From: Cyanophyceae cyanobacterium
GTDB taxonomy: Bacteria > Cyanobacteriota > Cyanobacteriia > Cyanobacteriales > JBHJGN01
Length of the DNA stretch: 64,000 bases
Direction: 5' to 3'
NCBI GenBank assembly: GCA_050331735.1
Contig: JBHJGN010000015.1
Location: 32,001 to 96,000 of the forward strand
A program made the translations under genes and the position numbers. Below, in pieces: positions 1 to 64,000 of this stretch (its first letter is position 1; each line of letters opens with the position of its first letter). The notes beneath the pieces are model-generated. The model saw only the letters and a program-made list of their open reading frames with translations. It did not search any database and was not told the DNA's origin.

Positions 1-3000
1 CAACTAGCTGGTATTAGCGTCACGCGGGAGTATCGTATCATTCAGCCAAACGGCAATCTGCGCTGGGTCTTCGCTCAAATCAATCCGGTTAAAGATGAAG
101 CGGGCCATGTCGTCAGATTTATCGGCGTTGCGGAAGATATCACCGAGCGCAAACAAGCCGAAGAAGCGCTGCGACAGAATCAACTACGGCTCCAGCAGCT
201 CTCCACTTCTGTTCCGGCTTTTCTCTACACCGTGGTGCAGCGGGTAGAGGGGTCGTTGCAGTTCGAGTACGTCAGTTCAGAAGTCGAAACCATCTACGAA
301 ATTGCCCCAGAACGCGCTCTGCAAGATGCGAACTTGATTTATCAACAGATCTTTCCCGCAGACCGCAAACTATTTTTTGAACGGGTTCGGCAAACGGTTC
401 AGATGCTCGCCCCGTTTCGTCACGAATGGCAAATTGTTACTCCATCAGGCCAGGGCAAATGGATCCAGGCAGCGGCCCAAACCGAACGCCGCTCTGACGG
501 CTCAGTAGCGTGGCACGGCGTGATGCTCGATGTTAGCGATCGCAAACAAGCAGAAGCCGCCCTTCAGCAAAGTGAGGCCACCCTCCGTAGTTTCTTCAAT
601 AGTTCTCCCTTGATGATGGGGGTGGTCGAAGTGCTCGACCACAATATCCGACACATTACCGACAATGCTGCCACCGCAGAATTATTCGGTCTCACTCCTC
701 CCCAGATGCACCACCGCTTAGCCAGTGAACTGGGGATGTCATCCCAGTACATCGAACTCTGGCTGCACCACTATCGCGAGAGTGGGCAGACCGGAAAACC
801 AACTCAGTTTGAATACCTTCACGCCGCTGAATCCGACTACTGGCTCTCTGCTACAGTGGCTCCCGTTGACGGCGCAGCCGAGCAAAATCGCTTTGCCTAC
901 ATCGTGGAAGACATTACCCGGCGCAAGCAGGCGGAAATGGAACTGCAACAGACTTACCAGCGCTTGCAGTTTCATATTGAGAACACGCCGCTGGCGGTGA
1001 TCGAGTGGGACCGTGAGTTCCGAGTACAGCGCTGGTCACCTCAAGCAGCCGAGATGTTTGGCTGGCAGGCCGAGGAAGTGGTGGGCAAGCACTGGTCTGA
1101 CTGGCGGTTTGTCTCTGAAGCGGATTTGGAAGCAGTCACCCTATCAGCGCAACGATTGCTCAACGGTGGCGACCCCCGGAATTTTAGCTGCAACCGGAAC
1201 TATACCCGCTCTGGAGCGCTTGTTTACTGCGAGTGGTACAACTCCGCCCTCCACGATGAGGCGGGGGAGGTGGTTTCGATTCTCTCCTTGGTGCAAAATG
1301 CCACTGTCCGCCATCAGGCAGAGAGCCGGCTGCACGAGCGCGAGCAGTTTTTACGCTCTATCTATAACGGAGTCGAGCAGGCCATTTTTGTCGTTGACGT
1401 GACTCCCGCCCGGAACTTCCGTTACGCTGACTGGAACCCAGCGGCGGCTGGAGCAATTGGTAAGAGGGCTGCGGAAATCGCCGATAAAACCTTTGAGGAG
1501 GTGTTAGAGCCAAAACTAGCGGCTTTAGCGCGGGATCGGTTTACGTCCTGCCTGCGCAGCGGAAATACCCTCGTGCAGGAAGATTACCTCGACGTAGCCG
1601 GAGGAACCTGGTGGCTACATACGCTGACTCCGTTACGCGACGGCCAAGGAGAGATCTATCGGATCGTCGGTACGGCAAGTAACATAACCGAGCGCAAACA
1701 CATCGAGCAAGAGCGCGATCGCCTGCTTCAGCGCGTCGAGAAACACAACCAAATTTTAGAAAGCTGCGTTGAGGAACGGACGGCGAAGCTAACACAGATC
1801 AACAGACAACTAGAGCAAGAAATTAGTGATCGCCAGCAGGCCGAGATGGCCCTGCGGGACAGCGAGGAGAGATATCGCCTGATCTTTAACCAAGCCGCAG
1901 TGGGCATTGCTCAAACGACAGTAGAGGGTCGGTATCTCAAGGTTAATCACAAGCTGACTGAAATTTTGGGGTATTCCGCAGCGGAACTGTACCAAAATGT
2001 TACGACTTTTGAGATCACCCACCCCGATGACCGCGCCATTTCCTACGAGTACATGCATCGGATTGTGACCGGGGAGCTCGAATCTTACTCGTTAGAGAAG
2101 CGCTACCTGCGCAAAGATGGCTTGCCAATTTGGGTCCAAATCTTTATTACGCTGCTGCGCGACAGCGCCGGGAACCCGCAGTACTTTATCAAGGTAATTG
2201 AAGACATCAGTGCTCGCAAGCAAACCGAGCAGGCGCTCAGCTTGAGCGAGCGCAAGTTTCGAGGAGCCTTCGACACGATCGCGGTGGGCATGGCTATTGT
2301 AGCCATCACGGGAGGTTTTGTAGAGGTTAATGCGGCCCTGTGCCAGATGCTGGGGTACTCCGAAACCGAGTTACTGGGTTTATCATTTGCGGAAATTACT
2401 CATCCAGAAGACCACAACACCGACCAAGATTTTTGGGAGCAACTGATGACTGGAGCCATCCCTACCTATCAAGCAGAAAAACGCTATCTCCGCCAAGATG
2501 GACAGGCGGTGTGGGGATGGCTCAGTATTTCTCTCATTCACTCTACCGGTCAACCGCTGTTTTTAATTGCTCAGATTCAGGATATTACTGAGCGCAAACG
2601 CTCTGAAGCAGTTCTGCATCAAAAGCTTGAGCAGGAGCAACTCACCACGGCAGTGGCCCAACATATTCGCACCTCTCTCGATCTTGACCAGATCCTCAAA
2701 ACCGCTGTGCAGGAAGTGCGGCAACTGCTGCAGGCCGATCGGGTATCGGTGTTTCGGGTGACTCCCGAGCGGTTTGGCCGGGTGATTGCCGAAGCCTTGA
2801 TGCCGGGACAGCCCTCAATTCTGGGGATGGAGTTTCCGGACGAACAGTTTCCCGTCGAGTACTACGACCTCTACAGCGACGGCCACGCTCGCATCGTCCC
2901 CAACGTAGCCACCGACGCCATTGCCCACTGCATCGCTGAGTTTTTGGTGGAGTTGGGGGTGCGGTCGAAACTATCGGTGCCAATTATCCAAGGGCAATCT

Positions 3001-3774
3001 TTATGGGGCGTGATGACGGTGCATCACTGCTCCGCCACCGAGCGCTGCTGGCAGTCTTGGGAGCTAGAGCTCATCGAGGGACTGGCTTTACAGTTGGCGA
3101 TCGCCATTCAGCAATCGGAGCTATACCAACAGCTTCAGAACGAATTGAGCCTTAAAGAACGGTCTCTGCGCGAAAAGACGGTGCTGCTCAAAGAAGTGCA
3201 TCACCGCGTGAAGAATAACTTGCAGGTCATTTCCAGCCTGCTGTGGATGCAGTCTCAGCAGGTGCGGAACGAGCCTGCGTTGCAGTTATTCAAAGATGCC
3301 CAAAGTCGGGTACAGACCCTGGCTCTGATTCACGAACAGCTTTATCAAACTGAGGATTTAGCTCAAGTTAATTTTGGCGAGTATCTCCAAACGCTGGCGA
3401 GCAAGCTCTTCCGCTCCTACGGCATCGAGCAGCAGGCGATCGCGCTTCAGATTGAGGTGGATGCCGCCCCCCTGAGCCTAGAAGCGGCGATTCCCTGCGG
3501 CCTGATTGTTAACGAACTGGTGTCTAACTCGCTCAAGTATGCGTTTCCTGAGCAGCGAGCGGGTGCCATCTCCCTGCGGCTCCAGACCAATGCTTGCGGG
3601 CAGTTTGTGCTGAGCGTTAGCGATAACGGCGTAGGCTTGCCTCAGACCCCTCCTCAGAAATCTCTCGGGCTGATTGTGGTAGACGATCTCGTTGAACAAC
3701 TGAATGGTAGGATTGAGCTGGAGTGTAACAATGGTACCTGCTTTAGAATTGTTTTCCCCAATTCAGCGCGCTGA
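1..3774 (+). CDS. Multi-PAS/PAC + GAF sensor histidine kinase (HisKA_2-type), 5' truncated by window
   Basis: Frame open from base 1 (EYRIIQPNGNLRWV...EDITERKQAE = PAC); repeated DITxRKQxE PAC ends; GAF ~2677-3117; H-box LLKEVHHRVKNNLQVI; NELVSNSLKYAF and DNGVG ATPase motifs. Confidence 0.93.
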   Translation, partial: QLAGISVTREYRIIQPNGNLRWVFAQINPVKDEAGHVVRFIGVAEDITERKQAEEALRQNQLRLQQLSTSVPAFLYTVVQRVEGSLQFEYVSSEVETIYEIAPERALQDANLIYQQIFPADRKLFFERVRQTVQMLAPFRHEWQIVTPSGQGKWIQAAAQTERRSDGSVAWHGVMLDVSDRKQAEAALQQSEATLRSFFNSSPLMMGVVEVLDHNIRHITDNAATAELFGLTPPQMHHRLASELGMSSQYIELWLHHYRESGQTGKPTQFEYLHAAESDYWLSATVAPVDGAAEQNRFAYIVEDITRRKQAEMELQQTYQRLQFHIENTPLAVIEWDREFRVQRWSPQAAEMFGWQAEEVVGKHWSDWRFVSEADLEAVTLSAQRLLNGGDPRNFSCNRNYTRSGALVYCEWYNSALHDEAGEVVSILSLVQNATVRHQAESRLHEREQFLRSIYNGVEQAIFVVDVTPARNFRYADWNPAAAGAIGKRAAEIADKTFEEVLEPKLAALARDRFTSCLRSGNTLVQEDYLDVAGGTWWLHTLTPLRDGQGEIYRIVGTASNITERKHIEQERDRLLQRVEKHNQILESCVEERTAKLTQINRQLEQEISDRQQAEMALRDSEERYRLIFNQAAVGIAQTTVEGRYLKVNHKLTEILGYSAAELYQNVTTFEITHPDDRAISYEYMHRIVTGELESYSLEKRYLRKDGLPIWVQIFITLLRDSAGNPQYFIKVIEDISARKQTEQALSLSERKFRGAFDTIAVGMAIVAITGGFVEVNAALCQMLGYSETELLGLSFAEITHPEDHNTDQDFWEQLMTGAIPTYQAEKRYLRQDGQAVWGWLSISLIHSTGQPLFLIAQIQDITERKRSEAVLHQKLEQEQLTTAVAQHIRTSLDLDQILKTAVQEVRQLLQADRVSVFRVTPERFGRVIAEALMPGQPSILGMEFPDEQFPVEYYDLYSDGHARIVPNVATDAIAHCIAEFLVELGVRSKLSVPIIQGQSLWGVMTVHHCSATERCWQSWELELIEGLALQLAIAIQQSELYQQLQNELSLKERSLREKTVLLKEVHHRVKNNLQVISSLLWMQSQQVRNEPALQLFKDAQSRVQTLALIHEQLYQTEDLAQVNFGEYLQTLASKLFRSYGIEQQAIALQIEVDAAPLSLEAAIPCGLIVNELVSNSLKYAFPEQRAGAISLRLQTNACGQFVLSVSDNGVGLPQTPPQKSLGLIVVDDLVEQLNGRIELECNNGTCFRIVFPNSAR

Positions 3775-3784
3775 GGAGCCGTCC

Positions 3785-4870
3785 TTGACACCAACAACGA
3801 TCCTGATTGTTGAAGATGAAAGGCTAGTGGCAAGGCATCTTAAAACGGTTCTAGAGTTCATGGGCTACAATGTTTTGGCCCTGGTTGCTTCTGGAGAAGA
3901 AGCCGTTGAGCAAGCGCGCTCTTTGCAGCCAGATTTGGTTCTCATGGATATTTGGCTCGCAGGCGAACTAGACGGCATCGCCGCCGCAAAAACCATGCAG
4001 GCCCATCGCGTTCCTGTCGTTTTTCTCACCGCCTACGGCGATGAGGCCACTCTCGGACGGGCTAAGCTGACTCAGCCCTATGGCTATGTTCTGAAGCCGT
4101 TTGAGGAACGAGAACTGCGCGTCACCCTCGAAATTGCCGTGCAGCGAGCCCTAGCCGAGGAGCGTATGCGTCAGGCCCTCAAAAAAGAACAGGAACTCAG
4201 AGAACACCAGCGGCGTTTCTTTTCGATGGTTTCCCATGAATTTCGGACGCCCCTAAGCACGATCTTGATGTCCGCCCAGATTTTAGAACATACTCACGAA
4301 ATCACCAGTCAAAAGATTGCCAAGAATTTAGCTCGCATTCAAAAATCTGTTAAACGCGCTCTTCGCTTAGTCGAAGATATTTTAGCGATCAACCGGGTGG
4401 CTCACCATCAGATTCAGGTGTCGCCTCAAAAATTCGATCTCGAAAAATTTTGTCAAAGTGTTATTGCAGAAGCTCACCCGGAGACGGAGCGCCCACCCAT
4501 TACTTTGGACATGCAGTGTCAGAATCAATTTGTCTGCCTTGACAAACATCTGCTCCACTCGATCCTCATCAACCTTTGCTCCAACGCGGTTAAGTATTCT
4601 CCCGCCGACAGCCGCATCACGTTATCGGTAGACTATCAATCTCGGCTCATTTTTCTAGTGCAGGACGAGGGCATTGGCATTCCGTCAGCCGATTTATCTC
4701 AGGTGTTTGAACCTTTTCACCGAGGCAGTAACGCTCATCCTCAAACGGGCTCCGGTTTGGGGCTGACAGTTGTCAAACACTATGTTGAGCTACTGGGTGG
4801 CAACATTAGGGTCAATAGCCAAGTGGGCATCGGCACGACGTTTACGGTCACGCTGCCATTAAGGGAGTAA
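3785..4870 (+). CDS. Hybrid response regulator/histidine kinase (REC-HisKA-HATPase)
   Basis: ILIVEDE, PDLVLMDI, FLTA, KPF receiver motifs; SHEFRTPL H-box; NAVKYS, DEGIGI, GSGLGL. TTG start at 3785 chosen from GAGGAG RBS at 3773-3778. Confidence 0.92.
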   Translation: MTPTTILIVEDERLVARHLKTVLEFMGYNVLALVASGEEAVEQARSLQPDLVLMDIWLAGELDGIAAAKTMQAHRVPVVFLTAYGDEATLGRAKLTQPYGYVLKPFEERELRVTLEIAVQRALAEERMRQALKKEQELREHQRRFFSMVSHEFRTPLSTILMSAQILEHTHEITSQKIAKNLARIQKSVKRALRLVEDILAINRVAHHQIQVSPQKFDLEKFCQSVIAEAHPETERPPITLDMQCQNQFVCLDKHLLHSILINLCSNAVKYSPADSRITLSVDYQSRLIFLVQDEGIGIPSADLSQVFEPFHRGSNAHPQTGSGLGLTVVKHYVELLGGNIRVNSQVGIGTTFTVTLPLRE

Positions 4871-4960
4871 GTCCCTCCGGGACGGGGAAGCGGTGCGACC
4901 CAGCGCCGCCGGAAGGCGCACTGGGTAGCGCACCAAGACAGGGAAAGGGGGAAAGGGACC
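4871..4960. repeat. Hairpin/GGGGAAA dispersed repeat plus a long GC-rich stem-loop between convergent genes
   Basis: GTCCC-TCC-GGGAC at 4871-4883 abutting the TAA; GGTGCG-ACCCAG-CGCC...GGCG-CA-CTGGGT-AG-CGCACC stem; GGGAAAGGGGGAAAGGG. Confidence 0.8.
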
Positions 4961-5023
4961 ACTCTAAGAGTCATCACTCCAGACTGGCGACCTCGCTGTT
5001 TCCTCTTCAATATCTAGCGACAC

Positions 5024-6253
5024 TTACTCCCAGCGAATTGCTTCTTCCTTGCCCTGGAGCGCCGCAGTCACGATTTGGTAAAGCCATTTGGCTTCGTGAT
5101 GAAGGTTAAACTCCTGTTCTACCTTCGTCCGACCATTTTTCCCGAGTCGAGTCCGCAGGTCGGCATCGCTCAGAAGCTTGTGAATTTTGTCTGCTAGCGC
5201 ACCGGCATCTCCGGGAGGAACCAAGTAACCATTGATGCCTTCTTCTACCAGTTCGCTCACGCCGGCAATGCGAGTGGTGACGACAGGAACCCCAGCCGCC
5301 AGCGCTTCCATCAGCACCACCGGCAACCCTTCTGCAAAGCTAGGCAGCACGAAAACATCGGCAGTCTGCATATACTGACGGACTTCTGCCTGAGACTTGT
5401 AGCCGACCAACTCTACATTATCAGTCAGCTCTAATCTCGCGATCGCCGCTTCTAGCTCAGCTCGCTCGGAGCCATCGCCGACTAGAGTTAGAATAACGTC
5501 AGGATAAGTCTGTTTGAGAATGGCGAGGCTGTCAAATAACACGGGTAAGCCCTTGGTCGCGGCTAGCCGTCCGACAAACAGCAGACGGCCCTGCTGTTGG
5601 CGATGAGTAACGATGGTAAAGAGGCTCGGGTCGATCCCGCAGTGAACAATGTGCAGGCGATTCCAGGTTTCCGGTGGCGCGAACAACATGCACTGACTGC
5701 GGCAGAAGTGGCTGATGCAGGACACAAACAAAGCTCGCTGAATCTTGGCGTCCAAACGCCAGCGATAGGGTTCAAAAAAAATGTAGGGGCCGTGGATGGT
5801 AAAGCTAAAGGTAAACCCTCCCAGTTCAGCCGCGAGCATCGCTACGCTACAGCTAGAGTCGGCCAAATGATTGTGCAAATGCTCAATATCCTGCTTATGC
5901 ATCTGTTCAGCAACGATTCCGGCTTCAGCGAAGTAAAACAGTTGGTAGAGAGCCTTGAGCAGACCATCTGGGCAAGTTAACCACGCTAGCTTCAGGGCTC
6001 GCCAGTAGTGACCCGGTTTGGCGAGCAGGAGTAATAAATGCGCCCGCACCAGAGCCACCGGATGAGCGGGCAGGATATAGAAGGTGCGATCACGTTCTGT
6101 CTGCTGTTCGGGGCCAACCAGGTGTTCGTCTCCGGTTCTCCGGACCGAGAAAGTCTGCACCTCTACCCCTTGCTCGCGCAGCGTCATCACTTCCCGCTGA
6201 ATAAAAGTATCTGTTGCCCGAGGATATTCCCCGGTTAGATAGGCGATGCGCAT
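5024..6253 (-). CDS. Glycosyltransferase family 4 (WcaL-like)
   Basis: YPRATDTFIQREV N-terminus, FVGRL..KG, PSFAEGLPVVLMEA (E-x7-E). Confidence 0.92.
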   Translation of the reverse strand: MRIAYLTGEYPRATDTFIQREVMTLREQGVEVQTFSVRRTGDEHLVGPEQQTERDRTFYILPAHPVALVRAHLLLLLAKPGHYWRALKLAWLTCPDGLLKALYQLFYFAEAGIVAEQMHKQDIEHLHNHLADSSCSVAMLAAELGGFTFSFTIHGPYIFFEPYRWRLDAKIQRALFVSCISHFCRSQCMLFAPPETWNRLHIVHCGIDPSLFTIVTHRQQQGRLLFVGRLAATKGLPVLFDSLAILKQTYPDVILTLVGDGSERAELEAAIARLELTDNVELVGYKSQAEVRQYMQTADVFVLPSFAEGLPVVLMEALAAGVPVVTTRIAGVSELVEEGINGYLVPPGDAGALADKIHKLLSDADLRTRLGKNGRTKVEQEFNLHHEAKWLYQIVTAALQGKEEAIRWE

Positions 6254-6365
6254 AGTTTTTAGGTCGTAGAAATCATTCAGTTAAGTAGGCAGAAGAACTA
6301 TCAAATTTGTCCCCAACTCCCGACTGACCCGCCTTCATCGGTCAACAGGGTCAGCGAGCCTAGTC

Positions 6366-7349
6366 TCAACCCAACTCGGCCCGACTACAGCGTTCTAGAG
6401 CCGAGTCGAGGGCATACTGAGGCTGCCAGTTGAGGGTGCGCTTCGCCTGAGTGTTATCGTACCGCAGGGGCTTGAAACGCGCGTGAAGCCTTGCTGGAAC
6501 TAAAATGCCTGGAAGTTTGGCTCTACCGCCAAGCAGCCTTCGATTACACCAGTCTACTGTCCCCGCTAAAGCATTCATCGCCCCCCAACTAATCGAAATC
6601 GTGCGCGGTTTCGAGGGCAAATGCTGCATGACTTTAGCGGCATACTCCTGCTGCGTTGGTAGCTCGTCGTCTACTAAATTAATCGTTTTTCCAATGGCTG
6701 CTTCGCTGTCAGCGGCTAGCACCACCGCCTCGGCACAATTTTCCACGTAGATCAGAGGAACCTGGGCGTCTGTCCCGATGCGGAGCCAGAGATTCCGCGC
6801 CTTGGCTCCTAAGTAGGCGTTCCAGAGGCGATCGCGCCCGTAGACGATTCCTGGACGCAGAATCGTAACCTGGCCTCCCTGGTGTTCAAAGTGGCGGACG
6901 AGCTGCTCTTGCAGCAGCTTCGTTTGGGCATACACATCCCGGTGCTGAGGAACGCTCTCTAGGGGAGACTCTTCTCGAATCGTTGTTCCCGGAGCACACC
7001 GAAGATAATCATAAACGGAGAAGGTGCTGATAGCAACGAGTCGCCGCACCTCCGCCTTCTGCATCGCCTCGAGCAGCGTCTCCGTTGCCGTCACGGTTCC
7101 AGCTAACTGCTGGTCGTAGCTGCCGCCAGTGACAGCGGCGAGGTGAATCACCACATCCATGCCTTTTACGACCTCCGCATCTCCTCGCAAATCGACGTTG
7201 ACCACTTCCACCGCCGGGTGGCCCTGCCAAGGAAGCGCCGCGCGGCTTGTTAATCCGATGGCTGCCCTCACCTGATACCCTCGTCGCAGCGCTTCTTGCA
7301 CGACGTATTTCCCAATAAAGCCTGACGCTCCCGTTACCAGCATCCTCAT
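6366..7349 (-). CDS. NAD-dependent epimerase/dehydratase
   Basis: VTGASGFIG, VIHLAA, YAQTK (YxxxK), LRPGIVYG; start at MRMLV after AAGGAG. Confidence 0.9.
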   Translation of the reverse strand: MRMLVTGASGFIGKYVVQEALRRGYQVRAAIGLTSRAALPWQGHPAVEVVNVDLRGDAEVVKGMDVVIHLAAVTGGSYDQQLAGTVTATETLLEAMQKAEVRRLVAISTFSVYDYLRCAPGTTIREESPLESVPQHRDVYAQTKLLQEQLVRHFEHQGGQVTILRPGIVYGRDRLWNAYLGAKARNLWLRIGTDAQVPLIYVENCAEAVVLAADSEAAIGKTINLVDDELPTQQEYAAKVMQHLPSKPRTISISWGAMNALAGTVDWCNRRLLGGRAKLPGILVPARLHARFKPLRYDNTQAKRTLNWQPQYALDSALERCSRAELG

Positions 7350-7424
7350 GCGGGACTTCTCCTTGTGCCGTATCACTATTTGAAACCAGAGATTCTTGAC
7401 AATCAACAACAGAATCTCACGTCT

Positions 7425-8429
7425 TCAGGTTTCAGTTGCCGACTTATACTCAATCAAAGTGGCTGGCTGACCGCGCCACTGGGTGAGCCAGTATCTGCTC
7501 TGACCGATCACCTGAGGGAGTTTAGAGAGCACACACCAAAAGGCATAGGTTTTGGCATGTTGGGGAGAGTCGCCATACTCACAGCGATGGCGGTAAATGC
7601 GCCATCCCAGCAGTAAATAGGCCACCAGCAACAGCAAACTCACGCCAAAGGTAAACGGGAGCAGCATTAGAGCGGTGATAGGCAGCAAAGCTCCCCACAG
7701 CCAGCCGCTCAGATGCTCTCGCCTCATATATTGTTCTGGAGAATTGCCGTACATCGCCACTCCTTCGGCGATGGCCCAGCCGCCACGAATCGAGCGCTTC
7801 CACCACTGACTCACCTTGGTCATGGCTGCGTCATGGAGAGTCATATCAACATTAAGTCGCTGAATTTTCCAGCCTCGATTTCGCAACCGGATGCACATTT
7901 CTGGCTCCTCGCCGCAGATCAGAGTTGGATTAAACCCGTTTACTTCCTGAATCGCCCAAATGCGCATCAGCGCATCCCCACCACAGGCCTTAGCTTCTCC
8001 TATCGGCGTATTCCATTCCATATCCGCCAGTCGATTGTAGGGCGATGCCTCGGGAAACCGTTCCCGGCGTCGTCCACAGGCGATCGCCAACTGTTGGTTC
8101 TCATCGAGGGCAGTCTGCGCCGCCTCGAGCCATCCCGGCAGCAGTTCGCAGTCTCCATCGATAAACTGAACGTATTCCAGCTCGCTGTTGTGTTCAGTTA
8201 AGTCATCAAATCCGGCGTTCCGTCCTCGCGCCATCGTAAAGGGGAGCGACATATCTAAATGAATCACCTTCACTCCTAACGACTCTGCTCTAGCGGGACT
8301 GCCATCGGTTGACCCAGAATCAACGTAGACAATTGGCCCGTCAGGAAGCTGGGTCTTGAGTGACTTCAAACAGCGAATCAGACGCTCGCCCTCATTCCTG
8401 CCAATAGCAACCACCCCAATCCGGCTCAT
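7425..8429 (-). CDS. Glycosyltransferase family 2
   Basis: IGRNEGERL, VDSGSTDGS, FIDGDC (DxD), CGEEPE, C-terminal TM segment. Confidence 0.92.
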   Translation of the reverse strand: MSRIGVVAIGRNEGERLIRCLKSLKTQLPDGPIVYVDSGSTDGSPARAESLGVKVIHLDMSLPFTMARGRNAGFDDLTEHNSELEYVQFIDGDCELLPGWLEAAQTALDENQQLAIACGRRRERFPEASPYNRLADMEWNTPIGEAKACGGDALMRIWAIQEVNGFNPTLICGEEPEMCIRLRNRGWKIQRLNVDMTLHDAAMTKVSQWWKRSIRGGWAIAEGVAMYGNSPEQYMRREHLSGWLWGALLPITALMLLPFTFGVSLLLLVAYLLLGWRIYRHRCEYGDSPQHAKTYAFWCVLSKLPQVIGQSRYWLTQWRGQPATLIEYKSATET

Positions 8430-8571
8430 TGTAATTAACCTTTGACTTATGATAATAGTTTGCTTGGCTCTCGAAGATACTAAGCAGTTTCTTTTCTCCT
8501 GTCAAGATTCATGGGCTACTTTCTCTAGAAAGCAATGGGAGACGCCGACTCCTCTCGGTTCTTGAGCTTGA

Positions 8572-8958
8572 TTAATTTGCCTTGAGGCTCACGTACTGCC
8601 GCAGGCTCAATAAACTGAGCGTTTGTCCTAAATTGAGAGGAAGCAGAGTAATTCCTTCAATGCGCGACTGAACCCATCTATCTCCCCAGTACCATTCGTG
8701 GTAGCCATCAATTCCTTTGCTAAGTAACAGGCGCAAAGTCTGCTCGTCTGCTCTCTCTACCTGATGCTCAATCGCAACGGGACCAACCCAGCTAGTAAAT
8801 GTTGTTCCAGTCTGAAGCTGCTCGGGAACCCCAGGAGAAAAGCGCCGGAACCAAAGCCACTGGCTCAATTGCTCAGTCTTGAGCAAACTGTTACCCAGTG
8901 TTTCTTTGCTAGCCTCAACTTCAATGCGAATCTGACTCTGTTGAAAAGTACCAAACAT
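8572..8958 (-). CDS. Conserved hypothetical protein (possibly SRPBCC-like fold)
   Basis: 128-aa ORF with protein-like composition, GIDGYHEWYWG motif. Confidence 0.7.
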   Translation of the reverse strand: MFGTFQQSQIRIEVEASKETLGNSLLKTEQLSQWLWFRRFSPGVPEQLQTGTTFTSWVGPVAIEHQVERADEQTLRLLLSKGIDGYHEWYWGDRWVQSRIEGITLLPLNLGQTLSLLSLRQYVSLKAN

Positions 8959-9187
8959 AATGCCTGCCTATCCGGAAACCAACCTCTTGTTACTATTGTG
9001 CCTTTTTCACCGCTCCCCGTTAGTTGAGTCGGCAGAAAAAATGCTTCAGGCTTTTACCCAACTGCCACACTCCCAACGACCCCGTTAGCGATGGGCTGCC
9101 TTCTTCAAATTCCCGGTTGATTCACTGTTTCTTAACCTTTCGTTACGTTAGCCTAGAAAAGAGATCATTTACTCTTAGATAAAGATC

Positions 9188-10096
9188 ATGGCTGATCAAT
9201 TAATTCGCGCGACGGCAGCAGACGGTGGCATTAGAGCAGTAGGAACGATTACAACTCGCCTGAGCGAGGAAGCGCGACAGCGACACAAGCTTTCTTATGT
9301 AGCGACCGCAGCCTTAGGACGGGCAATGTCTTCCGGGTTATTGCTGGCCTCTAGCATGAAGCGAGAAGGGTCTCGAGTGAATATCCGCATCAAAGGCTCC
9401 GGACCTCTCGGCGGACTTTTAGTCGATGCTGGTCTAGACGGAACGGTTCGTGGCTATGTCGAGAATCCGGGTGTTGAGTTGCCTCCCAATTCCGTCGGCA
9501 AGCTCGACGTTGGCGGAGCAATTGGTAGGGACGGTTATTTATACGTTGTTCGAGATGTGGGCTACGGCTATCCCTACTCGAGTACCGTTGAATTGGTATC
9601 TGGAGAGGTTGGAGATGATGTTGCTCACTACCTAGTCACTTCCGAACAAACACCATCTGCTTTGCTGGTGGGGGTTTTTGTCGGTGCCGAAGGCGTGGCG
9701 GCCTCCGGGGGACTGCTGCTCCAGGTTTTACCAAAAGCGGCTAGAGACGAGCAGTTAATCGAGCTGTTGGAGTCTCGGGTCGGTCAGCTATCAGGATTTA
9801 CGCCACTCCTACAGGCCGGAAAAACACTGCCAGAAATCTTTGAGCACCTGCTTGGCGATCTGGGGCTGACCATTCTTCCAGAAGTGCAGATGGTTCGGTT
9901 TGATTGCGGCTGTTCTTTCCATCGCGTTTTAGGAGCTTTAAAGATGCTGGGTGAAAGTGAACTCCAGGACATGATTGAAAAGGATCGAGGAGCCGAAGCC
10001 ACCTGTCAGTTTTGCGGGGAAGTTTATCAAGCTAGTAGCGAACAGCTAGAGCAATTGATCGACGATTTGCGTACCGAATCTGTCGCTCGGCAGTAG
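9188..10096 (+). CDS. hslO: Hsp33 redox-regulated chaperone
   Basis: MADQLIRATAADGGIRA start, YLVTSEQTPS, Zn motif CGC...CQFC. Confidence 0.96.
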   Translation: MADQLIRATAADGGIRAVGTITTRLSEEARQRHKLSYVATAALGRAMSSGLLLASSMKREGSRVNIRIKGSGPLGGLLVDAGLDGTVRGYVENPGVELPPNSVGKLDVGGAIGRDGYLYVVRDVGYGYPYSSTVELVSGEVGDDVAHYLVTSEQTPSALLVGVFVGAEGVAASGGLLLQVLPKAARDEQLIELLESRVGQLSGFTPLLQAGKTLPEIFEHLLGDLGLTILPEVQMVRFDCGCSFHRVLGALKMLGESELQDMIEKDRGAEATCQFCGEVYQASSEQLEQLIDDLRTESVARQ

Positions 10097-10342
10097 TAGG
10101 CGCATGAAGGAGTGCAGCCTCCACGAATAGAATCGGGGACGAGATCAACAGGCCAACGATAGAGCTGACCCCCGTGCTTCCTGGTCAAGCTCGCAAAGAC
10201 GTTAAGCTCGCATGGTATTCTCAGCGACCTGTTAACGCTTTACTGAGCGACATTCTTATTTTTGGGGATGATATGATGAATTAGCTGTTAACATCATCTA
10301 CTAAAAAGCGTTGGCGATCGCAGATGAACGAGCGCACCAACT

Positions 10343-12307
10343 ATGAGAAGAAAACCCGAACAAACAAAGCGGTTGGAGGTCGGAAAAGCCTTCCCCCGCT
10401 CGAATACAGCTTTATCTAAACAGTCTCATCGAGAGCGAGATATGTCTTCTCATCCAGCGGCTCAGCCGGGAACCGAATCAAATACCACTCCTCAACGAGG
10501 GTGGTTGAGCTTTCCGTGGTTAGCAGCCCTGCTGATTGTCATTTTTGGAAGCGTTGGCTTTGTGGCCACTTCGGCTTTACTCAAGCTACCGGCGGTCGCC
10601 AACTGTCCGAAGATTTTCTTGCCTTTGGCTTCGGCTTCCAAGCGCCTGTACTGTGCCCAAGTGGAAGCCGAGAAAGCGACGGTCGATAGTCTTTTAGAAG
10701 CGATCGCCTTAGTCAAAGGCTTACCCGCTAATCATCCCCTCCGCAGCGATATTGACCATTTAGTTGAGCAATGGTCGGTCGAGATTCTCGATTTAGCCGA
10801 AGCCGATTTTCAAGCGGGTAAACTGAAGACGGCGGTTGCTACGGCCCGCCGCATTCCTCAGAACGTACGCGCCTATAGTTTGGTTGAAGAACGAGTTGAG
10901 CGCTGGCAAACAATTTGGTCCAAAGCCGAGCAAATCGCTGCCGCCACCGAAAAACAACTGCGTCAGTCTAACTGGAACGAGGCTTTTCGAGCAGCGGTTA
11001 AACTTGTCCAGCTCGATAATCACTACTGGGCCACGACGAAGTATCGCGAAACCGTTGATACAATTCAGGTAGCCCGCCAGGAAAGCCAAAAGCTTGATGA
11101 CGCTTTTGCCGCCCTGGAAACAGATAGCGTTGACGACTGGCTGGAAGCCGTTGCCGAAGCGGATCGGATCGCCACCAGCAGCTATGTCTATCAAGAAGCT
11201 CAAGAATTAATTGAGCAAGCCCGAGAAAAGTTCCTCGGCTACATCCAGAGACTCCTCGTCAATCGGAACTGGCAGCCGCTGCTCTCGGTGACAAATCGGC
11301 TACCGGGGAGCTTAGAGCTAGAACAGGTAGACGAATGGCGACAGCTAGCCAGGGCCGGAACCAGCGCTGACCAAGGCACGATTTCTAGCTTAGAGAGAGC
11401 CATCGCAGAGGCAGAAAGAATTGAGGAAGACAGTGCTCTTTACGCAGATGCCCAGCAGCTCGTCGAGCGCTGGTATCTGGAAATTGACGACCTGCACCAT
11501 CTCTTGCAGGCGCGGGAACTAGCGCGTGCTGGCAACATCGGCGCTCTGTCAGAAGCGATCGCGGAGGCTCGCGTTATTCCGCGAGCCAATCCCCGTTACC
11601 AAGAAGCCCAGGCGGAAATTCAGGACTGGAGACGCCAAATTGAAACCATTGAAGACCAGCCGTACCTCTCTCGGGCCAGAGAGTTAGCCAGCGGCGGCAC
11701 GATCCGAGCGTGGCAGGCGGCGATCGCCCAAGCTCGCCTCATTGCTTCTGGACGCGCTCTGCATTCAGAAGCCCAGAGAGAAATCCGCCGCTGGCGCAAC
11801 AGAATTGAACGCGAGGAAGATCAGCCTTATCTCGATGAGGCCGTCGCATTGTCCTACTCGAAGAATTACGCCGACGCGATTAACTTCGCGCAGCAAATTC
11901 GACCGGGAAGAGTGCTTTATGAAGAAGCGCGGAACAAAATTCAAGCATGGCAGCGAGAGATTCGGGCGGAGGAACTGATCGAAAGAGCTTATGAAGTGGC
12001 TCGTTCGAGAACGCCAGCCGCTCTGCTTGAGGCTATCAGAATTGCGCAGCAGGTGCCTGCGTCAACCGAGCCGAAGCGGGAAAGCCAGCAGGCTCTCAAC
12101 CGCTGGGGAAATCAGCTCTTAGCGATCGCCATCGACACCGCAGATAATTCTTTAAGAGACGCCATTGACCTGGCCGCCAAAATTCCCTCCGGCACTGAAG
12201 CCTACCAACCAGCGCAGGCGCAAATTGCTCGGTGGGAAGCCAGACTGAATCCCCCACCGTTAGTGATTCCGGAGTCTCCCTTCAGCGAAGAACCGCAGGA
12301 ACTGTAA
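10343..12307 (+). CDS. Membrane-anchored alpha-helical repeat protein (conserved cyanobacterial hypothetical); start may be 10442
   Basis: N-terminal TM (WLAALLIVIFGSVGFV), CPKIFLP...LYCAQ Cys pair, repeated AI.xA..IP....Y.EAQ..I..W helical units. Confidence 0.8.
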   Translation: MRRKPEQTKRLEVGKAFPRSNTALSKQSHRERDMSSHPAAQPGTESNTTPQRGWLSFPWLAALLIVIFGSVGFVATSALLKLPAVANCPKIFLPLASASKRLYCAQVEAEKATVDSLLEAIALVKGLPANHPLRSDIDHLVEQWSVEILDLAEADFQAGKLKTAVATARRIPQNVRAYSLVEERVERWQTIWSKAEQIAAATEKQLRQSNWNEAFRAAVKLVQLDNHYWATTKYRETVDTIQVARQESQKLDDAFAALETDSVDDWLEAVAEADRIATSSYVYQEAQELIEQAREKFLGYIQRLLVNRNWQPLLSVTNRLPGSLELEQVDEWRQLARAGTSADQGTISSLERAIAEAERIEEDSALYADAQQLVERWYLEIDDLHHLLQARELARAGNIGALSEAIAEARVIPRANPRYQEAQAEIQDWRRQIETIEDQPYLSRARELASGGTIRAWQAAIAQARLIASGRALHSEAQREIRRWRNRIEREEDQPYLDEAVALSYSKNYADAINFAQQIRPGRVLYEEARNKIQAWQREIRAEELIERAYEVARSRTPAALLEAIRIAQQVPASTEPKRESQQALNRWGNQLLAIAIDTADNSLRDAIDLAAKIPSGTEAYQPAQAQIARWEARLNPPPLVIPESPFSEEPQEL

Positions 12308-12308
12308 A

Positions 12309-12330
12309 GCGCCGCAGGCGCGGGGAAGCA
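12309..12330. repeat. Hairpin repeat unit (GCGCC-GCA-GGCGC + GGGGAAG)
   Basis: Same 13-mer hairpin at 45312; 1 nt after the stop codon. Confidence 0.7.
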
Positions 12331-12528
12331 GCTTTCGCGCTCGGGAGATAAAACTGGCAGCGACTTCGGCGAGGATTGTTCCTTCCCATCACTCCGTTAC
12401 AAAGGGGGCGATCGCCTCGCCTCCTGGCGACAACTCACCTCTAGAGGCTACATCAAAAGCTCTGCTTGCCGTCCCCAGTTTTGATAGGTTAAATAGTAAT
12501 GAGCAATACCTAATCGGGGTTGAGAAGC

Positions 12529-14370
12529 ATGGCGCTAATTGTTCAAAAGTACGGAGGAACGTCCGTTGGTTCGGTAGGCAGAATTAAAGCAGTAGCGGAA
12601 CGAGTGCTGAAAACGCTTGACAACAATCATTCCGTTGTTGTCGTCGTTTCGGCAATGGGCAAAACGACAGATAGGCTCGTTGGTTTAGCCAAGGAAATCT
12701 CCGCTCATCCCAGTCGTCGAGAGATGGATATGCTGCTGTCTACTGGAGAGCAAGTGTCGATCGCGCTACTGAGTATGGCGCTTCAGGAGCAAGGACAGGC
12801 GGCAATTTCTCTCACTGGCGCTCAGGTAGGAATTGTTACCGAAGCCGAATACAGTCGCGCCCGCATTCTTCAGATTAAAACCGAGCGCATTAAGCGCCAT
12901 CTCCACAAAGGAGAGGTGGTCGTCGTGGCCGGATTTCAGGGGATGAGCAGCAGCGCCGATTTTGAAATCACCACCCTCGGACGCGGCGGTTCTGATACCA
13001 CCGCCGTCGCTTTAGCTGCTTCTCTAGGAGCAGAACGCTGCGAAATTTATACCGACGTTCCCGGCATTTTGACGACCGATCCTCGCCTCGTCCCGGATGC
13101 TCAACTGATGTCAGAGATTACCGCCGATGAAATGCTGGAGTTAGCCAGTTTAGGTGCGAAGGTGCTGCACCCAAGAGCCGTAGAAATTGCTCGGAACTAT
13201 GGAGTTCCTCTGGTGGTGCTGTCAAGCTGGAGTGAAGATTTAGGAACTAAAGTTGTGTCTCCGCTGCCCAATCCGCGTTCTCTTAGGGGGCTAGAAATTA
13301 CTAAAGCCGTCGATGCGGTTGAGTTTAGTACCGATCAGGCCAAAGTAGCGCTCTTGAGAGTGCCGGATTGCCCCGGGGTGGCGGCCCGTTTGTTTGGCGA
13401 AATCGCCCACCAAAACGTCGATGTTGACCTGGTGATTCAATCGATTCACGAAGGCAACAGCAACGATATTGCCTTTACGGTAGTGCAGGGAGTACTCAGC
13501 AAAGCCGAAGCCGTGGCCGAAGCGATCGCCCCTGCGCTGCGCAGCCACCCGACTGCCACCGAGGAGGCAGAGGTGATGGTGGAGCGGCAAATTGCCAAAG
13601 TCGCCATTTCAGGAGCCGGGATGATCGGTCGTCCCGGGATCGCCGCTCGCCTGTTTACCACCCTATCCGAGGCCGGAGTTAACATCGAGATGATTTCTAC
13701 CTCCGAAGTCAAGGTAAGCTGCGTCATTGATGCGTCAGCGTGCGATCGCGCGATCGCCGCTCTTTGCCGCGCTTTTGAGATTAATAGTTCTCCCGTTCAC
13801 TTAGCAGCCTCCTCAGCAGTCTTGCCGCCAGTGCGGGGAGTGGCACTAGATGTCAATCAAGCCCGCCTTGCTATTCGTCACGTTCCAGACCGCCCTGGTT
13901 TGGCCGCGCGAATCTTTGGTTTGCTGGCGCAGCACAACATCAGCGTAGACATGATTATTCAATCTCAGCGCTGCCGCATTATTAATAGCATTCCCACCCG
14001 CGACATCGCCTTTACGGTAGCGCAGGCCGACGCTCAAGCGGCCATTACTGCCTTGAAGAGCCTAGCTCCTACGATTAACTGTGGCGAAATCTCTCTCGAT
14101 ATAGAAATTGCCAAGGTTAGCATTGTGGGGGCAGGAATGGTCGGTCAACCCGGCGTGGCGGCTCGCTTATTTGCCGCTCTAGCCCAACAGAAGATTAATA
14201 TTCAGATGATTACTACATCCGAAATCAAAATTAGCTGCGTTGTCTCTCAAGAAGATGGAGTGAGTGCTTTAAAAGCCGCCCACGAAGCGTTTGAGTTGGC
14301 AGGTGATTGTCCCTCCGGGACGGGGAAAGGGGAAAGGGAAATTTGTCCCTCCGGGACGGGGAAAGGGTAA
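12529..14370 (+). CDS. lysC: Aspartate kinase (cyanobacterial long form with multiple ACT domains), repeat-derived C-terminal tail
   Basis: [39 protein letters not shown]; repeated ACT units ([17 protein letters not shown]). Confidence 0.97.
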
Positions 14371-14415
14371 GTCGCTCCGCGACCACGGAAAAGACGCAGG
14401 ATTAAGGAGCAAACA
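14309..14415. repeat. Hairpin/GGGGAAA repeat cluster overlapping the lysC 3' end
   Basis: GTCCC-TCC-GGGAC at 14309 and 14345, GTCGC-TCC-GCGAC at 14371. Confidence 0.85.
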
Positions 14416-14564
14416 CCTTATACCGGTTAGCCATGTTATTATCTTGCAGATAATTTTCTCTATGCTATCGCTTAGTCAACTGGATTGACCAACTCCCACG
14501 GCTAAAAGCACGTGGGATTCAAGGTTCAAGCAGAGATTGCTGCCTCAGACAGACTGACATCTCC

Positions 14565-15134
14565 TCACCTCAGAGTTGTAGCCCCAACTCTATGAATTAC
14601 TCGGCTGGCGTTGGCATCGCGTCTGTGCTTAGTCGAACAGCCTGGACACACCCAATAACGCTTGTTCAAGTCAAGCTTATCGATCACAAAACCACACTCA
14701 GAACAGGTTTTAGAGCTAGGAAGCCAACGGTCAATATAGCTAACTACCTTGCCTTTTTTCTCGGCTACAAAGTCCAGGATTTTCAGGAACTCAGCAAACG
14801 CCAAGTCACTAATTTTCCGACCCCACAAACGCTGCATTCCCTTGAGGCTAAGAGTTTCAAAGAATAAATAGTCAAACTTGTCGGTCAACTGATGTGCTAG
14901 CTTCCAAAACCAATCAGAGCGACGATTAACTACTTTCTCGTGCACTCGAACTAGGTTTTGTCTTGCCTTTTCTCGACTCCTAGAACCTCTCTTCTTTGTA
15001 GAATGCTGACGACTAGCTAGCTTTAGCTGCTTGAGAGATTGTTTAAGGAACAATGGCGATTTAATATCGATGCCGTCCGAGCAAGTTAGAAACGTTTTGC
15101 AGCCAAAATCAAAGCCTGCGCTGTTACCTGTCAT
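14565..15134 (-). CDS. tnpB: TnpB C-terminal part (RuvC + zinc ribbon)
   Basis: GFDFG (RuvC-I D), FFETL (RuvC-II E), SSKTCSECG...CPGC, RRDANA (RuvC-III D). Confidence 0.88.
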   Translation of the reverse strand: MTGNSAGFDFGCKTFLTCSDGIDIKSPLFLKQSLKQLKLASRQHSTKKRGSRSREKARQNLVRVHEKVVNRRSDWFWKLAHQLTDKFDYLFFETLSLKGMQRLWGRKISDLAFAEFLKILDFVAEKKGKVVSYIDRWLPSSKTCSECGFVIDKLDLNKRYWVCPGCSTKHRRDANASRVIHRVGATTLR

Positions 15135-15649
15135 GGCTGAGGCTTGTGATTGTCTACAAAATCTGTCACGACATACACAAACAACTCGCCTAGAGCATTG
15201 CGTTTGATCGTGACTGTTTTAATCTTCCCTTGGATTTCTCGACTGAGCCAGAATTTAAAGACTCGCTTTCCAATCCTCAACTGATTACCAGCCAAGAAGT
15301 TGTAGCCATTCTGCTTGAGCGTAATAGATTTATACTTAATTCTCTTTCTAAAGTTTGGTGGTCTAACTCCCTTACTGTGGCGTTTGAAAAATAGCTGATA
15401 GGCTCGGTCTATCCGCTGAACAATATCCTGAACAGCCTGTGCGTTAACCAAGAGCCAATAAGCGTTTCTACGTCTGAGCTTAGCTATATGCTTCATCAGC
15501 TTGTTCGGGTTCAAATGTTTCTTGAACATCCGATAATAGCGCTTATGCAAAGCAATACAGTGGTTATAGACACTGCTGGCTGCATTGATAGCGCGATGCA
15601 GATGTTTGTTTCGTTTGTGGTGATATAGCTTGAATTTAAACGTTTTCAC
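15131..15649 (-). CDS. tnpB: TnpB N-terminal part; ends in an ATGA overlap with the C-terminal ORF (frameshift or split gene)
   Basis: KTFKFKLY, VYNHCIAL, QAVQDIVQRIDRAYQLFF, PNFRKR, IKTVTIKRN motifs typical of a TnpB N-half. Confidence 0.88.
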   Translation of the reverse strand: MKTFKFKLYHHKRNKHLHRAINAASSVYNHCIALHKRYYRMFKKHLNPNKLMKHIAKLRRRNAYWLLVNAQAVQDIVQRIDRAYQLFFKRHSKGVRPPNFRKRIKYKSITLKQNGYNFLAGNQLRIGKRVFKFWLSREIQGKIKTVTIKRNALGELFVYVVTDFVDNHKPQP

Positions 15650-15687
15650 ACGTCTATAATAACACTAGATAGACATAAGTGATAGAC

Positions 15688-16083
15688 ATGACAGAGAGAT
15701 ATAGACGAACACACACAACCGTTTCAGACGTTAATTATCATTTCATCTGGATCCCGAGAAGACGACGGAAGGTATTAAAGGGGGAGATCCAAAAAAGGCT
15801 TAACGAACTGATCCATCAAGCCTGATCCGAACTAGATTGTCGATTAATTTCTCTTGCCATAGAACCTGACCACGTGCATCTATTCATCAATGCACCTTGT
15901 CATTTGGGTATTCCAGCTATCATGCACAAAGTCAAAGGCGCATCGGCTAGATATTTAAGAAAAGAGTTTCCCCAGTTGATGAAGCTGCCTTCAATGTGGA
16001 CTCGCAGCTATTTTGTTTCTACGGCTGGACAAGTTAGCTTAGAGACAAGTACAGAATATGTCGAAGCACAAGGAAAAGACTGA
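15688..16083 (+). pseudogene. tnpA: IS200/IS605 Y1 transposase with in-frame TGA
   Basis: ATG 15688 reads MTERYRRTHTTVSDVNYHFIWIPRRRRKVL...HQA*, TGA at 15823-15825; same frame continues DHVHL (HUH), WTRSYF, EYVEAQ. Confidence 0.9.
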
Positions 16084-16277
16084 CTGCGGTTAAAACCGCC
16101 AGCTCGTTTTTCTACCCACGGCTGAAGCTCGTGGGCTATCAAACTGCGACGGTTCCTGTATTGCCGTAGCAGAGAGTTTTGCCGATGCGAGACTTCCGAT
16201 TATTCCACTCCTGAGTCACGATTAGAAGAATCTAATCTACTTGCGTTAAACTCACCATAGATGACGCTTGCAAATTC

Positions 16278-17420
16278 ATGCCAGATTTCAAAGAAGCATC
16301 GAATACAGCGTTCGATCGTCAGATGATGCAGCGGTGTCTTCAGCTCGCTCGTCGGGCGCTCGGGCAAACTTCACCAAATCCGCTGGTAGGAGCGGTGATT
16401 GTTCGTGATGGCGAAATCGTTGGCGAAGGATTCCATCCTGGTGCTGGACAGCCCCATGCGGAAGTGTTTGCCCTCAGAGAAGCCGGGGAACAGGCGAAGG
16501 AGGCTACAGCCTACGTTAGCTTAGAACCTTGCAATCATTTCGGACGGACGCCGCCCTGTTCAGAAGCGCTGGTTGCGGCTGGAGTGGCTAAGGTGGTGGT
16601 TGGCATGGTCGATCCCGATCCCCGCGTCTCTGGAGGCGGGATTGAACGACTGCGGAGTGCCGGGATTGAAGTGGTTGTTGGGGTAGAAGAAGCAGCCTGT
16701 CGTCAGCTCAATGAAGCTTTTATTCATCGCGTTCTTTACCAGCGTCCCTTTGGAATTTTGAAGTATGCTATGACCCTAGACGGCAAAATTGCCACCCAAA
16801 AGAGTCATAGTGCCTGGATCACTGGAGTTGCCGCCCGTCGCCAGGTCCATCAGCTTCGAGCGGCCTGCGATGCGGTGATCGTTGGCGGCAATACCGTTCG
16901 TCAAGACAACCCCCGCCTCACCAGTCATCAGGCTGGAGCGCACAATCCCTTACGGGTGGTGATGAGTCGCACGTTAGAGTTACCGCTGGAGTCCCATCTC
17001 TGGCAAACTGAGGAAGCGCCTACGTTAGTTCTGACTCAAAAAGGAGCTAATTTGCCGCTGCAAGAGCAGCTCCGGCATAACAAAGTCGAGGTTGTTGAGC
17101 TATTGACCCTGACGCCAACAGCGGCCTTGGCTCATCTCTACGAGCGCCAGTTGAATAGCGTCCTGTGGGAATGTGGCGGAGTGCTGGCTGCCAGGGCGAT
17201 CGCTGAAGGAGCTATCCAAAAGGTGGCTGCATTTGTTGCTCCTAAAATTATTGGAGGCCAAGGCGCTCCTTCCCCGGTTGGCGATTTAGGATTAGGTAGA
17301 ATGACCGATGCTTTGGAGCTGGAAAAAGTATCGCTGCGCTTGGTAGAATCTGATTTCTTAGTGGAGGGATATTTGCCTGCTCAGGCGTGGTTATCGAAGC
17401 TGGGGGGGCTAGATAGATAG
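16278..17420 (+). CDS. ribD: Riboflavin biosynthesis deaminase/reductase
   Basis: TSPNPLVGAV, HAE, LEPCNHFGRTPPC, LKYAMTLDGK, ECGG. Confidence 0.96.
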   Translation: MPDFKEASNTAFDRQMMQRCLQLARRALGQTSPNPLVGAVIVRDGEIVGEGFHPGAGQPHAEVFALREAGEQAKEATAYVSLEPCNHFGRTPPCSEALVAAGVAKVVVGMVDPDPRVSGGGIERLRSAGIEVVVGVEEAACRQLNEAFIHRVLYQRPFGILKYAMTLDGKIATQKSHSAWITGVAARRQVHQLRAACDAVIVGGNTVRQDNPRLTSHQAGAHNPLRVVMSRTLELPLESHLWQTEEAPTLVLTQKGANLPLQEQLRHNKVEVVELLTLTPTAALAHLYERQLNSVLWECGGVLAARAIAEGAIQKVAAFVAPKIIGGQGAPSPVGDLGLGRMTDALELEKVSLRLVESDFLVEGYLPAQAWLSKLGGLDR

Positions 17421-17455
17421 AGCTCAGGGAACGTGGCCCTTTCTGGCAGTTACAC

Positions 17456-17492
17456 AGAGAGGGTTTAACGCTTTGAGCATCAAACCCTCTCT
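17456..17492. terminator. Inverted repeat between convergent genes, probable bidirectional terminator
   Basis: AGAGAGGGTTT...AAACCCTCTCT 11-bp stem. Confidence 0.6.
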
Positions 17493-17515
17493 ATCGAGTA
17501 CTGCTAGCATACTTA

Positions 17516-17752
17516 TCAATTGGTGAAGTTTTCTGCTGAGCGCTTACTCATTTTGTCTAAACCAAAAGGGATCGACATAATTAATAGCTTGATTACCCAA
17601 GGAGCTAGAAACAGAGTTGTTAGGGAAGCGAGTAAGGCAGCAAAGGCCATCGCAACTTTAACAACTTCTTCTTGAGAAATGACGCTTAGACAAGCAGTAA
17701 CTGTTGCAATCGCAAAGGATACTAAAGAAAGAAATAGCATCGTCAGGAACAC
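17516..17752 (-). CDS. Small hydrophobic membrane protein
   Basis: 78 aa, two hydrophobic helices, APW motif; AAAGG upstream of GTG. Confidence 0.65.
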   Translation of the reverse strand: MFLTMLFLSLVSFAIATVTACLSVISQEEVVKVAMAFAALLASLTTLFLAPWVIKLLIMSIPFGLDKMSKRSAENFTN

Positions 17753-18065
17753 CTTTTCTATAAAGACGTTAGATGCGTTCCTTCGGTTTATTGGACCTAC
17801 TTCCGTCTTTCCTCTGTCTTAATCAGTCAGTGAAAAGATGAACGACGTGTATTTTGTATACTTATATAAACTATATAACTTCCCGTGAGTCTGTCAAGCT
17901 CTGCGTCAAAGTTTGTTGACGAAAACAGTGCCCCTGGTTAAGGGGCGAGCACTCACTATTGCCTTGCTGTCAAGCTCCTATGTCTTAACCGTTAGCTTGT
18001 GGACTTCGGCTAACAGCGATTGAAGTGAATCGCCTATTCACAATGTCTAACCAAGACCGACAATT

Positions 18066-18680
18066 CTATACCGCCGGATCGCGATCGAGAATAACAATGT
18101 GGCGATCGCTTCCTAAAGCAATCAGTTCCCGACGCTGGAACTCTCCTAATAACCGCGTCACCGTGACTCTAGTTGTCCCAATTGCGTTAGCAATATTTTG
18201 GTGAGTAAAGCGAACGGCTAAGCGAGTCCCTCCAGAAATAGGCTCTCCCATTTCCTGTTTGAGCAATAGCAACAGTTCGTGTAGCCTCTCCTCTACCCGG
18301 CGCAAACCAGCAATCGACAATAAAGCTTCTGTCTGTCTCACGCGACGCACTACTCCCCCCAGTATCGTTTGAGCAAGCTGAGCAGATGTTTCAATTTCGC
18401 CCAAAGAGTACCAGCGCAAATAAACATCCGATAGAGCTTTCGCCTGATAAGGCTCAACGCGAGTTAGCCAAGTTCCAAAGAAGGTTGCTGGTTTGGCCCA
18501 TCCAAGCAGTAGTTCCTCGCCGCTGTGATGAATTTTACTGAGTTGGACAACGCCGCGATAAACCTGCCAAACCCCCTGTGCTACTAATGGAATTTCATCT
18601 CCCTTGTCATAGAAGTGAAGCCTTCTTCCTTCCCCGTACTCTTGAGCTTTTTCGAGCTTCCCTTTGTCGGTTACAAGCAT
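18066..18680 (-). CDS. Crp/Fnr family transcriptional regulator
   Basis: N-terminal cNMP-like domain; HTH THQNIANAIGTTRVTVTRLL. Confidence 0.92.
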   Translation of the reverse strand: MLVTDKGKLEKAQEYGEGRRLHFYDKGDEIPLVAQGVWQVYRGVVQLSKIHHSGEELLLGWAKPATFFGTWLTRVEPYQAKALSDVYLRWYSLGEIETSAQLAQTILGGVVRRVRQTEALLSIAGLRRVEERLHELLLLLKQEMGEPISGGTRLAVRFTHQNIANAIGTTRVTVTRLLGEFQRRELIALGSDRHIVILDRDPAV

Positions 18681-19026
18681 TTATTTTGTCAGCCGATTGG
18701 CTTAGAGAAAGTGCCTTTTACGTCAAAGGCTATCCGCTTTAGGTAAACATTCGGTAATCGTCTGATTAAATTACAGCTAATTTCCCATAAAGTATGACCA
18801 GGGGCATCTTTTAAACCTCTCTCTCATGGGTTGAAGAACCCTTTGTCGAATGCATGCATGCAATAGCCTGTCAATTATACAGTTTTGATTCAAGTCATTC
18901 CGCAATTTCCGCTATTTACACACCTTTCTTCGCGGCTTATCTTGTAAACAAAGCATATTCTATGGAATATCAGCCCATTCCTAGCCACTTGCAGTTTTTT
19001 CTCAGGGATGCAATTAGGAGCCAAAT

Positions 19027-21147
19027 ATGGATTTTTTAGTTTACGAACCTTTTAATAATAACGAAGCACAGAAAAAAGTTTGGGGTTGGCTACAGGATGC
19101 ATTTAAAGATGAAGCAGGCATCGCGTATTACCGCTATCCGATTTTTGCCGCTGGCATCAATCGAGAACCTGATATTCTCATGCTGCATCGCCAGCTAGGT
19201 GTGTGGGTGATTGATTGCCAGGAATACGCTATTGACAGTATAGCCACTATTGAAGGGGATGAATGGCAAATGAACGACTGGCAACGGGAAACCGAAACGC
19301 CAGTGGTTCAGGCAGAAGATAAATTGTTTGCTGTTCAAAGTAAGCTGACAGGACGCCGAGAAACTCGTGGTTTGCTTGATTCTCTTCATTTTCGAGTTGC
19401 CCTTCCTCACATTGAACGACATCAGTGGGAAACCCGAGGATTTCATCAACGACCAGCGACTCACCGTTGTGATGTGCCAGTTATTTTAGTCTCTGAAGAT
19501 TTAACCCCAGAAGCGTTAAGAAGAAAGTTAATCGAAGCTTCAGGCGATCGCCAACAAGAATTGAGCGATCGCGAGTGGGAACTGATTGCAGGAGTTTTCG
19601 GAGGAACGCTACCGGCATCGCCTCGCCATATTCCTACAGGAACGCCTCTCAATCACCCTGCTAGAGTGATTCAAGCCATTGAATCTCAACTGAAGATTTT
19701 GGATGAAACTCAACAGCAAATCGCCTTTGAAGTTCCCGATGGCCCACAACGCCTGCGGGGGTTAGCCGGAACAGGCAAAACTGTTCTTCTGGCAAAACGC
19801 GCTGCTAAGATACACGCCTCTCATCCAGACTGGACGATTGCTTTAGTCTTCTTTACGCGCTCTCTCTACGATCAAATCCTTAAGTTAATCGCTCATTTTT
19901 ACCGAGAGATGACTAGCGAGGAACCCGATTGGACAAAACTCAGGGTTTTACATGCTTGGGGGGGCAGAGAACAGCCGGGTTTTTACTATAGCTTAGCAAT
20001 GAAGTGTGGACACACACCTCAAACCGTTGGTGACGTGACCTCGGCTATTGGTCCAGTATCACCCGGAAAAGCATTTGAGTCTATCTGCCAGCGCCTCGAA
20101 GAAAGCCCTGTGCCTGCTATTTACGATGCTGTTTTGATTGATGAAGGTCAAGATTTACCGCCTGTATTCTACAGACTCGCTTACAAAACCCTCAAAGAAC
20201 CTCGACGACTGTACTGGGCCTACGATGAAGCGCAAGGAATCGGTTCATTGATGATTCCCACCTCAGAAACTCTCTTTGGCAGAAATGCAGACGGCAGTTT
20301 AGGAGTGGACGTTCGCGGTAGCTACGAAGGAGGAATTTTAAAAAGCCATATCTTGAATCAGTGCTACCGATCTCCCCGTTCCTTGCTGATGGCTGCTCAT
20401 GCGGTCAATATGGGACTGTTTAGAAGAGGAGGGGCTTTGCAGGGAGTTACCAATCAAAAAGACTGGCAAGATTTAGGCTATGCGGTGACGGACGGTGATT
20501 TTAAATCAGAAAGCGTCAAGGCTGGCAGAACGGTGACGGTAACGCGATCGCTCTCCGCCAGTCCTCATCCGGTGGATCGAGAAGACTTCGACCTTAAAGA
20601 TGCCCTGGGAACTCTCCTGACGATTCACCCTGTCTGGACTGAACGCGAAGAAAGAGAGTGGATAGCCAAGCAAGTGGCTCAAGATTTAGCTCAAGGACTT
20701 GACCCTTGGGACATCATGATTACAGCACTCGCTGGCGACTACGAAAAAGATTATCTCTACGAACTGCAAAACGCTCTCAAAGAGCAAGGAATCGACAGCT
20801 ACATTGCCGGGGTTAATGGCGATCGCAGTATTTTCCGCAAAGCAGGACACGTCACGATTGCGAATGTTTATCGCGCTAAAGGCAACGAAGCGTGGAAAGT
20901 TTATGCCTGCCGGTTTCATTATGCCACTCAGCCGCTAGAGTGGAAACAGGAAAATGAGCTGCACAAACGCAATGAAGCTTTTGTCGCCCTAACGCGATCG
21001 CGGGTTTGGTGCGTCGTCACCGGAATCGACAGCCCGATTTTTGCTGAACTACAGCAGGCACTTGAGCAGTATCCTCACTTTACTTTCCCGGCTTTTAATC
21101 GAGCATCTTTAAAACGGCATATGGAAGAAGCAGAGCCTGACAGTTAA
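19027..21147 (+). CDS. NERD-domain + superfamily I (UvrD-like) helicase
   Basis: REPDILMLH..G...ID and PVVQA NERD-like N-terminus; Walker A GLAGTGKT, DEGQD, YDEAQ, CYRSP, KGNEA, FVALTRSR. Confidence 0.88.
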   Translation: MDFLVYEPFNNNEAQKKVWGWLQDAFKDEAGIAYYRYPIFAAGINREPDILMLHRQLGVWVIDCQEYAIDSIATIEGDEWQMNDWQRETETPVVQAEDKLFAVQSKLTGRRETRGLLDSLHFRVALPHIERHQWETRGFHQRPATHRCDVPVILVSEDLTPEALRRKLIEASGDRQQELSDREWELIAGVFGGTLPASPRHIPTGTPLNHPARVIQAIESQLKILDETQQQIAFEVPDGPQRLRGLAGTGKTVLLAKRAAKIHASHPDWTIALVFFTRSLYDQILKLIAHFYREMTSEEPDWTKLRVLHAWGGREQPGFYYSLAMKCGHTPQTVGDVTSAIGPVSPGKAFESICQRLEESPVPAIYDAVLIDEGQDLPPVFYRLAYKTLKEPRRLYWAYDEAQGIGSLMIPTSETLFGRNADGSLGVDVRGSYEGGILKSHILNQCYRSPRSLLMAAHAVNMGLFRRGGALQGVTNQKDWQDLGYAVTDGDFKSESVKAGRTVTVTRSLSASPHPVDREDFDLKDALGTLLTIHPVWTEREEREWIAKQVAQDLAQGLDPWDIMITALAGDYEKDYLYELQNALKEQGIDSYIAGVNGDRSIFRKAGHVTIANVYRAKGNEAWKVYACRFHYATQPLEWKQENELHKRNEAFVALTRSRVWCVVTGIDSPIFAELQQALEQYPHFTFPAFNRASLKRHMEEAEPDS

Positions 21148-21155
21148 ATGGACAA

Positions 21156-22310
21156 TCACGAACAAAACTCTTCTAAAAATGTTGTTGCAATTAACGGTAA
21201 TACAAAACAGACAATAGCCGCTTCTGAAGTAAGTGCGTGACTAAATGTAGCCAGTAGTATAGCTAAACCCGCCATTGCTATGCGCCCGAACGCTCTCTGT
21301 AAAGGTAAAGCAGACGAGCGAACAGAATGTACTAGGGTCATCCCGAATAAAGCTGTCGCTGCCCCATAAAATAGGGGGAGAGGAACTCGTGCAGAGAAAG
21401 TCTGTTCGGTTGCAGAAGAAATTGCCAATTCTATCCCTACACCAGTTGCCGCGATTCCGGCAAAGATGGCGATATGTCCGTAGCCGTAAATGAAGCTTTT
21501 GAATAGCTCCTTGTTATTACTCCGCAAAGCCCGATCGACATTTGTCCGATCGAGATCGCTAAAATAAAGCCACCAGAAGCAGACGGCGATCGCAAACCCG
21601 TTAATCGCGGTAAAAATAGTCGATAGCTGCCAGTTGGTATCGGCAACCCCTGTGGCGACAGCAGCCACCGTTTCTCCCAAAACAATCATCGTAAACTGTC
21701 CCAAGCGATAGGGCAGATGAGAACCGTGAACGGGCGTATTAGCAACCGATAGATAAGCCACTAAAGGAGTCGCAATTTCAACGGCTAGCGCCAAACCCCA
21801 CAGAGTAAAACGGGCAGGGGGTTCGACAAACAAAGATGAAAGCCATAAAGCAGCACCGGCACTAAAGCCTGTGATGAAGCGATTACACAGCTTTTTAGTC
21901 TTGTCAACATCTCGACGCGCCCAAACATAGAGGCTAATTAGTAATCCCTGTAGCACTGTATAACATGCCGCAAAACTAAACGACGTTGTGGTTAGAGCAT
22001 CGCGAGTATTCAACGCCAAAGCTAGCACGACCAGCATGGCAATTAACAAAATCACTCTAAAATAAGTTTTGTCGTTCGTGTCAAACAGATCGAAGAAGTA
22101 GCTAAACCCCGTCCAAGCCCACCAAATCGGAATAAATAACGCGGCGTACTTAATCAAGTCTGCCGTACCTAAATGCTGATGGAGATAGCGAGCGAGTTGC
22201 GTTACCGTGACGGCAAAGACGAGATCGAAAAAAACCTCTAGCCAGGTTGCCTGTCTTTGGTTTCCTGGCTGGTTGGGGGTAAAGGCGTTAAGAGAATCCT
22301 CGGACGACAT
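21156..22310 (-). CDS. ltrA: Low temperature requirement protein A family membrane protein
   Basis: ATWLEVFFDLVFA, WWAW, HLPYRLGQFTMIVLGETV, WWLYF, YGH. Confidence 0.88.
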   Translation of the reverse strand: MSSEDSLNAFTPNQPGNQRQATWLEVFFDLVFAVTVTQLARYLHQHLGTADLIKYAALFIPIWWAWTGFSYFFDLFDTNDKTYFRVILLIAMLVVLALALNTRDALTTTSFSFAACYTVLQGLLISLYVWARRDVDKTKKLCNRFITGFSAGAALWLSSLFVEPPARFTLWGLALAVEIATPLVAYLSVANTPVHGSHLPYRLGQFTMIVLGETVAAVATGVADTNWQLSTIFTAINGFAIAVCFWWLYFSDLDRTNVDRALRSNNKELFKSFIYGYGHIAIFAGIAATGVGIELAISSATEQTFSARVPLPLFYGAATALFGMTLVHSVRSSALPLQRAFGRIAMAGLAILLATFSHALTSEAAIVCFVLPLIATTFLEEFCS

Positions 22311-22362
22311 AAACCATTTTCTTGAGATGCTGCTACACAGATTGACTGGAGGCAAGGGCTAG

Positions 22363-23076
22363 CTATATGAGCAGATTACCACCATTTACTTCCAGCACTG
22401 CACCCGTGATAAACGATTGAGTCATCAGAAACACAGCAGCGCTTCCAATATCTTCGGGTTGGCCAATTCGTCCGGCGGGAACTTGAGCCGCTTGCTGAAG
22501 AAATTCCTCCCGTTCGTCTTCTGGCATGAAGTCCCATAGAGAGGTGTCAATCGCCCCCGGAAGAACTACGTTAAACCGAAGCGGTGCTAGCTCCACCGCC
22601 AGCGCTTTCGCCAGTCCTTCGACAGCACACTGACTCGCAGTAACAATGCTGGCGCCTGGTTGAGGTCTACGGCTGAGACCACCAGTAATAAAGGTAATGG
22701 AGCCGCGTTCAGACATCTTTGGAGCGGCATAGTACGCGCAAGTGTAAGACCCCCAGAACTTACCTTCCATGTATTGGCGAGCAGAGTCAATGGAGTCAAG
22801 AAATTTTCCTCTCGAACCAGGTGCAGCCGTGATGAATAGATGATCGAGCTGTCCGACTTCCTCAAACAGTTGGCGAATCGAGTTGCGGTCAAGAATATCA
22901 AGCTGTAGTGCTTTAGCGTGCCCGTTGATTTGCTCTAGAGCTTTGTCTAGCTTGTCTTGGGAGTGACTAGCAATAACTACCGTTGCGCCTTCTGCTGCTG
23001 CTGCTTGCGCAGCTCCCAAGCCCATGCCGCTACTGCCACCGATGATGACTACTGTTTGTCCCTGTAGTTTATTCAC
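22363..23076 (-). CDS. SDR family oxidoreductase (atypical; no YxxxK)
   Basis: IIGGSSGMG, KFWG, ELAPLRFNVVLPGAIDT, GRIGQPEDI. Confidence 0.9.
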   Translation of the reverse strand: MNKLQGQTVVIIGGSSGMGLGAAQAAAAEGATVVIASHSQDKLDKALEQINGHAKALQLDILDRNSIRQLFEEVGQLDHLFITAAPGSRGKFLDSIDSARQYMEGKFWGSYTCAYYAAPKMSERGSITFITGGLSRRPQPGASIVTASQCAVEGLAKALAVELAPLRFNVVLPGAIDTSLWDFMPEDEREEFLQQAAQVPAGRIGQPEDIGSAAVFLMTQSFITGAVLEVNGGNLLI

Positions 23077-23077
23077 A

Positions 23078-23755
23078 TCAAGCTCCCGGCTGTCGTCCTC
23101 CTAGTCTTTGCCTGTCTGCTTCTGGAAGCTGACGAACAGAAATTGTGGCATAGGATCCTAGTCCAATACCGCCGATCGCAAAGCGAATAAAGTCTCCTAG
23201 GGCTTCAACCATCCGAGCATTTCGCAGCCCTCCGCAGTCGAGAGGAGAGAAACCAATTTCCTCAGCTAAAGTCATCACCGTTTGCTTCGCTTGCTTATTG
23301 TCGCCGCAGACGAAACAAGAAACGTCGTAATCTTTGAGCGGTTCTGGGCTGAGTTCAAACACTTCCTGCGCCATTGTATTAAAGGCTTTCACTGTGTATG
23401 CATCCGGTATATCTGCCGCTAGCTTCTCGGCTAGAGATTCTTCCATCATCGAATCGAAGGCGTAGTTTTTCGGTATTTCTCGGTTGTTGCAGTCAATAAC
23501 TACCTTACCCGATAGAAATTGAGGGTTAGATAAAACTTGAGAAGGCATTACGCCTCGTACCGAATAAAAAATTACCTCTCCAAAAATGGCTGCCTCATCG
23601 TCAGAGCCACCCTTAGCTCCGTGTCCGGCAAATTCAGCAACGGACTGACCCTTTTCAGCCTCGCGGGAGCCGAAAAACACGTCATGTCCCTGTTCTGCCC
23701 ACAAGATCCCTAACGCTCTTGCCATATTTCCTGTCCCAATTGTGCTGATTTTCAT
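23078..23755 (-). CDS. NADPH-dependent F420 reductase-like oxidoreductase
   Basis: IGTGNMA, FGSR, KVVIDCNN, VKAFNT, CGD, DCGGL. Confidence 0.88.
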   Translation of the reverse strand: MKISTIGTGNMARALGILWAEQGHDVFFGSREAEKGQSVAEFAGHGAKGGSDDEAAIFGEVIFYSVRGVMPSQVLSNPQFLSGKVVIDCNNREIPKNYAFDSMMEESLAEKLAADIPDAYTVKAFNTMAQEVFELSPEPLKDYDVSCFVCGDNKQAKQTVMTLAEEIGFSPLDCGGLRNARMVEALGDFIRFAIGGIGLGSYATISVRQLPEADRQRLGGRQPGA

Positions 23756-23942
23756 AGAATAAACTCTCTAGGGAATCAAAATAAGCTATTAATTAACGAA
23801 CACTTTCTACAAGAAAATTTTGTCTCTCTTATCTGAGGTGTAGTAATCGCCCAGATTCTCCTTGGCAATAAGTTGGGTAAGGTTGAAGCTAAAGCGAGTT
23901 CAAACCCTTTTTGACAATCATTTTGTCAGCAGAGACAGCGCT

Positions 23943-24659
23943 TTAAACTGGCTGATTTCTAGGAACGACTAACAGCCTGGGAACTAATACATCCTCCGGC
24001 TGCTCCAATACATAGCGAACGCAGCGAGCAATATCCTCTGGCTTGAGCGCACCGCCCGCTTTAATTTGAGATTCACTGTCTTCATCCCAGCTATCATACA
24101 GTCCCGTGTCTACTGTTCCGGGTTCAATTGCCGCTACTTTGATTCCCGTTCCTGCCAGTTCCATGCGCAGAGAATCGGTAAAGGCTTCGACAGCGTGTTT
24201 TGTGCCGCTGTAAGCCCCGTAAGTGGCAGCCGTTTTCAGTCCTGAAATACTAGAGGTATTGATTAAAAAGCCGCTCCCTGTTTTCTTGAAGTGCTTGAGT
24301 ACCGTGTAAGCCATGCGGTAAACTGACTCAACGTTGAGTCTTGCCATCAGACAGATCTTGTCGATGTCGATTTCTTCAATCGCACCGACGCTCATCATCC
24401 CGGCGTTGTTCACCAAGACATCTAGCTGACCAAAAGAGTCTAAGGCAAAATCAAGGAGCTTTTGGGCTGTATCAGGCTCGGTAATGCTGGCTGCATAGAC
24501 TTTGGCGTTTTGACAGGAATCAGCTAAATCTTGCAGCTTGCCTTCAGAACGAGCAGTAAGAATGAGCTTCATTCCGGCTTTATCTAGCTCATCGGCGATC
24601 GCCTTACCAATCCCACTACTGGCACCGGTAATGAGAGCGACTTTATCTTGCAAATCCAT
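23943..24659 (-). CDS. SDR family oxidoreductase
   Basis: ITGASSGIG, LVNNAG, YSGTK, IEPGTVDT; AGGAG RBS. Confidence 0.92.
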   Translation of the reverse strand: MDLQDKVALITGASSGIGKAIADELDKAGMKLILTARSEGKLQDLADSCQNAKVYAASITEPDTAQKLLDFALDSFGQLDVLVNNAGMMSVGAIEEIDIDKICLMARLNVESVYRMAYTVLKHFKKTGSGFLINTSSISGLKTAATYGAYSGTKHAVEAFTDSLRMELAGTGIKVAAIEPGTVDTGLYDSWDEDSESQIKAGGALKPEDIARCVRYVLEQPEDVLVPRLLVVPRNQPV

Positions 24660-24661
24660 GT

Positions 24662-26161
24662 TTATTCTCCTGATGACAGATCTATCCAAACCGTTTTAGT
24701 TTGCAGATAATATTGCAAGCTTTCTCGACCTAATTCCCGTCCGTAGCCACTCATCTTGTAGCCGCCGAAGGGACACGAAGGATCGAATTGACCGTAGGTA
24801 TTAACCCAGATGATACCAGCTTCGAGTTGAGCCGCTGCACGATGAACCTTGTTAAGATCTCTACTTTGAATTCCTGCTGCGAGTCCATACTGGCTGCTGT
24901 TAGCAATTTTAATAGCATCTTCAAAAGTGTCAAAAGGAATGATGACCAGGATTGGCCCAAAGGTTTCCTCTTGAGCAATGGTCATACTTTGTTCAACGTC
25001 AGCAAATACGGTTGGTTCAACAAAATAGCCTTTGCCAGTGCCAATATCGGCAGCCTTACCGCCAGTTACCAACCTTGCGCCATCTTTTTGCCCAATATCC
25101 ATGTAGCGCAGGACGTTATCGTACTCGCTTTTACTAGCGATAGGACCGACTTGAGTTTCTGAATCTAGAGGATCGCCCAGCTTCAGGCTCGCGGCTTTTT
25201 GCCTAACTTGCTCGATGACCTCATCGTAAACAGAACGCTCGACTAGCATTCGAGAACCAGCATAGCAGATCTCGCCTTTATTATCGAAAATACTGTAAAA
25301 AGCGAGATTGTTAATCTTTTTCAAGTCAGCATCGGCAAAAACGATATTGGCAGATTTTCCTCCCAGTTCCATCGTCAGATGCTTAACCGTATCGGCAGAA
25401 CTTTCGATCACGCGGACGCCGCTGCCAGTAGAGCCTGTAATTGCTACCTTTTCCACATTGGGATGGGTAGAAAGTAAGTTGCCAACTACGCTACCAGACC
25501 CCGTGACTAAATTGAAAACTCCGGTTGGTAACCCTGCTTCCTGCATAATTTCCGCCATCTTAACAGCGGATAGGGGAGTAGAGGAGGCTGGCTTGTGAAC
25601 GACGCAGTTGCCAGTAGCTAAGGCAGGAGCGAATTTTTGAGCTGCCAGAACGAGGGGAAAGTTAAATGGCGAAATGGCTCCGACTACTCCTAATGGCTCC
25701 TGTAATGTATATACATGGGCATTTCTAGCTGCTTGCTTAACAGAACCTTCAACGATCGACGCTAATCCGGCATAGTAATGGTAAAGAGAAGTCAGATGGG
25801 GAATATCAATCGCCATGCTTTCAGAATACAAGCGACCCATTTCTTTCGCCTGTAAAAAAGCTAATTCTTCACCGTATTTGGTAATTAGATCGCCAATTCT
25901 CCAAAGGTATTCTGCGCGATCGTGTCCGCTCATCTGTCGCCAAGGACCACCGTTAAAGGCGTGACTCGCTGCTTTGATGGCTGCCTCGGTGTCTTCTTCA
26001 TTAGCCTCAACGACTTGGGTTAAAATTTCTTCTGTCGTCGGGTCGATAACATTAGTTTTATTACCATCTCCTCCATCACGGAATTCGTTGTTGATAAACA
26101 GCTTTCCTGGTTTGATAGAAAAGTTAGGGCGCAAGCTTTTTGACTCTGTAGAAGACTGCAT
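24662..26161 (-). CDS. Aldehyde dehydrogenase
   Basis: SPFNFP, TGSTGSG, MELGGKS, GEICYAGSR (catalytic Cys), EETFGP, PFGGYKMSGYGRE. Confidence 0.95.
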   Translation of the reverse strand: MQSSTESKSLRPNFSIKPGKLFINNEFRDGGDGNKTNVIDPTTEEILTQVVEANEEDTEAAIKAASHAFNGGPWRQMSGHDRAEYLWRIGDLITKYGEELAFLQAKEMGRLYSESMAIDIPHLTSLYHYYAGLASIVEGSVKQAARNAHVYTLQEPLGVVGAISPFNFPLVLAAQKFAPALATGNCVVHKPASSTPLSAVKMAEIMQEAGLPTGVFNLVTGSGSVVGNLLSTHPNVEKVAITGSTGSGVRVIESSADTVKHLTMELGGKSANIVFADADLKKINNLAFYSIFDNKGEICYAGSRMLVERSVYDEVIEQVRQKAASLKLGDPLDSETQVGPIASKSEYDNVLRYMDIGQKDGARLVTGGKAADIGTGKGYFVEPTVFADVEQSMTIAQEETFGPILVIIPFDTFEDAIKIANSSQYGLAAGIQSRDLNKVHRAAAQLEAGIIWVNTYGQFDPSCPFGGYKMSGYGRELGRESLQYYLQTKTVWIDLSSGE

Positions 26162-26235
26162 GAATAATCCTTCAGCCGAGTTATTCTTGACTGGATTTTG
26201 CAAGTAGTTCAAGCGACCATACCATTAGCGATGAA

Positions 26236-26255
26236 TAGTTACCAAACAGAAACTA
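26236..26255. promoter_or_regulatory. Candidate HxlR-family operator (imperfect palindrome)
   Basis: TAGTTAC-CAAACA-GAAACTA, 6 of 7 positions per arm paired, in the divergent ALDH/HxlR gap. Confidence 0.45.
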
Positions 26256-26263
26256 ATAAAAGG

Positions 26264-26977
26264 ATGAACCAGTCTCAGACGCAGTATAGTTGTCCCGTAG
26301 AGGTTACGGTAGAAGTAATTGGAGGAAAATGGAAATGCACGATTCTCTGGTGGCTGAGAAGAGGACCAAAAAGATTTGGAGAATTGTTGCAGTTGATCCC
26401 GAGAATCAACCGCAAGGTTTTAACGAACCAACTGCGCGAATTGGAAAGAGACGGATTAATTGAACGACAGGCTTATCAAGAAAGACCCCCACGGGTCGAA
26501 TATTCGCTAACTTCTTTAGGTGAGACCCTAGAGCCGATTACGAATTTAATGTGCGATTGGGGTAAAGTTCAGAAGCCCGGCTATATCTTTGGCTTACTAG
26601 ATCTTGAGGGAGTTAACATTTTAGTTGTGGCAGACGATCCCAGTGCAAGCGAACAGATCCGTGTAGAGTTAGGAACAATTCGCGGCGCACAGGTATCTAC
26701 TGTATCTCTCGTTTTAGTGTCTGAAAGCCTGCCTCAGATACATCCCGATGCTGTTGTTGTCGATCTCAGTGACTTTGGTGGAAATCTAAGCCCTCTGATT
26801 CGCCAAATTCAACTTTTGACGACAAGCTCAGGCGAACAGACTCCAGCAATTGCTTTGGCGGAAGGGGGAGAGCGCACTCAAGCTTTTTCTAGCGGTTTTA
26901 AGCTGATTTTAGCTAAGCCATTTGAACCATCGGAATTAGTGGCGGCGATCGCCAGCGTTACTGGCACATTTGAATAA
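26264..26977 (+). CDS. HxlR-family winged-helix regulator fused to a C-terminal receiver-like domain
   Basis: CPVEVTVEVIGGKWK, LRELERDGLI, PPRVEYSLT; then ILVVADD, PDAVVVDL, PAIAL, AKPF. Confidence 0.9.
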   Translation: MNQSQTQYSCPVEVTVEVIGGKWKCTILWWLRRGPKRFGELLQLIPRINRKVLTNQLRELERDGLIERQAYQERPPRVEYSLTSLGETLEPITNLMCDWGKVQKPGYIFGLLDLEGVNILVVADDPSASEQIRVELGTIRGAQVSTVSLVLVSESLPQIHPDAVVVDLSDFGGNLSPLIRQIQLLTTSSGEQTPAIALAEGGERTQAFSSGFKLILAKPFEPSELVAAIASVTGTFE

Positions 26978-27076
26978 ATTCTATCGTTCTGAAAATTATC
27001 GTCGGCCACTTGAGTTGCTAGTGCCGAATAGCTCTACTAGATGTTCCAGGCGATCGCCTCACTACTCCTTTTTAGT

Positions 27077-27922
27077 TTACTCACACAGATAACCTGCATG
27101 ATGACGAATATGGTCTTCCATAAAGGTAGAAATTGTAAAGTAGCTATGGTCGTAGCCTGCTTGAAGACGGAGGTCGACCTGTTGCCCTGCATTCTCAGCA
27201 GCTTGAGCAAACACTTCTGGGAGAAGCTGCTGCTGGGAGTAGAACGAATCATCCGTTCCCTGGTCAATGAGAATTGTGGTATCTAACTGTACCTGCTGCA
27301 CTAATTCAGAAGCATCGTATTTGCGCCAGTGTCTCTGTTCGCTTCCTAAATAAGCAGTAAACGCTTTTTGCCCCCAAGGAGCCTGCATCGGGGCGGCAAT
27401 CGGCGCAAAAGCAGATACAGACAGGTATTTTCCTGGATTTTTCAAAGCACACACCAGTGCGCCATGTCCTCCCATTGAATGACCAAAAATTCCTTGCTTG
27501 TCCGTTACGCTAAAGTTAGCGGCAATTAGTTCCGGTAACTCTTGGGTAACGTAGCTATACATGCGATAGTGTTTACGCCAAGGTTCAGTAGTAGCATCAA
27601 CATAAAAACCAGCACCACAGCCTAAATCCCAATCCTCATCCTCGACCGCAATTCCCGTGTTGCGAGGGCTAGTATCTGGCACAACTAGCATAATACCGTG
27701 TTGAGCCGCGTAGCGCTGCGCTCCAGCTTTCACCGTAAAGTTTTCTTCTGTACAGGTTAACCCCGATAGGTAGTAAAGCACCGGGACAGCCTGAGATTCA
27801 GCCTGCGGCGGTACGTATACAGCAAAGCGCATTTCGCTATTACACGCCTGAGATGAATGAGAATAATAGCCAACAGTTCCGCCAAAGCAGCGGTATGCCG
27901 ATTTAATATTGAGTGAAGACAT
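27077..27922 (-). CDS. fghA: S-formylglutathione hydrolase
   Basis: [34 protein letters not shown]. Confidence 0.96.
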
Positions 27923-27925
27923 AGA

Positions 27926-28330
27926 TTAGGCTTTACGTTCCTCTGAGTAACTTTTCAGTTCGGGCATTTTGGGAAACCAGGACAGTCGCCGCGTTATCCA
28001 AGTTTGATAAGCGAGCGGAGGTAACTTCTCTGGTTCGTCTAGACTACCAAGAAAAATATCTATTTCTAGACTGTCTTGCTCTTGAAAAAATAGGAGAGAA
28101 CCGCAGTTACCGCAGAAGTGACGAGTTCCGTGAGGAGATGACTGAAAAGAACGCGGTTCTCCTCTAATCACTTCAACCCCTTGACGAAGAAAGATGGCAA
28201 AAGCGGAGGCAGGACCACCAGCTTGTCGTCTACAGGTCCGACAGTGACACAACATCGTGCGGAGAGGTTCGCCATTGATGCGGTAGTGGATTTTTCCACA
28301 GAGACAACCCCCTGTATAGTAGGTACTCAT
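27926..28330 (-). CDS. GFA family protein (glutathione-dependent formaldehyde-activating enzyme-like)
   Basis: GGCLCG, CHCRTCRR, RHFCGNCGS; 1-3 nt gaps to frmA and fghA. Confidence 0.9.
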   Translation of the reverse strand: MSTYYTGGCLCGKIHYRINGEPLRTMLCHCRTCRRQAGGPASAFAIFLRQGVEVIRGEPRSFQSSPHGTRHFCGNCGSLLFFQEQDSLEIDIFLGSLDEPEKLPPLAYQTWITRRLSWFPKMPELKSYSEERKA

Positions 28331-28331
28331 C

Positions 28332-29498
<1,167 letters not shown>

Positions 29499-29970
29499 TT
29501 ACACCGATATCGACCAGTTCCTCTGCGGATAACACTGAGCAAAAATTTAACAAAGCGGACTGAAAACGCTCAAAGCTTGACCAACGGTCAGCGCCATTTA
29601 AAATAGGCGATCGCATCTTCAGTGTGGCTGCTAAACTAAGCAGTAAGGCTCTTCACTCAATTCTGATTGTCAACTGTATGATACCGAGTCAAGGCTTCGG
29701 GAACACAGAATCGTCGCGGTGGACGGTTAAGAAGATAGATTTTGCTAGCTTAAGACCTAGACCTGGTTGGTAAGCCTCTTATTTAGTACAGCACGACCAA
29801 GCTTCAATTTTAGATTCGCCTTTAAAAAGCAGCGAGAGGAAATCGAGCAATCTCTCTGATTGATCGCTGATTGACTCAGCTACTCTGTCACCCAAGCGAT
29901 ACTTATTTCACAACTACAACCACTATGTCCCGGTAAGACCTTTCCTGGAGCGGGAAACCAGGAATATTTT

Positions 29971-30831
29971 ATGAAAATTAGCGAGAAGAGTGAACTGTTT
30001 CATCACTACCAACGAGGAGAGCGCAACTTTCAAAGAATCGATCTATCTGGAGCTAGTCTCCGTAAAGCTAAACTAAATCGCGCTCATTTTAGCCAAACCT
30101 ATTTCAGACAAGCAGATTTAGCCCGTGTTCAATTGATCGGCTCTCATCTTGTTCACGTCGATTTTTATCAAGCTAACCTATTCAACGCTAATCTTATTGA
30201 AGCTACTTGCTTTCAGTCTAACTTTACCACCGCTACCCTAATTAAAGCAGACCTCAGCGGTGCAGTGCTCACCCACTCTATCTTTAATGGTGCCGACTTG
30301 AGCCATGCTTGCTTAATTAGCAGCAGTCTCATTAAAACTTATTTTCTCCAGGCTAAGCTTCAGTCAGCCAACCTCACAAAAGCAACATTGACGCAAGCGA
30401 CTTTAGCGCAAGCCAATCTACGCAGTGCAGTACTGACTGGAGCAATCCTGGCTGAGGCCAGCTTGGAACAAGCGAATTTAAGACGGGCAAACTTAATTCG
30501 AGCTTATCTCCATCAAGCTAATTTAAGCGGAGCCTCCTTACAAGGAGCCGATTTAAGTAGCGCTTATCTGCAAGCGGCTAATTTAGCGTTTGCCGACTTA
30601 GCAGGCGCTAACTTAGAAGGAGCGAATCTGACAGGTGCTAATTTGGTTGGGGCCAACCTCCGGCGAACGAATCTTCAGGATTCTCAACTGAGTCAGGCCA
30701 ATCTTCAGGGAGCTCGGTTGCTGGGAGCTAACCTTACTGGCAGTAACTTACTGAACGCTAAATTAGACGATGCCGCTCTTTCTCAGGGCGAATCCGTAGC
30801 CAGCAAACTGATTCCTGACGGGCGTTACTGA
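29971..30831 (+). CDS. Pentapeptide repeat protein
   Basis: YQRGERNF start followed by A(N/D)Lxx repeats throughout. Confidence 0.95.
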   Translation: MKISEKSELFHHYQRGERNFQRIDLSGASLRKAKLNRAHFSQTYFRQADLARVQLIGSHLVHVDFYQANLFNANLIEATCFQSNFTTATLIKADLSGAVLTHSIFNGADLSHACLISSSLIKTYFLQAKLQSANLTKATLTQATLAQANLRSAVLTGAILAEASLEQANLRRANLIRAYLHQANLSGASLQGADLSSAYLQAANLAFADLAGANLEGANLTGANLVGANLRRTNLQDSQLSQANLQGARLLGANLTGSNLLNAKLDDAALSQGESVASKLIPDGRY

Positions 30832-30871
30832 ATCCAAGGATATCTTTAACCCCTAGCCCCTCAGCGCCTCT

Positions 30872-30900
30872 GCCTTCCCCACGCCAACCTTGGGGAAGGC
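30872..30900 (+). terminator. Stem-loop downstream of the pentapeptide gene
   Basis: GCCTTCCCCA...TGGGGAAGGC 10-bp perfect stem; no clear U-tract. Confidence 0.45.
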
Positions 30901-31008
30901 TAATAAGGCTCGACGCTCATCTGCCCTTACCCACAAAACGCCGAGGAGAAAAACCTGAAGGAGAGCTAGTTTTTGCTGGCGTAAACAGGAGTTATGTCTT
31001 TAATATGG

Positions 31009-31111
31009 GGATAGCGAAACGGCTTAGGCATTGGACACCACCAAAATGTCAGGCCAATTTCTCAAGGTCAGCTCAAGCGAGTCCTTAGATCTGTGCCTAA
31101 AGGCTCTATTC
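31009..31111 (+). promoter_or_regulatory. Candidate structured 5' leader of speD
   Basis: Nested complementarity forming a three-way junction (see findings); TAATAT -10-like box at 31001-31006. Confidence 0.35.
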
Positions 31112-31167
31112 ACTGAGATGCTGTTCTATGCTATGTCTAGTTTTAAGTTCATCTAGTACGGAGTCAA

Positions 31168-31569
31168 TTGATAAGAATGGCAAAAGTGGGAACCCACCTG
31201 GTTGTCGATGCTTGGGAAGCCCCGGCAGACCTGTTAAATAGCCCTGAATGTATTCGTCTAGCTCTCATAGCAGCTATTTCTGCCGGAGAAGCGACTTTGA
31301 TCGATTTATGCGTACACCAGTTTAGTCCCCATGGAGTCACAGCGACAGCTACGTTAGCCGAGTCTCACATTGCTATTCACACTTGGCCTGAGCATGGCTA
31401 CTTTGCAGCAGACCTATTTTTTTGCGGGTCAGGGAAACCCGAACAGGCTATGGCAGTTTTGCAAACGGCACTACAGGCCAAGCAGGTAGCGGTCAAAGCA
31501 GTGGAACGGGGTTTTCCCGCGCCGGAAGCTCAGCCGTGGCAAGATTCGATGTACCAAGGTGTTGCCTAA
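31168..31569 (+). CDS. speD: S-adenosylmethionine decarboxylase proenzyme
   Basis: GTHLVVD, HQFSPHGVT, LAESHIAIHTWPEHGY (self-cleavage ESH), DLFFCG. Confidence 0.93.
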   Translation: MIRMAKVGTHLVVDAWEAPADLLNSPECIRLALIAAISAGEATLIDLCVHQFSPHGVTATATLAESHIAIHTWPEHGYFAADLFFCGSGKPEQAMAVLQTALQAKQVAVKAVERGFPAPEAQPWQDSMYQGVA

Positions 31570-31605
31570 GGAAAGCGATCGCTCTCCCGCTATTGACCAT
31601 AATTT

Positions 31606-31905
31606 GTGAATGTGCTAGTAGCAGAAACAATCTTGATTGTGCTTTTGGGGTTAATTCCCGCTTTGCTATCCATTATCGCGATTCGTAGGACAAAGCGAAG
31701 ATGGCAGACAAGGTTCAGGCAAGCCCGCACAGCCTCTTTTTATCGGCAGGTCCGCTCAAGCTACTTATCAACCCCGAACGAAGCAGCACCTAAACCTTTT
31801 GTTGGCGATACTAGCTGTCGCTTTAATGCTCGTTCTCCCTATCTGCGCTGTGCTGTTAATCCTGATGGTCCCTGTGAGGAGTGTATTCATTACGAGACAA
31901 AATAA
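31606..31905 (+). CDS. DUF6464-like cyanobacterial protein with N-terminal TM
   Basis: VGDTSCRFNARSPYLRCAVNPDGPCEECIHYE motif. Confidence 0.8.
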   Translation: MNVLVAETILIVLLGLIPALLSIIAIRRTKRRWQTRFRQARTASFYRQVRSSYLSTPNEAAPKPFVGDTSCRFNARSPYLRCAVNPDGPCEECIHYETK

Positions 31906-31907
31906 GT

Positions 31908-32089
31908 GTCCGGTGCGGGACGGGAAATAGTCTCTACGGGACGGGGAAAGGGGAAATAGTTCCTGCGGAACGGGGAAAGGGGAAAGGAAAATCAGTCGCT
32001 CCGCGACGGGGAAAGAACACAGGCTCAGGAAAAAACCGGGTAATTACTTCCTTTCCCGTTGCGGAGCAACTTTTCCCTTTTCCCCCCGC
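31908..32089. repeat. Composite hairpin/heptamer repeat (G-rich arm, core, C-rich arm) between convergent genes
   Basis: Hairpins at 31908, 31930, 31959, 31995, 32058; core AAGAACACAGG. Confidence 0.85.
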
Positions 32090-32761
32090 CTATGGCGCTA
32101 CACCCACTTGCTCGCACATAGACAGCACTGGACAGGTAGAACAATGGGGCCGCCTGCCTGTACAAATATGCTTTCCAAAGGGAACGAGTAGCTGATTGAT
32201 TTCAATCCAGTAGTCGTGCGGCAGCTTGGCCTCTAGAGCTTGTGTGGTCTTCTCTGGAGCAGTGGTTTGTATGTAGCCCCAGCGGTTGGTTACTCGATGG
32301 ACGTGGGTATCGACGCTGATAGTAGGCTGTTGGCAGGCGATGCCGAGAGCAAGATGAGCGCACTTGGGTCCGACGCCTTTAAATGAAAGCATTACATCCT
32401 CATCACAGGGAAGTTCACCACCGTACTCTGTCATCAGTTGCTGGGCGATCGCTAAAATTTGCTGGGCTTTCCGCTCAGAGTAGGTGCTTTCGCGAATCAA
32501 GTTGTGGATGTCGGCAGCAGCTAGAATACTCATTTGCCGAGGAGTGCGGGCACGAGCAAACAAACGGCGAGAAACCGGCAGGCTGACTTCATCGTAGGTC
32601 CGAATCGAAATCAGACAGGCCACAAGCTGCTCAAAAGGAGAGGTGTAGCCTTCATCAGCAAGAGCAAACATAGCGGCTTTTGGGAAAGGACGCACGGCTT
32701 CCCGCAAAAGCTTAATCACTTCATCAATATCAAACGAGCGCTTCACGTTTTGATTCCTCAT
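32090..32761 (-). CDS. nth: Endonuclease III
   Basis: PFEQLVACLIS, HhH GVGPKCA, VDTHV, Fe-S motif C-x6-C-x2-C-x5-C. Confidence 0.93.
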   Translation of the reverse strand: MRNQNVKRSFDIDEVIKLLREAVRPFPKAAMFALADEGYTSPFEQLVACLISIRTYDEVSLPVSRRLFARARTPRQMSILAAADIHNLIRESTYSERKAQQILAIAQQLMTEYGGELPCDEDVMLSFKGVGPKCAHLALGIACQQPTISVDTHVHRVTNRWGYIQTTAPEKTTQALEAKLPHDYWIEINQLLVPFGKHICTGRRPHCSTCPVLSMCEQVGVAP

Positions 32762-32772
32762 CGGTTTGTCAA

Positions 32773-32860
32773 GTCCTGAAAGGACAGTTTCCCCTTTCCC
32801 CGTCCTGAAAGGACATTTCTCCTTTTCCCGTGCCGCAGGCACTGCCCTTTCCCGTCGGCG
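32773..32860. repeat. Hairpin/TTTCCCC repeat cluster upstream of nth
   Basis: GTCCT-GAA-AGGAC at 32773 and 32802, GTGCC-GCA-GGCAC at 32830. Confidence 0.85.
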
Positions 32861-32918
32861 CTTGTCGTGACCTTTGTTATGACCACTGTGACATAGAGCG
32901 CGTGATAGAAGAATAGGT

Positions 32919-33950
32919 ATGCTAAATGTCCTAAAAGTATTACAGGTAGGCAGCCTCGCTGCCTTATTAGGGAGTGCGCCTGTTCAAGCTTCTACCCTGA
33001 TCAGAGTCCAGGATCTGAGAACCGATGGTGCTGACCACTTAGAAGAAACTGTCTTTGGTGACGACTCCCGCTTTGAAATTTACGATCTAGAAGTGGCTAC
33101 GGTCAATGGAGAAACCGTGATTCGGCTCGACTCTAATTTACCGTTGGCGGGAGTTAAAGACAAGAGAGCCGCAGATGGTCATATCGGCTACGGCGATCTT
33201 TTCATTGAGACAGCACAAGGAACTTACGCCGTCAAGTTCGCTCCTAACGAGACGACCCTGCCAACAGGGGTGTATAAAAACGCTGTGGGAGTCAATTTAG
33301 CGGCAGACAATAACGGAGCAGCGCTCGGTCGCTCGAACCCTAGACCAACAAATTTGGTGGCAGGCGATCGCATTGGTGATGTCTACGTCAGTTCGGTCCC
33401 AGGAACCGAGGGTAGCGGACAGCATCGGCTGATCATTGCCTTTGCTGAAGAGCTTCTGCCAGCAGGCGATCGCCAGCTTTATTTCACTCAAGAATGCCAC
33501 AACGACACAGTAGAACTCGCCTATCAGCATAGCCCGATGGCCACGGAAATACCCACCGCGCCAATGGCTATGCCTAGTCCTGGAGATGTACCTCACCTCG
33601 GACCAACGCTTGCTCCATCCCGGTCTGCGCTCGCTGAGACTCCCTCCTCAGAAAACATTCCTTCAGAAGCATTTATTGGTGCTGGCGTGGTGGGAGTCGC
33701 TATTTTGCTAGCGCTTTTGCTCGGAGGAGACAGCGATGATGCTGACAATCAGTTGCCCTCTTTTGTTTCCTCTGAAGAAACCGAACCGAGGGCAACAGGG
33801 CCAGATGAAGCAGACTCAGAACCACTGCCAATGCCGCCTCCAACCGATCCTTCCAGTGTGCCGGTTCCTGTCCCCGGACTAGATGGAGGCTGGTTAGCGG
33901 CTGCTGGTTTGTTGTTTCTTACCTTCCGCTATCTCAAGGCTAGGCGCTAG
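32919..33950 (+). CDS. Secreted surface protein with PEP-CTERM-like sorting signal
   Basis: Signal peptide (..SAPVQA), IGYGDLF and ECHND motifs, C-terminal VPVPVP + hydrophobic helix + KARR. Confidence 0.75.
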   Translation: MLNVLKVLQVGSLAALLGSAPVQASTLIRVQDLRTDGADHLEETVFGDDSRFEIYDLEVATVNGETVIRLDSNLPLAGVKDKRAADGHIGYGDLFIETAQGTYAVKFAPNETTLPTGVYKNAVGVNLAADNNGAALGRSNPRPTNLVAGDRIGDVYVSSVPGTEGSGQHRLIIAFAEELLPAGDRQLYFTQECHNDTVELAYQHSPMATEIPTAPMAMPSPGDVPHLGPTLAPSRSALAETPSSENIPSEAFIGAGVVGVAILLALLLGGDSDDADNQLPSFVSSEETEPRATGPDEADSEPLPMPPPTDPSSVPVPVPGLDGGWLAAAGLLFLTFRYLKARR

Positions 33951-34031
33951 TCTCAGCCGTGCCGCTAGCGAGGGCTGGCAATGGTTCGTAGGCTGTGATA
34001 AGCCAGCTAAAGAAGTTGAAAACCATCAAAG

Positions 34032-34583
34032 CTACTCTGACAGAGCGATGTTAAGTCCTAGTAAAAGGGCCGCTAGCGTTCCCGATACGCAAAGCTCCCC
34101 AGAGCGAATTTTATCCTTGACCGCTGGAAAAGACACTAAAACCACTTCTATGTCTTCAGTAATATCCAAGCGTTGCTTGCCTTGCCGGTGAACCTCTTCT
34201 GCCAGAAACAGGTGAATTTTGTTGGTATCTTTAACTGGGTTATCGTATAAAGTCGCTACTTTAGTCCACCGAGAAGCAACGTAACCGGTTTCTTCCTGTA
34301 GCTCTCGCTTCGCAGCGCTTAGGCTATCCTCTCGTTGCGGATTAAAGCTCCCCGCCGGTAACTCTAGCAAAATTTCTCCCACTCCATGACGATACTGACG
34401 AACGAAGACAATCTTCCGATCGAACGTGATTGGTAAAATAAGAGCAACGTCGGGTCTAATGTTGATGAAGTAGTCATCAACGATCTGTCCGCTAGGCAGC
34501 CGGACGGTGTCTTGTCTCACCCGACACCACTGATTGTCAATTACCAGGTGGGAATAGAGCGTTTGCCATTTCTGGAGCATCAT
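34032..34583 (-). CDS. NUDIX hydrolase (ADP-ribose pyrophosphatase-like)
   Basis: RQYRH, LELPAG...AAKRELQEETGY Nudix box. Confidence 0.93.
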   Translation of the reverse strand: MMLQKWQTLYSHLVIDNQWCRVRQDTVRLPSGQIVDDYFINIRPDVALILPITFDRKIVFVRQYRHGVGEILLELPAGSFNPQREDSLSAAKRELQEETGYVASRWTKVATLYDNPVKDTNKIHLFLAEEVHRQGKQRLDITEDIEVVLVSFPAVKDKIRSGELCVSGTLAALLLGLNIALSE

Positions 34584-34821
34584 CTGCGGTTTGTCGTCAC
34601 CTCTCAGTTAACCTGGAGCAAAATCCTCGTCAAGTAGCAATCCCGAGCTGCCATTGAGCTGGCTCAAAGCAGCCGGATCGTCCATCCGGGTGCTGCGAAG
34701 ACTGCCCCGGAGCCGAAAACTTTTCCGGCGGAACTTTGAGACCGGGAAGTAAATCTTAAAAACCTTATTTTTAGACAAAAAAGCCAGTTTGCAGAATGGC
34801 GCTTCATCGTAGGGAAGCAGC

Positions 34822-34986
34822 TTACCCAATCATGTTTAGAATTAAGAGGGCCGTAGCTCCGGCGATCGCGAACGAAAACAAATCGACGCTGCGGGCATGA
34901 GCGAGAGAGATTGCTTTAGCCTCAACTTTTGAGGTGGCAAGCGCACGATTGATTTTATTCTGATGAGATGCAAAGGTATGTTTCAT
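34822..34986 (-). CDS. Possible small protein with C-terminal hydrophobic helix
   Basis: 54-aa ORF (MKHTF...FSFAIAGATALLILNMIG) filling an otherwise empty gap; no family recognised. Confidence 0.3.
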   Translation of the reverse strand: MKHTFASHQNKINRALATSKVEAKAISLAHARSVDLFSFAIAGATALLILNMIG

Positions 34987-35065
34987 GGTAACTAGTAATC
35001 CGATTAATGTGTGCAATTATTAAGAGCGTTAACAAATGTATTACAATCTGTAAAGTTAAGGCCCA

Positions 35066-36115
35066 ATGCAGCTAACCAGTTATCCCTTTACAGTTCACAA
35101 GCGGTTTCCTCTGACGATCAGTCGGGGAACAACGGCTCAAACCACGAATATACAGGTTTGCATCCAGCACGAAGAGATTGAGGGGTGGGGAGAAGCGTCA
35201 CCGTTTTCAGTAAGGCGAAACCAGGGTGCCGCAACGGATATGCTCCAGGAACTCCAGCGGCTTGCTCCAGCGCTAGAACAGTTTGAGCCTTTAGACCGCC
35301 AGCCAATAGAAACGCTCCTCAAACAGAAACAGACTTCTTCAGCAGTTCAGGCAGCCATCGATATGGCGCTCTACGACTGGATGGGCAAACGGGCAAAGCT
35401 TCCGCTGTGGCAGCTCTGGGGACTGAACTGCTCTCAGGTGGCGCCCATTTCGGTGACGGTGGGTATCGGAACTCCCCAAGACGCCAGACAGCGGGTTCGC
35501 AACTGGCAGCAGGTCACAGAACCGACCATTATTAAAATTAAGCTTGGCAGCCCCCAGGGCATCACAGCCGACCAAGCGATGCTGCTCGCGGTCCGGGAAG
35601 AGGCTCCCACTGCACAGCTTACGGTAGACGCGAACGGGGGCTGGAGTTTGCCGGAGGCACTCAGTATGTGCGACTGGCTCTGGGGGCAGGGAGTAGAGTA
35701 CGTAGAACAGCCGCTAGCTGTAGGAGAGGAGGAGCAATTAGGAACGCTTTCAGCGCGATCGCCTCTCCCCATTTTTGTCGATGAAAGCTGCTTCACCAGT
35801 CACGATGTTCCTCGACTAGCCGAGTGCGTCAGCGGCATCAACATCAAAGTCATGAAGACTGGTGGATTAACCGAGGCGATGCGCACCATTCATGTTGCGA
35901 AAGCCTGCGGACTCAAAGTGATGTTTGGCTGTTATTCTGACAGTACCCTCGCCAATACCGCTATGGCTCACCTGTCACCGCTGGCAGACTACCTAGATTT
36001 GGATAGCCACCTTAACTTAATAGACGACCCGTTTACAGGAGCCGTGATGCAGGCAGGCCGCTTGCTGCCAACCGATTTACCAGGCTTAGGAGTGAAATAC
36101 CGTGATCAGGGCTGA
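35066..36115 (+). CDS. Dipeptide epimerase (L-Ala-D/L-Glu epimerase family, enolase superfamily)
   Basis: TISRG, GWGEA, KIK, VDANGGW, EQP, DES, NIKVMKTGG, DLD. Confidence 0.93.
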   Translation: MQLTSYPFTVHKRFPLTISRGTTAQTTNIQVCIQHEEIEGWGEASPFSVRRNQGAATDMLQELQRLAPALEQFEPLDRQPIETLLKQKQTSSAVQAAIDMALYDWMGKRAKLPLWQLWGLNCSQVAPISVTVGIGTPQDARQRVRNWQQVTEPTIIKIKLGSPQGITADQAMLLAVREEAPTAQLTVDANGGWSLPEALSMCDWLWGQGVEYVEQPLAVGEEEQLGTLSARSPLPIFVDESCFTSHDVPRLAECVSGINIKVMKTGGLTEAMRTIHVAKACGLKVMFGCYSDSTLANTAMAHLSPLADYLDLDSHLNLIDDPFTGAVMQAGRLLPTDLPGLGVKYRDQG

Positions 36116-37154
36116 ACATCGAGTTGCCATTCTGCTACACGAGGGTCTTCGGGGCGTTCGCGGCAAAACAGGATTAGCCTACCTCCGCTACGGAACTGCG
36201 GCTGTAGTAGCGGTGATTGACTATCAGTGTGCCGGAGAATCGCTGCGGCAAATCACCAAAATTGAGCAAGATGCTCCAATTGTGGTCTCTGTTGCCGAAG
36301 CTCTGACCTATGAGCCTGACGTGCTGCTCATTGGGATTGCCCCTTCTGGAGGCGCCTTACCGGAGGCGTGGGAAGAAGAAGTCAAGCAAGGGGTAGCGGC
36401 GGGACTATCCCTGGCCAATGGCTTACATACGCCGATGGCCTCCCTGCTTTCCCAGCCGCTACGTTCGGGGCAGTGGATTTGGGATATTCGCCAAGAACCT
36501 CAAGGACTGACAATCGGCAGTGGCAAAGCGCGATCGCTCTCCTGTGAGAGGATTTTAACGGTGGGAACCGACATGGGCGTTGGCAAAATGTCTACGAGCT
36601 TAGAGCTAGCTCGCGCCGCTAAACATCGCGGAATTCAGTCTCAATTTCTCGCCACCGGACAAGGAGGCTTGATGATTGCCGGAAACGGCATTGCCCTAGA
36701 TGCGATCCGGGTAGATTTTGCGGCGGGAGCCGTCGAACAGATGGTAATGCAGTACGGTCGGCGGTGCGAGCTAGTCATCATCGAAGGGCAGGGTTCGCTG
36801 CTGCATCCTGGGTCAACCGCGACCCTCCCCCTGATTCGCGGCAGCCAGCCCACCGGACTGGTGTTAGTGCATCGCGCTGGACTGACTCAGATTCACAACG
36901 TTCCGGAGGTTAAGATTCCGCCTCTGCCGGAGGTCGTGCAGCTCTATGAAGCGGTTGCCAGCGTTGGTGGTGCTGACGAAGCGGTGAGAGTTAAGGCGAT
37001 CGCTCTCAATACCTTTGGACTGGATGGTGAAGCGGCCCACGCCGCTATTGAACAAGTCTACCAAGAAACGGGGTTGCCCTGTACGGACGTGGTTCGTTTT
37101 GGAGCCGAGGCGATTATTGAGGCAATTTATTCGCCTTCGCCAGGAGGCGATTAA
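36102..37154 (+). CDS. DUF1611 family protein
   Basis: GKTG, GIAPSGG, NGLH, VGTDMGVGKMST, ATGQGG, EGQGSLLHP; overlaps the epimerase stop. Confidence 0.92.
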   Translation: MIRAEHRVAILLHEGLRGVRGKTGLAYLRYGTAAVVAVIDYQCAGESLRQITKIEQDAPIVVSVAEALTYEPDVLLIGIAPSGGALPEAWEEEVKQGVAAGLSLANGLHTPMASLLSQPLRSGQWIWDIRQEPQGLTIGSGKARSLSCERILTVGTDMGVGKMSTSLELARAAKHRGIQSQFLATGQGGLMIAGNGIALDAIRVDFAAGAVEQMVMQYGRRCELVIIEGQGSLLHPGSTATLPLIRGSQPTGLVLVHRAGLTQIHNVPEVKIPPLPEVVQLYEAVASVGGADEAVRVKAIALNTFGLDGEAAHAAIEQVYQETGLPCTDVVRFGAEAIIEAIYSPSPGGD

Positions 37155-37283
37155 TACCAATTAGAAAAAGTAATAGGAGATTTGATGAGTTGGGGGAAAG
37201 GGAAGCACAGCAGCTCTTTGCCCTTGAACCTCCAATGTTTGGTTAGTTTAAGGAACTATCTGACTACTTTCGGTAAATGGTAT
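37154..37283 (+). mobile_element. MITE copy A (diverged)
   Basis: ATACCAATTAGAAAAAGT...ACTTTCGGTAAATGGTAT imperfect TIRs; homologous to 51171-51321 and 58291-58434. Confidence 0.8.
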
Positions 37284-37381
37284 AAGCTCTTAGCTTTTAG
37301 CTTCCCTGAAGCGCGAGGCAGCTACTAGCGCGGCGACTTCTAGGAGGATCAATTTACTTTCAATGAGGCTAATAGCTATTT

Positions 37382-39793
37382 TCAAGCTTTGTTAAACTGG
37401 TGCGCTGCTAAAAACTGAGTCGCTTCTTCTGCTTTGAGAGGACGACTAAAGCGATATCCCTGCATTTCCTCGCATTGCAGGCGATGCAATAATTCAAACT
37501 GCTGTCGTGTTTCTACTCCTTCGGCGACGACTCTCAAATTAAAGCCGCGCCCTAAAGAGATAATCGCAGAAAGAATGGCCATATCTTCTGGCGTATCCCG
37601 AAGATTTTGAATAAAAGGACAATCGATTTTGAGGGTTTGGAGAGAAATTTTTTTGAGATAGTTAATCGAGGAATTGCCGCTGCCGAAATCATCAATGGCA
37701 ATGCATACTCCGAGATCGTGGAGTTTGCGGAGATTATTCATGGCTAAATCAGGATTTTGTGCTAAGTTTGTTTCGGCAATTTCTAGCTCTAACCACTGAG
37801 GATCGAGCTCCGTTTGTTGAAGCGTTTGCGAAACAAGCGCCAGCAAGTTTGACTGAAACTGACGAGGTGAGAGGTTGACAGCAACTTTGACAAGCGGCAA
37901 ACCCGCCTCTTGCCACGCCTTGTTCTGAGCACAGGCCGTTTCTAGAACCCACTGACCGAGGGGAATAATCAGGTTAGTTTCTTCTGCCAAAGTAATAAAC
38001 TTACTCGGTGAAACCTGACCGAGTTCTGGGTGATACCAGCGCAGGAGTGCTTCCATCCCGCTTAGCTGACCCGTGTTGATGTTTACCTGGGGCTGATAGG
38101 ACAGAGAAAACTGCTTTTCTGCTAGTGCCCGCGATAGCATCGACTCCAGTCTGAGCAGGGCTGAAGCCTTAGAGTTCATGGTCGGGCTGTAGAAGCGATA
38201 GGTATTCTGCCCCTGCTTTTTAGCACGATGAAGAGCCGCATCGGCATGATTGAGTAACGTATTAGCCTCTTCCCCGTCTTGGGGATAAATCGCAATCCCA
38301 ATGCTGGTTTGCAGCGTGATGTGGTGTTGCTCAACATCGAACGGTTGGGCGATCGCCTCTAAAAACCGATGACCAATTTTAGCCGTATCTTTAATACTGG
38401 TTATTTGAGGCAGCAGGACGGCAAACTGATCGCCGCCCCAGCGAGCGAGGGTATCTCCGAGACGAATGCAGGATTTTAACCGTTCAGCAAAGCCTTGAAG
38501 CAGGCAATCGCCAACCAGATGACCACAAGTTTCGTTGACTTTTTTAAAGCCGTCAAGATCGATAAACATCACCGCCATTAGCTGCTGATGTCTCTCGGCA
38601 TTGGCGAGGGCTACAGCGAGCTGCTCGTTGAATATTGTTCGGCTTGGCAAATTAGTTAACAGATCCTGGAGAGAACGCTGGTGAAGCGACAAGGCTAGCT
38701 GCTGGTGTTTGTTGACGTCGCGAATCACAAAGCAAAACAGATCAACATCACCATTACTTATTAAACGAGCGCTCTCCTCCATATGAATTAAAGAACCATC
38801 TTGGCTGCGATAAAGCGCCTCGCCGATAAAATCTCGCTGCGCTCGAATTTGCTGGAGTTTCCTGTCCGTTGTCACCGGAGCGGCGGCGGTGAGAGTGGCC
38901 AGAGTCTGTTCGAGAAGGGCTGGCATTTCATAACCGAGCAGACGACAGCAAACGAGATTAGCGTCTACTAAGCGTTGGCTTACTGCATCTACAAAAAATA
39001 TGCCTTCTGAGGTTTGCTGGATCACGGCCTGATATCGCGATCTGCTTTGCTCTAAAGCTGATTGCAACTGCTTAGAGGAGGTCACGTCAAAGAGATAGCT
39101 TCTGATCCGTTTTCCTTGATTCAAATAATGAACGTGCTGTTTATAAATGCTGTCTTTGACTGTCACCTCGCGCACAAAATGACTGCGGTGTTCGCGGTCA
39201 AGCAAGCCTTTGAAGAGAGAAGAATCTGGCTGAGTAAATTGGGCGATCGCCGCTGGATTACGATAAGTAGCGTTACCATCGCTATCGATTTCAATAATAG
39301 GAGTTGGGCACAGTTCAGCAACAGAAGCCAGTCTCAACTCTGCTTCGCTTTGTCGCACCTGAGGACCAATTAAAGTCTGCTGATCTGCCGCCTCATCCAG
39401 CTCTTGGTTGCTAAGTTCCCCTTCTGCACAAGCCTCTGTTATTTCCTCAAGGATCTGATAGCTAGCCTGAGCACTACTTCCAAAACTAATTAAATCTCCA
39501 TGCTGTAGTTCATGGGAGCGGCAAGCAACACCATTGACAGTAATTCCATTAGCACTTTGATTGCCCTGGAGATCCCCATCGACAATGCGATAGCTGTGCC
39601 GATTATGCTGATAATCGGCGATCCGAAGCAAAGTAGCATGTTGGCGAGAAACCTGGCGGTCGTAAATAACAATCGCATTATCAACGCCACGACCCAGAGA
39701 ATACGTTTTTTCTTCAAGAGGAATAATCCGCTTGGCTTTGCGATCCTCTATTACCAACACGGGGCGAAATGGCTGCGCAGACAAAGTTGGCAT
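37382..39793 (-). CDS. FHA-PAS-GGDEF-EAL c-di-GMP signalling protein
   Basis: LGRG..VSRQHA..SANG (FHA); PAS; FIDLDGFK, GGDQF; EALLRW, DDFG, AEGVE, QGY. Confidence 0.93.
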   Translation of the reverse strand: MPTLSAQPFRPVLVIEDRKAKRIIPLEEKTYSLGRGVDNAIVIYDRQVSRQHATLLRIADYQHNRHSYRIVDGDLQGNQSANGITVNGVACRSHELQHGDLISFGSSAQASYQILEEITEACAEGELSNQELDEAADQQTLIGPQVRQSEAELRLASVAELCPTPIIEIDSDGNATYRNPAAIAQFTQPDSSLFKGLLDREHRSHFVREVTVKDSIYKQHVHYLNQGKRIRSYLFDVTSSKQLQSALEQSRSRYQAVIQQTSEGIFFVDAVSQRLVDANLVCCRLLGYEMPALLEQTLATLTAAAPVTTDRKLQQIRAQRDFIGEALYRSQDGSLIHMEESARLISNGDVDLFCFVIRDVNKHQQLALSLHQRSLQDLLTNLPSRTIFNEQLAVALANAERHQQLMAVMFIDLDGFKKVNETCGHLVGDCLLQGFAERLKSCIRLGDTLARWGGDQFAVLLPQITSIKDTAKIGHRFLEAIAQPFDVEQHHITLQTSIGIAIYPQDGEEANTLLNHADAALHRAKKQGQNTYRFYSPTMNSKASALLRLESMLSRALAEKQFSLSYQPQVNINTGQLSGMEALLRWYHPELGQVSPSKFITLAEETNLIIPLGQWVLETACAQNKAWQEAGLPLVKVAVNLSPRQFQSNLLALVSQTLQQTELDPQWLELEIAETNLAQNPDLAMNNLRKLHDLGVCIAIDDFGSGNSSINYLKKISLQTLKIDCPFIQNLRDTPEDMAILSAIISLGRGFNLRVVAEGVETRQQFELLHRLQCEEMQGYRFSRPLKAEEATQFLAAHQFNKA

Positions 39794-39865
39794 AACTGAC
39801 CAAATTTAGAAGCTAGCTTTAGGTTTCCCTCAAATTCGCTCAAAATAACAGCCACCCAAAAATCA

Positions 39866-40037
39866 GTGCCGCTGGCGCGGGGAAAAGGGCAAAGGGGAAG
39901 GGGGAAACTGTCCCTCCGGGACGGGGAAGAACACAGGTTCAAGGAACAAACTTAACAACCGCCCCCTTTCCCCGTTGCGAAGCAACTTTTTTCCCGTTGC
40001 GGAGCAACTATTTCCCCTTTCCCCGTCGCGCAGCGAC
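39866..40037. repeat. Composite hairpin/heptamer repeat abutting the ilvD stop codon
   Basis: Hairpins at 39866, 39910, 39974, 39996, 40025; core AAGAACACAGG. Confidence 0.88.
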
Positions 40038-41714
40038 TTAATTGAGATCGGTGACCGCTCCGACACTGCTCGAGGAAACCAGCTTGGCGTATTTTGCTAA
40101 GACCCCTTTGGTATAGCGAGGCTGGGGAGAATGCCAGTTGGCGCGACGCTGAGCTAATTCTGTCTCTGAAACATCGAGCTGCAATAACCGATTGGGGGCA
40201 TCGATGGTAATTTGATCGCCCTCCTGCACCAAGGCAATCGTGCCTCCAACTGCGGCTTCCGGCGCAACGTGCCCGACAACCATGCCGTAGGTTCCTCCAG
40301 AGAAGCGTCCGTCCGTAATTAGTCCTACAGAGTCTCCTAATCCGGCACCAATCAGAGCAGAAGTGGGCGCTAGCATTTCTCGCATTCCCGGACCCCCTTT
40401 AGGCCCTTCGTAGCGCACGACAATGACATCTCCAGGCTGAATTTGCTTACTGAGAATGGCCTCTAAGCAGGCTTCTTCGGATTCAAATACCCGGGCTGGT
40501 CCAGTAATTTTGGGAGTTTTCACGCCGCTAATCTTGGCAACGGCTCCTTCGGTTGCCAGATTGCCTTTGAGTACCGCTAAATGACCTTGCTGATAGACGG
40601 GCTGATGCCAGGGATGAATCACCTCCTGATGGTTAGGCGGTTCATCGGGAACATCTGCCAGCACCTCTGCGAGGGTTTGCCCGGTGATGGTGAGGGCATC
40701 GCCGTGGAGCAAATTGTGGTTTAGCAGCATTTTCATCACTTGAGGAATCCCGCCAGCCTGATGCAGGTCGGTGGCAACGTAGCGACCAGAGGGCTTAAGG
40801 TCGCACAGCACCGGGACTCGCCCCCGAATGGTTTCAAAATCGTCGAGGGTTAACTTAACGCCAATGGTGTGAGCGATCGCCAACAGGTGCAGGACGGCGT
40901 TGGTAGAGCCACCCACCGCCATAATCACGGCAATGGCGTTTTCAAAGGCTTGACGAGTCAAAATCTGGCGGGGCAGGATTTGGGCGCGGAGCGCTTCTGC
41001 CAGCACAAAGGCGCTTTTTTCGGTACTTTCTGCTTTTTCCTGGTCTTCTGCCGCCATCGTCGATGAATAGGGCAGGCTCATCCCCATCGCTTCAAAAGCA
41101 GAGGACATGGTGTTGGCCGTAAACATGCCGCCGCAGGAACCCGCCCCAGGACAGGCATGGCGCTCAATCTCGGTTAACTCTGCGTGGTCAATTTTCCCGG
41201 CACTATACTGTCCCACCGCTTCAAAAGCACTGACCACTGTTAAATCCTGTCCGTTGTAGTGTCCGGGTTTAATCGTGCCGCCATAGACAAAAATGGCCGG
41301 AATATTCAGGCGAGCGATCGCAATCATCGCTCCCGGCATATTCTTATCACAGCCACCAATGGCCAACACTCCATCCATGCTCTGCCCGTTGCAGACGGTT
41401 TCAATCGAGTCAGCGATCACTTCCCGCGATACCAGGGAGTATTTCATGCCTTCTGTGCCCATCGAGATCCCGTCGCTGATGGTAATCGTGCCGAACATCT
41501 GGGGCATTGTGCCTGCCTGCTTGAGGGCAGCTTCGGCTCTTTGAGCGAGTTTGTTGATGCCCATGTTGCAGGGAGTAATAGTGCTGTAGCCGTTGGCTAA
41601 ACCCACAATCGGTTTGGTAAAATCGGCATCGCCAAATCCGACCGCCCGCAGCATAGCGCGGTTTGGCGATCGCTGATGACCTTGGGTGATAGCTTGACTT
41701 CTGCGATTGTTCAT
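40038..41714 (-). CDS. ilvD: Dihydroxy-acid dehydratase
   Basis: [50 protein letters not shown]. Confidence 0.97.
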
Positions 41715-41845
41715 GTTAGTTCTCCTGTATGAGGGCAGCCGCTCATTTATTCTGGTGTAGCAAATCTTTTATTATCTGACACTAAACGCCCATTGAGCAA
41801 CAAAACTCAGAAATTCGCCACTAAGCAACCTATATTGCTCATTGA

Positions 41846-42613
41846 TTAAAGCGCGAGGGCGAGAAGCAAAACCGAGTAAGCCGCAGCTCCAAGAGCAAAA
41901 GCCCAGAAGCGACTTTGGCGTTCTTCTGGCAGTTCTTCCTTAAGCACGTTAAGAATAATGGCTCCGGCTACGAAGGCAAACAGTACGGCGATCGCGGCTT
42001 CGCTAATTTCGGTTCCGGCTCCCACCATCCAGCCGAGGGCGATCGCTCCGGCTAAGATCCAGCGCCCGACCCGATGATAGGTACTTCTGTGGTCTGTGCG
42101 CAGCCCAAAATCATTAATCACAAAATGCAAGCCCAAAGCAATAAAGAACATCAACAGACTTCGCGGACTCTTTTCTTCTCCCTGCACGAGCAAATAGCCA
42201 ATGAGAGCGTTGTAGAGAGAAAAGGCCAGCATATGGACCCAAAAAACTCCCAATCCAGCGGTAGTACCTGTTTCTGGATCTGGCTTTTGGCTTTGCGACT
42301 CCATGACCATGCGCTCTAGCCCATAAAATACCGCCAAGCCAACGAGCGCCATCAGATAAACGTGGTACTCTAAAAACCCAATCATGCCTGTATTGGTAAT
42401 CGCCTCCTGATGTTTGCTTAAGTCGGGCAGCACATGCACAAACACATAGGCGACCGAAGCTCCACTGGCTGCCGAAAGCCAACGACTCCGAGGAATCTGC
42501 TCTAGGAACAGCAGTTTCCCTGAATAGAGATGGATGAAGACAAAACCGATTAAGCAAAGGGCAGTTAAGGCTAAATTCGAGGAATGTCCTCCTTCTGAGA
42601 CGGCTAACAGCAT
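41846..42613 (-). CDS. Multi-pass membrane protein (ZIP-transporter-like motifs)
   Basis: About 8 TM segments; SVAYVFVHVLP, LHFVIND, LKEELP. Confidence 0.75.
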   Translation of the reverse strand: MLLAVSEGGHSSNLALTALCLIGFVFIHLYSGKLLFLEQIPRSRWLSAASGASVAYVFVHVLPDLSKHQEAITNTGMIGFLEYHVYLMALVGLAVFYGLERMVMESQSQKPDPETGTTAGLGVFWVHMLAFSLYNALIGYLLVQGEEKSPRSLLMFFIALGLHFVINDFGLRTDHRSTYHRVGRWILAGAIALGWMVGAGTEISEAAIAVLFAFVAGAIILNVLKEELPEERQSRFWAFALGAAAYSVLLLALAL

Positions 42614-42701
42614 ACTGATAAAGAATTAAAGATTCCCATTCTGATTAAATCTTCAACGCTGTAAAGTAGGTACAACCACCAGCACTCTATCTTATTTAAT
42701 A

Positions 42702-43895
42702 ATGGATCGCATGCTGTCTTTTGCTGCGGATGAAAACAAACCGAAAGGATTTAACGATGTTCGGACCTGCGGGATTAATCTGAATCATTGGTACGCCGTG
42801 GCCCGCAGCACTGAGGTGCAGGACGAGCCAGTAGGTGTCCGGCTTTGGCAGCAAAATATTGTTTTATACCGAGCCAAAGGAGAAATTCAGGCTTTAGAAG
42901 ACCGCTGTCCTCACCGTCAGGTGAAGCTGAGTGGTGGTAGAGTCATTGGCGATCGCCTTGAGTGCGCCTATCACGGCTGGCAGTTCAACCGAGAAGGCCG
43001 TTGCGTGACAGTTCCGAGCTTAACCCCTAAACAAAAGCTGCCCGCCTGCCAGATTCGCCGTTATCCGGTGCAGGAACGCGATGGCTTGATTTGGCTCTTT
43101 CCTGGAGATGCCGCACTGCCAGCAGCGCTGGAGCCGCTAGCAATACCGGAGTGGGACCATCTCAACTATATCGCTACGGTGTCAACGATTGAGTGTCGGG
43201 GGCATTTCTCATACCTGATCGAAAATTTGATGGATATGTACCACGGGCATCTCCACCAAGACTATCAGGCGTGGGCCTCAGCAGCTCTACAGGAGTTAAC
43301 CACAAGCAACCAGCGCGTTGATGCCTACTACGAGGCCCAAAGTTACTACAAAATCGACAAAATTTGGTCGATTTCTCAGCTCTTTTTTCCCAGCCTGCGC
43401 CGCCTTCATCCAGAACCCTTGACCGTCAGCTATATTTATCCCCACTGGGTGTCGTCTCTTGGGCAAGATTTCAAAATCTACTGTCTATTTTGTCCAGTCG
43501 ATCTCACCACAACTCGCGCTTATCTAATTCACTTTACCTCTCTCAACGCCTTCTGGCGCTTGCACAAACTCCCGGTTTGGTTTCGCCGATGGGTCAAAAA
43601 TAGTTTATTTGGTTCTGCTCAACGGTTACTCGACGGTCTGGTTCGTCAGGATGTCGCTATGATTGAGCAGGAACAGCAGGCGTCTTTAGCCAATCCGCAG
43701 CAGCGCAATTATGAACTCAATCCAACGATTGGAAAAGTTCAGCAGTTAATTCGCCAGCAAAGTCGCTCTGCGACGGGGGGAGTCTCCTTCGGGGACGGGA
43801 AAAGGGGAAAGGGAAATCTGTCCCTCCGGGACGGGGAACGGGAAAATTGTCTAGTGCAGGACGAGCAAAGAACACAAGATTACGGAACAAGCTGA
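42702..43895 (+). CDS. Rieske non-heme iron oxygenase alpha subunit, repeat-derived C-terminal tail
   Basis: CPH...CAYHGW Rieske motif; ENLMDMYHGHLH iron site. Confidence 0.93.
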   Translation: MDRMLSFAADENKPKGFNDVRTCGINLNHWYAVARSTEVQDEPVGVRLWQQNIVLYRAKGEIQALEDRCPHRQVKLSGGRVIGDRLECAYHGWQFNREGRCVTVPSLTPKQKLPACQIRRYPVQERDGLIWLFPGDAALPAALEPLAIPEWDHLNYIATVSTIECRGHFSYLIENLMDMYHGHLHQDYQAWASAALQELTTSNQRVDAYYEAQSYYKIDKIWSISQLFFPSLRRLHPEPLTVSYIYPHWVSSLGQDFKIYCLFCPVDLTTTRAYLIHFTSLNAFWRLHKLPVWFRRWVKNSLFGSAQRLLDGLVRQDVAMIEQEQQASLANPQQRNYELNPTIGKVQQLIRQQSRSATGGVSFGDGKRGKGNLSLRDGERENCLVQDEQRTQDYGTS

Positions 43896-43972
43896 ATAAT
43901 CACTCCCTTTCCCCCTGCCCCTTTGTCCTTTTCCCGCCGCGAAAGCGGCTTCCCTTGCCGTCCTGGAGGGAC
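43762..43972. repeat. Composite hairpin/heptamer repeat overlapping the Rieske gene 3' end
   Basis: Hairpins at 43762, 43820, 43960; core AAGAACACAAG...AATAATCACTCC. Confidence 0.85.
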
Positions 43973-43980
43973 TTTTGTTG

Positions 43981-44499
43981 ATGACAACCTTAGAAGTGCG
44001 CTGGTTTTGTTCTGGAACTGTCCCTCAAGAGGTAGTAGCCTGGTTTGAGAGCAGCATCGGGACACCTCATCCGCCAGAGGAAAGAACGGATTTGTATTTC
44101 TCTCTTGGGGCTGAGCGCCTTAACGTTAAACAGCGACAGAATCGCTTAGAACTCAAATGGCGACAGGAACAGTTGGAATGGCGGTTTAGCGATCGCCTTC
44201 AAGGTTACCTTGAACGGTGGCAGAAATGGAGTCTTCTGCCAGCAATTCCGCAGATTCTTTTACCGGGATGGGTCGAAGTGGAGAAGCGGCGATCGCAGCG
44301 TCAGCATCGAGGATTGTCCTATGAACTGACTCACTTAACTCTTAAAGGGGGTCTTTGGTGGAGTTTGGCGGTTGAGTCGCCAGACCGAGACGAGATTGAA
44401 TTTGAGCAGCTTGTTCAGCAGATTTTTCAGCACTATCCAGGACCACACCTCACTTCTCAGGAATCTTTTGCCTATCCTCGGTGGATTTCTCGCCGATAG
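43981..44499 (+). CDS. CYTH-like domain protein
   Basis: TLEVRWF, RTDLY, K.R...LELK, ELT, E, YPRW. Confidence 0.7.
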   Translation: MTTLEVRWFCSGTVPQEVVAWFESSIGTPHPPEERTDLYFSLGAERLNVKQRQNRLELKWRQEQLEWRFSDRLQGYLERWQKWSLLPAIPQILLPGWVEVEKRRSQRQHRGLSYELTHLTLKGGLWWSLAVESPDRDEIEFEQLVQQIFQHYPGPHLTSQESFAYPRWISRR

Positions 44500-44618
44500 G
44501 GGCGGTTCTCCTCCCTAGTGACAGATTGACAAATATTTAGTATTGTTAAGTTAGCTTAAAACTCTGTCGATTTAGGGACGAGAACAAACTTGAAAACCTA
44601 ACTAAAGTTAGTTGCCTC

Positions 44619-45311
44619 ATGAGTTTCTTCAATTCCACAGAACCGATTTTCCGCCGCAAGCAAGAAGCCCTCGATTTCCAGGATTTACAGGGGCTGCTCC
44701 GGCTCCAAATTAGAATCAAAAATAGAACGCTGTTTCGGGTGCTCTATACTCGCATCGATCAGGTGTTTGTGCTTTGGGGACTCATCTCAGCCACGATTTT
44801 TATAACGGCTCAGTTCGCGCCGATTAGCTGGGTGGCCCAGGCAATTTTCTGGTCTGTGCTAACCGTTTTCGGGACTGCCGCGATGGTGGTGCTCACTCAC
44901 TTCTGGGTAAGAGTGGAGCGTCTGCGCTGGGTATTATACGGTTGGGTCTTGTTAATGCTAGGAGGAACAGCACTCACCGATTTAGGGATTTTTCTGGGGT
45001 GGGGACAGGTGTTGATGCATCTCTGTCATCTGTGGCTAGGCGTGAGCGCTGCTGGCTACTTCTGCACTGGGTTCGGCTTACGTTCCCGCGCCTTCACTCT
45101 CTCTGGATTGGTTCACCTGTTCGGTATAGCGCTCTTACCCTCTGTTGGAGGCTGGCAGTTTTTAACCACTGGCTTGGTCATGGCTGCTAATCTGCTCGTT
45201 TTCGCCGAAACCCAGTGGGATATGCGTCCACCTATTGAGGAGTATAGTGTCTTAAGCAAGGAGCAAAAGCAGTTTAATCGTCAGCAATATCAGTTTCGGC
45301 AAGCCTCATAA
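44619..45311 (+). CDS. Conserved cyanobacterial membrane protein
   Basis: About 6 TM segments; YTRIDQ and EtQWDMRPP motifs. Confidence 0.78.
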   Translation: MSFFNSTEPIFRRKQEALDFQDLQGLLRLQIRIKNRTLFRVLYTRIDQVFVLWGLISATIFITAQFAPISWVAQAIFWSVLTVFGTAAMVVLTHFWVRVERLRWVLYGWVLLMLGGTALTDLGIFLGWGQVLMHLCHLWLGVSAAGYFCTGFGLRSRAFTLSGLVHLFGIALLPSVGGWQFLTTGLVMAANLLVFAETQWDMRPPIEEYSVLSKEQKQFNRQQYQFRQAS

Positions 45312-45444
45312 GCGCCGCAGGCGCGGGGGAGATCGCTCCGCGACGGGAAACGGAGAAGGGGTAAGGGGGAAAGGGGAAAAATCTCGGGCTATAGAAAAAG
45401 CTCAATAATGACTCCTTTGCCCCCTTCCCCGTCCCGCATCGGAC
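45312..45444. repeat. Composite hairpin/heptamer repeat between convergent genes
   Basis: GCGCC-GCA-GGCGC directly after TAA; G-rich arm; core AATAATGACTCC; C-rich arm ending GTCCCGCATCGGAC. Confidence 0.85.
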
Positions 45445-45467
45445 TATCCTTCCTGGAGAGACGTTCA

Positions 45468-46187
45468 CTAAATCAATTTAACCAGGACTCCTGGTTCTTT
45501 TTGAATCGGCAACACGTCCAGAGTATTGGTTCCGGCACAGTATGCTAAATCTTTATGGCCATCTAAGCGCAGCAGGCGCTGACCGTGACTAGCCTGCCGG
45601 AACATTTCTAAGAGATTTTTCTGCCATTGCGAGTAAAGCGCGATCGCCGCTACGACTTCATCGTTTCCGATTGTCACCTGGGACTGGATGGCTTGAGCGA
45701 TCGCTCCGGCGCAGGCAGTGTCTTCGAGAGAGTAGCCTCCCTGCCAGCCTGAACCAAGAAGCCACACTGTTTCAGGCTGGTGTTCTGTGAGATAGTTGAC
45801 AGCCGTTTGAACGTTCACCTGAGCCGCTGTAATCACAATAGGCGCTTTTTCGACTCGTTGGAGGGCGCGAGTTCCGTTGGTCGTACTCAAAAACAAGCGC
45901 TTACCCTGCACCACCTCTGGAGTGCAGTCTAGCGGAGAATTGCCCAGATCGCAGCCCTCTACTTTCGCCCCGCCTCTTTCTCCGGCTCGCAGTCGCTTCT
46001 GGGGCGACCAGGATTCGCTACTCTGCATGAGTTGGTCAATATCGCTGAAGGCTTGCACGGCTTCGGCCCCAGCGTGTAGTGCTGTAGCGATTGTTGTGGT
46101 GGCTCTAAGCACATCGATGACGACAGCACACTGGGGCAGGCTATCGGGAGGAGTAGATTCGGGAGTATGATAAACGAAAAGCTTCAC
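45468..46187 (-). CDS. comB: 2-phosphosulfolactate phosphatase family protein
   Basis: [38 protein letters not shown]. Confidence 0.93.
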
Positions 46188-46415
46188 AAAAAAATGTTGG
46201 TAGCGGTCAACCTATTATGCCATTTCAGGGATCTGTGCAGAGCGAATAAATTTGCCGCGATACAAACCAAGTCAGTCTTCACGGGTTACAAAAGTTAAAG
46301 GCTTAAGCAACCTGCGGAGGCTGGTTTTAGCTTGATAGCAGCGGTTTTAACCGCCGCCATGCTTGACCCAAACTAGGTGAGAGTTAAGCCTGAACAGCGA
46401 TCGCTAGCAGCACTG

Positions 46416-47108
46416 TTAGTGATGCTGTCGTGAGTCGGTTCGATGACTTAGGCTGTCAAAACGCAGCTCGATTTCCTGCTTTAGCGCCGCTAGTGTATCT
46501 GCTAGAGTATCTTCATAAATGCTGAAAAACAGCCCGAAGCTAGGAGTCGAACCTGGCTCAACCGTTACCCGGTGCGTAATCAAAACCTGCTGGGGAGGCG
46601 CACTGGCCTGGGGAGAAACAGGCTCAATCTGCCAGACTCCCGTGAGTGAACCAAGATCTCCTTCAACTAGGTTGAAGTCGATTTGCTCAAGATAGGTTTC
46701 TGTGGCAGCAATGCGAACGCGAGTTTTTTTACTGAAAATGAAAGCCTGGACTGAATTGACCTGTTCAAAGACTTTACGATTTCCGTTGGCCTCTAGAAGC
46801 TGGCTGTCTACAACATTCGGGAAAAAGTTCTCAAAGTTATCGTAATCGGTCAGTACTGCCCACGTTATCTCCAGCGGTGCTGTCACTAGAACTCGACCCG
46901 TATATTGTCCCTGTTGACCGACAATCACAACTTGCCCATTGCGCAGCGCTACCCGTTCCTCTACAGGTAATCGATCGACCGGACCATCAAACAATTGTGC
47001 GGATACCCCTCCCGTTGTGAGGGTGGTGATCGCAAGGAGACTCCCAGCAAGATAACGCCAGCGAAAATGGGGAACCAGTCTTCCTCGGTTTGGAGTGAGT
47101 TTCGGCAT
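46416..47108 (-). CDS. SRPBCC/polyketide cyclase family protein with N-terminal signal-like segment
   Basis: WAVLTDYDNFENFFPNV..S, F.LVEGDL....G.W. Confidence 0.85.
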   Translation of the reverse strand: MPKLTPNRGRLVPHFRWRYLAGSLLAITTLTTGGVSAQLFDGPVDRLPVEERVALRNGQVVIVGQQGQYTGRVLVTAPLEITWAVLTDYDNFENFFPNVVDSQLLEANGNRKVFEQVNSVQAFIFSKKTRVRIAATETYLEQIDFNLVEGDLGSLTGVWQIEPVSPQASAPPQQVLITHRVTVEPGSTPSFGLFFSIYEDTLADTLAALKQEIELRFDSLSHRTDSRQHH

Positions 47109-47110
47109 GT

Positions 47111-49570
47111 TTAATCAATCCAGTAGCGCTGTCGCTGAAACGGATACGTTGGCAAAACCACTTTCTGGCGAGCATAGTCTCGGTCGAAGGCGACCCAATC
47201 GATGGTCGCGCCCTGAACGTAAAGCTGAGCTAGACTCTCCAAAATTTGTTCCCACCCTAATTGCGGATACTCGCTAACGGTGAAGATTTCTGGTTTCTGG
47301 CTAGGCGAAGTGAACTTGCTTTCCAAGAGCCGAAAGCGAGTATCATTGATTTCGGCTATTTCTGCTGCTCCGCCATCCGCCTCAGACTGTGCAACCGCAA
47401 TTAGCAATGGTTGCAATAGGCAGCATTGGCGTAACAGTTGCCGGTCGATAGCTGCTAATACAGGTAACTGCAACCCCGACTCAGATGTGGCTCCCTTTAG
47501 CTCGGCTTTAGTACGGCTAGTAGCAAATTGGCTTGGGAGTTTGGTTTCGTGAAGCGATCCTCCCAGAGCACTAACGGATGTGAGCTGCTGCCGTTCCCGG
47601 TCAACAGCGAGCCTCAAACCGTCTTCTAAGCTAATCACTCCCGCAACGCAGGCAGCAACAATCTCTCCTACTCCTGCTCCGGTGACGACAGCAGGCGACA
47701 CTCCCCACGATATCCATAGTTGAGCGAGGGAGTATTGGAGCGCCAAGGCGGCAGCGTCAGGAAGCCGATGAGCAGGGGCAGACAGCCGCTCTAGCAGGGG
47801 TTGATCGAAATCCCTACTGAGGAGGGCAGCGCAGCGGTCGAGGGGAGCGCGAAGAGGCTGATGGGAGAGGAGATTCGGAGTGCAGACCGGACACTCTTCT
47901 GGAAAGATAAAAGCAATCTGGGGGAGTGTCCGGTTGACTCGTCCTTGGAAAAGGTCGGCAGTTTGTCCTGGGCGATCGCTAGCCAGCCTGGTTTGCAGTT
48001 CAGCCGCAGTAGCAGCGCTCGCGGCTAAACGATGGTTAAAGTGCGATCGCCCCGTATTAGCACTAAAGCACATATCGGCCACAGCAACGTTAGGGTGACG
48101 CTCTAAAAATCGACAATACCGTTGCCTTAACTCCGACAGTGCTTGCTCACTACGAGCCGAAAGCGCCAGCAAATGGGCCGGACGCTCACAGCTTTCCTCA
48201 GCTTTCTCTCTTAACGGTGCCTCCGCCACCACTACATGAGCATTGGTCCCGCTAAAGCCAAAGGCACTGACTCCGGCCACTCTCTGCGCCTGCTGCCAGG
48301 AAACGAGTTCTGTTGGGATGGTCAATGCTAGCTCATGCCAATCCACGCGCGGGTTTGGCTTGTGAAAATGAAGATTGGGCGGAATTTCCTGATGCTTGAG
48401 CGCGAGCACCACTTTAATCAGTCCGGCAATCCCAGCCGCCGCTTCTAAATGGCCGATGTTGGTTTTGACCGAGCCGACGATGAGCGGTGACTCGCGCTCC
48501 TGAAAAACGCTTCCTAAAGCGCCCAGTTCGATGGGATCTCCCAGCGGTGTTCCCGTTCCGTGAGCTTCAATATAGCTGACCTGAGCCGGAGCCATCCGGC
48601 CCGCCTTCAACGCTTGCTGAATAACGGCTTGCTGAGAGGGACCATTCGGCGAGGTCAGTCCACTGGTGCGACCGTCTTGATTCGTCGCCGAACCGCAAAT
48701 GAGAGCTAAGATATTATCCCCCTCGGCAACAGCATCGCTCAAACGCTTGAGCACAACCACCCCACCTCCTTCCGCGCGGACAAACCCATCCGCCTCGGCA
48801 TCAAACGACCGACAGCGACCGTGGCGAGACAGCATTCGTGCTTTGGAAAAATTGATGCTCACTTCTGGGGTCAGCAGGCGGTTGACTCCTCCTGCTAGCG
48901 CCAGATGACATTCTTGATGCCGCAAACTCTGGCAAGCGAGATGCACTGCTACAAGAGAAGAAGAACAGGCGGTATCAACCGAAAGGCTCGGTCCAGTAAA
49001 GCCGAACAGGTAAGACAAGCGCCCTGACGCGGTGCTATGGGTGTTGCCCGTCGTCAGATAGGCATCAATCTCGGTAGCGGTTCTCCTCAGCAAGCGTTGC
49101 CAGTAGTCGATGCCGCAGATGCCGACAAACACCCCCGTTAAACTGCCCTCAAGCTTCTCTGGTGCTATACCGGAGTATTCTAAAGCCTCCCAGCTAACTT
49201 CCAACAGCAGGCGCTGTTGAGGGTCTAAACTCAAAGCCTCGCGAGGAGCAATGCGAAAAAACTGAGCATCGAACTCCTGGTGATGGGGAACAAACCCGCC
49301 ATGACGGGTACACATTTTTCCGGGCGTGTCTGGATTAGGATCGTAGTACGCCTCACCATCCCAACGGTCTGGCGGCACTTCCGTAACCGCATTAACTCCC
49401 TGTTGCAGCAGTTGCCAGAACTCTTCTGGACTATCAGCTCCCCCCGGAAAGCGGCATCCCATCCCAATAATGGCAATTGGTTCGTGCTTTGCCTGCTCCA
49501 GCGCTTCCAGCTTCGTTTGGAGTTGCTTAAGCGCCAGCAAAGCTCGTTTAGTGGGAGAAAGTTCACTCAT
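47111..49570 (-). CDS. Type I PKS-like protein: docking helix + ketosynthase + degenerate AT, no ACP
   Basis: EPIAIIGMGCRFPG, DPQQRLLLE, DTACSSS, HGTGT, NIGHLE, VSAFGFSGTNAH; AT site reads GAGVG; ends LPTYPFQRQRYWID. Confidence 0.9.
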   Translation of the reverse strand: MSELSPTKRALLALKQLQTKLEALEQAKHEPIAIIGMGCRFPGGADSPEEFWQLLQQGVNAVTEVPPDRWDGEAYYDPNPDTPGKMCTRHGGFVPHHQEFDAQFFRIAPREALSLDPQQRLLLEVSWEALEYSGIAPEKLEGSLTGVFVGICGIDYWQRLLRRTATEIDAYLTTGNTHSTASGRLSYLFGFTGPSLSVDTACSSSLVAVHLACQSLRHQECHLALAGGVNRLLTPEVSINFSKARMLSRHGRCRSFDAEADGFVRAEGGGVVVLKRLSDAVAEGDNILALICGSATNQDGRTSGLTSPNGPSQQAVIQQALKAGRMAPAQVSYIEAHGTGTPLGDPIELGALGSVFQERESPLIVGSVKTNIGHLEAAAGIAGLIKVVLALKHQEIPPNLHFHKPNPRVDWHELALTIPTELVSWQQAQRVAGVSAFGFSGTNAHVVVAEAPLREKAEESCERPAHLLALSARSEQALSELRQRYCRFLERHPNVAVADMCFSANTGRSHFNHRLAASAATAAELQTRLASDRPGQTADLFQGRVNRTLPQIAFIFPEECPVCTPNLLSHQPLRAPLDRCAALLSRDFDQPLLERLSAPAHRLPDAAALALQYSLAQLWISWGVSPAVVTGAGVGEIVAACVAGVISLEDGLRLAVDRERQQLTSVSALGGSLHETKLPSQFATSRTKAELKGATSESGLQLPVLAAIDRQLLRQCCLLQPLLIAVAQSEADGGAAEIAEINDTRFRLLESKFTSPSQKPEIFTVSEYPQLGWEQILESLAQLYVQGATIDWVAFDRDYARQKVVLPTYPFQRQRYWID

Positions 49571-49576
49571 AGGGAA

Positions 49577-49851
49577 GCGCCTTCGGCGCGGGGAAGGGGG
49601 AAAGGGCAAAGGGGAAGGGGGAAAGGGACGCTTTAAAAAATATATAGCAGTCCTCACTCATTTGTGAAACAGGACGAGCGTTTCCCTCGCTTTATTTTCA
49701 ATGCTGAAAGGAATGACATAACGATACAAGATACTGTCAGAATTTCCCCAAAACTGCTGTACATCCCTTTACCCCTTCCCCGTTCCCCCTTCCCCGTCCC
49801 CGGCGGGGACATTTTCTCCCTTCCCCGTCCCGGAGGGACTCTTCCCCTTCT
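49577..49851. repeat. Composite hairpin/heptamer repeat with nested insertion; overlaps the cbiET 3' end
   Basis: GCGCC-TTC-GGCGC 49577, six G-runs 49590-49627, C-rich arm with GTCCC-GGA-GGGAC 49827. Confidence 0.85.
49643..49761. mobile_element. Possible second MITE type nested in the composite repeat
   Basis: TATAGCAGT...ACTGCTGTA imperfect terminal inverted repeats, 119 bp; single copy in the window. Confidence 0.5.
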
Positions 49852-51079
49852 TTGCCGTAATGATGGTGACGGGATTCAGCGGAGAAAACCGGGTAAGAGG
49901 ACCGATGGGGACAGAACGGGAAATTTGAAGCTGCAATAGACGAGTCTGCCAAGCGCGATCGCTCAGCCATTGCCAGCTAGTATTGAGATGTTCTAGGGTG
50001 GCTAGCGCCAAAACAACCGTACCATCGGCGGCTAAGACGTGCTCGCAAGCGGTTAAAATTTCCGGTAGCTGTCCGCCGCTACCGCCAATGAAAATTCGGT
50101 CGGGAACTGGCAACTTGGTCAAAATATCAGGGGCGGTTCCGGCAACCACCGTGACGTTGGCAACGTTGAGGCGCTGACAGTTTTGCTCAATCAGCGTAAT
50201 CCCTGTGGCGGTTTTTTCAATGGCGTAGACGTGGGAACGAGGACACAGTCGAGCAATTTCCACCGAGACTGACCCCGTCCCGGCACCAATATCCCAAACC
50301 ACCTGTCCCGGCTGGAGGGCTAACTCTCCGAGCACCACGAGGCGAATTTCCCGCTTCGTCATTAGTCCGGGGCGATCGCTGAAGCTGAGAAAGGAGGCAT
50401 CTGGCAATCCTAACAGGGGGAGAGACTGAAGGGCTGTCTCGTCAGATGCGGTTTGCTCTAAAATAACAACGTTTAAAGGGTCAAACGGTGCTGTAGAGGC
50501 TAGATGATGGGCTTCAGCGGCAGAGAACTGGTAAATTTGTTCGTCGTCTGCGCCTAATTTCTCACACACCCAGAAATCGTAGCGCGTTGGTAAATCTAAA
50601 GCAAGAGTGAGCTGAGCGATCGCCCTCGGATTATTCACTGCATCGGTGAGGATAGCGATCTTTTTCACTCCCTGCTGGAGTAGACGAGTCAATTCCTCCA
50701 CAGAACGTCCGTGAACGCTGACAATCTGAGCATCCTGCCAGGGCCTTTTAATGCGGCTAAAGGCTAGCTGGACTGAACTCACGTGAGGATGAAAACGGAG
50801 CTGCTGGGGCGGTAATTTTTCGAGCAGTAGCCGTCCTAAGCCAAAAAAAAGCGGATCGCCACTGACTAAAATTACCGTCGTTTCTTGGTCTGCAAGCTGA
50901 GCAAGTTTCTCGATGACGCTGTAGATATTGCCGAGAACGAGTCGCTGTGCAGCATGGTGGGGAAAGTAGCTTAAGTGGCGATCGCTTCCTACTAAGAGAG
51001 TGGCCTGGGCCACAATGGTCCTGGTCGTCTCTGATAGTCCGGCTGCACCCTCCAAACCAATGCCGACAACGTCTATCAT
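49769..51079 (-). CDS. cbiET: Bifunctional precorrin-6Y/cobalt-precorrin-7 methyltransferase CbiE/CbiT
   Basis: VVGIG, SGDPLFFGLG, SSVQLAF, SVHGR, MTKREIR, WDIGAGTGSVSVE, FIGGSGG. Confidence 0.94.
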   Translation of the reverse strand: MIDVVGIGLEGAAGLSETTRTIVAQATLLVGSDRHLSYFPHHAAQRLVLGNIYSVIEKLAQLADQETTVILVSGDPLFFGLGRLLLEKLPPQQLRFHPHVSSVQLAFSRIKRPWQDAQIVSVHGRSVEELTRLLQQGVKKIAILTDAVNNPRAIAQLTLALDLPTRYDFWVCEKLGADDEQIYQFSAAEAHHLASTAPFDPLNVVILEQTASDETALQSLPLLGLPDASFLSFSDRPGLMTKREIRLVVLGELALQPGQVVWDIGAGTGSVSVEIARLCPRSHVYAIEKTATGITLIEQNCQRLNVANVTVVAGTAPDILTKLPVPDRIFIGGSGGQLPEILTACEHVLAADGTVVLALATLEHLNTSWQWLSDRAWQTRLLQLQISRSVPIGPLTRFSPLNPVTIITAKKGKSPSGTGKGENVPAGDGEGGTGKG

Positions 51080-51170
51080 GGCAAAAACAACACCTTGCAA
51101 CCTCAATTTACATTTTACAAATCGAGAGGACTGCTCACTCCTCTACCGCCTCCTGTCCCGTGCGGATGTG

Positions 51171-51321
51171 ATACCAATTAGAAAAAGTCATGAGAGACTT
51201 GATCCGTTGGGGAAAAGGGGAAAGGGTAAGGGGGAAAGGTAAACACAGCAAGCCTTTCCCTTTTAAGAGCCAACTCTTTGTTAGTTTGGGGAACTCTCCA
51301 ACTACTTTTGATAAACGGTAT
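51171..51321 (+). mobile_element. MITE copy B
   Basis: ATACCAATTAGAAAAAGT...ACTTTTGATAAACGGTAT; about 90% identical by eye to the reverse complement of 58291-58434, with one 7-nt indel. Confidence 0.88.
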
Positions 51322-51509
51322 TACTCAAAGCAGGAGCCGGAAGGGCTGCTGGCTGATTTATGAGCGATTCAACGGCCCTTTTGGGCAGCCTGTCTGGCGA
51401 TTGGTCTGGTGCAGCTTAGCATTCTCTAAGAGTCTGAGCAACCCTCCTGGGCTGCGGTGAAATTTCATCCCCCACTACAATGACTCCTCATCTGTTGAGC
51501 GCTACTGGA

Positions 51510-52181
51510 CTACCGATTGAACCGATTAATGATAATCACTGGCTCTCCCTCTTGATGATCTAACGAAGGGTATGCCGGTGTATGAGAAGGGGGATATACA
51601 GGAGCCGGATAGCTCGGGGGATAGGCTGGGGCTAGATAACCGGGCGAAGCGGACGGATAGATAGGAGCGGAATAGGCCGGAGGATAGGCTGGGGGGGGAT
51701 AACTGGGTGCATAGTAGGCCGGGGGATAGGCTGGGGGGGGATAACTAGGTGCATAGTAGGCCGGGGGATAACCCGGAGTCGAGTATCCTGGCTGCGGATA
51801 TCTGTAGCGAAGTTCAGAGTTTACGTAGTCAAACTCCTCACTGTAGGTATACTCGCTCTCCTCGCTATCGTAGTCATCCTCTTCGTAGAACTCGTTGCTG
51901 AATTCATCGTAATCATCGTCTTCGTAGAATTCATCATCGTAATAGCTCTCTTCGTAGAATTCATCGTCGTAGTCGTTCTCTTCGTAGAATTCGTCGTCGT
52001 CGAGATCTTCAAACAAACTCCGCACGGCTCCCTCAAGAGCATATTTTCCCATCCGTTCGAGAAGGGGAAGCAGCTCTAGCGCTTCGCTTGGCTGAGAAGT
52101 GAAGGCAACAAGTCCAGCCGCTAAAGCTAAACTGACTTTAATTCTTTGGCCTCGCCCTGATTTTTTTTCTACTCTGTTCAT
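51510..52181 (-). CDS. Putative secreted low-complexity protein (acidic/Tyr repeats + Pro-Tyr-Ala repeats)
   Basis: Signal-peptide-like LALAAGLVAFTSQPSEA; DDEFYEE-type 10-aa repeats; YPPAYYAPSYPPPA 14-aa repeats. Confidence 0.75.
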   Translation of the reverse strand: MNRVEKKSGRGQRIKVSLALAAGLVAFTSQPSEALELLPLLERMGKYALEGAVRSLFEDLDDDEFYEENDYDDEFYEESYYDDEFYEDDDYDEFSNEFYEEDDYDSEESEYTYSEEFDYVNSELRYRYPQPGYSTPGYPPAYYAPSYPPPAYPPAYYAPSYPPPAYPPAYSAPIYPSASPGYLAPAYPPSYPAPVYPPSHTPAYPSLDHQEGEPVIIINRFNR

Positions 52182-52474
52182 TGTTCAATAGTTAAAAAAT
52201 TGCTCGTGCGCCAAAAACCGCCACCACTTTCATCACGGCAGAATAAGATATACTCTTTTGACGTGGGTCTGACGAACCAAACCCAGACTCAAGATAAGAG
52301 CAAATGTTCCGAGGCAACTACGGTAAATCTACCGAACTTTCCTCTTGACGATGAATCGCGTTCCTGGCGATCGCGCGCAATTAACTAATTCACTTCTGAA
52401 GAGAACGACGCGACAGAGTAGCAGGCGACTCAAGCCCTACCAGGCAAGCATCGATAGAACGTGCCAGCAAGTCA

Positions 52475-53236
52475 CTAGGGTTGAGCCACTTCAACGCTGC
52501 CGACCATCTCTGAACGAGGAACTTCTAGGCTGACTCCTTTCGATTGGAGGAGATGATGCCAATCTTCTTGTAAAGCAGCATCTTCGGGATAGGTCAGGCG
52601 AAGATTAGCGAGATGCATCAAGGCGTCATACCAAATTCCTCGAGCGGCGTAGGTCACATCCTGCCGAGGAGTTGCTGCTGCTAATTCGCTTTGCATTGAG
52701 GGGTCTAAGGCTATACGCTGCACCCAACCGTGAACAAAAATGGGGCTAGAATTTCTCTGCGGGTCGCAATAAACTTTGAAATACCACTGATACCACCTGC
52801 CCATTTCTAGAGACGCTTCAGACGGCAAGCTGATGCTGACGTACCCTTGCTTGTCCGGCACTGTAAATGCCGTGCGATAAACATCATTGCGTTCCTCGTC
52901 CTGAAGAACAAATTCGCCTACGGGGACTTGTTGACGAGAGTAGGGGAGATAGAACCAAAAGGTGGGATGTTCTGACACGGTTTTCCCCCAGTGAGAATCC
53001 GGCATGAGAGCCGTCAAGCGAGAATTGAAGGTTGGGCACAAATCTCGGCTATCTCCGGCAGTTTGTCGTCCGGGTCTTCCCGTTCCGCTAAAGTCTACTC
53101 CCCGCTGACTAGCGGCTGACATCAGGGGCAAGAAGCTGCCGGAGTCGCTTTGCGCCCAGACTAGCGATGGGGGGGCGTAGATTGTTAAGGCCCACAGGAA
53201 CAGGTTAAAGGAGAGGAAAGGAAAGACTGTTTTCAT
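52475..53236 (-). CDS. DUF928 domain protein
   Basis: Signal peptide, GRPG...GDSR..C, LTALMP, HPTFWFYLPY, YQWYF...C, GWVQR, GIWYDAL. Confidence 0.9.
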   Translation of the reverse strand: MKTVFPFLSFNLFLWALTIYAPPSLVWAQSDSGSFLPLMSAASQRGVDFSGTGRPGRQTAGDSRDLCPTFNSRLTALMPDSHWGKTVSEHPTFWFYLPYSRQQVPVGEFVLQDEERNDVYRTAFTVPDKQGYVSISLPSEASLEMGRWYQWYFKVYCDPQRNSSPIFVHGWVQRIALDPSMQSELAAATPRQDVTYAARGIWYDALMHLANLRLTYPEDAALQEDWHHLLQSKGVSLEVPRSEMVGSVEVAQP

Positions 53237-55571
53237 AATTCGTCTCCGCTACTGATTTGGTTTTTATCTGATAAATAAAGACAAGACCGCCCGCGGTCGT
53301 GCTTGCCAGAGCCGCAGGGATCAGAGGAACCCAGCCTCCCTGGAGAAAGAGCAGCCAGCAACATCCCGTCAGGGTTATCATCGCAGCCAGGAGAGCCCCT
53401 CCCTGACGAAGGAGAGACTGCATCAACGCTCTGTCTGCTTTAGTCAGCCAGACTAAAATTCCCCCGACCAAGGACCATCCTCCGATCCAGAGAGTTTCCT
53501 CCCACTGAGACCACCACCACAGTAGCGATCGCCCATCTTCAATGGCACTAATCATTTGGCTAATCATCTGGGCATGAATCAGCACTCCCGATGTCTTCAG
53601 GCTCATGCGGCCTCGGCTATAGGGAGTACAGTGGGAATCTCTCTTCAGCTCAGCGACGCCAATGAGCACAATCCGATCCTCGAAGAGGCGGTTGAGCTGC
53701 GACGAGTTTTTAGAGTTGTTGAGAATCTCTCGGAGCGGAACGGTTTTAAACGGAGCAGAGCGGTAGTTAAGCATCATTTGCCACCCTCTTGCTTCCTGTG
53801 CCGGAAGCTGATAACCGCCAGAATTTGCTTCTAAGCGCTCAAAATTGGTATCACCAATTTTGAGACTCGTCTCCGTTGTTTCTACGGGCGGATCGTTCAG
53901 ATAGCGTAGCACTGTCCGTAAACTGAGAGATTGATCGGTGGGGCAGGAATCATCCGGGGACATGCCCACGAGCTGACGACGCAGGATCTCGTCGGGGTCG
54001 AGAGCAAAATTTGTAAATCCGGTTTGGCTTTCTGGAACTGGCGGCGGCGCTATGCCGGGATGATTGGTGGCCGCAATGCGACAAGGAGCAATAAAGCGAT
54101 CGCTTTGCACTAAAGTATCGGCGAGACCAGGGGCGAACGGAAAATCGTGCACAATGTCTAAGCTGACGACCCGAGGCTGATGGGGCTGAATTTTCTCGAG
54201 GAGCTGCGTCAGGGCGCGATCGTCTAGAGAGGTGCTGTTCTTCATCTCCATGCCCAATTCTTGCTGATATTGAATATCTTGTTCGTCCACGGTCACCACC
54301 ACGATCCGCTCGTCTGGGTCTTCAAGAGGACGGAGCCGCACCATCTGGTCGTAGGCCTGTAGCTCCCAGGCTTGCAGCATTCCTGCAGAACGGACCCCAC
54401 TTACCAAGCTAATCCCCACAATGCCGGACAGCACCACCGCTTTGACTCCTCGCCAGCTCCATCGCGGTTGCTTGTGCTGTTTCTCCCAAGTTCCTTGCAG
54501 TTCCTGCCAGCTCGGCGGGACGGCTGCCGAATTTTGATAAATCATGGGCAGCCAGCTAGCACAGGGAAAGCGATGCTCCCATCCCTGCAATCGTTCTCGT
54601 GCTTGCCGGGTAGCAGTATAGAAAGAATCGCCGCTCGAGTATGAGGCGAGAAAATGCTGCAAAAATTTCTGGGCGACGCTATCTGGAACGGGCTCGCGCA
54701 TCACGATGATTTGCGCGAGGTGTAGTTGCTCGAGGGCTATAGCCAGTCCGAGACCATCGCAGGAATTGAAGATCGCCAGACGCAAACCTTGGGCGATCGC
54801 TCGCTTGAGAGCGTATCTCAGCTCCTCGACGGTTAAGCTATCGTGGGGATTAATTTCAATCCGGCCCGTTCCGGCAGTCGTTTGGCTGTGTCCGGCGAAG
54901 AAGAGCAAATCCCAAGGCTGCTCCCAGAGCTGATCGTTAAGCTGCTGGCGCTGCGGTTTTACTAAAAAAGTGACCTCAGCATTGGGTAAAGATTTAAGAG
55001 TTTGCCGATCAGCTTCGACATCAATGCCTTCGCTACTGCCCAAAATTGCCAGAATTCTCACTGGATGAGGGGAAGCGCTCAGGGCTGAAATTTGTTCTCC
55101 TCCTAAACCAGCTAGGGCTATTTCTGCGTGGGGATAGCGCTCGAAAAAATCCCACTGGGACCAGGGGAGTCGGCTGACCTGACGATCTTCGCTGCGAATC
55201 AGCATCCGAATCGCTTCGGCGCGGTTCAGTTCCTCACGCAGGCGTCGGTCAACGGTTGTGAAAGAGGAGGATAGAAGCCAGCGGTTAAAGCGCTCGGATA
55301 ACTGTGCCGCTGCCTGATAACACTCTGCAAATAGGTTGATGCCTCCCTCATAAATAATTTCTTTAGGCTTGATGCGATAGGGCATTCCTAAAGAACGATA
55401 CTGCTGCCGCCACTGCTCTAGACAGATGACTAGCTGTGGGTCTGGTGGTAGAAATCCGGTAATTTCTGTTTGGGCTCGCTTGCCCTCTAAGCCAATTTCG
55501 AGAGTCACTCGAAATCCCTGCCACTTCAAATTACCATCTAGCTTTAAAACAACTAATTTTCCCCCCGTCAT
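53205..55571 (-). CDS. CHAT (caspase-like) + CHASE2 membrane protein
   Basis: LPW..WDFF, LFFAGHS, IFNSCDGLG, MREPVPD, ASWLP; TM; WELQAYD..RLRP, VVTVDEQDI, LDI, RIVLIG, GVLIHAQMISQ; three C-terminal TMs. Confidence 0.92.
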   Translation of the reverse strand: MTGGKLVVLKLDGNLKWQGFRVTLEIGLEGKRAQTEITGFLPPDPQLVICLEQWRQQYRSLGMPYRIKPKEIIYEGGINLFAECYQAAAQLSERFNRWLLSSSFTTVDRRLREELNRAEAIRMLIRSEDRQVSRLPWSQWDFFERYPHAEIALAGLGGEQISALSASPHPVRILAILGSSEGIDVEADRQTLKSLPNAEVTFLVKPQRQQLNDQLWEQPWDLLFFAGHSQTTAGTGRIEINPHDSLTVEELRYALKRAIAQGLRLAIFNSCDGLGLAIALEQLHLAQIIVMREPVPDSVAQKFLQHFLASYSSGDSFYTATRQARERLQGWEHRFPCASWLPMIYQNSAAVPPSWQELQGTWEKQHKQPRWSWRGVKAVVLSGIVGISLVSGVRSAGMLQAWELQAYDQMVRLRPLEDPDERIVVVTVDEQDIQYQQELGMEMKNSTSLDDRALTQLLEKIQPHQPRVVSLDIVHDFPFAPGLADTLVQSDRFIAPCRIAATNHPGIAPPPVPESQTGFTNFALDPDEILRRQLVGMSPDDSCPTDQSLSLRTVLRYLNDPPVETTETSLKIGDTNFERLEANSGGYQLPAQEARGWQMMLNYRSAPFKTVPLREILNNSKNSSQLNRLFEDRIVLIGVAELKRDSHCTPYSRGRMSLKTSGVLIHAQMISQMISAIEDGRSLLWWWSQWEETLWIGGWSLVGGILVWLTKADRALMQSLLRQGGALLAAMITLTGCCWLLFLQGGWVPLIPAALASTTAGGLVFIYQIKTKSVAETNYENSLSFPLL

Positions 55572-55584
55572 CCTGTGAACCCCG

Positions 55585-56508
55585 CTAGATGATAAAGGCT
55601 TCGCTGGTGCTGATGCTATCTAAGATTACTTTAATACTAAAATGTTCTGACCGTTCGCCGCTAAACTTTAACTGAATCGTTTTCGTATTTCTAGCCTGCG
55701 CCTGCATAACGACTTCCTCAGCAGCATCCAGCACCATGAGCTGAAGATTAAACGGCAGATGAGAGCGGTCGATAGGACAGATTTTTACCCAGATATCTCT
55801 TTCCTGCTCTGTCGTCGGGATGATTTCTACCAAGAGAGCGACCTGAACGCTGCTAGAAGCGGGTCCGAGAGTGAGAATTTTTCCCCGCGCTACTCCGACA
55901 GCCGATTCAGCTCCGGGGCGATCACCGCGAAAGTTTAAAGCGGGTTGCTGCGGGAATAGCTCAGTAACCGTTTGCCAGCCTGCTTCAAAGAGATTCTGTA
56001 ACCACTGACTAAGCTGCACTTCTGCGGGGCGAGCTTTGTGCTGGCTGAGATAGGCGGGCAAGTCTTCGAGGGGCTGGAGGTGGGTTAGCGGCAGAGACAA
56101 CGTTGGGAGACTGGGGACAAACCCCAGCAACGTAGCTGTCCTCAGAGATTGATCTACCTGGACTGCCACATAGCCAAGCCGTTGAGAGTTTACCTCTGCC
56201 GGAACGTCCATCGCTTCTGCATCGGGCAGGAGCGGTCTACACTCTATCTGGCCGTAGTTTTTAATCGTGAGGGCTGCCGTATTGACCAGTGAGAGCAGAG
56301 CCGGATTCCAGCTATCGCTACCGGCTAAATCGGTGTCAAAGCCGCGGCTGTTGAGGTAGAAGCTAACGGCATAAACGGCCAAAGTGTTCAGGTAAATCTG
56401 CTTCCCTCGCTCGGGGCTAGACTGGGTGCGGCGGAGCCGTTCTGCCTGAGCGTGAGCCGATATCGTCAGCGGAACAGTAAAGGATAAAGGTTCAAGTTTA
56501 GGGTTCAT
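55585..56508 (-). CDS. DUF1822 family protein
   Basis: KQIYLNTLAVYAV..YL, SDSWNP, IECRP, GYVAVQ, ATLLGF, LSQWLQNLFEAGWQ. Confidence 0.9.
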   Translation of the reverse strand: MNPKLEPLSFTVPLTISAHAQAERLRRTQSSPERGKQIYLNTLAVYAVSFYLNSRGFDTDLAGSDSWNPALLSLVNTAALTIKNYGQIECRPLLPDAEAMDVPAEVNSQRLGYVAVQVDQSLRTATLLGFVPSLPTLSLPLTHLQPLEDLPAYLSQHKARPAEVQLSQWLQNLFEAGWQTVTELFPQQPALNFRGDRPGAESAVGVARGKILTLGPASSSVQVALLVEIIPTTEQERDIWVKICPIDRSHLPFNLQLMVLDAAEEVVMQAQARNTKTIQLKFSGERSEHFSIKVILDSISTSEAFII

Positions 56509-56528
56509 AGCTGCTGATTACTCTAAAG

Positions 56529-57488
56529 TTAATGCAAGGAACTTCTCATCTGAGAAGCAAATTTTCGACAACATCTTTGAAAAAAACTACTTAAGGTGGG
56601 GACGACAATATCGAATTCTGAAGCGAGTTCTTCCCAGCTTTTTCCGGCAATTCTGGCGAGAGCGATCGCCCGAAAGTTGGCATCGGGTCGGTTTCTGATT
56701 TGGGCCTGCTTGAAGGTATTTTCGGCATCTTCTTCGATGCACTGGCGCACTAACTCAGAGAGTAACGGGGCTTCTTGCGGGGGCTGTAATCTGTCGAGAT
56801 CTGAAAGGGTCGGTAAACTGAACGTCTGGTGATCGCTAAATCGGCGGCGGCTTTCAATCACGAGTTTATCAAGCCGAAAGTTCACCCAGGTCATAAATTT
56901 TTGCTTTTGCCCGCGCTGAGGATCGTATTTGTCAATATTTTTGCAAACGTAGGCGAGCGTTTCGAGGACAGCCTCTTCGTACAGCAGCTCATAAAAAGAG
57001 GGCTCTGAAAACTTACCTCGATGAGGACGGCAAAGCCGACCCGAGCTTTGAATGGCTTCTACTAGCTCTCCTAAGAGATGCCGTCGCTCTGGAGTATCGG
57101 GAGGATAGCCTTGAGCGGCAAGAGCCAGTTTTTTGAGCTGAGCGTCGTTCAGGACTTTTCTTGTCGCCTGCTGCTGGAGCTGATGGCTCCATTCTCGAAG
57201 ACTCAGCGAGCGACTATCCCCAGGAAGGGCTTGCTGAACTGCGTACCGCAACTCTTGTTGCATCTGCTCGTAAATTTCCTCCTGAACCGCTAACAGACCT
57301 CGACTCCCTAAAGGACGACAAATCGAACGCGATCGCAATATCTCTTTGACTAGCTTTTCGATAGTCGCTTGCCATGCCTGCGTTTCGGGGTCATACTGCT
57401 GGATCTCAAGCAGGTATTGCTGGAGTCGTTTGTCTGTTGCCACCACCGTGCTGGGTAAAGGCACCGCCGATAGTAATGATCTGGTCAT
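56529..57488 (-). CDS. Sigma-70-like factor (cyanobacterial ECF-like)
   Basis: YEEAVLETLAYVCKNIDKYDP...FMTWVNFRL (region 2-like); GKSWEELASEFDIVVPTLSSFFQRC (region 4-like HTH). Confidence 0.8.
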   Translation of the reverse strand: MTRSLLSAVPLPSTVVATDKRLQQYLLEIQQYDPETQAWQATIEKLVKEILRSRSICRPLGSRGLLAVQEEIYEQMQQELRYAVQQALPGDSRSLSLREWSHQLQQQATRKVLNDAQLKKLALAAQGYPPDTPERRHLLGELVEAIQSSGRLCRPHRGKFSEPSFYELLYEEAVLETLAYVCKNIDKYDPQRGQKQKFMTWVNFRLDKLVIESRRRFSDHQTFSLPTLSDLDRLQPPQEAPLLSELVRQCIEEDAENTFKQAQIRNRPDANFRAIALARIAGKSWEELASEFDIVVPTLSSFFQRCCRKFASQMRSSLH

Positions 57489-58290
57489 GTTTCAGCGAGG
57501 ATCGCTATGATGATTCTCTGTGTTTAACTCCGGCTATCTGCTCTAGCTTTATGCGTTTTTCCAAGCTTGCTTAACAATTTGTTACTTTTCTGGAGCTAGG
57601 TTAGCAAAATCTCTTGGAACAGTAGAATCTTGATAGCAAAGCTATCACTGCAAGTCTGCTCATCTCTTTGCTGTGTCTGCTCGAGGAATTGAAGGGACAA
57701 ATTTCTCCTCAACGTTAAGGGCAGCATAGCAGCAGTGGCGATCGCTTTGTGCTCACGGCTAATTGCTGGCGCTATCTAGAAGAACGCGATCGCGATTGGC
57801 TCTATTTTTCTTCAAATCCCTTATTGAAGTCGCGGTGGCAAATGACCGAGGCGGCATCTTTTCAATATCTGATTAAATCCACGAATTAAGCATAAATTAT
57901 TCCAGATCAGATAAAAAGCCGTTGGATCAGCGTTTTTATTCTCAAAAAACTTTGTTTATTCAGACTGCTTTCCATTGCTAGTCGCAACTGCTTTTATCCA
58001 GTTTGCGGTGAAAATTAATAATCGCCGCTGGCTTTTCAGAGTTAATAGCAGGAACTGTTTTTTCACTTAACTTTTATGCAAGTACATCGCAAAAATTAAG
58101 TTGCTAACAGTAAAGTCTGCATTTTTGGTTTTTCATTATTTAGTTTTTCAGCACAAGTTAAGCTTTCATTGGCAAATTTTAAGCTTTTTGTGGATAATTT
58201 AATTCCTTAATTTTCCTGCATGGCTTGGCTCTAAAAAAAAGTATATAAATGATCGGTTGGTAATTAGATGACGATCACAAAATAGAAGTT

Positions 58291-58434
58291 ATACCATTTA
58301 CCGAAAGTAGTGAAAGAGTTCTCCTAACTAACAAAGAGTTAGCTCTTAAAAGGGAAAGACTTGCTGTGTTTACCTTTCCCCTTTCCCCTTTTTCCCAACG
58401 GATTAAGTCTCTCATAACTTTTTCTAATTGGTAT
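58291..58434 (-). mobile_element. MITE copy C (inverted relative to A and B)
   Basis: Reverse complement reads ATACCAATTAGAAAAAGTTATGAGAGAC...ACTTTCGGTAAATGGTAT. Confidence 0.88.
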
Positions 58435-58555
58435 TAGCAATTAGTGGTGATCGCATTGATGCTAGTCAAGCCAGAAGAAGCAATGTATTTAGCTTTTGAT
58501 TTGACGAAAAGGCCAGCCAACTCAGTTTGAATAAACTAAATAGGGAAAAGCAAAC

Positions 58556-61500
58556 ATGGAAACACCAAACTGGAAATACGGAATCGAGCATTTTGAGATC
58601 GAAGGTCTTAATACTAGAGATGGCATAAAAGATAAATTTAGCATTGTTTTTCGAGAAGACGAAATTGGCAGAAAACAGTATTGGCTTGGTGACTTGTCTA
58701 ATATTGACGACAAGATCACCGGAATTAACAATGCTGGAATGCTAGAAATGGTTCGAGAACTAGCAGGACTAGCTGACTCTTCCAATGGCATAGCTGCTAG
58801 GATTCATGACAATTATCTCAATCAAGCAGTGGGAACCAACGGAAATTATGCTACGGCTTTTGACACCTTTAATGATGCAGTTGAAAGCTACATTTCTCGA
58901 AAAGAAAGGGAGAATGTAGAAAAAGTTAGATGGATTAATTTTGCTATAGAAACTGCTGTAGGGCTCACTGCTGGTGCTTTCCTTGTAGGTCCATTAAAAG
59001 GACTTGTAGGGAATCTTACCGGTAGCTTAGCAGATGGGTTAAGTGCTGTAGCGAAAGATGCTCTAAAAGACACTACAAAAGAAGTCACTTCTACTTTGTT
59101 GAAAGCAGGTGTCAAAATTGGCACTACAGAAGCTAGAGCGGATATATCTTCCGGCTATTCTATCTCAGAACCAGGAGATCGGGCGTTACCTATAGAACCT
59201 TTTGACTGGGCAATAGACCGCAGAAATGCCTTGACAGATATTGGGAACTCATTGAGAGACGACCTTTTAGAACCTTTGGAGGAGCAGATTAAATTGCTTG
59301 TAGGAGAAGACTCTAATAAAGACAAGCAATATGCGCAACAACTAGCAGCACTCTTCAAGGACAATACTCAAACTAAAGATGGTACATCCTTCCTCAACAA
59401 TTCCTACCACAACGATTATTGGATTGATTTTAACCCCTATGAACTTATAGATGATGCCTTTCAAATGCAAGGTGTGGGGGGAATAGCCATTAATAATAAC
59501 CCTGCAATCATAAAAGATAGTATTCCTACCCAAGAATTCTTTCTACTCAATTTATTCGGGGGATATATGTCTCAAGTTACTATCGAAAATCCCTTTGATA
59601 GAACAGATGAAGCTGATGTTCCTAAAGAATTTATTGAAGCATACGCAGATTTGTTAGGAGATAAAGCCCCTTCGGAAGCGGATATCAGAACAATAATCAT
59701 TGACGCATCAGTTGCTAATCATTACTATTGGCAATTCAGAGATTTTTTAGGAGGGGCTACCGGAGGTGGCACCAGTAAACTAACTAACCCTTACTGGAAA
59801 GACGGAAAAGATAGTGCAGAGAGACTAACAGACTATCTCACTAATTCAGAGGATGAAATCGACTTGTCTAAGTTTATCTTCGATCTTGCTCAGCACAATT
59901 TCAATGAAGCAGATCGATTTGAGACGCTTTGGAATTTTCTCAGAGTAGCATTTCATCGCGAGTCCCATTCTGATGTGGCTAGAGAGGCAGCCAAGATGCT
60001 TTTTGAAAACGCCGCCTTAGCTGAAGCGTATGAGTACAATCGCGAGTATTTAGAAGAAGATCTGAAGATTCTGCACAAAACGCACACGCTTGGGGAAGCC
60101 CGCCAGATTGTAGCAGATAACTTGACGAACAGATCCACCGGCAATTTTGCTCTCGACTTACTAGTACAGCAAGACAAGAGTTTCAGCTTTAGCAAGAATG
60201 TGCCTTATGTCGGTGGTACGGGAGAGTATTTTGTCGGTACCGAAGAAGTAGATATCCTCGCTGGGACTACTTTTCGCGGAGATACTCTAGAAGGACACGG
60301 AAACACCGACATATTAAAAGGTGGTGGCGGTAGCGATTTGCTTCGCGGCGGAAGTGGAGATGACTACCTTTATGGGGAAGACCACACAGAGGCAACTTCC
60401 ATATTTGGGTCATTTGTGAAAAACGATACTTTAGAAGGCGGAGATGGCAACGATATTTTAGACGGAGGAGACGGTGATGACTTGCTTGAAGGAGGAGAGG
60501 GGAAGGATACGCTAAGAGGAGGCAGCGGAATTGACGATTTGAGAGGACGGAACGGAAACGATTCTCTTGATGGCGGTGCTGGTAATGATTCTCTTTGGGG
60601 AGGAGATGGCAATGACTTTCTTTACGGAGGGGACGGGAACGATAGTCTCTATGGTTATGACGGCAGTGACCTTCTTAATGGAGGAAATGGTAATGACCTA
60701 CTTAGAGGCCGTAATGGCGATGATTCTCTCTTAGGACAATTGGGCAACGATACTGTTGAAGGTCATTCTGGTAATGATGTTCTGAATGGAGGAAATGGTC
60801 ATGACTTGCTTGACGGAGGAGAGGGTAGCGATACTCTCTATGGAGGAAGTGGCAACGATAGTCTCTATGGTTATGACGGCAACGATCTTCTTCGTGGAGG
60901 AAATGGAAGTGACCTTCTTCAAGGAGGAAATGGAAACGATAATCTTGTAGGAGAATCTGGCAGCGATAGACTTCAAGGGCATTCTGGCAATGACACTTTA
61001 GATGGCGGTTTAGGTGATGATTCCCTCGACGGTGGCTCTGGAGTTGATACCGTCAGCTATTCTTTCTACTCAGGAGAAACCATCGTCGATTTGAACTCTG
61101 GACAAGTAGATCTCAATCGTGGTTCTTCTGGTAGTCAAACTGTTAAAAGTATTGAAAATGTAATTGGTGCTCAGGGAGATGACCAGATAATTGGTAATTC
61201 TGCTAACAACCTACTCGTTGGTGGTGCTGGCAGCGACTATCTCTATGGCGGTGCAGGAGACGATACCTTGATTGGAGGCGATCGAACAGGTCAGTCAGAT
61301 TTCGATCTGAACCAGCAAGATATTTTGGTAGGTGGACCCGGTAGGGATGTTTTTATCCTTGCAGAGGAAGATACCCACTTCTATAGCGACGGGGCAGTAG
61401 GAAGTTCTACTCCTAATTCCTACGCCTTAATTAGCTCCTTCGAGAAAGGCGCAGATAGAATCGAACTCAAAGCGGGCGGTCTATTTAATAGCAGTAGGTA

Positions 61501-61675
61501 CCGGTTAATAGACAGACCCGTTCAACAGGGTAGCGTCAGAGGCGTTGGTATCTATTTAGACCATGCAGCGACCTACGTTGTCAATCCTCTTATAGGAATA
61601 GTTGAAGGATTTACAGCCAGCGAACTAACTCTAACCTCGACGGGTATAGCTGGCAGCAATACCATAATCACCTAA
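58556..61675 (+). CDS. RTX-type calcium-binding secreted protein with unrecognised ~550-aa N-terminal region
   Basis: Long run of GGxGxDxLx nonapeptides (~60290-61060), SIENVIG and GGPGRDVF..ISSF...D.IEL C-terminal motifs; no N-terminal signal peptide. Confidence 0.92.
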   Translation: METPNWKYGIEHFEIEGLNTRDGIKDKFSIVFREDEIGRKQYWLGDLSNIDDKITGINNAGMLEMVRELAGLADSSNGIAARIHDNYLNQAVGTNGNYATAFDTFNDAVESYISRKERENVEKVRWINFAIETAVGLTAGAFLVGPLKGLVGNLTGSLADGLSAVAKDALKDTTKEVTSTLLKAGVKIGTTEARADISSGYSISEPGDRALPIEPFDWAIDRRNALTDIGNSLRDDLLEPLEEQIKLLVGEDSNKDKQYAQQLAALFKDNTQTKDGTSFLNNSYHNDYWIDFNPYELIDDAFQMQGVGGIAINNNPAIIKDSIPTQEFFLLNLFGGYMSQVTIENPFDRTDEADVPKEFIEAYADLLGDKAPSEADIRTIIIDASVANHYYWQFRDFLGGATGGGTSKLTNPYWKDGKDSAERLTDYLTNSEDEIDLSKFIFDLAQHNFNEADRFETLWNFLRVAFHRESHSDVAREAAKMLFENAALAEAYEYNREYLEEDLKILHKTHTLGEARQIVADNLTNRSTGNFALDLLVQQDKSFSFSKNVPYVGGTGEYFVGTEEVDILAGTTFRGDTLEGHGNTDILKGGGGSDLLRGGSGDDYLYGEDHTEATSIFGSFVKNDTLEGGDGNDILDGGDGDDLLEGGEGKDTLRGGSGIDDLRGRNGNDSLDGGAGNDSLWGGDGNDFLYGGDGNDSLYGYDGSDLLNGGNGNDLLRGRNGDDSLLGQLGNDTVEGHSGNDVLNGGNGHDLLDGGEGSDTLYGGSGNDSLYGYDGNDLLRGGNGSDLLQGGNGNDNLVGESGSDRLQGHSGNDTLDGGLGDDSLDGGSGVDTVSYSFYSGETIVDLNSGQVDLNRGSSGSQTVKSIENVIGAQGDDQIIGNSANNLLVGGAGSDYLYGGAGDDTLIGGDRTGQSDFDLNQQDILVGGPGRDVFILAEEDTHFYSDGAVGSSTPNSYALISSFEKGADRIELKAGGLFNSSRYRLIDRPVQQGSVRGVGIYLDHAATYVVNPLIGIVEGFTASELTLTSTGIAGSNTIIT

Positions 61676-61730
61676 TCGAGGGCTTTTCTCAGAAGCGATA
61701 TTTTCTGCTCCGAAGAATCTGAGTGTGTCC

Positions 61731-61771
61731 CAGTAGCCTGAGTTTAGATGAACTCTAAATTTGGGCTACTG
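61731..61771 (+). terminator. 18-bp stem-loop downstream of the RTX gene
   Basis: CAGTAGCCTGAGTTTAGA-TGAAC-TCTAAATTTGGGCTACTG; all three non-Watson-Crick pairs are G-U on the + strand. Confidence 0.6.
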
Positions 61772-62088
61772 CCAGACAGTTTATGTTTGTCATAAGTTCC
61801 GGACTTAACCCACCAATCTCTCACCCCTCCCCAAGTTTGGGGAGGACTGTAGGGTTAGAGGGGCACTATTCATTCAACTGCATCAGTCCTGTCGATTGCC
61901 AAGCGCGAGCGATCGCGGCTCCGCCTGCACGGTTCAAGGTTTTTATTCACTCATGCCGCTTGCCTTGTCGTTTAACTTACCGGGGAGTCGCTCACGGTTT
62001 GCAACCATGCCCTAGCAAACATCTGCTCATCCCCTCCTCCTCGTTTGCAGATATATCTGCTCCCTGAAAGAAATAACTTTTACTGTGA

Positions 62089-62117
62089 CTGATATTGGGG
62101 TTTCACCCTAATATCAG
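62089..62117. terminator. 13-bp stem-loop between convergent genes
   Basis: CTGATATTGGGGT-TTC-ACCCTAATATCAG. Confidence 0.45.
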
Positions 62118-62274
62118 CAACCAAAATAGAAGCTGTTGAAGCTTTTTTACAAAATGAACGGAGCAGGAACTTTGAGAATATGAGAATGAGTGCTCAGTTT
62201 TACAAAACCGAGATGCACTCCACGACTGCTACATCCGGTTCAGGTTCAGATAATTCGATATTACTCAGGATCAA

Positions 62275-64000
62275 TTAATCACACCAAAGTCTTCTGGCCG
62301 CTGGATTACCGTAAAGTTTTCTTGACCCAACGACTAAAAGCGGTTTTCCTGTGTTATTCGGTAGGTTAAGATCAGGCGGATCGCTACTGTCGTGTGGCCG
62401 GCGCAGGAAATCTGTGACAAAAACGACTGGACGCGAACTATTCCAGTATGCTTGCAGTTCTGCTTTGGCGATCGCATAGCGAGGACGAGGACCAGGAAAC
62501 TGTGGCAAAATACGATTTGTGCCCCCATCGGCTAGCACGAGAACGATGCGATAGGGTCTCTCTCTCTGAACCCAACCCGGAGGAAGTAACTGACCAAAGG
62601 AGCTATAGCGGTTATTGAAGGGGGTTTCACGGTGGCGACACCCCTGACTTAAAGATTCTTGATCAATTTTTCCGTGGTTGAGATAATAGCTCATTGCGCC
62701 TGCGGTTCCTAGCTCTCGCGATCCTTCAAAGATCCATAGAGCTGCTGAACCCAGACGGGCGTTCGCGGATTCGACTAAGGATTTGGAAGCACGAACGTCT
62801 TGGTAAAGAACGAAGCCGTGAACAATCGAGATATAGCTGCTGACGAAGCCGACTAGCAACGCTGCGAGAGCATAGACACGGTGGAACTTTATTAAAAGAC
62901 CACCAGTAAACAATCCCAGTCCCATCGCTACAGTCATTAAAACGAGCTTGGCTAAAGAGGAAGTGACGGGAAGTTCGAGAACGTTGATGAGGTGAGTTCC
63001 CCACAGTGCGGTGCTGCTGAGCCCCAAACCAACGCAGATAAACAGGATAGCTACTTTGGCTGTTGCCCTCTGAGTAGACCACCATCCCGCACACAAAATG
63101 GCATAAGGTGGTAGCGCTGGCAAGCTGTAGTACACGAGACGAGACGAGAAAGGCAAAAAGAGAACAATCGGGCTAAGCGTTGCGATCGCCAGCAGCAACA
63201 GTCCCGACTTCTGTGGCTCGTTCTTCGCACCGCTTACCACCCAAGTACCAACTTGAGGCAGCAGCAGTGACCACGGAAAACACCATACGGCTGCGAGAGC
63301 CAAATAACCAATAGCGCTCACTTTTGACACTTCGTAGTCGGGAGGCCAACGAGTATCAGCAAGGCGTTGCAGATGTTCGTTGTAGAAAAAGTAGAACCAA
63401 AATCCGGGGTTCGCCCGTTCAACGGCAACCGACCAAGGCAGCACCACTGCCAGCGTTATTCCTAAGCCAGGAACGAGACGGATTTTAGAGCAGACTGACC
63501 ATCCTCTCCGGAGCGCCAAACCGCAACAGCATAGCAACGGCAAAACCAAACCTAACAAGCCTTTGCTGAGGAAACACAGTCCTAAAACTGCGTACAGGGT
63601 AAAGAACCACCAATGGGCACGAGGATGGCAGTCTAGTTTCCATAAAGCATAATACGCGATCGAGACGAGCGTGGCAAGCAACACATCGATCAAAAGCTGA
63701 TGCGTAAATATAAACCATCCCAACGTGGTGCTGAGCATGACGGCAGCGGTACGACCTGCTTCACCCCCCCACAGTTCTCGCGCCCATTTCCAGGCCACAA
63801 CTACTGCCAGCCAGCCGCTCAGCGCTAACGGCAGACGCGCTGACCATTCGGAGGCTTCAAACACTACTGTACTCATCGCCACAAGCCAGTAGAGCAGCGG
63901 TGGCTTATTGAGATAGGGCGCACCGTTTAAGGTTGGCGTTACCCAATCTTGGCGCAGCACCATTTCAGCGCCAACGCCAGCAAAATGACCTTCATGAGGT
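62275..64000 (-). CDS. ArnT/PMT-like (GT-C) membrane glycosyltransferase, 5' truncated by window
   Basis: Frame open to the window end (PHEGHFAGVGAEM); DWVTPTLNG..YLNKPPLLYW, SEWSARLP, LSKG, many TMs. Confidence 0.9.
   Translation of the reverse strand, partial: PHEGHFAGVGAEMVLRQDWVTPTLNGAPYLNKPPLLYWLVAMSTVVFEASEWSARLPLALSGWLAVVVAWKWARELWGGEAGRTAAVMLSTTLGWFIFTHQLLIDVLLATLVSIAYYALWKLDCHPRAHWWFFTLYAVLGLCFLSKGLLGLVLPLLCCCGLALRRGWSVCSKIRLVPGLGITLAVVLPWSVAVERANPGFWFYFFYNEHLQRLADTRWPPDYEVSKVSAIGYLALAAVWCFPWSLLLPQVGTWVVSGAKNEPQKSGLLLLAIATLSPIVLFLPFSSRLVYYSLPALPPYAILCAGWWSTQRATAKVAILFICVGLGLSSTALWGTHLINVLELPVTSSLAKLVLMTVAMGLGLFTGGLLIKFHRVYALAALLVGFVSSYISIVHGFVLYQDVRASKSLVESANARLGSAALWIFEGSRELGTAGAMSYYLNHGKIDQESLSQGCRHRETPFNNRYSSFGQLLPPGWVQRERPYRIVLVLADGGTNRILPQFPGPRPRYAIAKAELQAYWNSSRPVVFVTDFLRRPHDSSDPPDLNLPNNTGKPLLVVGSRKLYGNPAARRLWCD

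Follow-up and report, generated by a model that had tools for sequence, protein, structure and literature searches.

The window, a 64-kb stretch of one genome to which all window counts refer, contains tandem GGGGAAA heptamers interleaved with 13-nt hairpin units. Array A (4871..4957, +) opens with one GTCCC-type unit directly after the stop of a histidine-kinase ORF (3704..4870) and includes a 45-nt imperfect palindrome (ca. 4890–4935) and G-rich heptamers (4941–4957). Unit B (12309..12327, +) is a lone GCGCC-type boundary hairpin with the G-strand loop GCA and a G-run, 1 nt past the stop of ORF 10343..12307. Array C (14309..14383, +) carries units 14309, 14345 and 14371 with heptamers; it codes for the final 22 residues of an aspartate kinase ORF (12520..14370) as well as its stop codon and is followed by a copy of a conserved spacer and then by an IS200/IS605 element. 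Array E (32773..32872, −), in a divergent intergenic region, comprises units 32773 and 32802 (tandem, 28–29-nt period), unit 32830 and a degenerate unit (ca. 32855–32872), and lies 11 nt upstream of an HhH-GPD gene, taking the ATG at 32759–32761 as its likely start.

Where two arrays occupy one intergenic region, their order is always G-array, spacer, C-array, so that either strand, and either transcript, can fold as one long hairpin. Such composites were found at 5 loci, with the spacer conserved at four; the alignment places it between the arms of composites D, F, G and H and also after array C. Predicted folds of these loci are long hairpins with MFE values of −66 to −134 kcal/mol (8 folds, 5 loci); folding tests gave z = −5.0 and −4.2, with 0/200 shuffles folding equally well. 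The left arm of composite D (31906..32014, +) is a G-array directly past the stop of ORF 31606..31905, with units 31906 (irregular, bulged), 31930 (T·G), 31959 and 31995; beyond the spacer (32015..32051, +), the right arm (32052..32089, −) is G-rich on the minus strand, carries unit 32058 and ends directly at the stop (32090–32092) of the minus-strand HhH-GPD ORF. In composite F, boundary hairpin 39866 (T·G), heptamers with a G4-type motif and unit 39910 make up the left arm (39866..39928, +), which lies on the non-coding strand 72 nt upstream of the start of a GGDEF/EAL gene; after the spacer (39929..39962, +), the right arm (39963..40037, −) holds units 39974 and 39996 (22-nt tandem period) and unit 40025, which abuts the ilvD stop (40038–40040). 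The left arm of composite G (43762..43868, +), with units 43762, 43781 (6 bp, T·G), 43820 and 43848 (irregular), codes for the last 44 residues of a Rieske ORF (42702..43895). Its spacer (43869..43903, +) is followed by a right arm (43904..43972, −) in which heptamers are joined by a 5-bp hairpin whose plus-strand loop is the tetraloop GAAA (43936–43949) and by unit 43960 (T·G on the plus strand), and which ends 2–8 nt before the next gene start (43975/43981). Composite H begins with a GCGCC boundary hairpin directly past the stop of ORF 44619..45311, followed by unit 45332 (A·C at the base, plus strand) and heptamers (left arm 45312..45380, +), the spacer (45381..45412, +) and a right arm (45413..45467, −) of heptamers, bulged unit 45431–45444 and a degenerate remnant, up to the stop of a ComB-like gene. 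In composite I, a GCGCC boundary hairpin (loop TTC) and five heptamers (G4-type motif) form the left arm (49577..49627, +), 6 nt from a likely ketosynthase ATG (49568–49570, minus strand), and the right arm (49765..49851, −), with heptamers, 6-bp unit 49797 and unit 49827, supplies about 22 C-terminal residues, and the stop codon, of a CbiE/CobL-like ORF (49769..51106).

The 13-nt units are modules phased within the GGGGAAA arrays, not free-standing dispersed elements. An A-run and 0–3 A/T filler bases precede the module (5-bp stem, rarely 6 bp; 3-nt loop), and GGG follows at once: GGG stood directly after the unit in 21 of 24 aligned units, and the three positions before the units were A or T in 62 of 72 bases. 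Read on the G-rich strand, the arrays begin at an ORF boundary and abut or overrun stop or start codons. Modules or G-runs begin 0–2 nt past stop codons at 4871, 12309, 31906, 32089, 40037 and 45312, the right arm of composite H ends within ca. 5 nt of the stop at 45468–45470, and gene 3′ ends account for 10 of the 14 array ends. The repeat-coded tail of the aspartate kinase comprises 22 residues, whereas all nine homologues retrieved (9/9) end 6–13 residues past ELAG/LAG; the CbiE-like protein continues for 27 residues past IITA, compared with 7–12 in both homologues. The arrays replace the native C-termini of both proteins. G4-type motifs numbered 6 in the window, compared with 0.9 in shuffles.

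Perfect 5+3+5 hairpins as a whole were not enriched in the window (72 vs. 68.2 ± 7.3 in 50 dinucleotide shuffles). The pattern GTNNCNNNGNNACGGG, in which stem and loop positions are free, matched 15 times against 0.27 expected, and none of 100 shuffles reached 15; GGGGAAA matched 38 times against 9.6 ± 3.0 expected. A covariance model identified 26 units in the 64-kb window (E ≤ 0.016); searches of 46 unrelated loci (921,058 nt) and of five plasmid loci from cyanobacteria (198,555 nt) gave no hits. At the two inner pairs left free by the pattern, the GTNNCNNNGNNACGGG matches were Watson–Crick in 14/15, with a T·G wobble in the remaining one (31930), and the G-rich-strand loop was T-N-C in 14/15, TCT at 43762 being the exception. 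A longer version of the pattern, controlled with 85 chance matches in unrelated genomes, had six matches in the window; five were paired (all six with wobble) and all six had a T-N-C loop, whereas only 8/85 chance matches were paired and 2/85 had such a loop. This agreed with the loop bias proposed in a sequence-only reading of the window, and the hairpin family with maintained pairing described there was borne out by the pattern enrichment, the covariance model and stem covariation. The 13-mers it located were present at 21 of 21 positions, and further units absent from its list were found at 39866, 43781, 43936, 43960, 45332, 45431, 49797 and 31906. The GTA-loop hairpin at 31930 is indeed a unit, but pairs only on the G-rich strand (T·G), the GTA-strand reading having an A·C mismatch.

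In an alignment of 24 regular units picked as palindromes, 118 of 120 cells were paired and 4 of the 5 pairs varied on both sides (22 cells), a result equalled by none of 500 shuffles; in slid controls, 27%–47% of cells paired. Because this alignment was preselected for palindromes, the GTNNCNNNGNNACGGG search is the unbiased test of pairing. At least eight stem types occurred, all paired, which supports the reading that structure is kept over sequence. Bases G1, T2, C5, G9, A12 and C13 of the 13-mer were almost invariant, and the GCGCC-type units lacked the GT/AC ends. The first and last loop bases were fixed and the centre was variable, which on the C-rich strand matches the proposed G-N-A rule: of 26 regular units, 21 have a G-N-A loop there and a further 2 have one when the G-rich strand is read, and the closing pair was C:G in 21 of 24 aligned units. 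C(GNA)G is a type of single-stranded DNA mini-hairpin, and by analogy the loop rule and closing pair would favour a constraint at the DNA level. On the choice between DNA and RNA, nearest-neighbour energies were equal on both strands of the units, wobble pairs occurred three times on the G strand and twice on the C strand, and single module stems were weak as RNA (−3 to −7 kcal/mol).

Units were duplicated in tandem together with flanking heptamers, with periods of 22, 28, 29 and 36 nt. TRF gave 29 nt for 31922–31985, 28 nt for 32773–32831 and 22 nt for 39967–40017, and the spacing of 14309/14345 is 36 nt. Blocks of 38–69 nt were also common to different loci, with 87% identity between 14302–14370 and 43777–43845 (69 nt) and between 39870–39907 and 49587–49624 (38 nt). 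In the adjacent tandem copies 31930/31959, the 16-nt flanks were identical and four differences fell within the 13-nt module, a pattern that resembles cassette replacement and could equally fit a module-specific mobiliser.

The near-invariant bases might suggest that the 13-mer is a duplex binding site (GT..C...G..AC) of a dimeric DNA-binding protein or modification enzyme, with no hairpin involved. However, nothing in a duplex site calls for complementarity between positions 3–4 and positions 10–11, which paired in 14/15 matches (plus one wobble) compared with 8/85 chance matches, and the GCGCC-type units do not have its ends; this reading is disfavoured and is very improbable. An IS200/IS605 tnpA (15688–16080), interrupted by an in-frame TGA and adjoined by a split tnpB (14565–15649), lies 1.3 kb from the units at 14309–14383, which corrects the earlier statement that no HUH/RAYT-type enzyme is adjacent. 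Elements of this family are comparable in that they too have small hairpins, which TnpA (Y1 HUH) recognises as single-stranded DNA. The end hairpins of this element (14495–14516 and 16115–16135; 6-bp stem, 9–10-nt loop), however, share neither sequence nor geometry with the 13-nt modules, and both tnpA and tnpB are broken; the sole Y1 gene in the window belongs to an ordinary IS200/IS605 element. The units could nevertheless be C(GNA)G mini-hairpins copied or inserted at heptamer junctions by an HUH enzyme (RAYT or another Y1) encoded elsewhere. The loop and closing-pair preferences, the fixed insertion phase with its precise 3′ junction, the 31930/31959 modules differing inside identical flanks and the presence of IS200/IS605-family genes in the genome are consistent with such an enzyme, and RAYTs are described as cleaving single-stranded REP DNA by Di Nocera et al. 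(2013; PMC3733652). However, no RAYT gene was found within the 64-kb window, no unpaired GTAG- or CGTC-type tag was present beside the stem in the aligned units, and one enzyme would need to accept at least eight stem sequences. The units moreover duplicate with their heptamers and spread as multi-unit blocks, as phased modules of larger arrays and composites. The structure-recognising mobiliser of single 13-nt hairpins suggested by the sequence-only reading therefore found no support in the window, and we consider insertion by an HUH enzyme quite unlikely.

The modules might instead be functional RNAs, namely small intrinsic terminators on the C-rich strand (GC-rich hairpin, GNA/GNRA loop and U-rich tract), individually selected and used in tandem. 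A terminator scan flagged 6 modules on this strand (32007(−), 32058, 32802, 39974, 43960 and 49796), the G-then-C order on both strands would suit a bidirectional terminator, and the location of most array ends at gene 3′ ends and the GAAA tetraloop hairpin at 43936 point the same way. In the ilvD 3′ region, moreover, the long fold is followed by a U5 run. In contrast, terminator-like sites in 31500–51400 were not significantly enriched (30 vs. 22.2 ± 4.5), the stems have only 5 bp, and the tracts of 3–6 U are broken by C. For stopping the transcript of their own gene, arrays A, B and C are wrongly oriented, and array E occupies the promoter region of a divergent gene pair. The left arm of composite I and the right arm of composite G reach start codons, so the downstream genes would lose their transcripts if these arms were terminators; efficient termination at the end of composite G is hard to square with its position. 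Individually selected terminators are thus unlikely.

Among known systems, the SDR1–8 repeats of Nostoc punctiforme are reportedly associated with heptamer repeats and have hairpin potential, and STRRs are G-rich heptamer simple-sequence repeats. According to Di Nocera et al. (2013; PMC3733652), REP families show alternative complementary stem residues, G·T pairs, sites downstream of ORFs and head-to-head dimers. The window family resembles REP/BIME/REPIN sequences (PMC3733652; Bertels and Rainey 2011, PMC3116915) in being short, high-copy extragenic palindromes with such sub-families, located mainly after the ends of ORFs where neighbouring genes are tandem or convergent, forming larger hairpins as inverted pairs and occasionally intruding into ORF ends. 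It differs in its 5-bp stem and 3-nt loop and hence in unit length (13 nt rather than 20–40 nt), in lacking the unpaired tag, in being always phased within heptamer tandem arrays, in forming inverted pairs from arrays rather than single units, and in having no associated RAYT in the window. With SDRs it shares a cyanobacterial host and very small non-coding modules. Papers citing the SDR work (PMC4390886, PMC5861425, PMC13756078) mention an association with HIP1 and lengths of 21–27 nt, with SDR5 (21–24 nt) inserted inside HIP1; the window core is 13 nt, and the 66 HIP1 sites of the window contain none of the 26 units. According to the introduction of PMC5861425, SDR and SDR-like repeats were reported solely in Nostocaceae, whereas Xenococcaceae, Kamptonema, Moorena and Spirulina are the nearest named relatives of the window. 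Rehm et al. (2015; PMC4692102), in the portion available, place G-rich heptamers of Xanthomonas and Nostoc at 0–50 bp from a stop codon when on the coding strand, and at 0–50 bp from a start codon when on the non-coding one. Similarly, the window arrays are tandem and intergenic near stops and starts, with some overlapping a stop; they have four or more G-tracts, hence the G4-type motifs, and paired inverted arrays are likewise described in Xanthomonas. The heptamer itself is GGGGAAA rather than the published GGGGA(C/T)T or GGGAATC, and interleaved palindromic modules are not described in that portion of the source. The Nostoc plasmids examined carry G-array, spacer, C-array composites of GGGGAAA without modules. 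The family looks like a local form of the intergenic repeats known from bacteria, not a new type of system; from SDR1–8 it differs in description (length, HIP1 context and taxonomic range).

We favour, with about even confidence, the reading that the modules are part of a lineage-specific intergenic repeat system, REP/BIME- and SDR-like, built on STRR-type heptamers. The GGGGAAA arrays form the framework of simple-sequence DNA; within it, replication slippage or tandem duplication would create and copy modules along with the heptamers beside them. Transfer between loci could proceed by homology-driven copying (gene conversion or template switching) with the heptamers as homology, so that a dedicated transposase would be unnecessary for module spread. 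Self-complementarity would be the condition for persistence, and the stems would covary because only self-complementary modules persist. Intramolecular template switching may additionally make a stem perfectly paired again in a single step; template switching is proposed as an origin of perfect stems in PMC8794818. More tentatively, the arrays may, by analogy with REP/BIME, provide transcripts with a stably folded end or an intercistronic block. They may also serve as weak bidirectional terminators, since each module, read on the C-rich strand, has its hairpin before a U-rich tract, although the non-significant site enrichment and weak single stems speak against such an effect. Some further observations sit less easily with this repeat-system reading: it does not require the DNA-level constraint favoured by the C(GNA)G-like loop rule, and a target preference might account for the exact abutment of stop codons. 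In its favour, an unrelated 150-nt MITE-like element occurs in three copies with 1 to 4 heptamers at one internal site, which reflects in-situ change in heptamer number.

All 21 of the 13-mers listed by the sequence-only reading were present at their positions (21/21). Perfect 5+3+5 hairpins as a whole were not enriched, with 72 in the window against 68.2 ± 7.3 in 50 shuffles. The pattern GTNNCNNNGNNACGGG, in which neither the loop nor the two inner stem pairs are fixed, matched 15 times against 0.27 expected, and this number was reached in 0 of 100 shuffles. The inner free pairs were Watson–Crick in 14 of these 15 matches, with one T.G pair at 31930, and 14 of 15 also had a T-N-C loop on the pattern strand. 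At least 85 chance matches to a longer version of the pattern, obtained by a contig scan in unrelated phyla, served as the null set; each was a single match, and no cyanobacterium was found among the 85 matches listed. These were paired in 8 of 85 cases and had T-N-C loops in 2 of 85, compared with 5 of 6 (6 of 6 with wobble) and 6 of 6, respectively, for the six longer-pattern matches of the window. The claim of the sequence-only reading that stems change while pairing is kept was borne out by the pattern scan, and in an alignment of 24 regular units (A2) 118 of 120 stem cells were paired, although these units were preselected as palindromes and the GTNNCNNNGNNACGGG scan is the unbiased test. 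Both sides of the stem had changed at four of the five pairs (22 cells), which was reached in 0 of 500 shuffles, and only 27%–47% of cells paired when the alignment was slid. A covariance model built from this alignment recovered 26 units in the window at E ≤ 0.016 (the 24 training units plus 49789–49815 and 45424–45449). Applied to 921,058 nt from 46 of the 85 unrelated loci, the same model yielded nothing at E ≤ 0.01, and its best score in five cyanobacterial plasmid loci (198,555 nt) was E = 0.61.

The units were grouped, not singly scattered, at ten intergenic places within arrays of GGGGAAA and its variants, and all 26 model units were intergenic or within the last codons of ORFs. The heptamer GGGGAAA occurred 38 times in the window (9.6 expected), and period-7 arrays were detected by TRF. 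On the G-rich strand, the order was an A-run, 0–3 A/T filler bases, the unit and GGG; the three positions preceding 24 units were A or T at 62 of 72 bases, and GGG directly followed the unit on its 3′ side in 21 of 24. Units of the GTNNC type lay in the interior of arrays and had T-N-C loops, and those of the GCGCC type (12309, 39866, 45312 and 49577) lay at the outer array end with the loops GCA, GCT, GCA and TTC, respectively. The 26 regular three-base loops on the G strand comprised TCC (12), TTC (5), TGC (3), GCA (2) and one each of TAC, TCT, GCT and GCC. The first and last loop bases were constant and the centre was variable, even inside one stem type, as expected from the G-N-A triloop rule applied to the C-rich strand. 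By the loop rule, the C-rich strand is the favoured one, whether DNA or RNA. ViennaRNA calculations with RNA and DNA parameters, which contain no special GNA term, gave equal energies for both strands of every perfect unit, and the wobble pairs, three on the G strand (31930, 43781 and 39866) and two on the C strand (43960 and 45332), were uninformative on the strand. Between unit 4871 and the heptamers at 4941–4957 lies a 45-nt GC-rich imperfect palindrome (4890–4935) that is unlike the 13-nt modules and may be the real terminator of the convergent gene pair.

The arrays, oriented by their G-rich strand, were compared with gene calls from ORFs and Pfam. Of the 14 array 5′ ends, seven were no more than about 5 nt from a stop codon, three fell inside ORF ends, two were 8 nt or less from a start codon and two were 46–72 nt from start codons. 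The gap between stop codon and array was 0 nt at 4871, 31906, 40037 and 45312, 1 nt at 12309, 0–2 nt at 32089 and 0–5 nt at ca. 45467. The arrays that began inside the last codons of an ORF yielded repeat-coded C-terminal tails in an aspartate kinase (12520–14370), a Rieske protein (42702–43895) and a CbiE-like protein (49769–51106). All nine aspartate kinase homologues (9/9) ended 6–13 residues past ELAG/LAG, compared with 22 repeat-coded residues in the window protein, and both CbiE homologues (2/2) ended 7–12 residues past IITA, where the window protein has 27. This comparison confirms that the tails of these two proteins are foreign, and the stop codon of both ORFs is a TAA in a heptamer variant. 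False N-terminal extensions were found in a ketosynthase ORF (47111–49657) and an HhH-GPD glycosylase ORF (32090–32842). For annotation, this means that such arrays produce false C-terminal tails and N-terminal extensions in called ORFs, affecting five proteins here. Searches with array-coded peptide tails were also used to trace the repeat indirectly in other genomes. In the Rieske tail query, the window's own protein stood alone among five candidates, and the CbiE-like tail query returned the window's own protein with two homologues matching its native part. This route was too insensitive, because the window aspartate kinase, a built-in positive control that shares an 8-residue repeat-coded motif, went unreturned, and it is silent on absence elsewhere. 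Just inside the 3′ end of a ComB-like ORF (45468..46187), a 7-bp palindrome with a 3-nt loop and A-rich/T-rich flanks (45480–45496) looks, from its sequence, like a bidirectional terminator.

At five loci, the plus strand reads G-array, spacer and C-array (composites D, 31906–32089; F, 39866–40037; G, 43762–43972; H, 45312–45467; and I, 49577–49851). The centre of composite I is a unique stretch of 137 nt, which contains a promoter-like site for the ketosynthase gene. The order C-array before G-array was found at none of these five loci. Alignment of the spacers (A1) identified a stretch of ca. 35 nt common to the centres of four composites (32015–32051, 39929–39962, 43869–43903 and 45381–45412) and to the end of array C, the array at the end of the aspartate kinase ORF (14384–14420). 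This spacer had no Rfam match, and a promoter within it was dropped as a candidate since its direction was inconsistent relative to the flanking genes. The stretch downstream of array C was also considered as a remnant of the aspartate kinase C-terminus, which was rejected because it aligns with the spacer of the other composites. The RNA of either composite strand is predicted to fold into a single long hairpin by pairing of the G-arm to the C-arm (MFE −66 to −134 kcal/mol across eight folds); two of the folds had z-scores of −5.0 and −4.2 and were as stable in 0 of 200 shuffles. Within these predicted folds, modules formed partly local branches and partly pairs across the arms. The module types differ between both arms of one composite, so composites are more than simple inverted duplications. 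In REPINs, inverted doublets of units form a larger hairpin; the inverted pairs at the five loci are made up of entire arrays, unequal in their module content, rather than of doublets of one unit.

Neighbouring units are tandem copies that include the heptamers, with TRF periods of 29, 28 and 22 nt and a spacing of 36 nt between units 14309 and 14345. Multi-unit blocks are also common to distant loci (14302 versus 43777, 69 nt at 87%; 39870 versus 49587, 38 nt at 87%). Any given stem type is found at several loci, and several types coexist at every locus, without a fixed order. The adjacent copies 31930 and 31959 have identical 16-nt flanks and four differences within the module, namely one compensatory pair, one wobble-to-Watson–Crick change and the loop centre; modules thus turn over faster than their frame. 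The heptamer number also changes in place, from one to four at one internal site, in three copies of an unrelated MITE-like element of ca. 150 nt with terminal inverted repeats of ca. 10 bp (37152–37290, 51171–51325 and, inverted, 58284–58436). Each copy contains an internal G-heptamer, a short spacer and a C-tract hairpin, and none of the three contains the 13-nt module.

Among known repeat systems, the units resemble REP/REPIN sequences as short extragenic palindromes in high copy number (26 in 64 kb and none in 1.1 Mb of control DNA). According to one study, REP families show covarying stems, G.T pairs, sites downstream of ORFs and head-to-head pairs, with a GTAG tag, or CGTC in a second super-family, at one stem end (PMC3733652). 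However, the units lack such an unpaired tag beside the stem, having a variable A/T filler on the 5′ side and GGG on the 3′ side, and the GTC that follows C-runs is paired within the stem in alignment A2. The comparison with SDRs suggested by the sequence-only reading, made by description and not by sequence, revealed differences in both length and insertion site. Elhai et al. are said to have put the SDR unit at 21–27 nt in 2008, whereas the units here have a 13-nt core (13–16 nt with filler). SDR5, described as 21 nucleotides long (PMC13756078), is characterised by precise insertion inside HIP1 (GCGATCGC), whereas 0 of 66 HIP1 sites in the window lay in any array or unit. According to a further report, very small dispersed repeats have been reported in Nostocaceae only (PMC5861425). 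The likeness to STRRs, also raised from sequence, was found to hold: the arrays are tandem G-rich heptamers, intergenic and near ORF ends, and obey the strand-and-distance rule for G-rich heptamers that Rehm et al. (2015, PMC4692102) give for Xanthomonas and Nostoc. Six G3+N1–7 ×4 sequence motifs, all within arrays and candidates for G-quadruplex formation, were counted against 0.92 in shuffles. The composites do not share the MITE traits of terminal inverted repeats, target-site duplication and constant length, since they vary in module number and order and have no flanking direct repeats, unlike the window's own MITE-like element with its constant ends and three copies.

A blastn search of PLSDB with 14295–14395 returned heptamer matches only, in 13 records that were mostly from Nostoc, and none combined module and heptamer. 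In the Nostoc plasmids, the same heptamer builds composites of G-array, spacer and C-array, and in some of them the G-array begins with a different hairpin immediately at its 5′ end. A 6-bp hairpin was found directly at the 5′ end of GGGGAAA-type arrays in a Nostoc plasmid locus (L086, 19950–20110) and a Gloeothece plasmid locus (L089, ca. 19940–20020). These hairpins are unrelated in sequence and occupy the same position as the GCGCC-type boundary hairpins of the window, a hint that hairpins and the ends of arrays may be connected more generally. The 13-nt modules were absent from all five plasmid loci (198,555 nt); on the evidence of these few loci, the framework is thus widespread, whereas the module is local. 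The literature we found, with SDR1–8 compared by description only, contains no account of GGGGAAA arrays into which a 13-nt palindrome is phased.

Taken together, we hold with moderate confidence that the system is a REP/BIME- and SDR-like repeat on STRR-type heptamers. Its constraint would be self-complementarity of the module, its spread would proceed by slippage and heptamer-guided copying, and its likely effect would be a putative structured transcript end. Perfect stems have been proposed to arise and persist through template switching (PMC8794818). Selection of each module as an individual mini-terminator appears unlikely. Read on the C-rich strand, every module forms a hairpin with a U-rich tract after it, and a simple hairpin-plus-T scan was passed by six modules; however, terminator-like sites were not enriched (30 versus 22.2 ± 4.5), and composite G extends up to the next start codon. 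The position relative to genes follows from the composite geometry and is also seen with plain heptamer arrays. We regard the 13-mer as scarcely credible as a duplex protein site, which would not require complementary inner bases.

An HUH/RAYT-type mobiliser acting on ssDNA mini-hairpins, as the sequence-only reading proposed, seems quite unlikely. Contrary to that reading, which saw no such enzyme gene adjacent to the repeats, an IS200/IS605 element (ca. 14480–16150) directly follows array C. It comprises a tnpB split in two on the minus strand (14565–15134 and 15131–15649) and a divergent plus-strand tnpA (15688–16080) with an in-frame TGA, assigned by NCBIfam to the IS200/IS605 family transposases. 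Its end hairpins (14495–14516 and 16115–16135; 6-bp stem, 9–10-nt loop) are alike each other and unrelated to the 13-nt modules. The element is an ordinary, decayed insertion sequence and is no evidence for a Y1 enzyme moving the modules, although the IS200/IS605 family is present in the genome. The expected RAYT gene flanked by repeats was not found within the 64-kb window, where the sole Y1 gene sits with tnpB between its own, different hairpins. It is distinctly improbable that the modules are ssDNA C(GNA)G cassettes of 13–16 nt, put or exchanged at AAA/GGGG junctions by a structure-specific activity. Such cassettes would be the smallest autonomous-looking bacterial insertion cassettes yet, below the length given for SDRs, and their hairpins would in turn block synthesis and so initiate polar growth of G-strand arrays outward from ORF boundaries. 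This would account for the start of every array at a hairpin or an ORF end, and growth of both G strands at their 3′ ends would account for paired arrays always reading G then C. The origin of cyanobacterial STRR heptamers, long unexplained, would thereby gain a mechanism. To our knowledge, no origin or function of these heptamers has found acceptance since they became known in 1990.

Our results describe a non-Nostocacean cyanobacterium with a covarying 13-nt palindrome strictly phased into heptamer arrays, which are anchored to stop and start codons and, in at least two conserved genes, have overwritten the final codons. If true genome-wide, this would offer a compact, sequence-defined test system for heptamer-type repeats, in which action on transcripts (termination or 3′-end protection), by-products of slippage or template switching, and enzyme-moved repeats could be distinguished.

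The 64-kb window has a G+C content of 50.3% and contains 66 HIP1 octamers against 1.2 expected, indicating that it is cyanobacterial. No entry of the protein collection exceeds 84% identity to its aspartate kinase; the nearest named relatives are Xenococcaceae, Kamptonema, Moorena, Kastovskya, Stanieria and Oscillatoria, and Nostoc was absent among the best 120 matches. No Rfam family matched the arrays, and the sole real match anywhere in the window was a glutamine riboswitch on the minus strand at 17772–17846, between ORFs 16278..17420 and 18066..18680 (RF01739, 56.1 bits, E = 1e-9). Tandem repeats also occur within two ORFs. Those at 51592–52000 have 15/42-nt and 30-nt periods and lie in an unassigned minus-strand ORF (51510..52181), and those at 60419–61012, with 27/108-nt periods, are RTX calcium-binding nonapeptide repeats in ORF 58556..61675.
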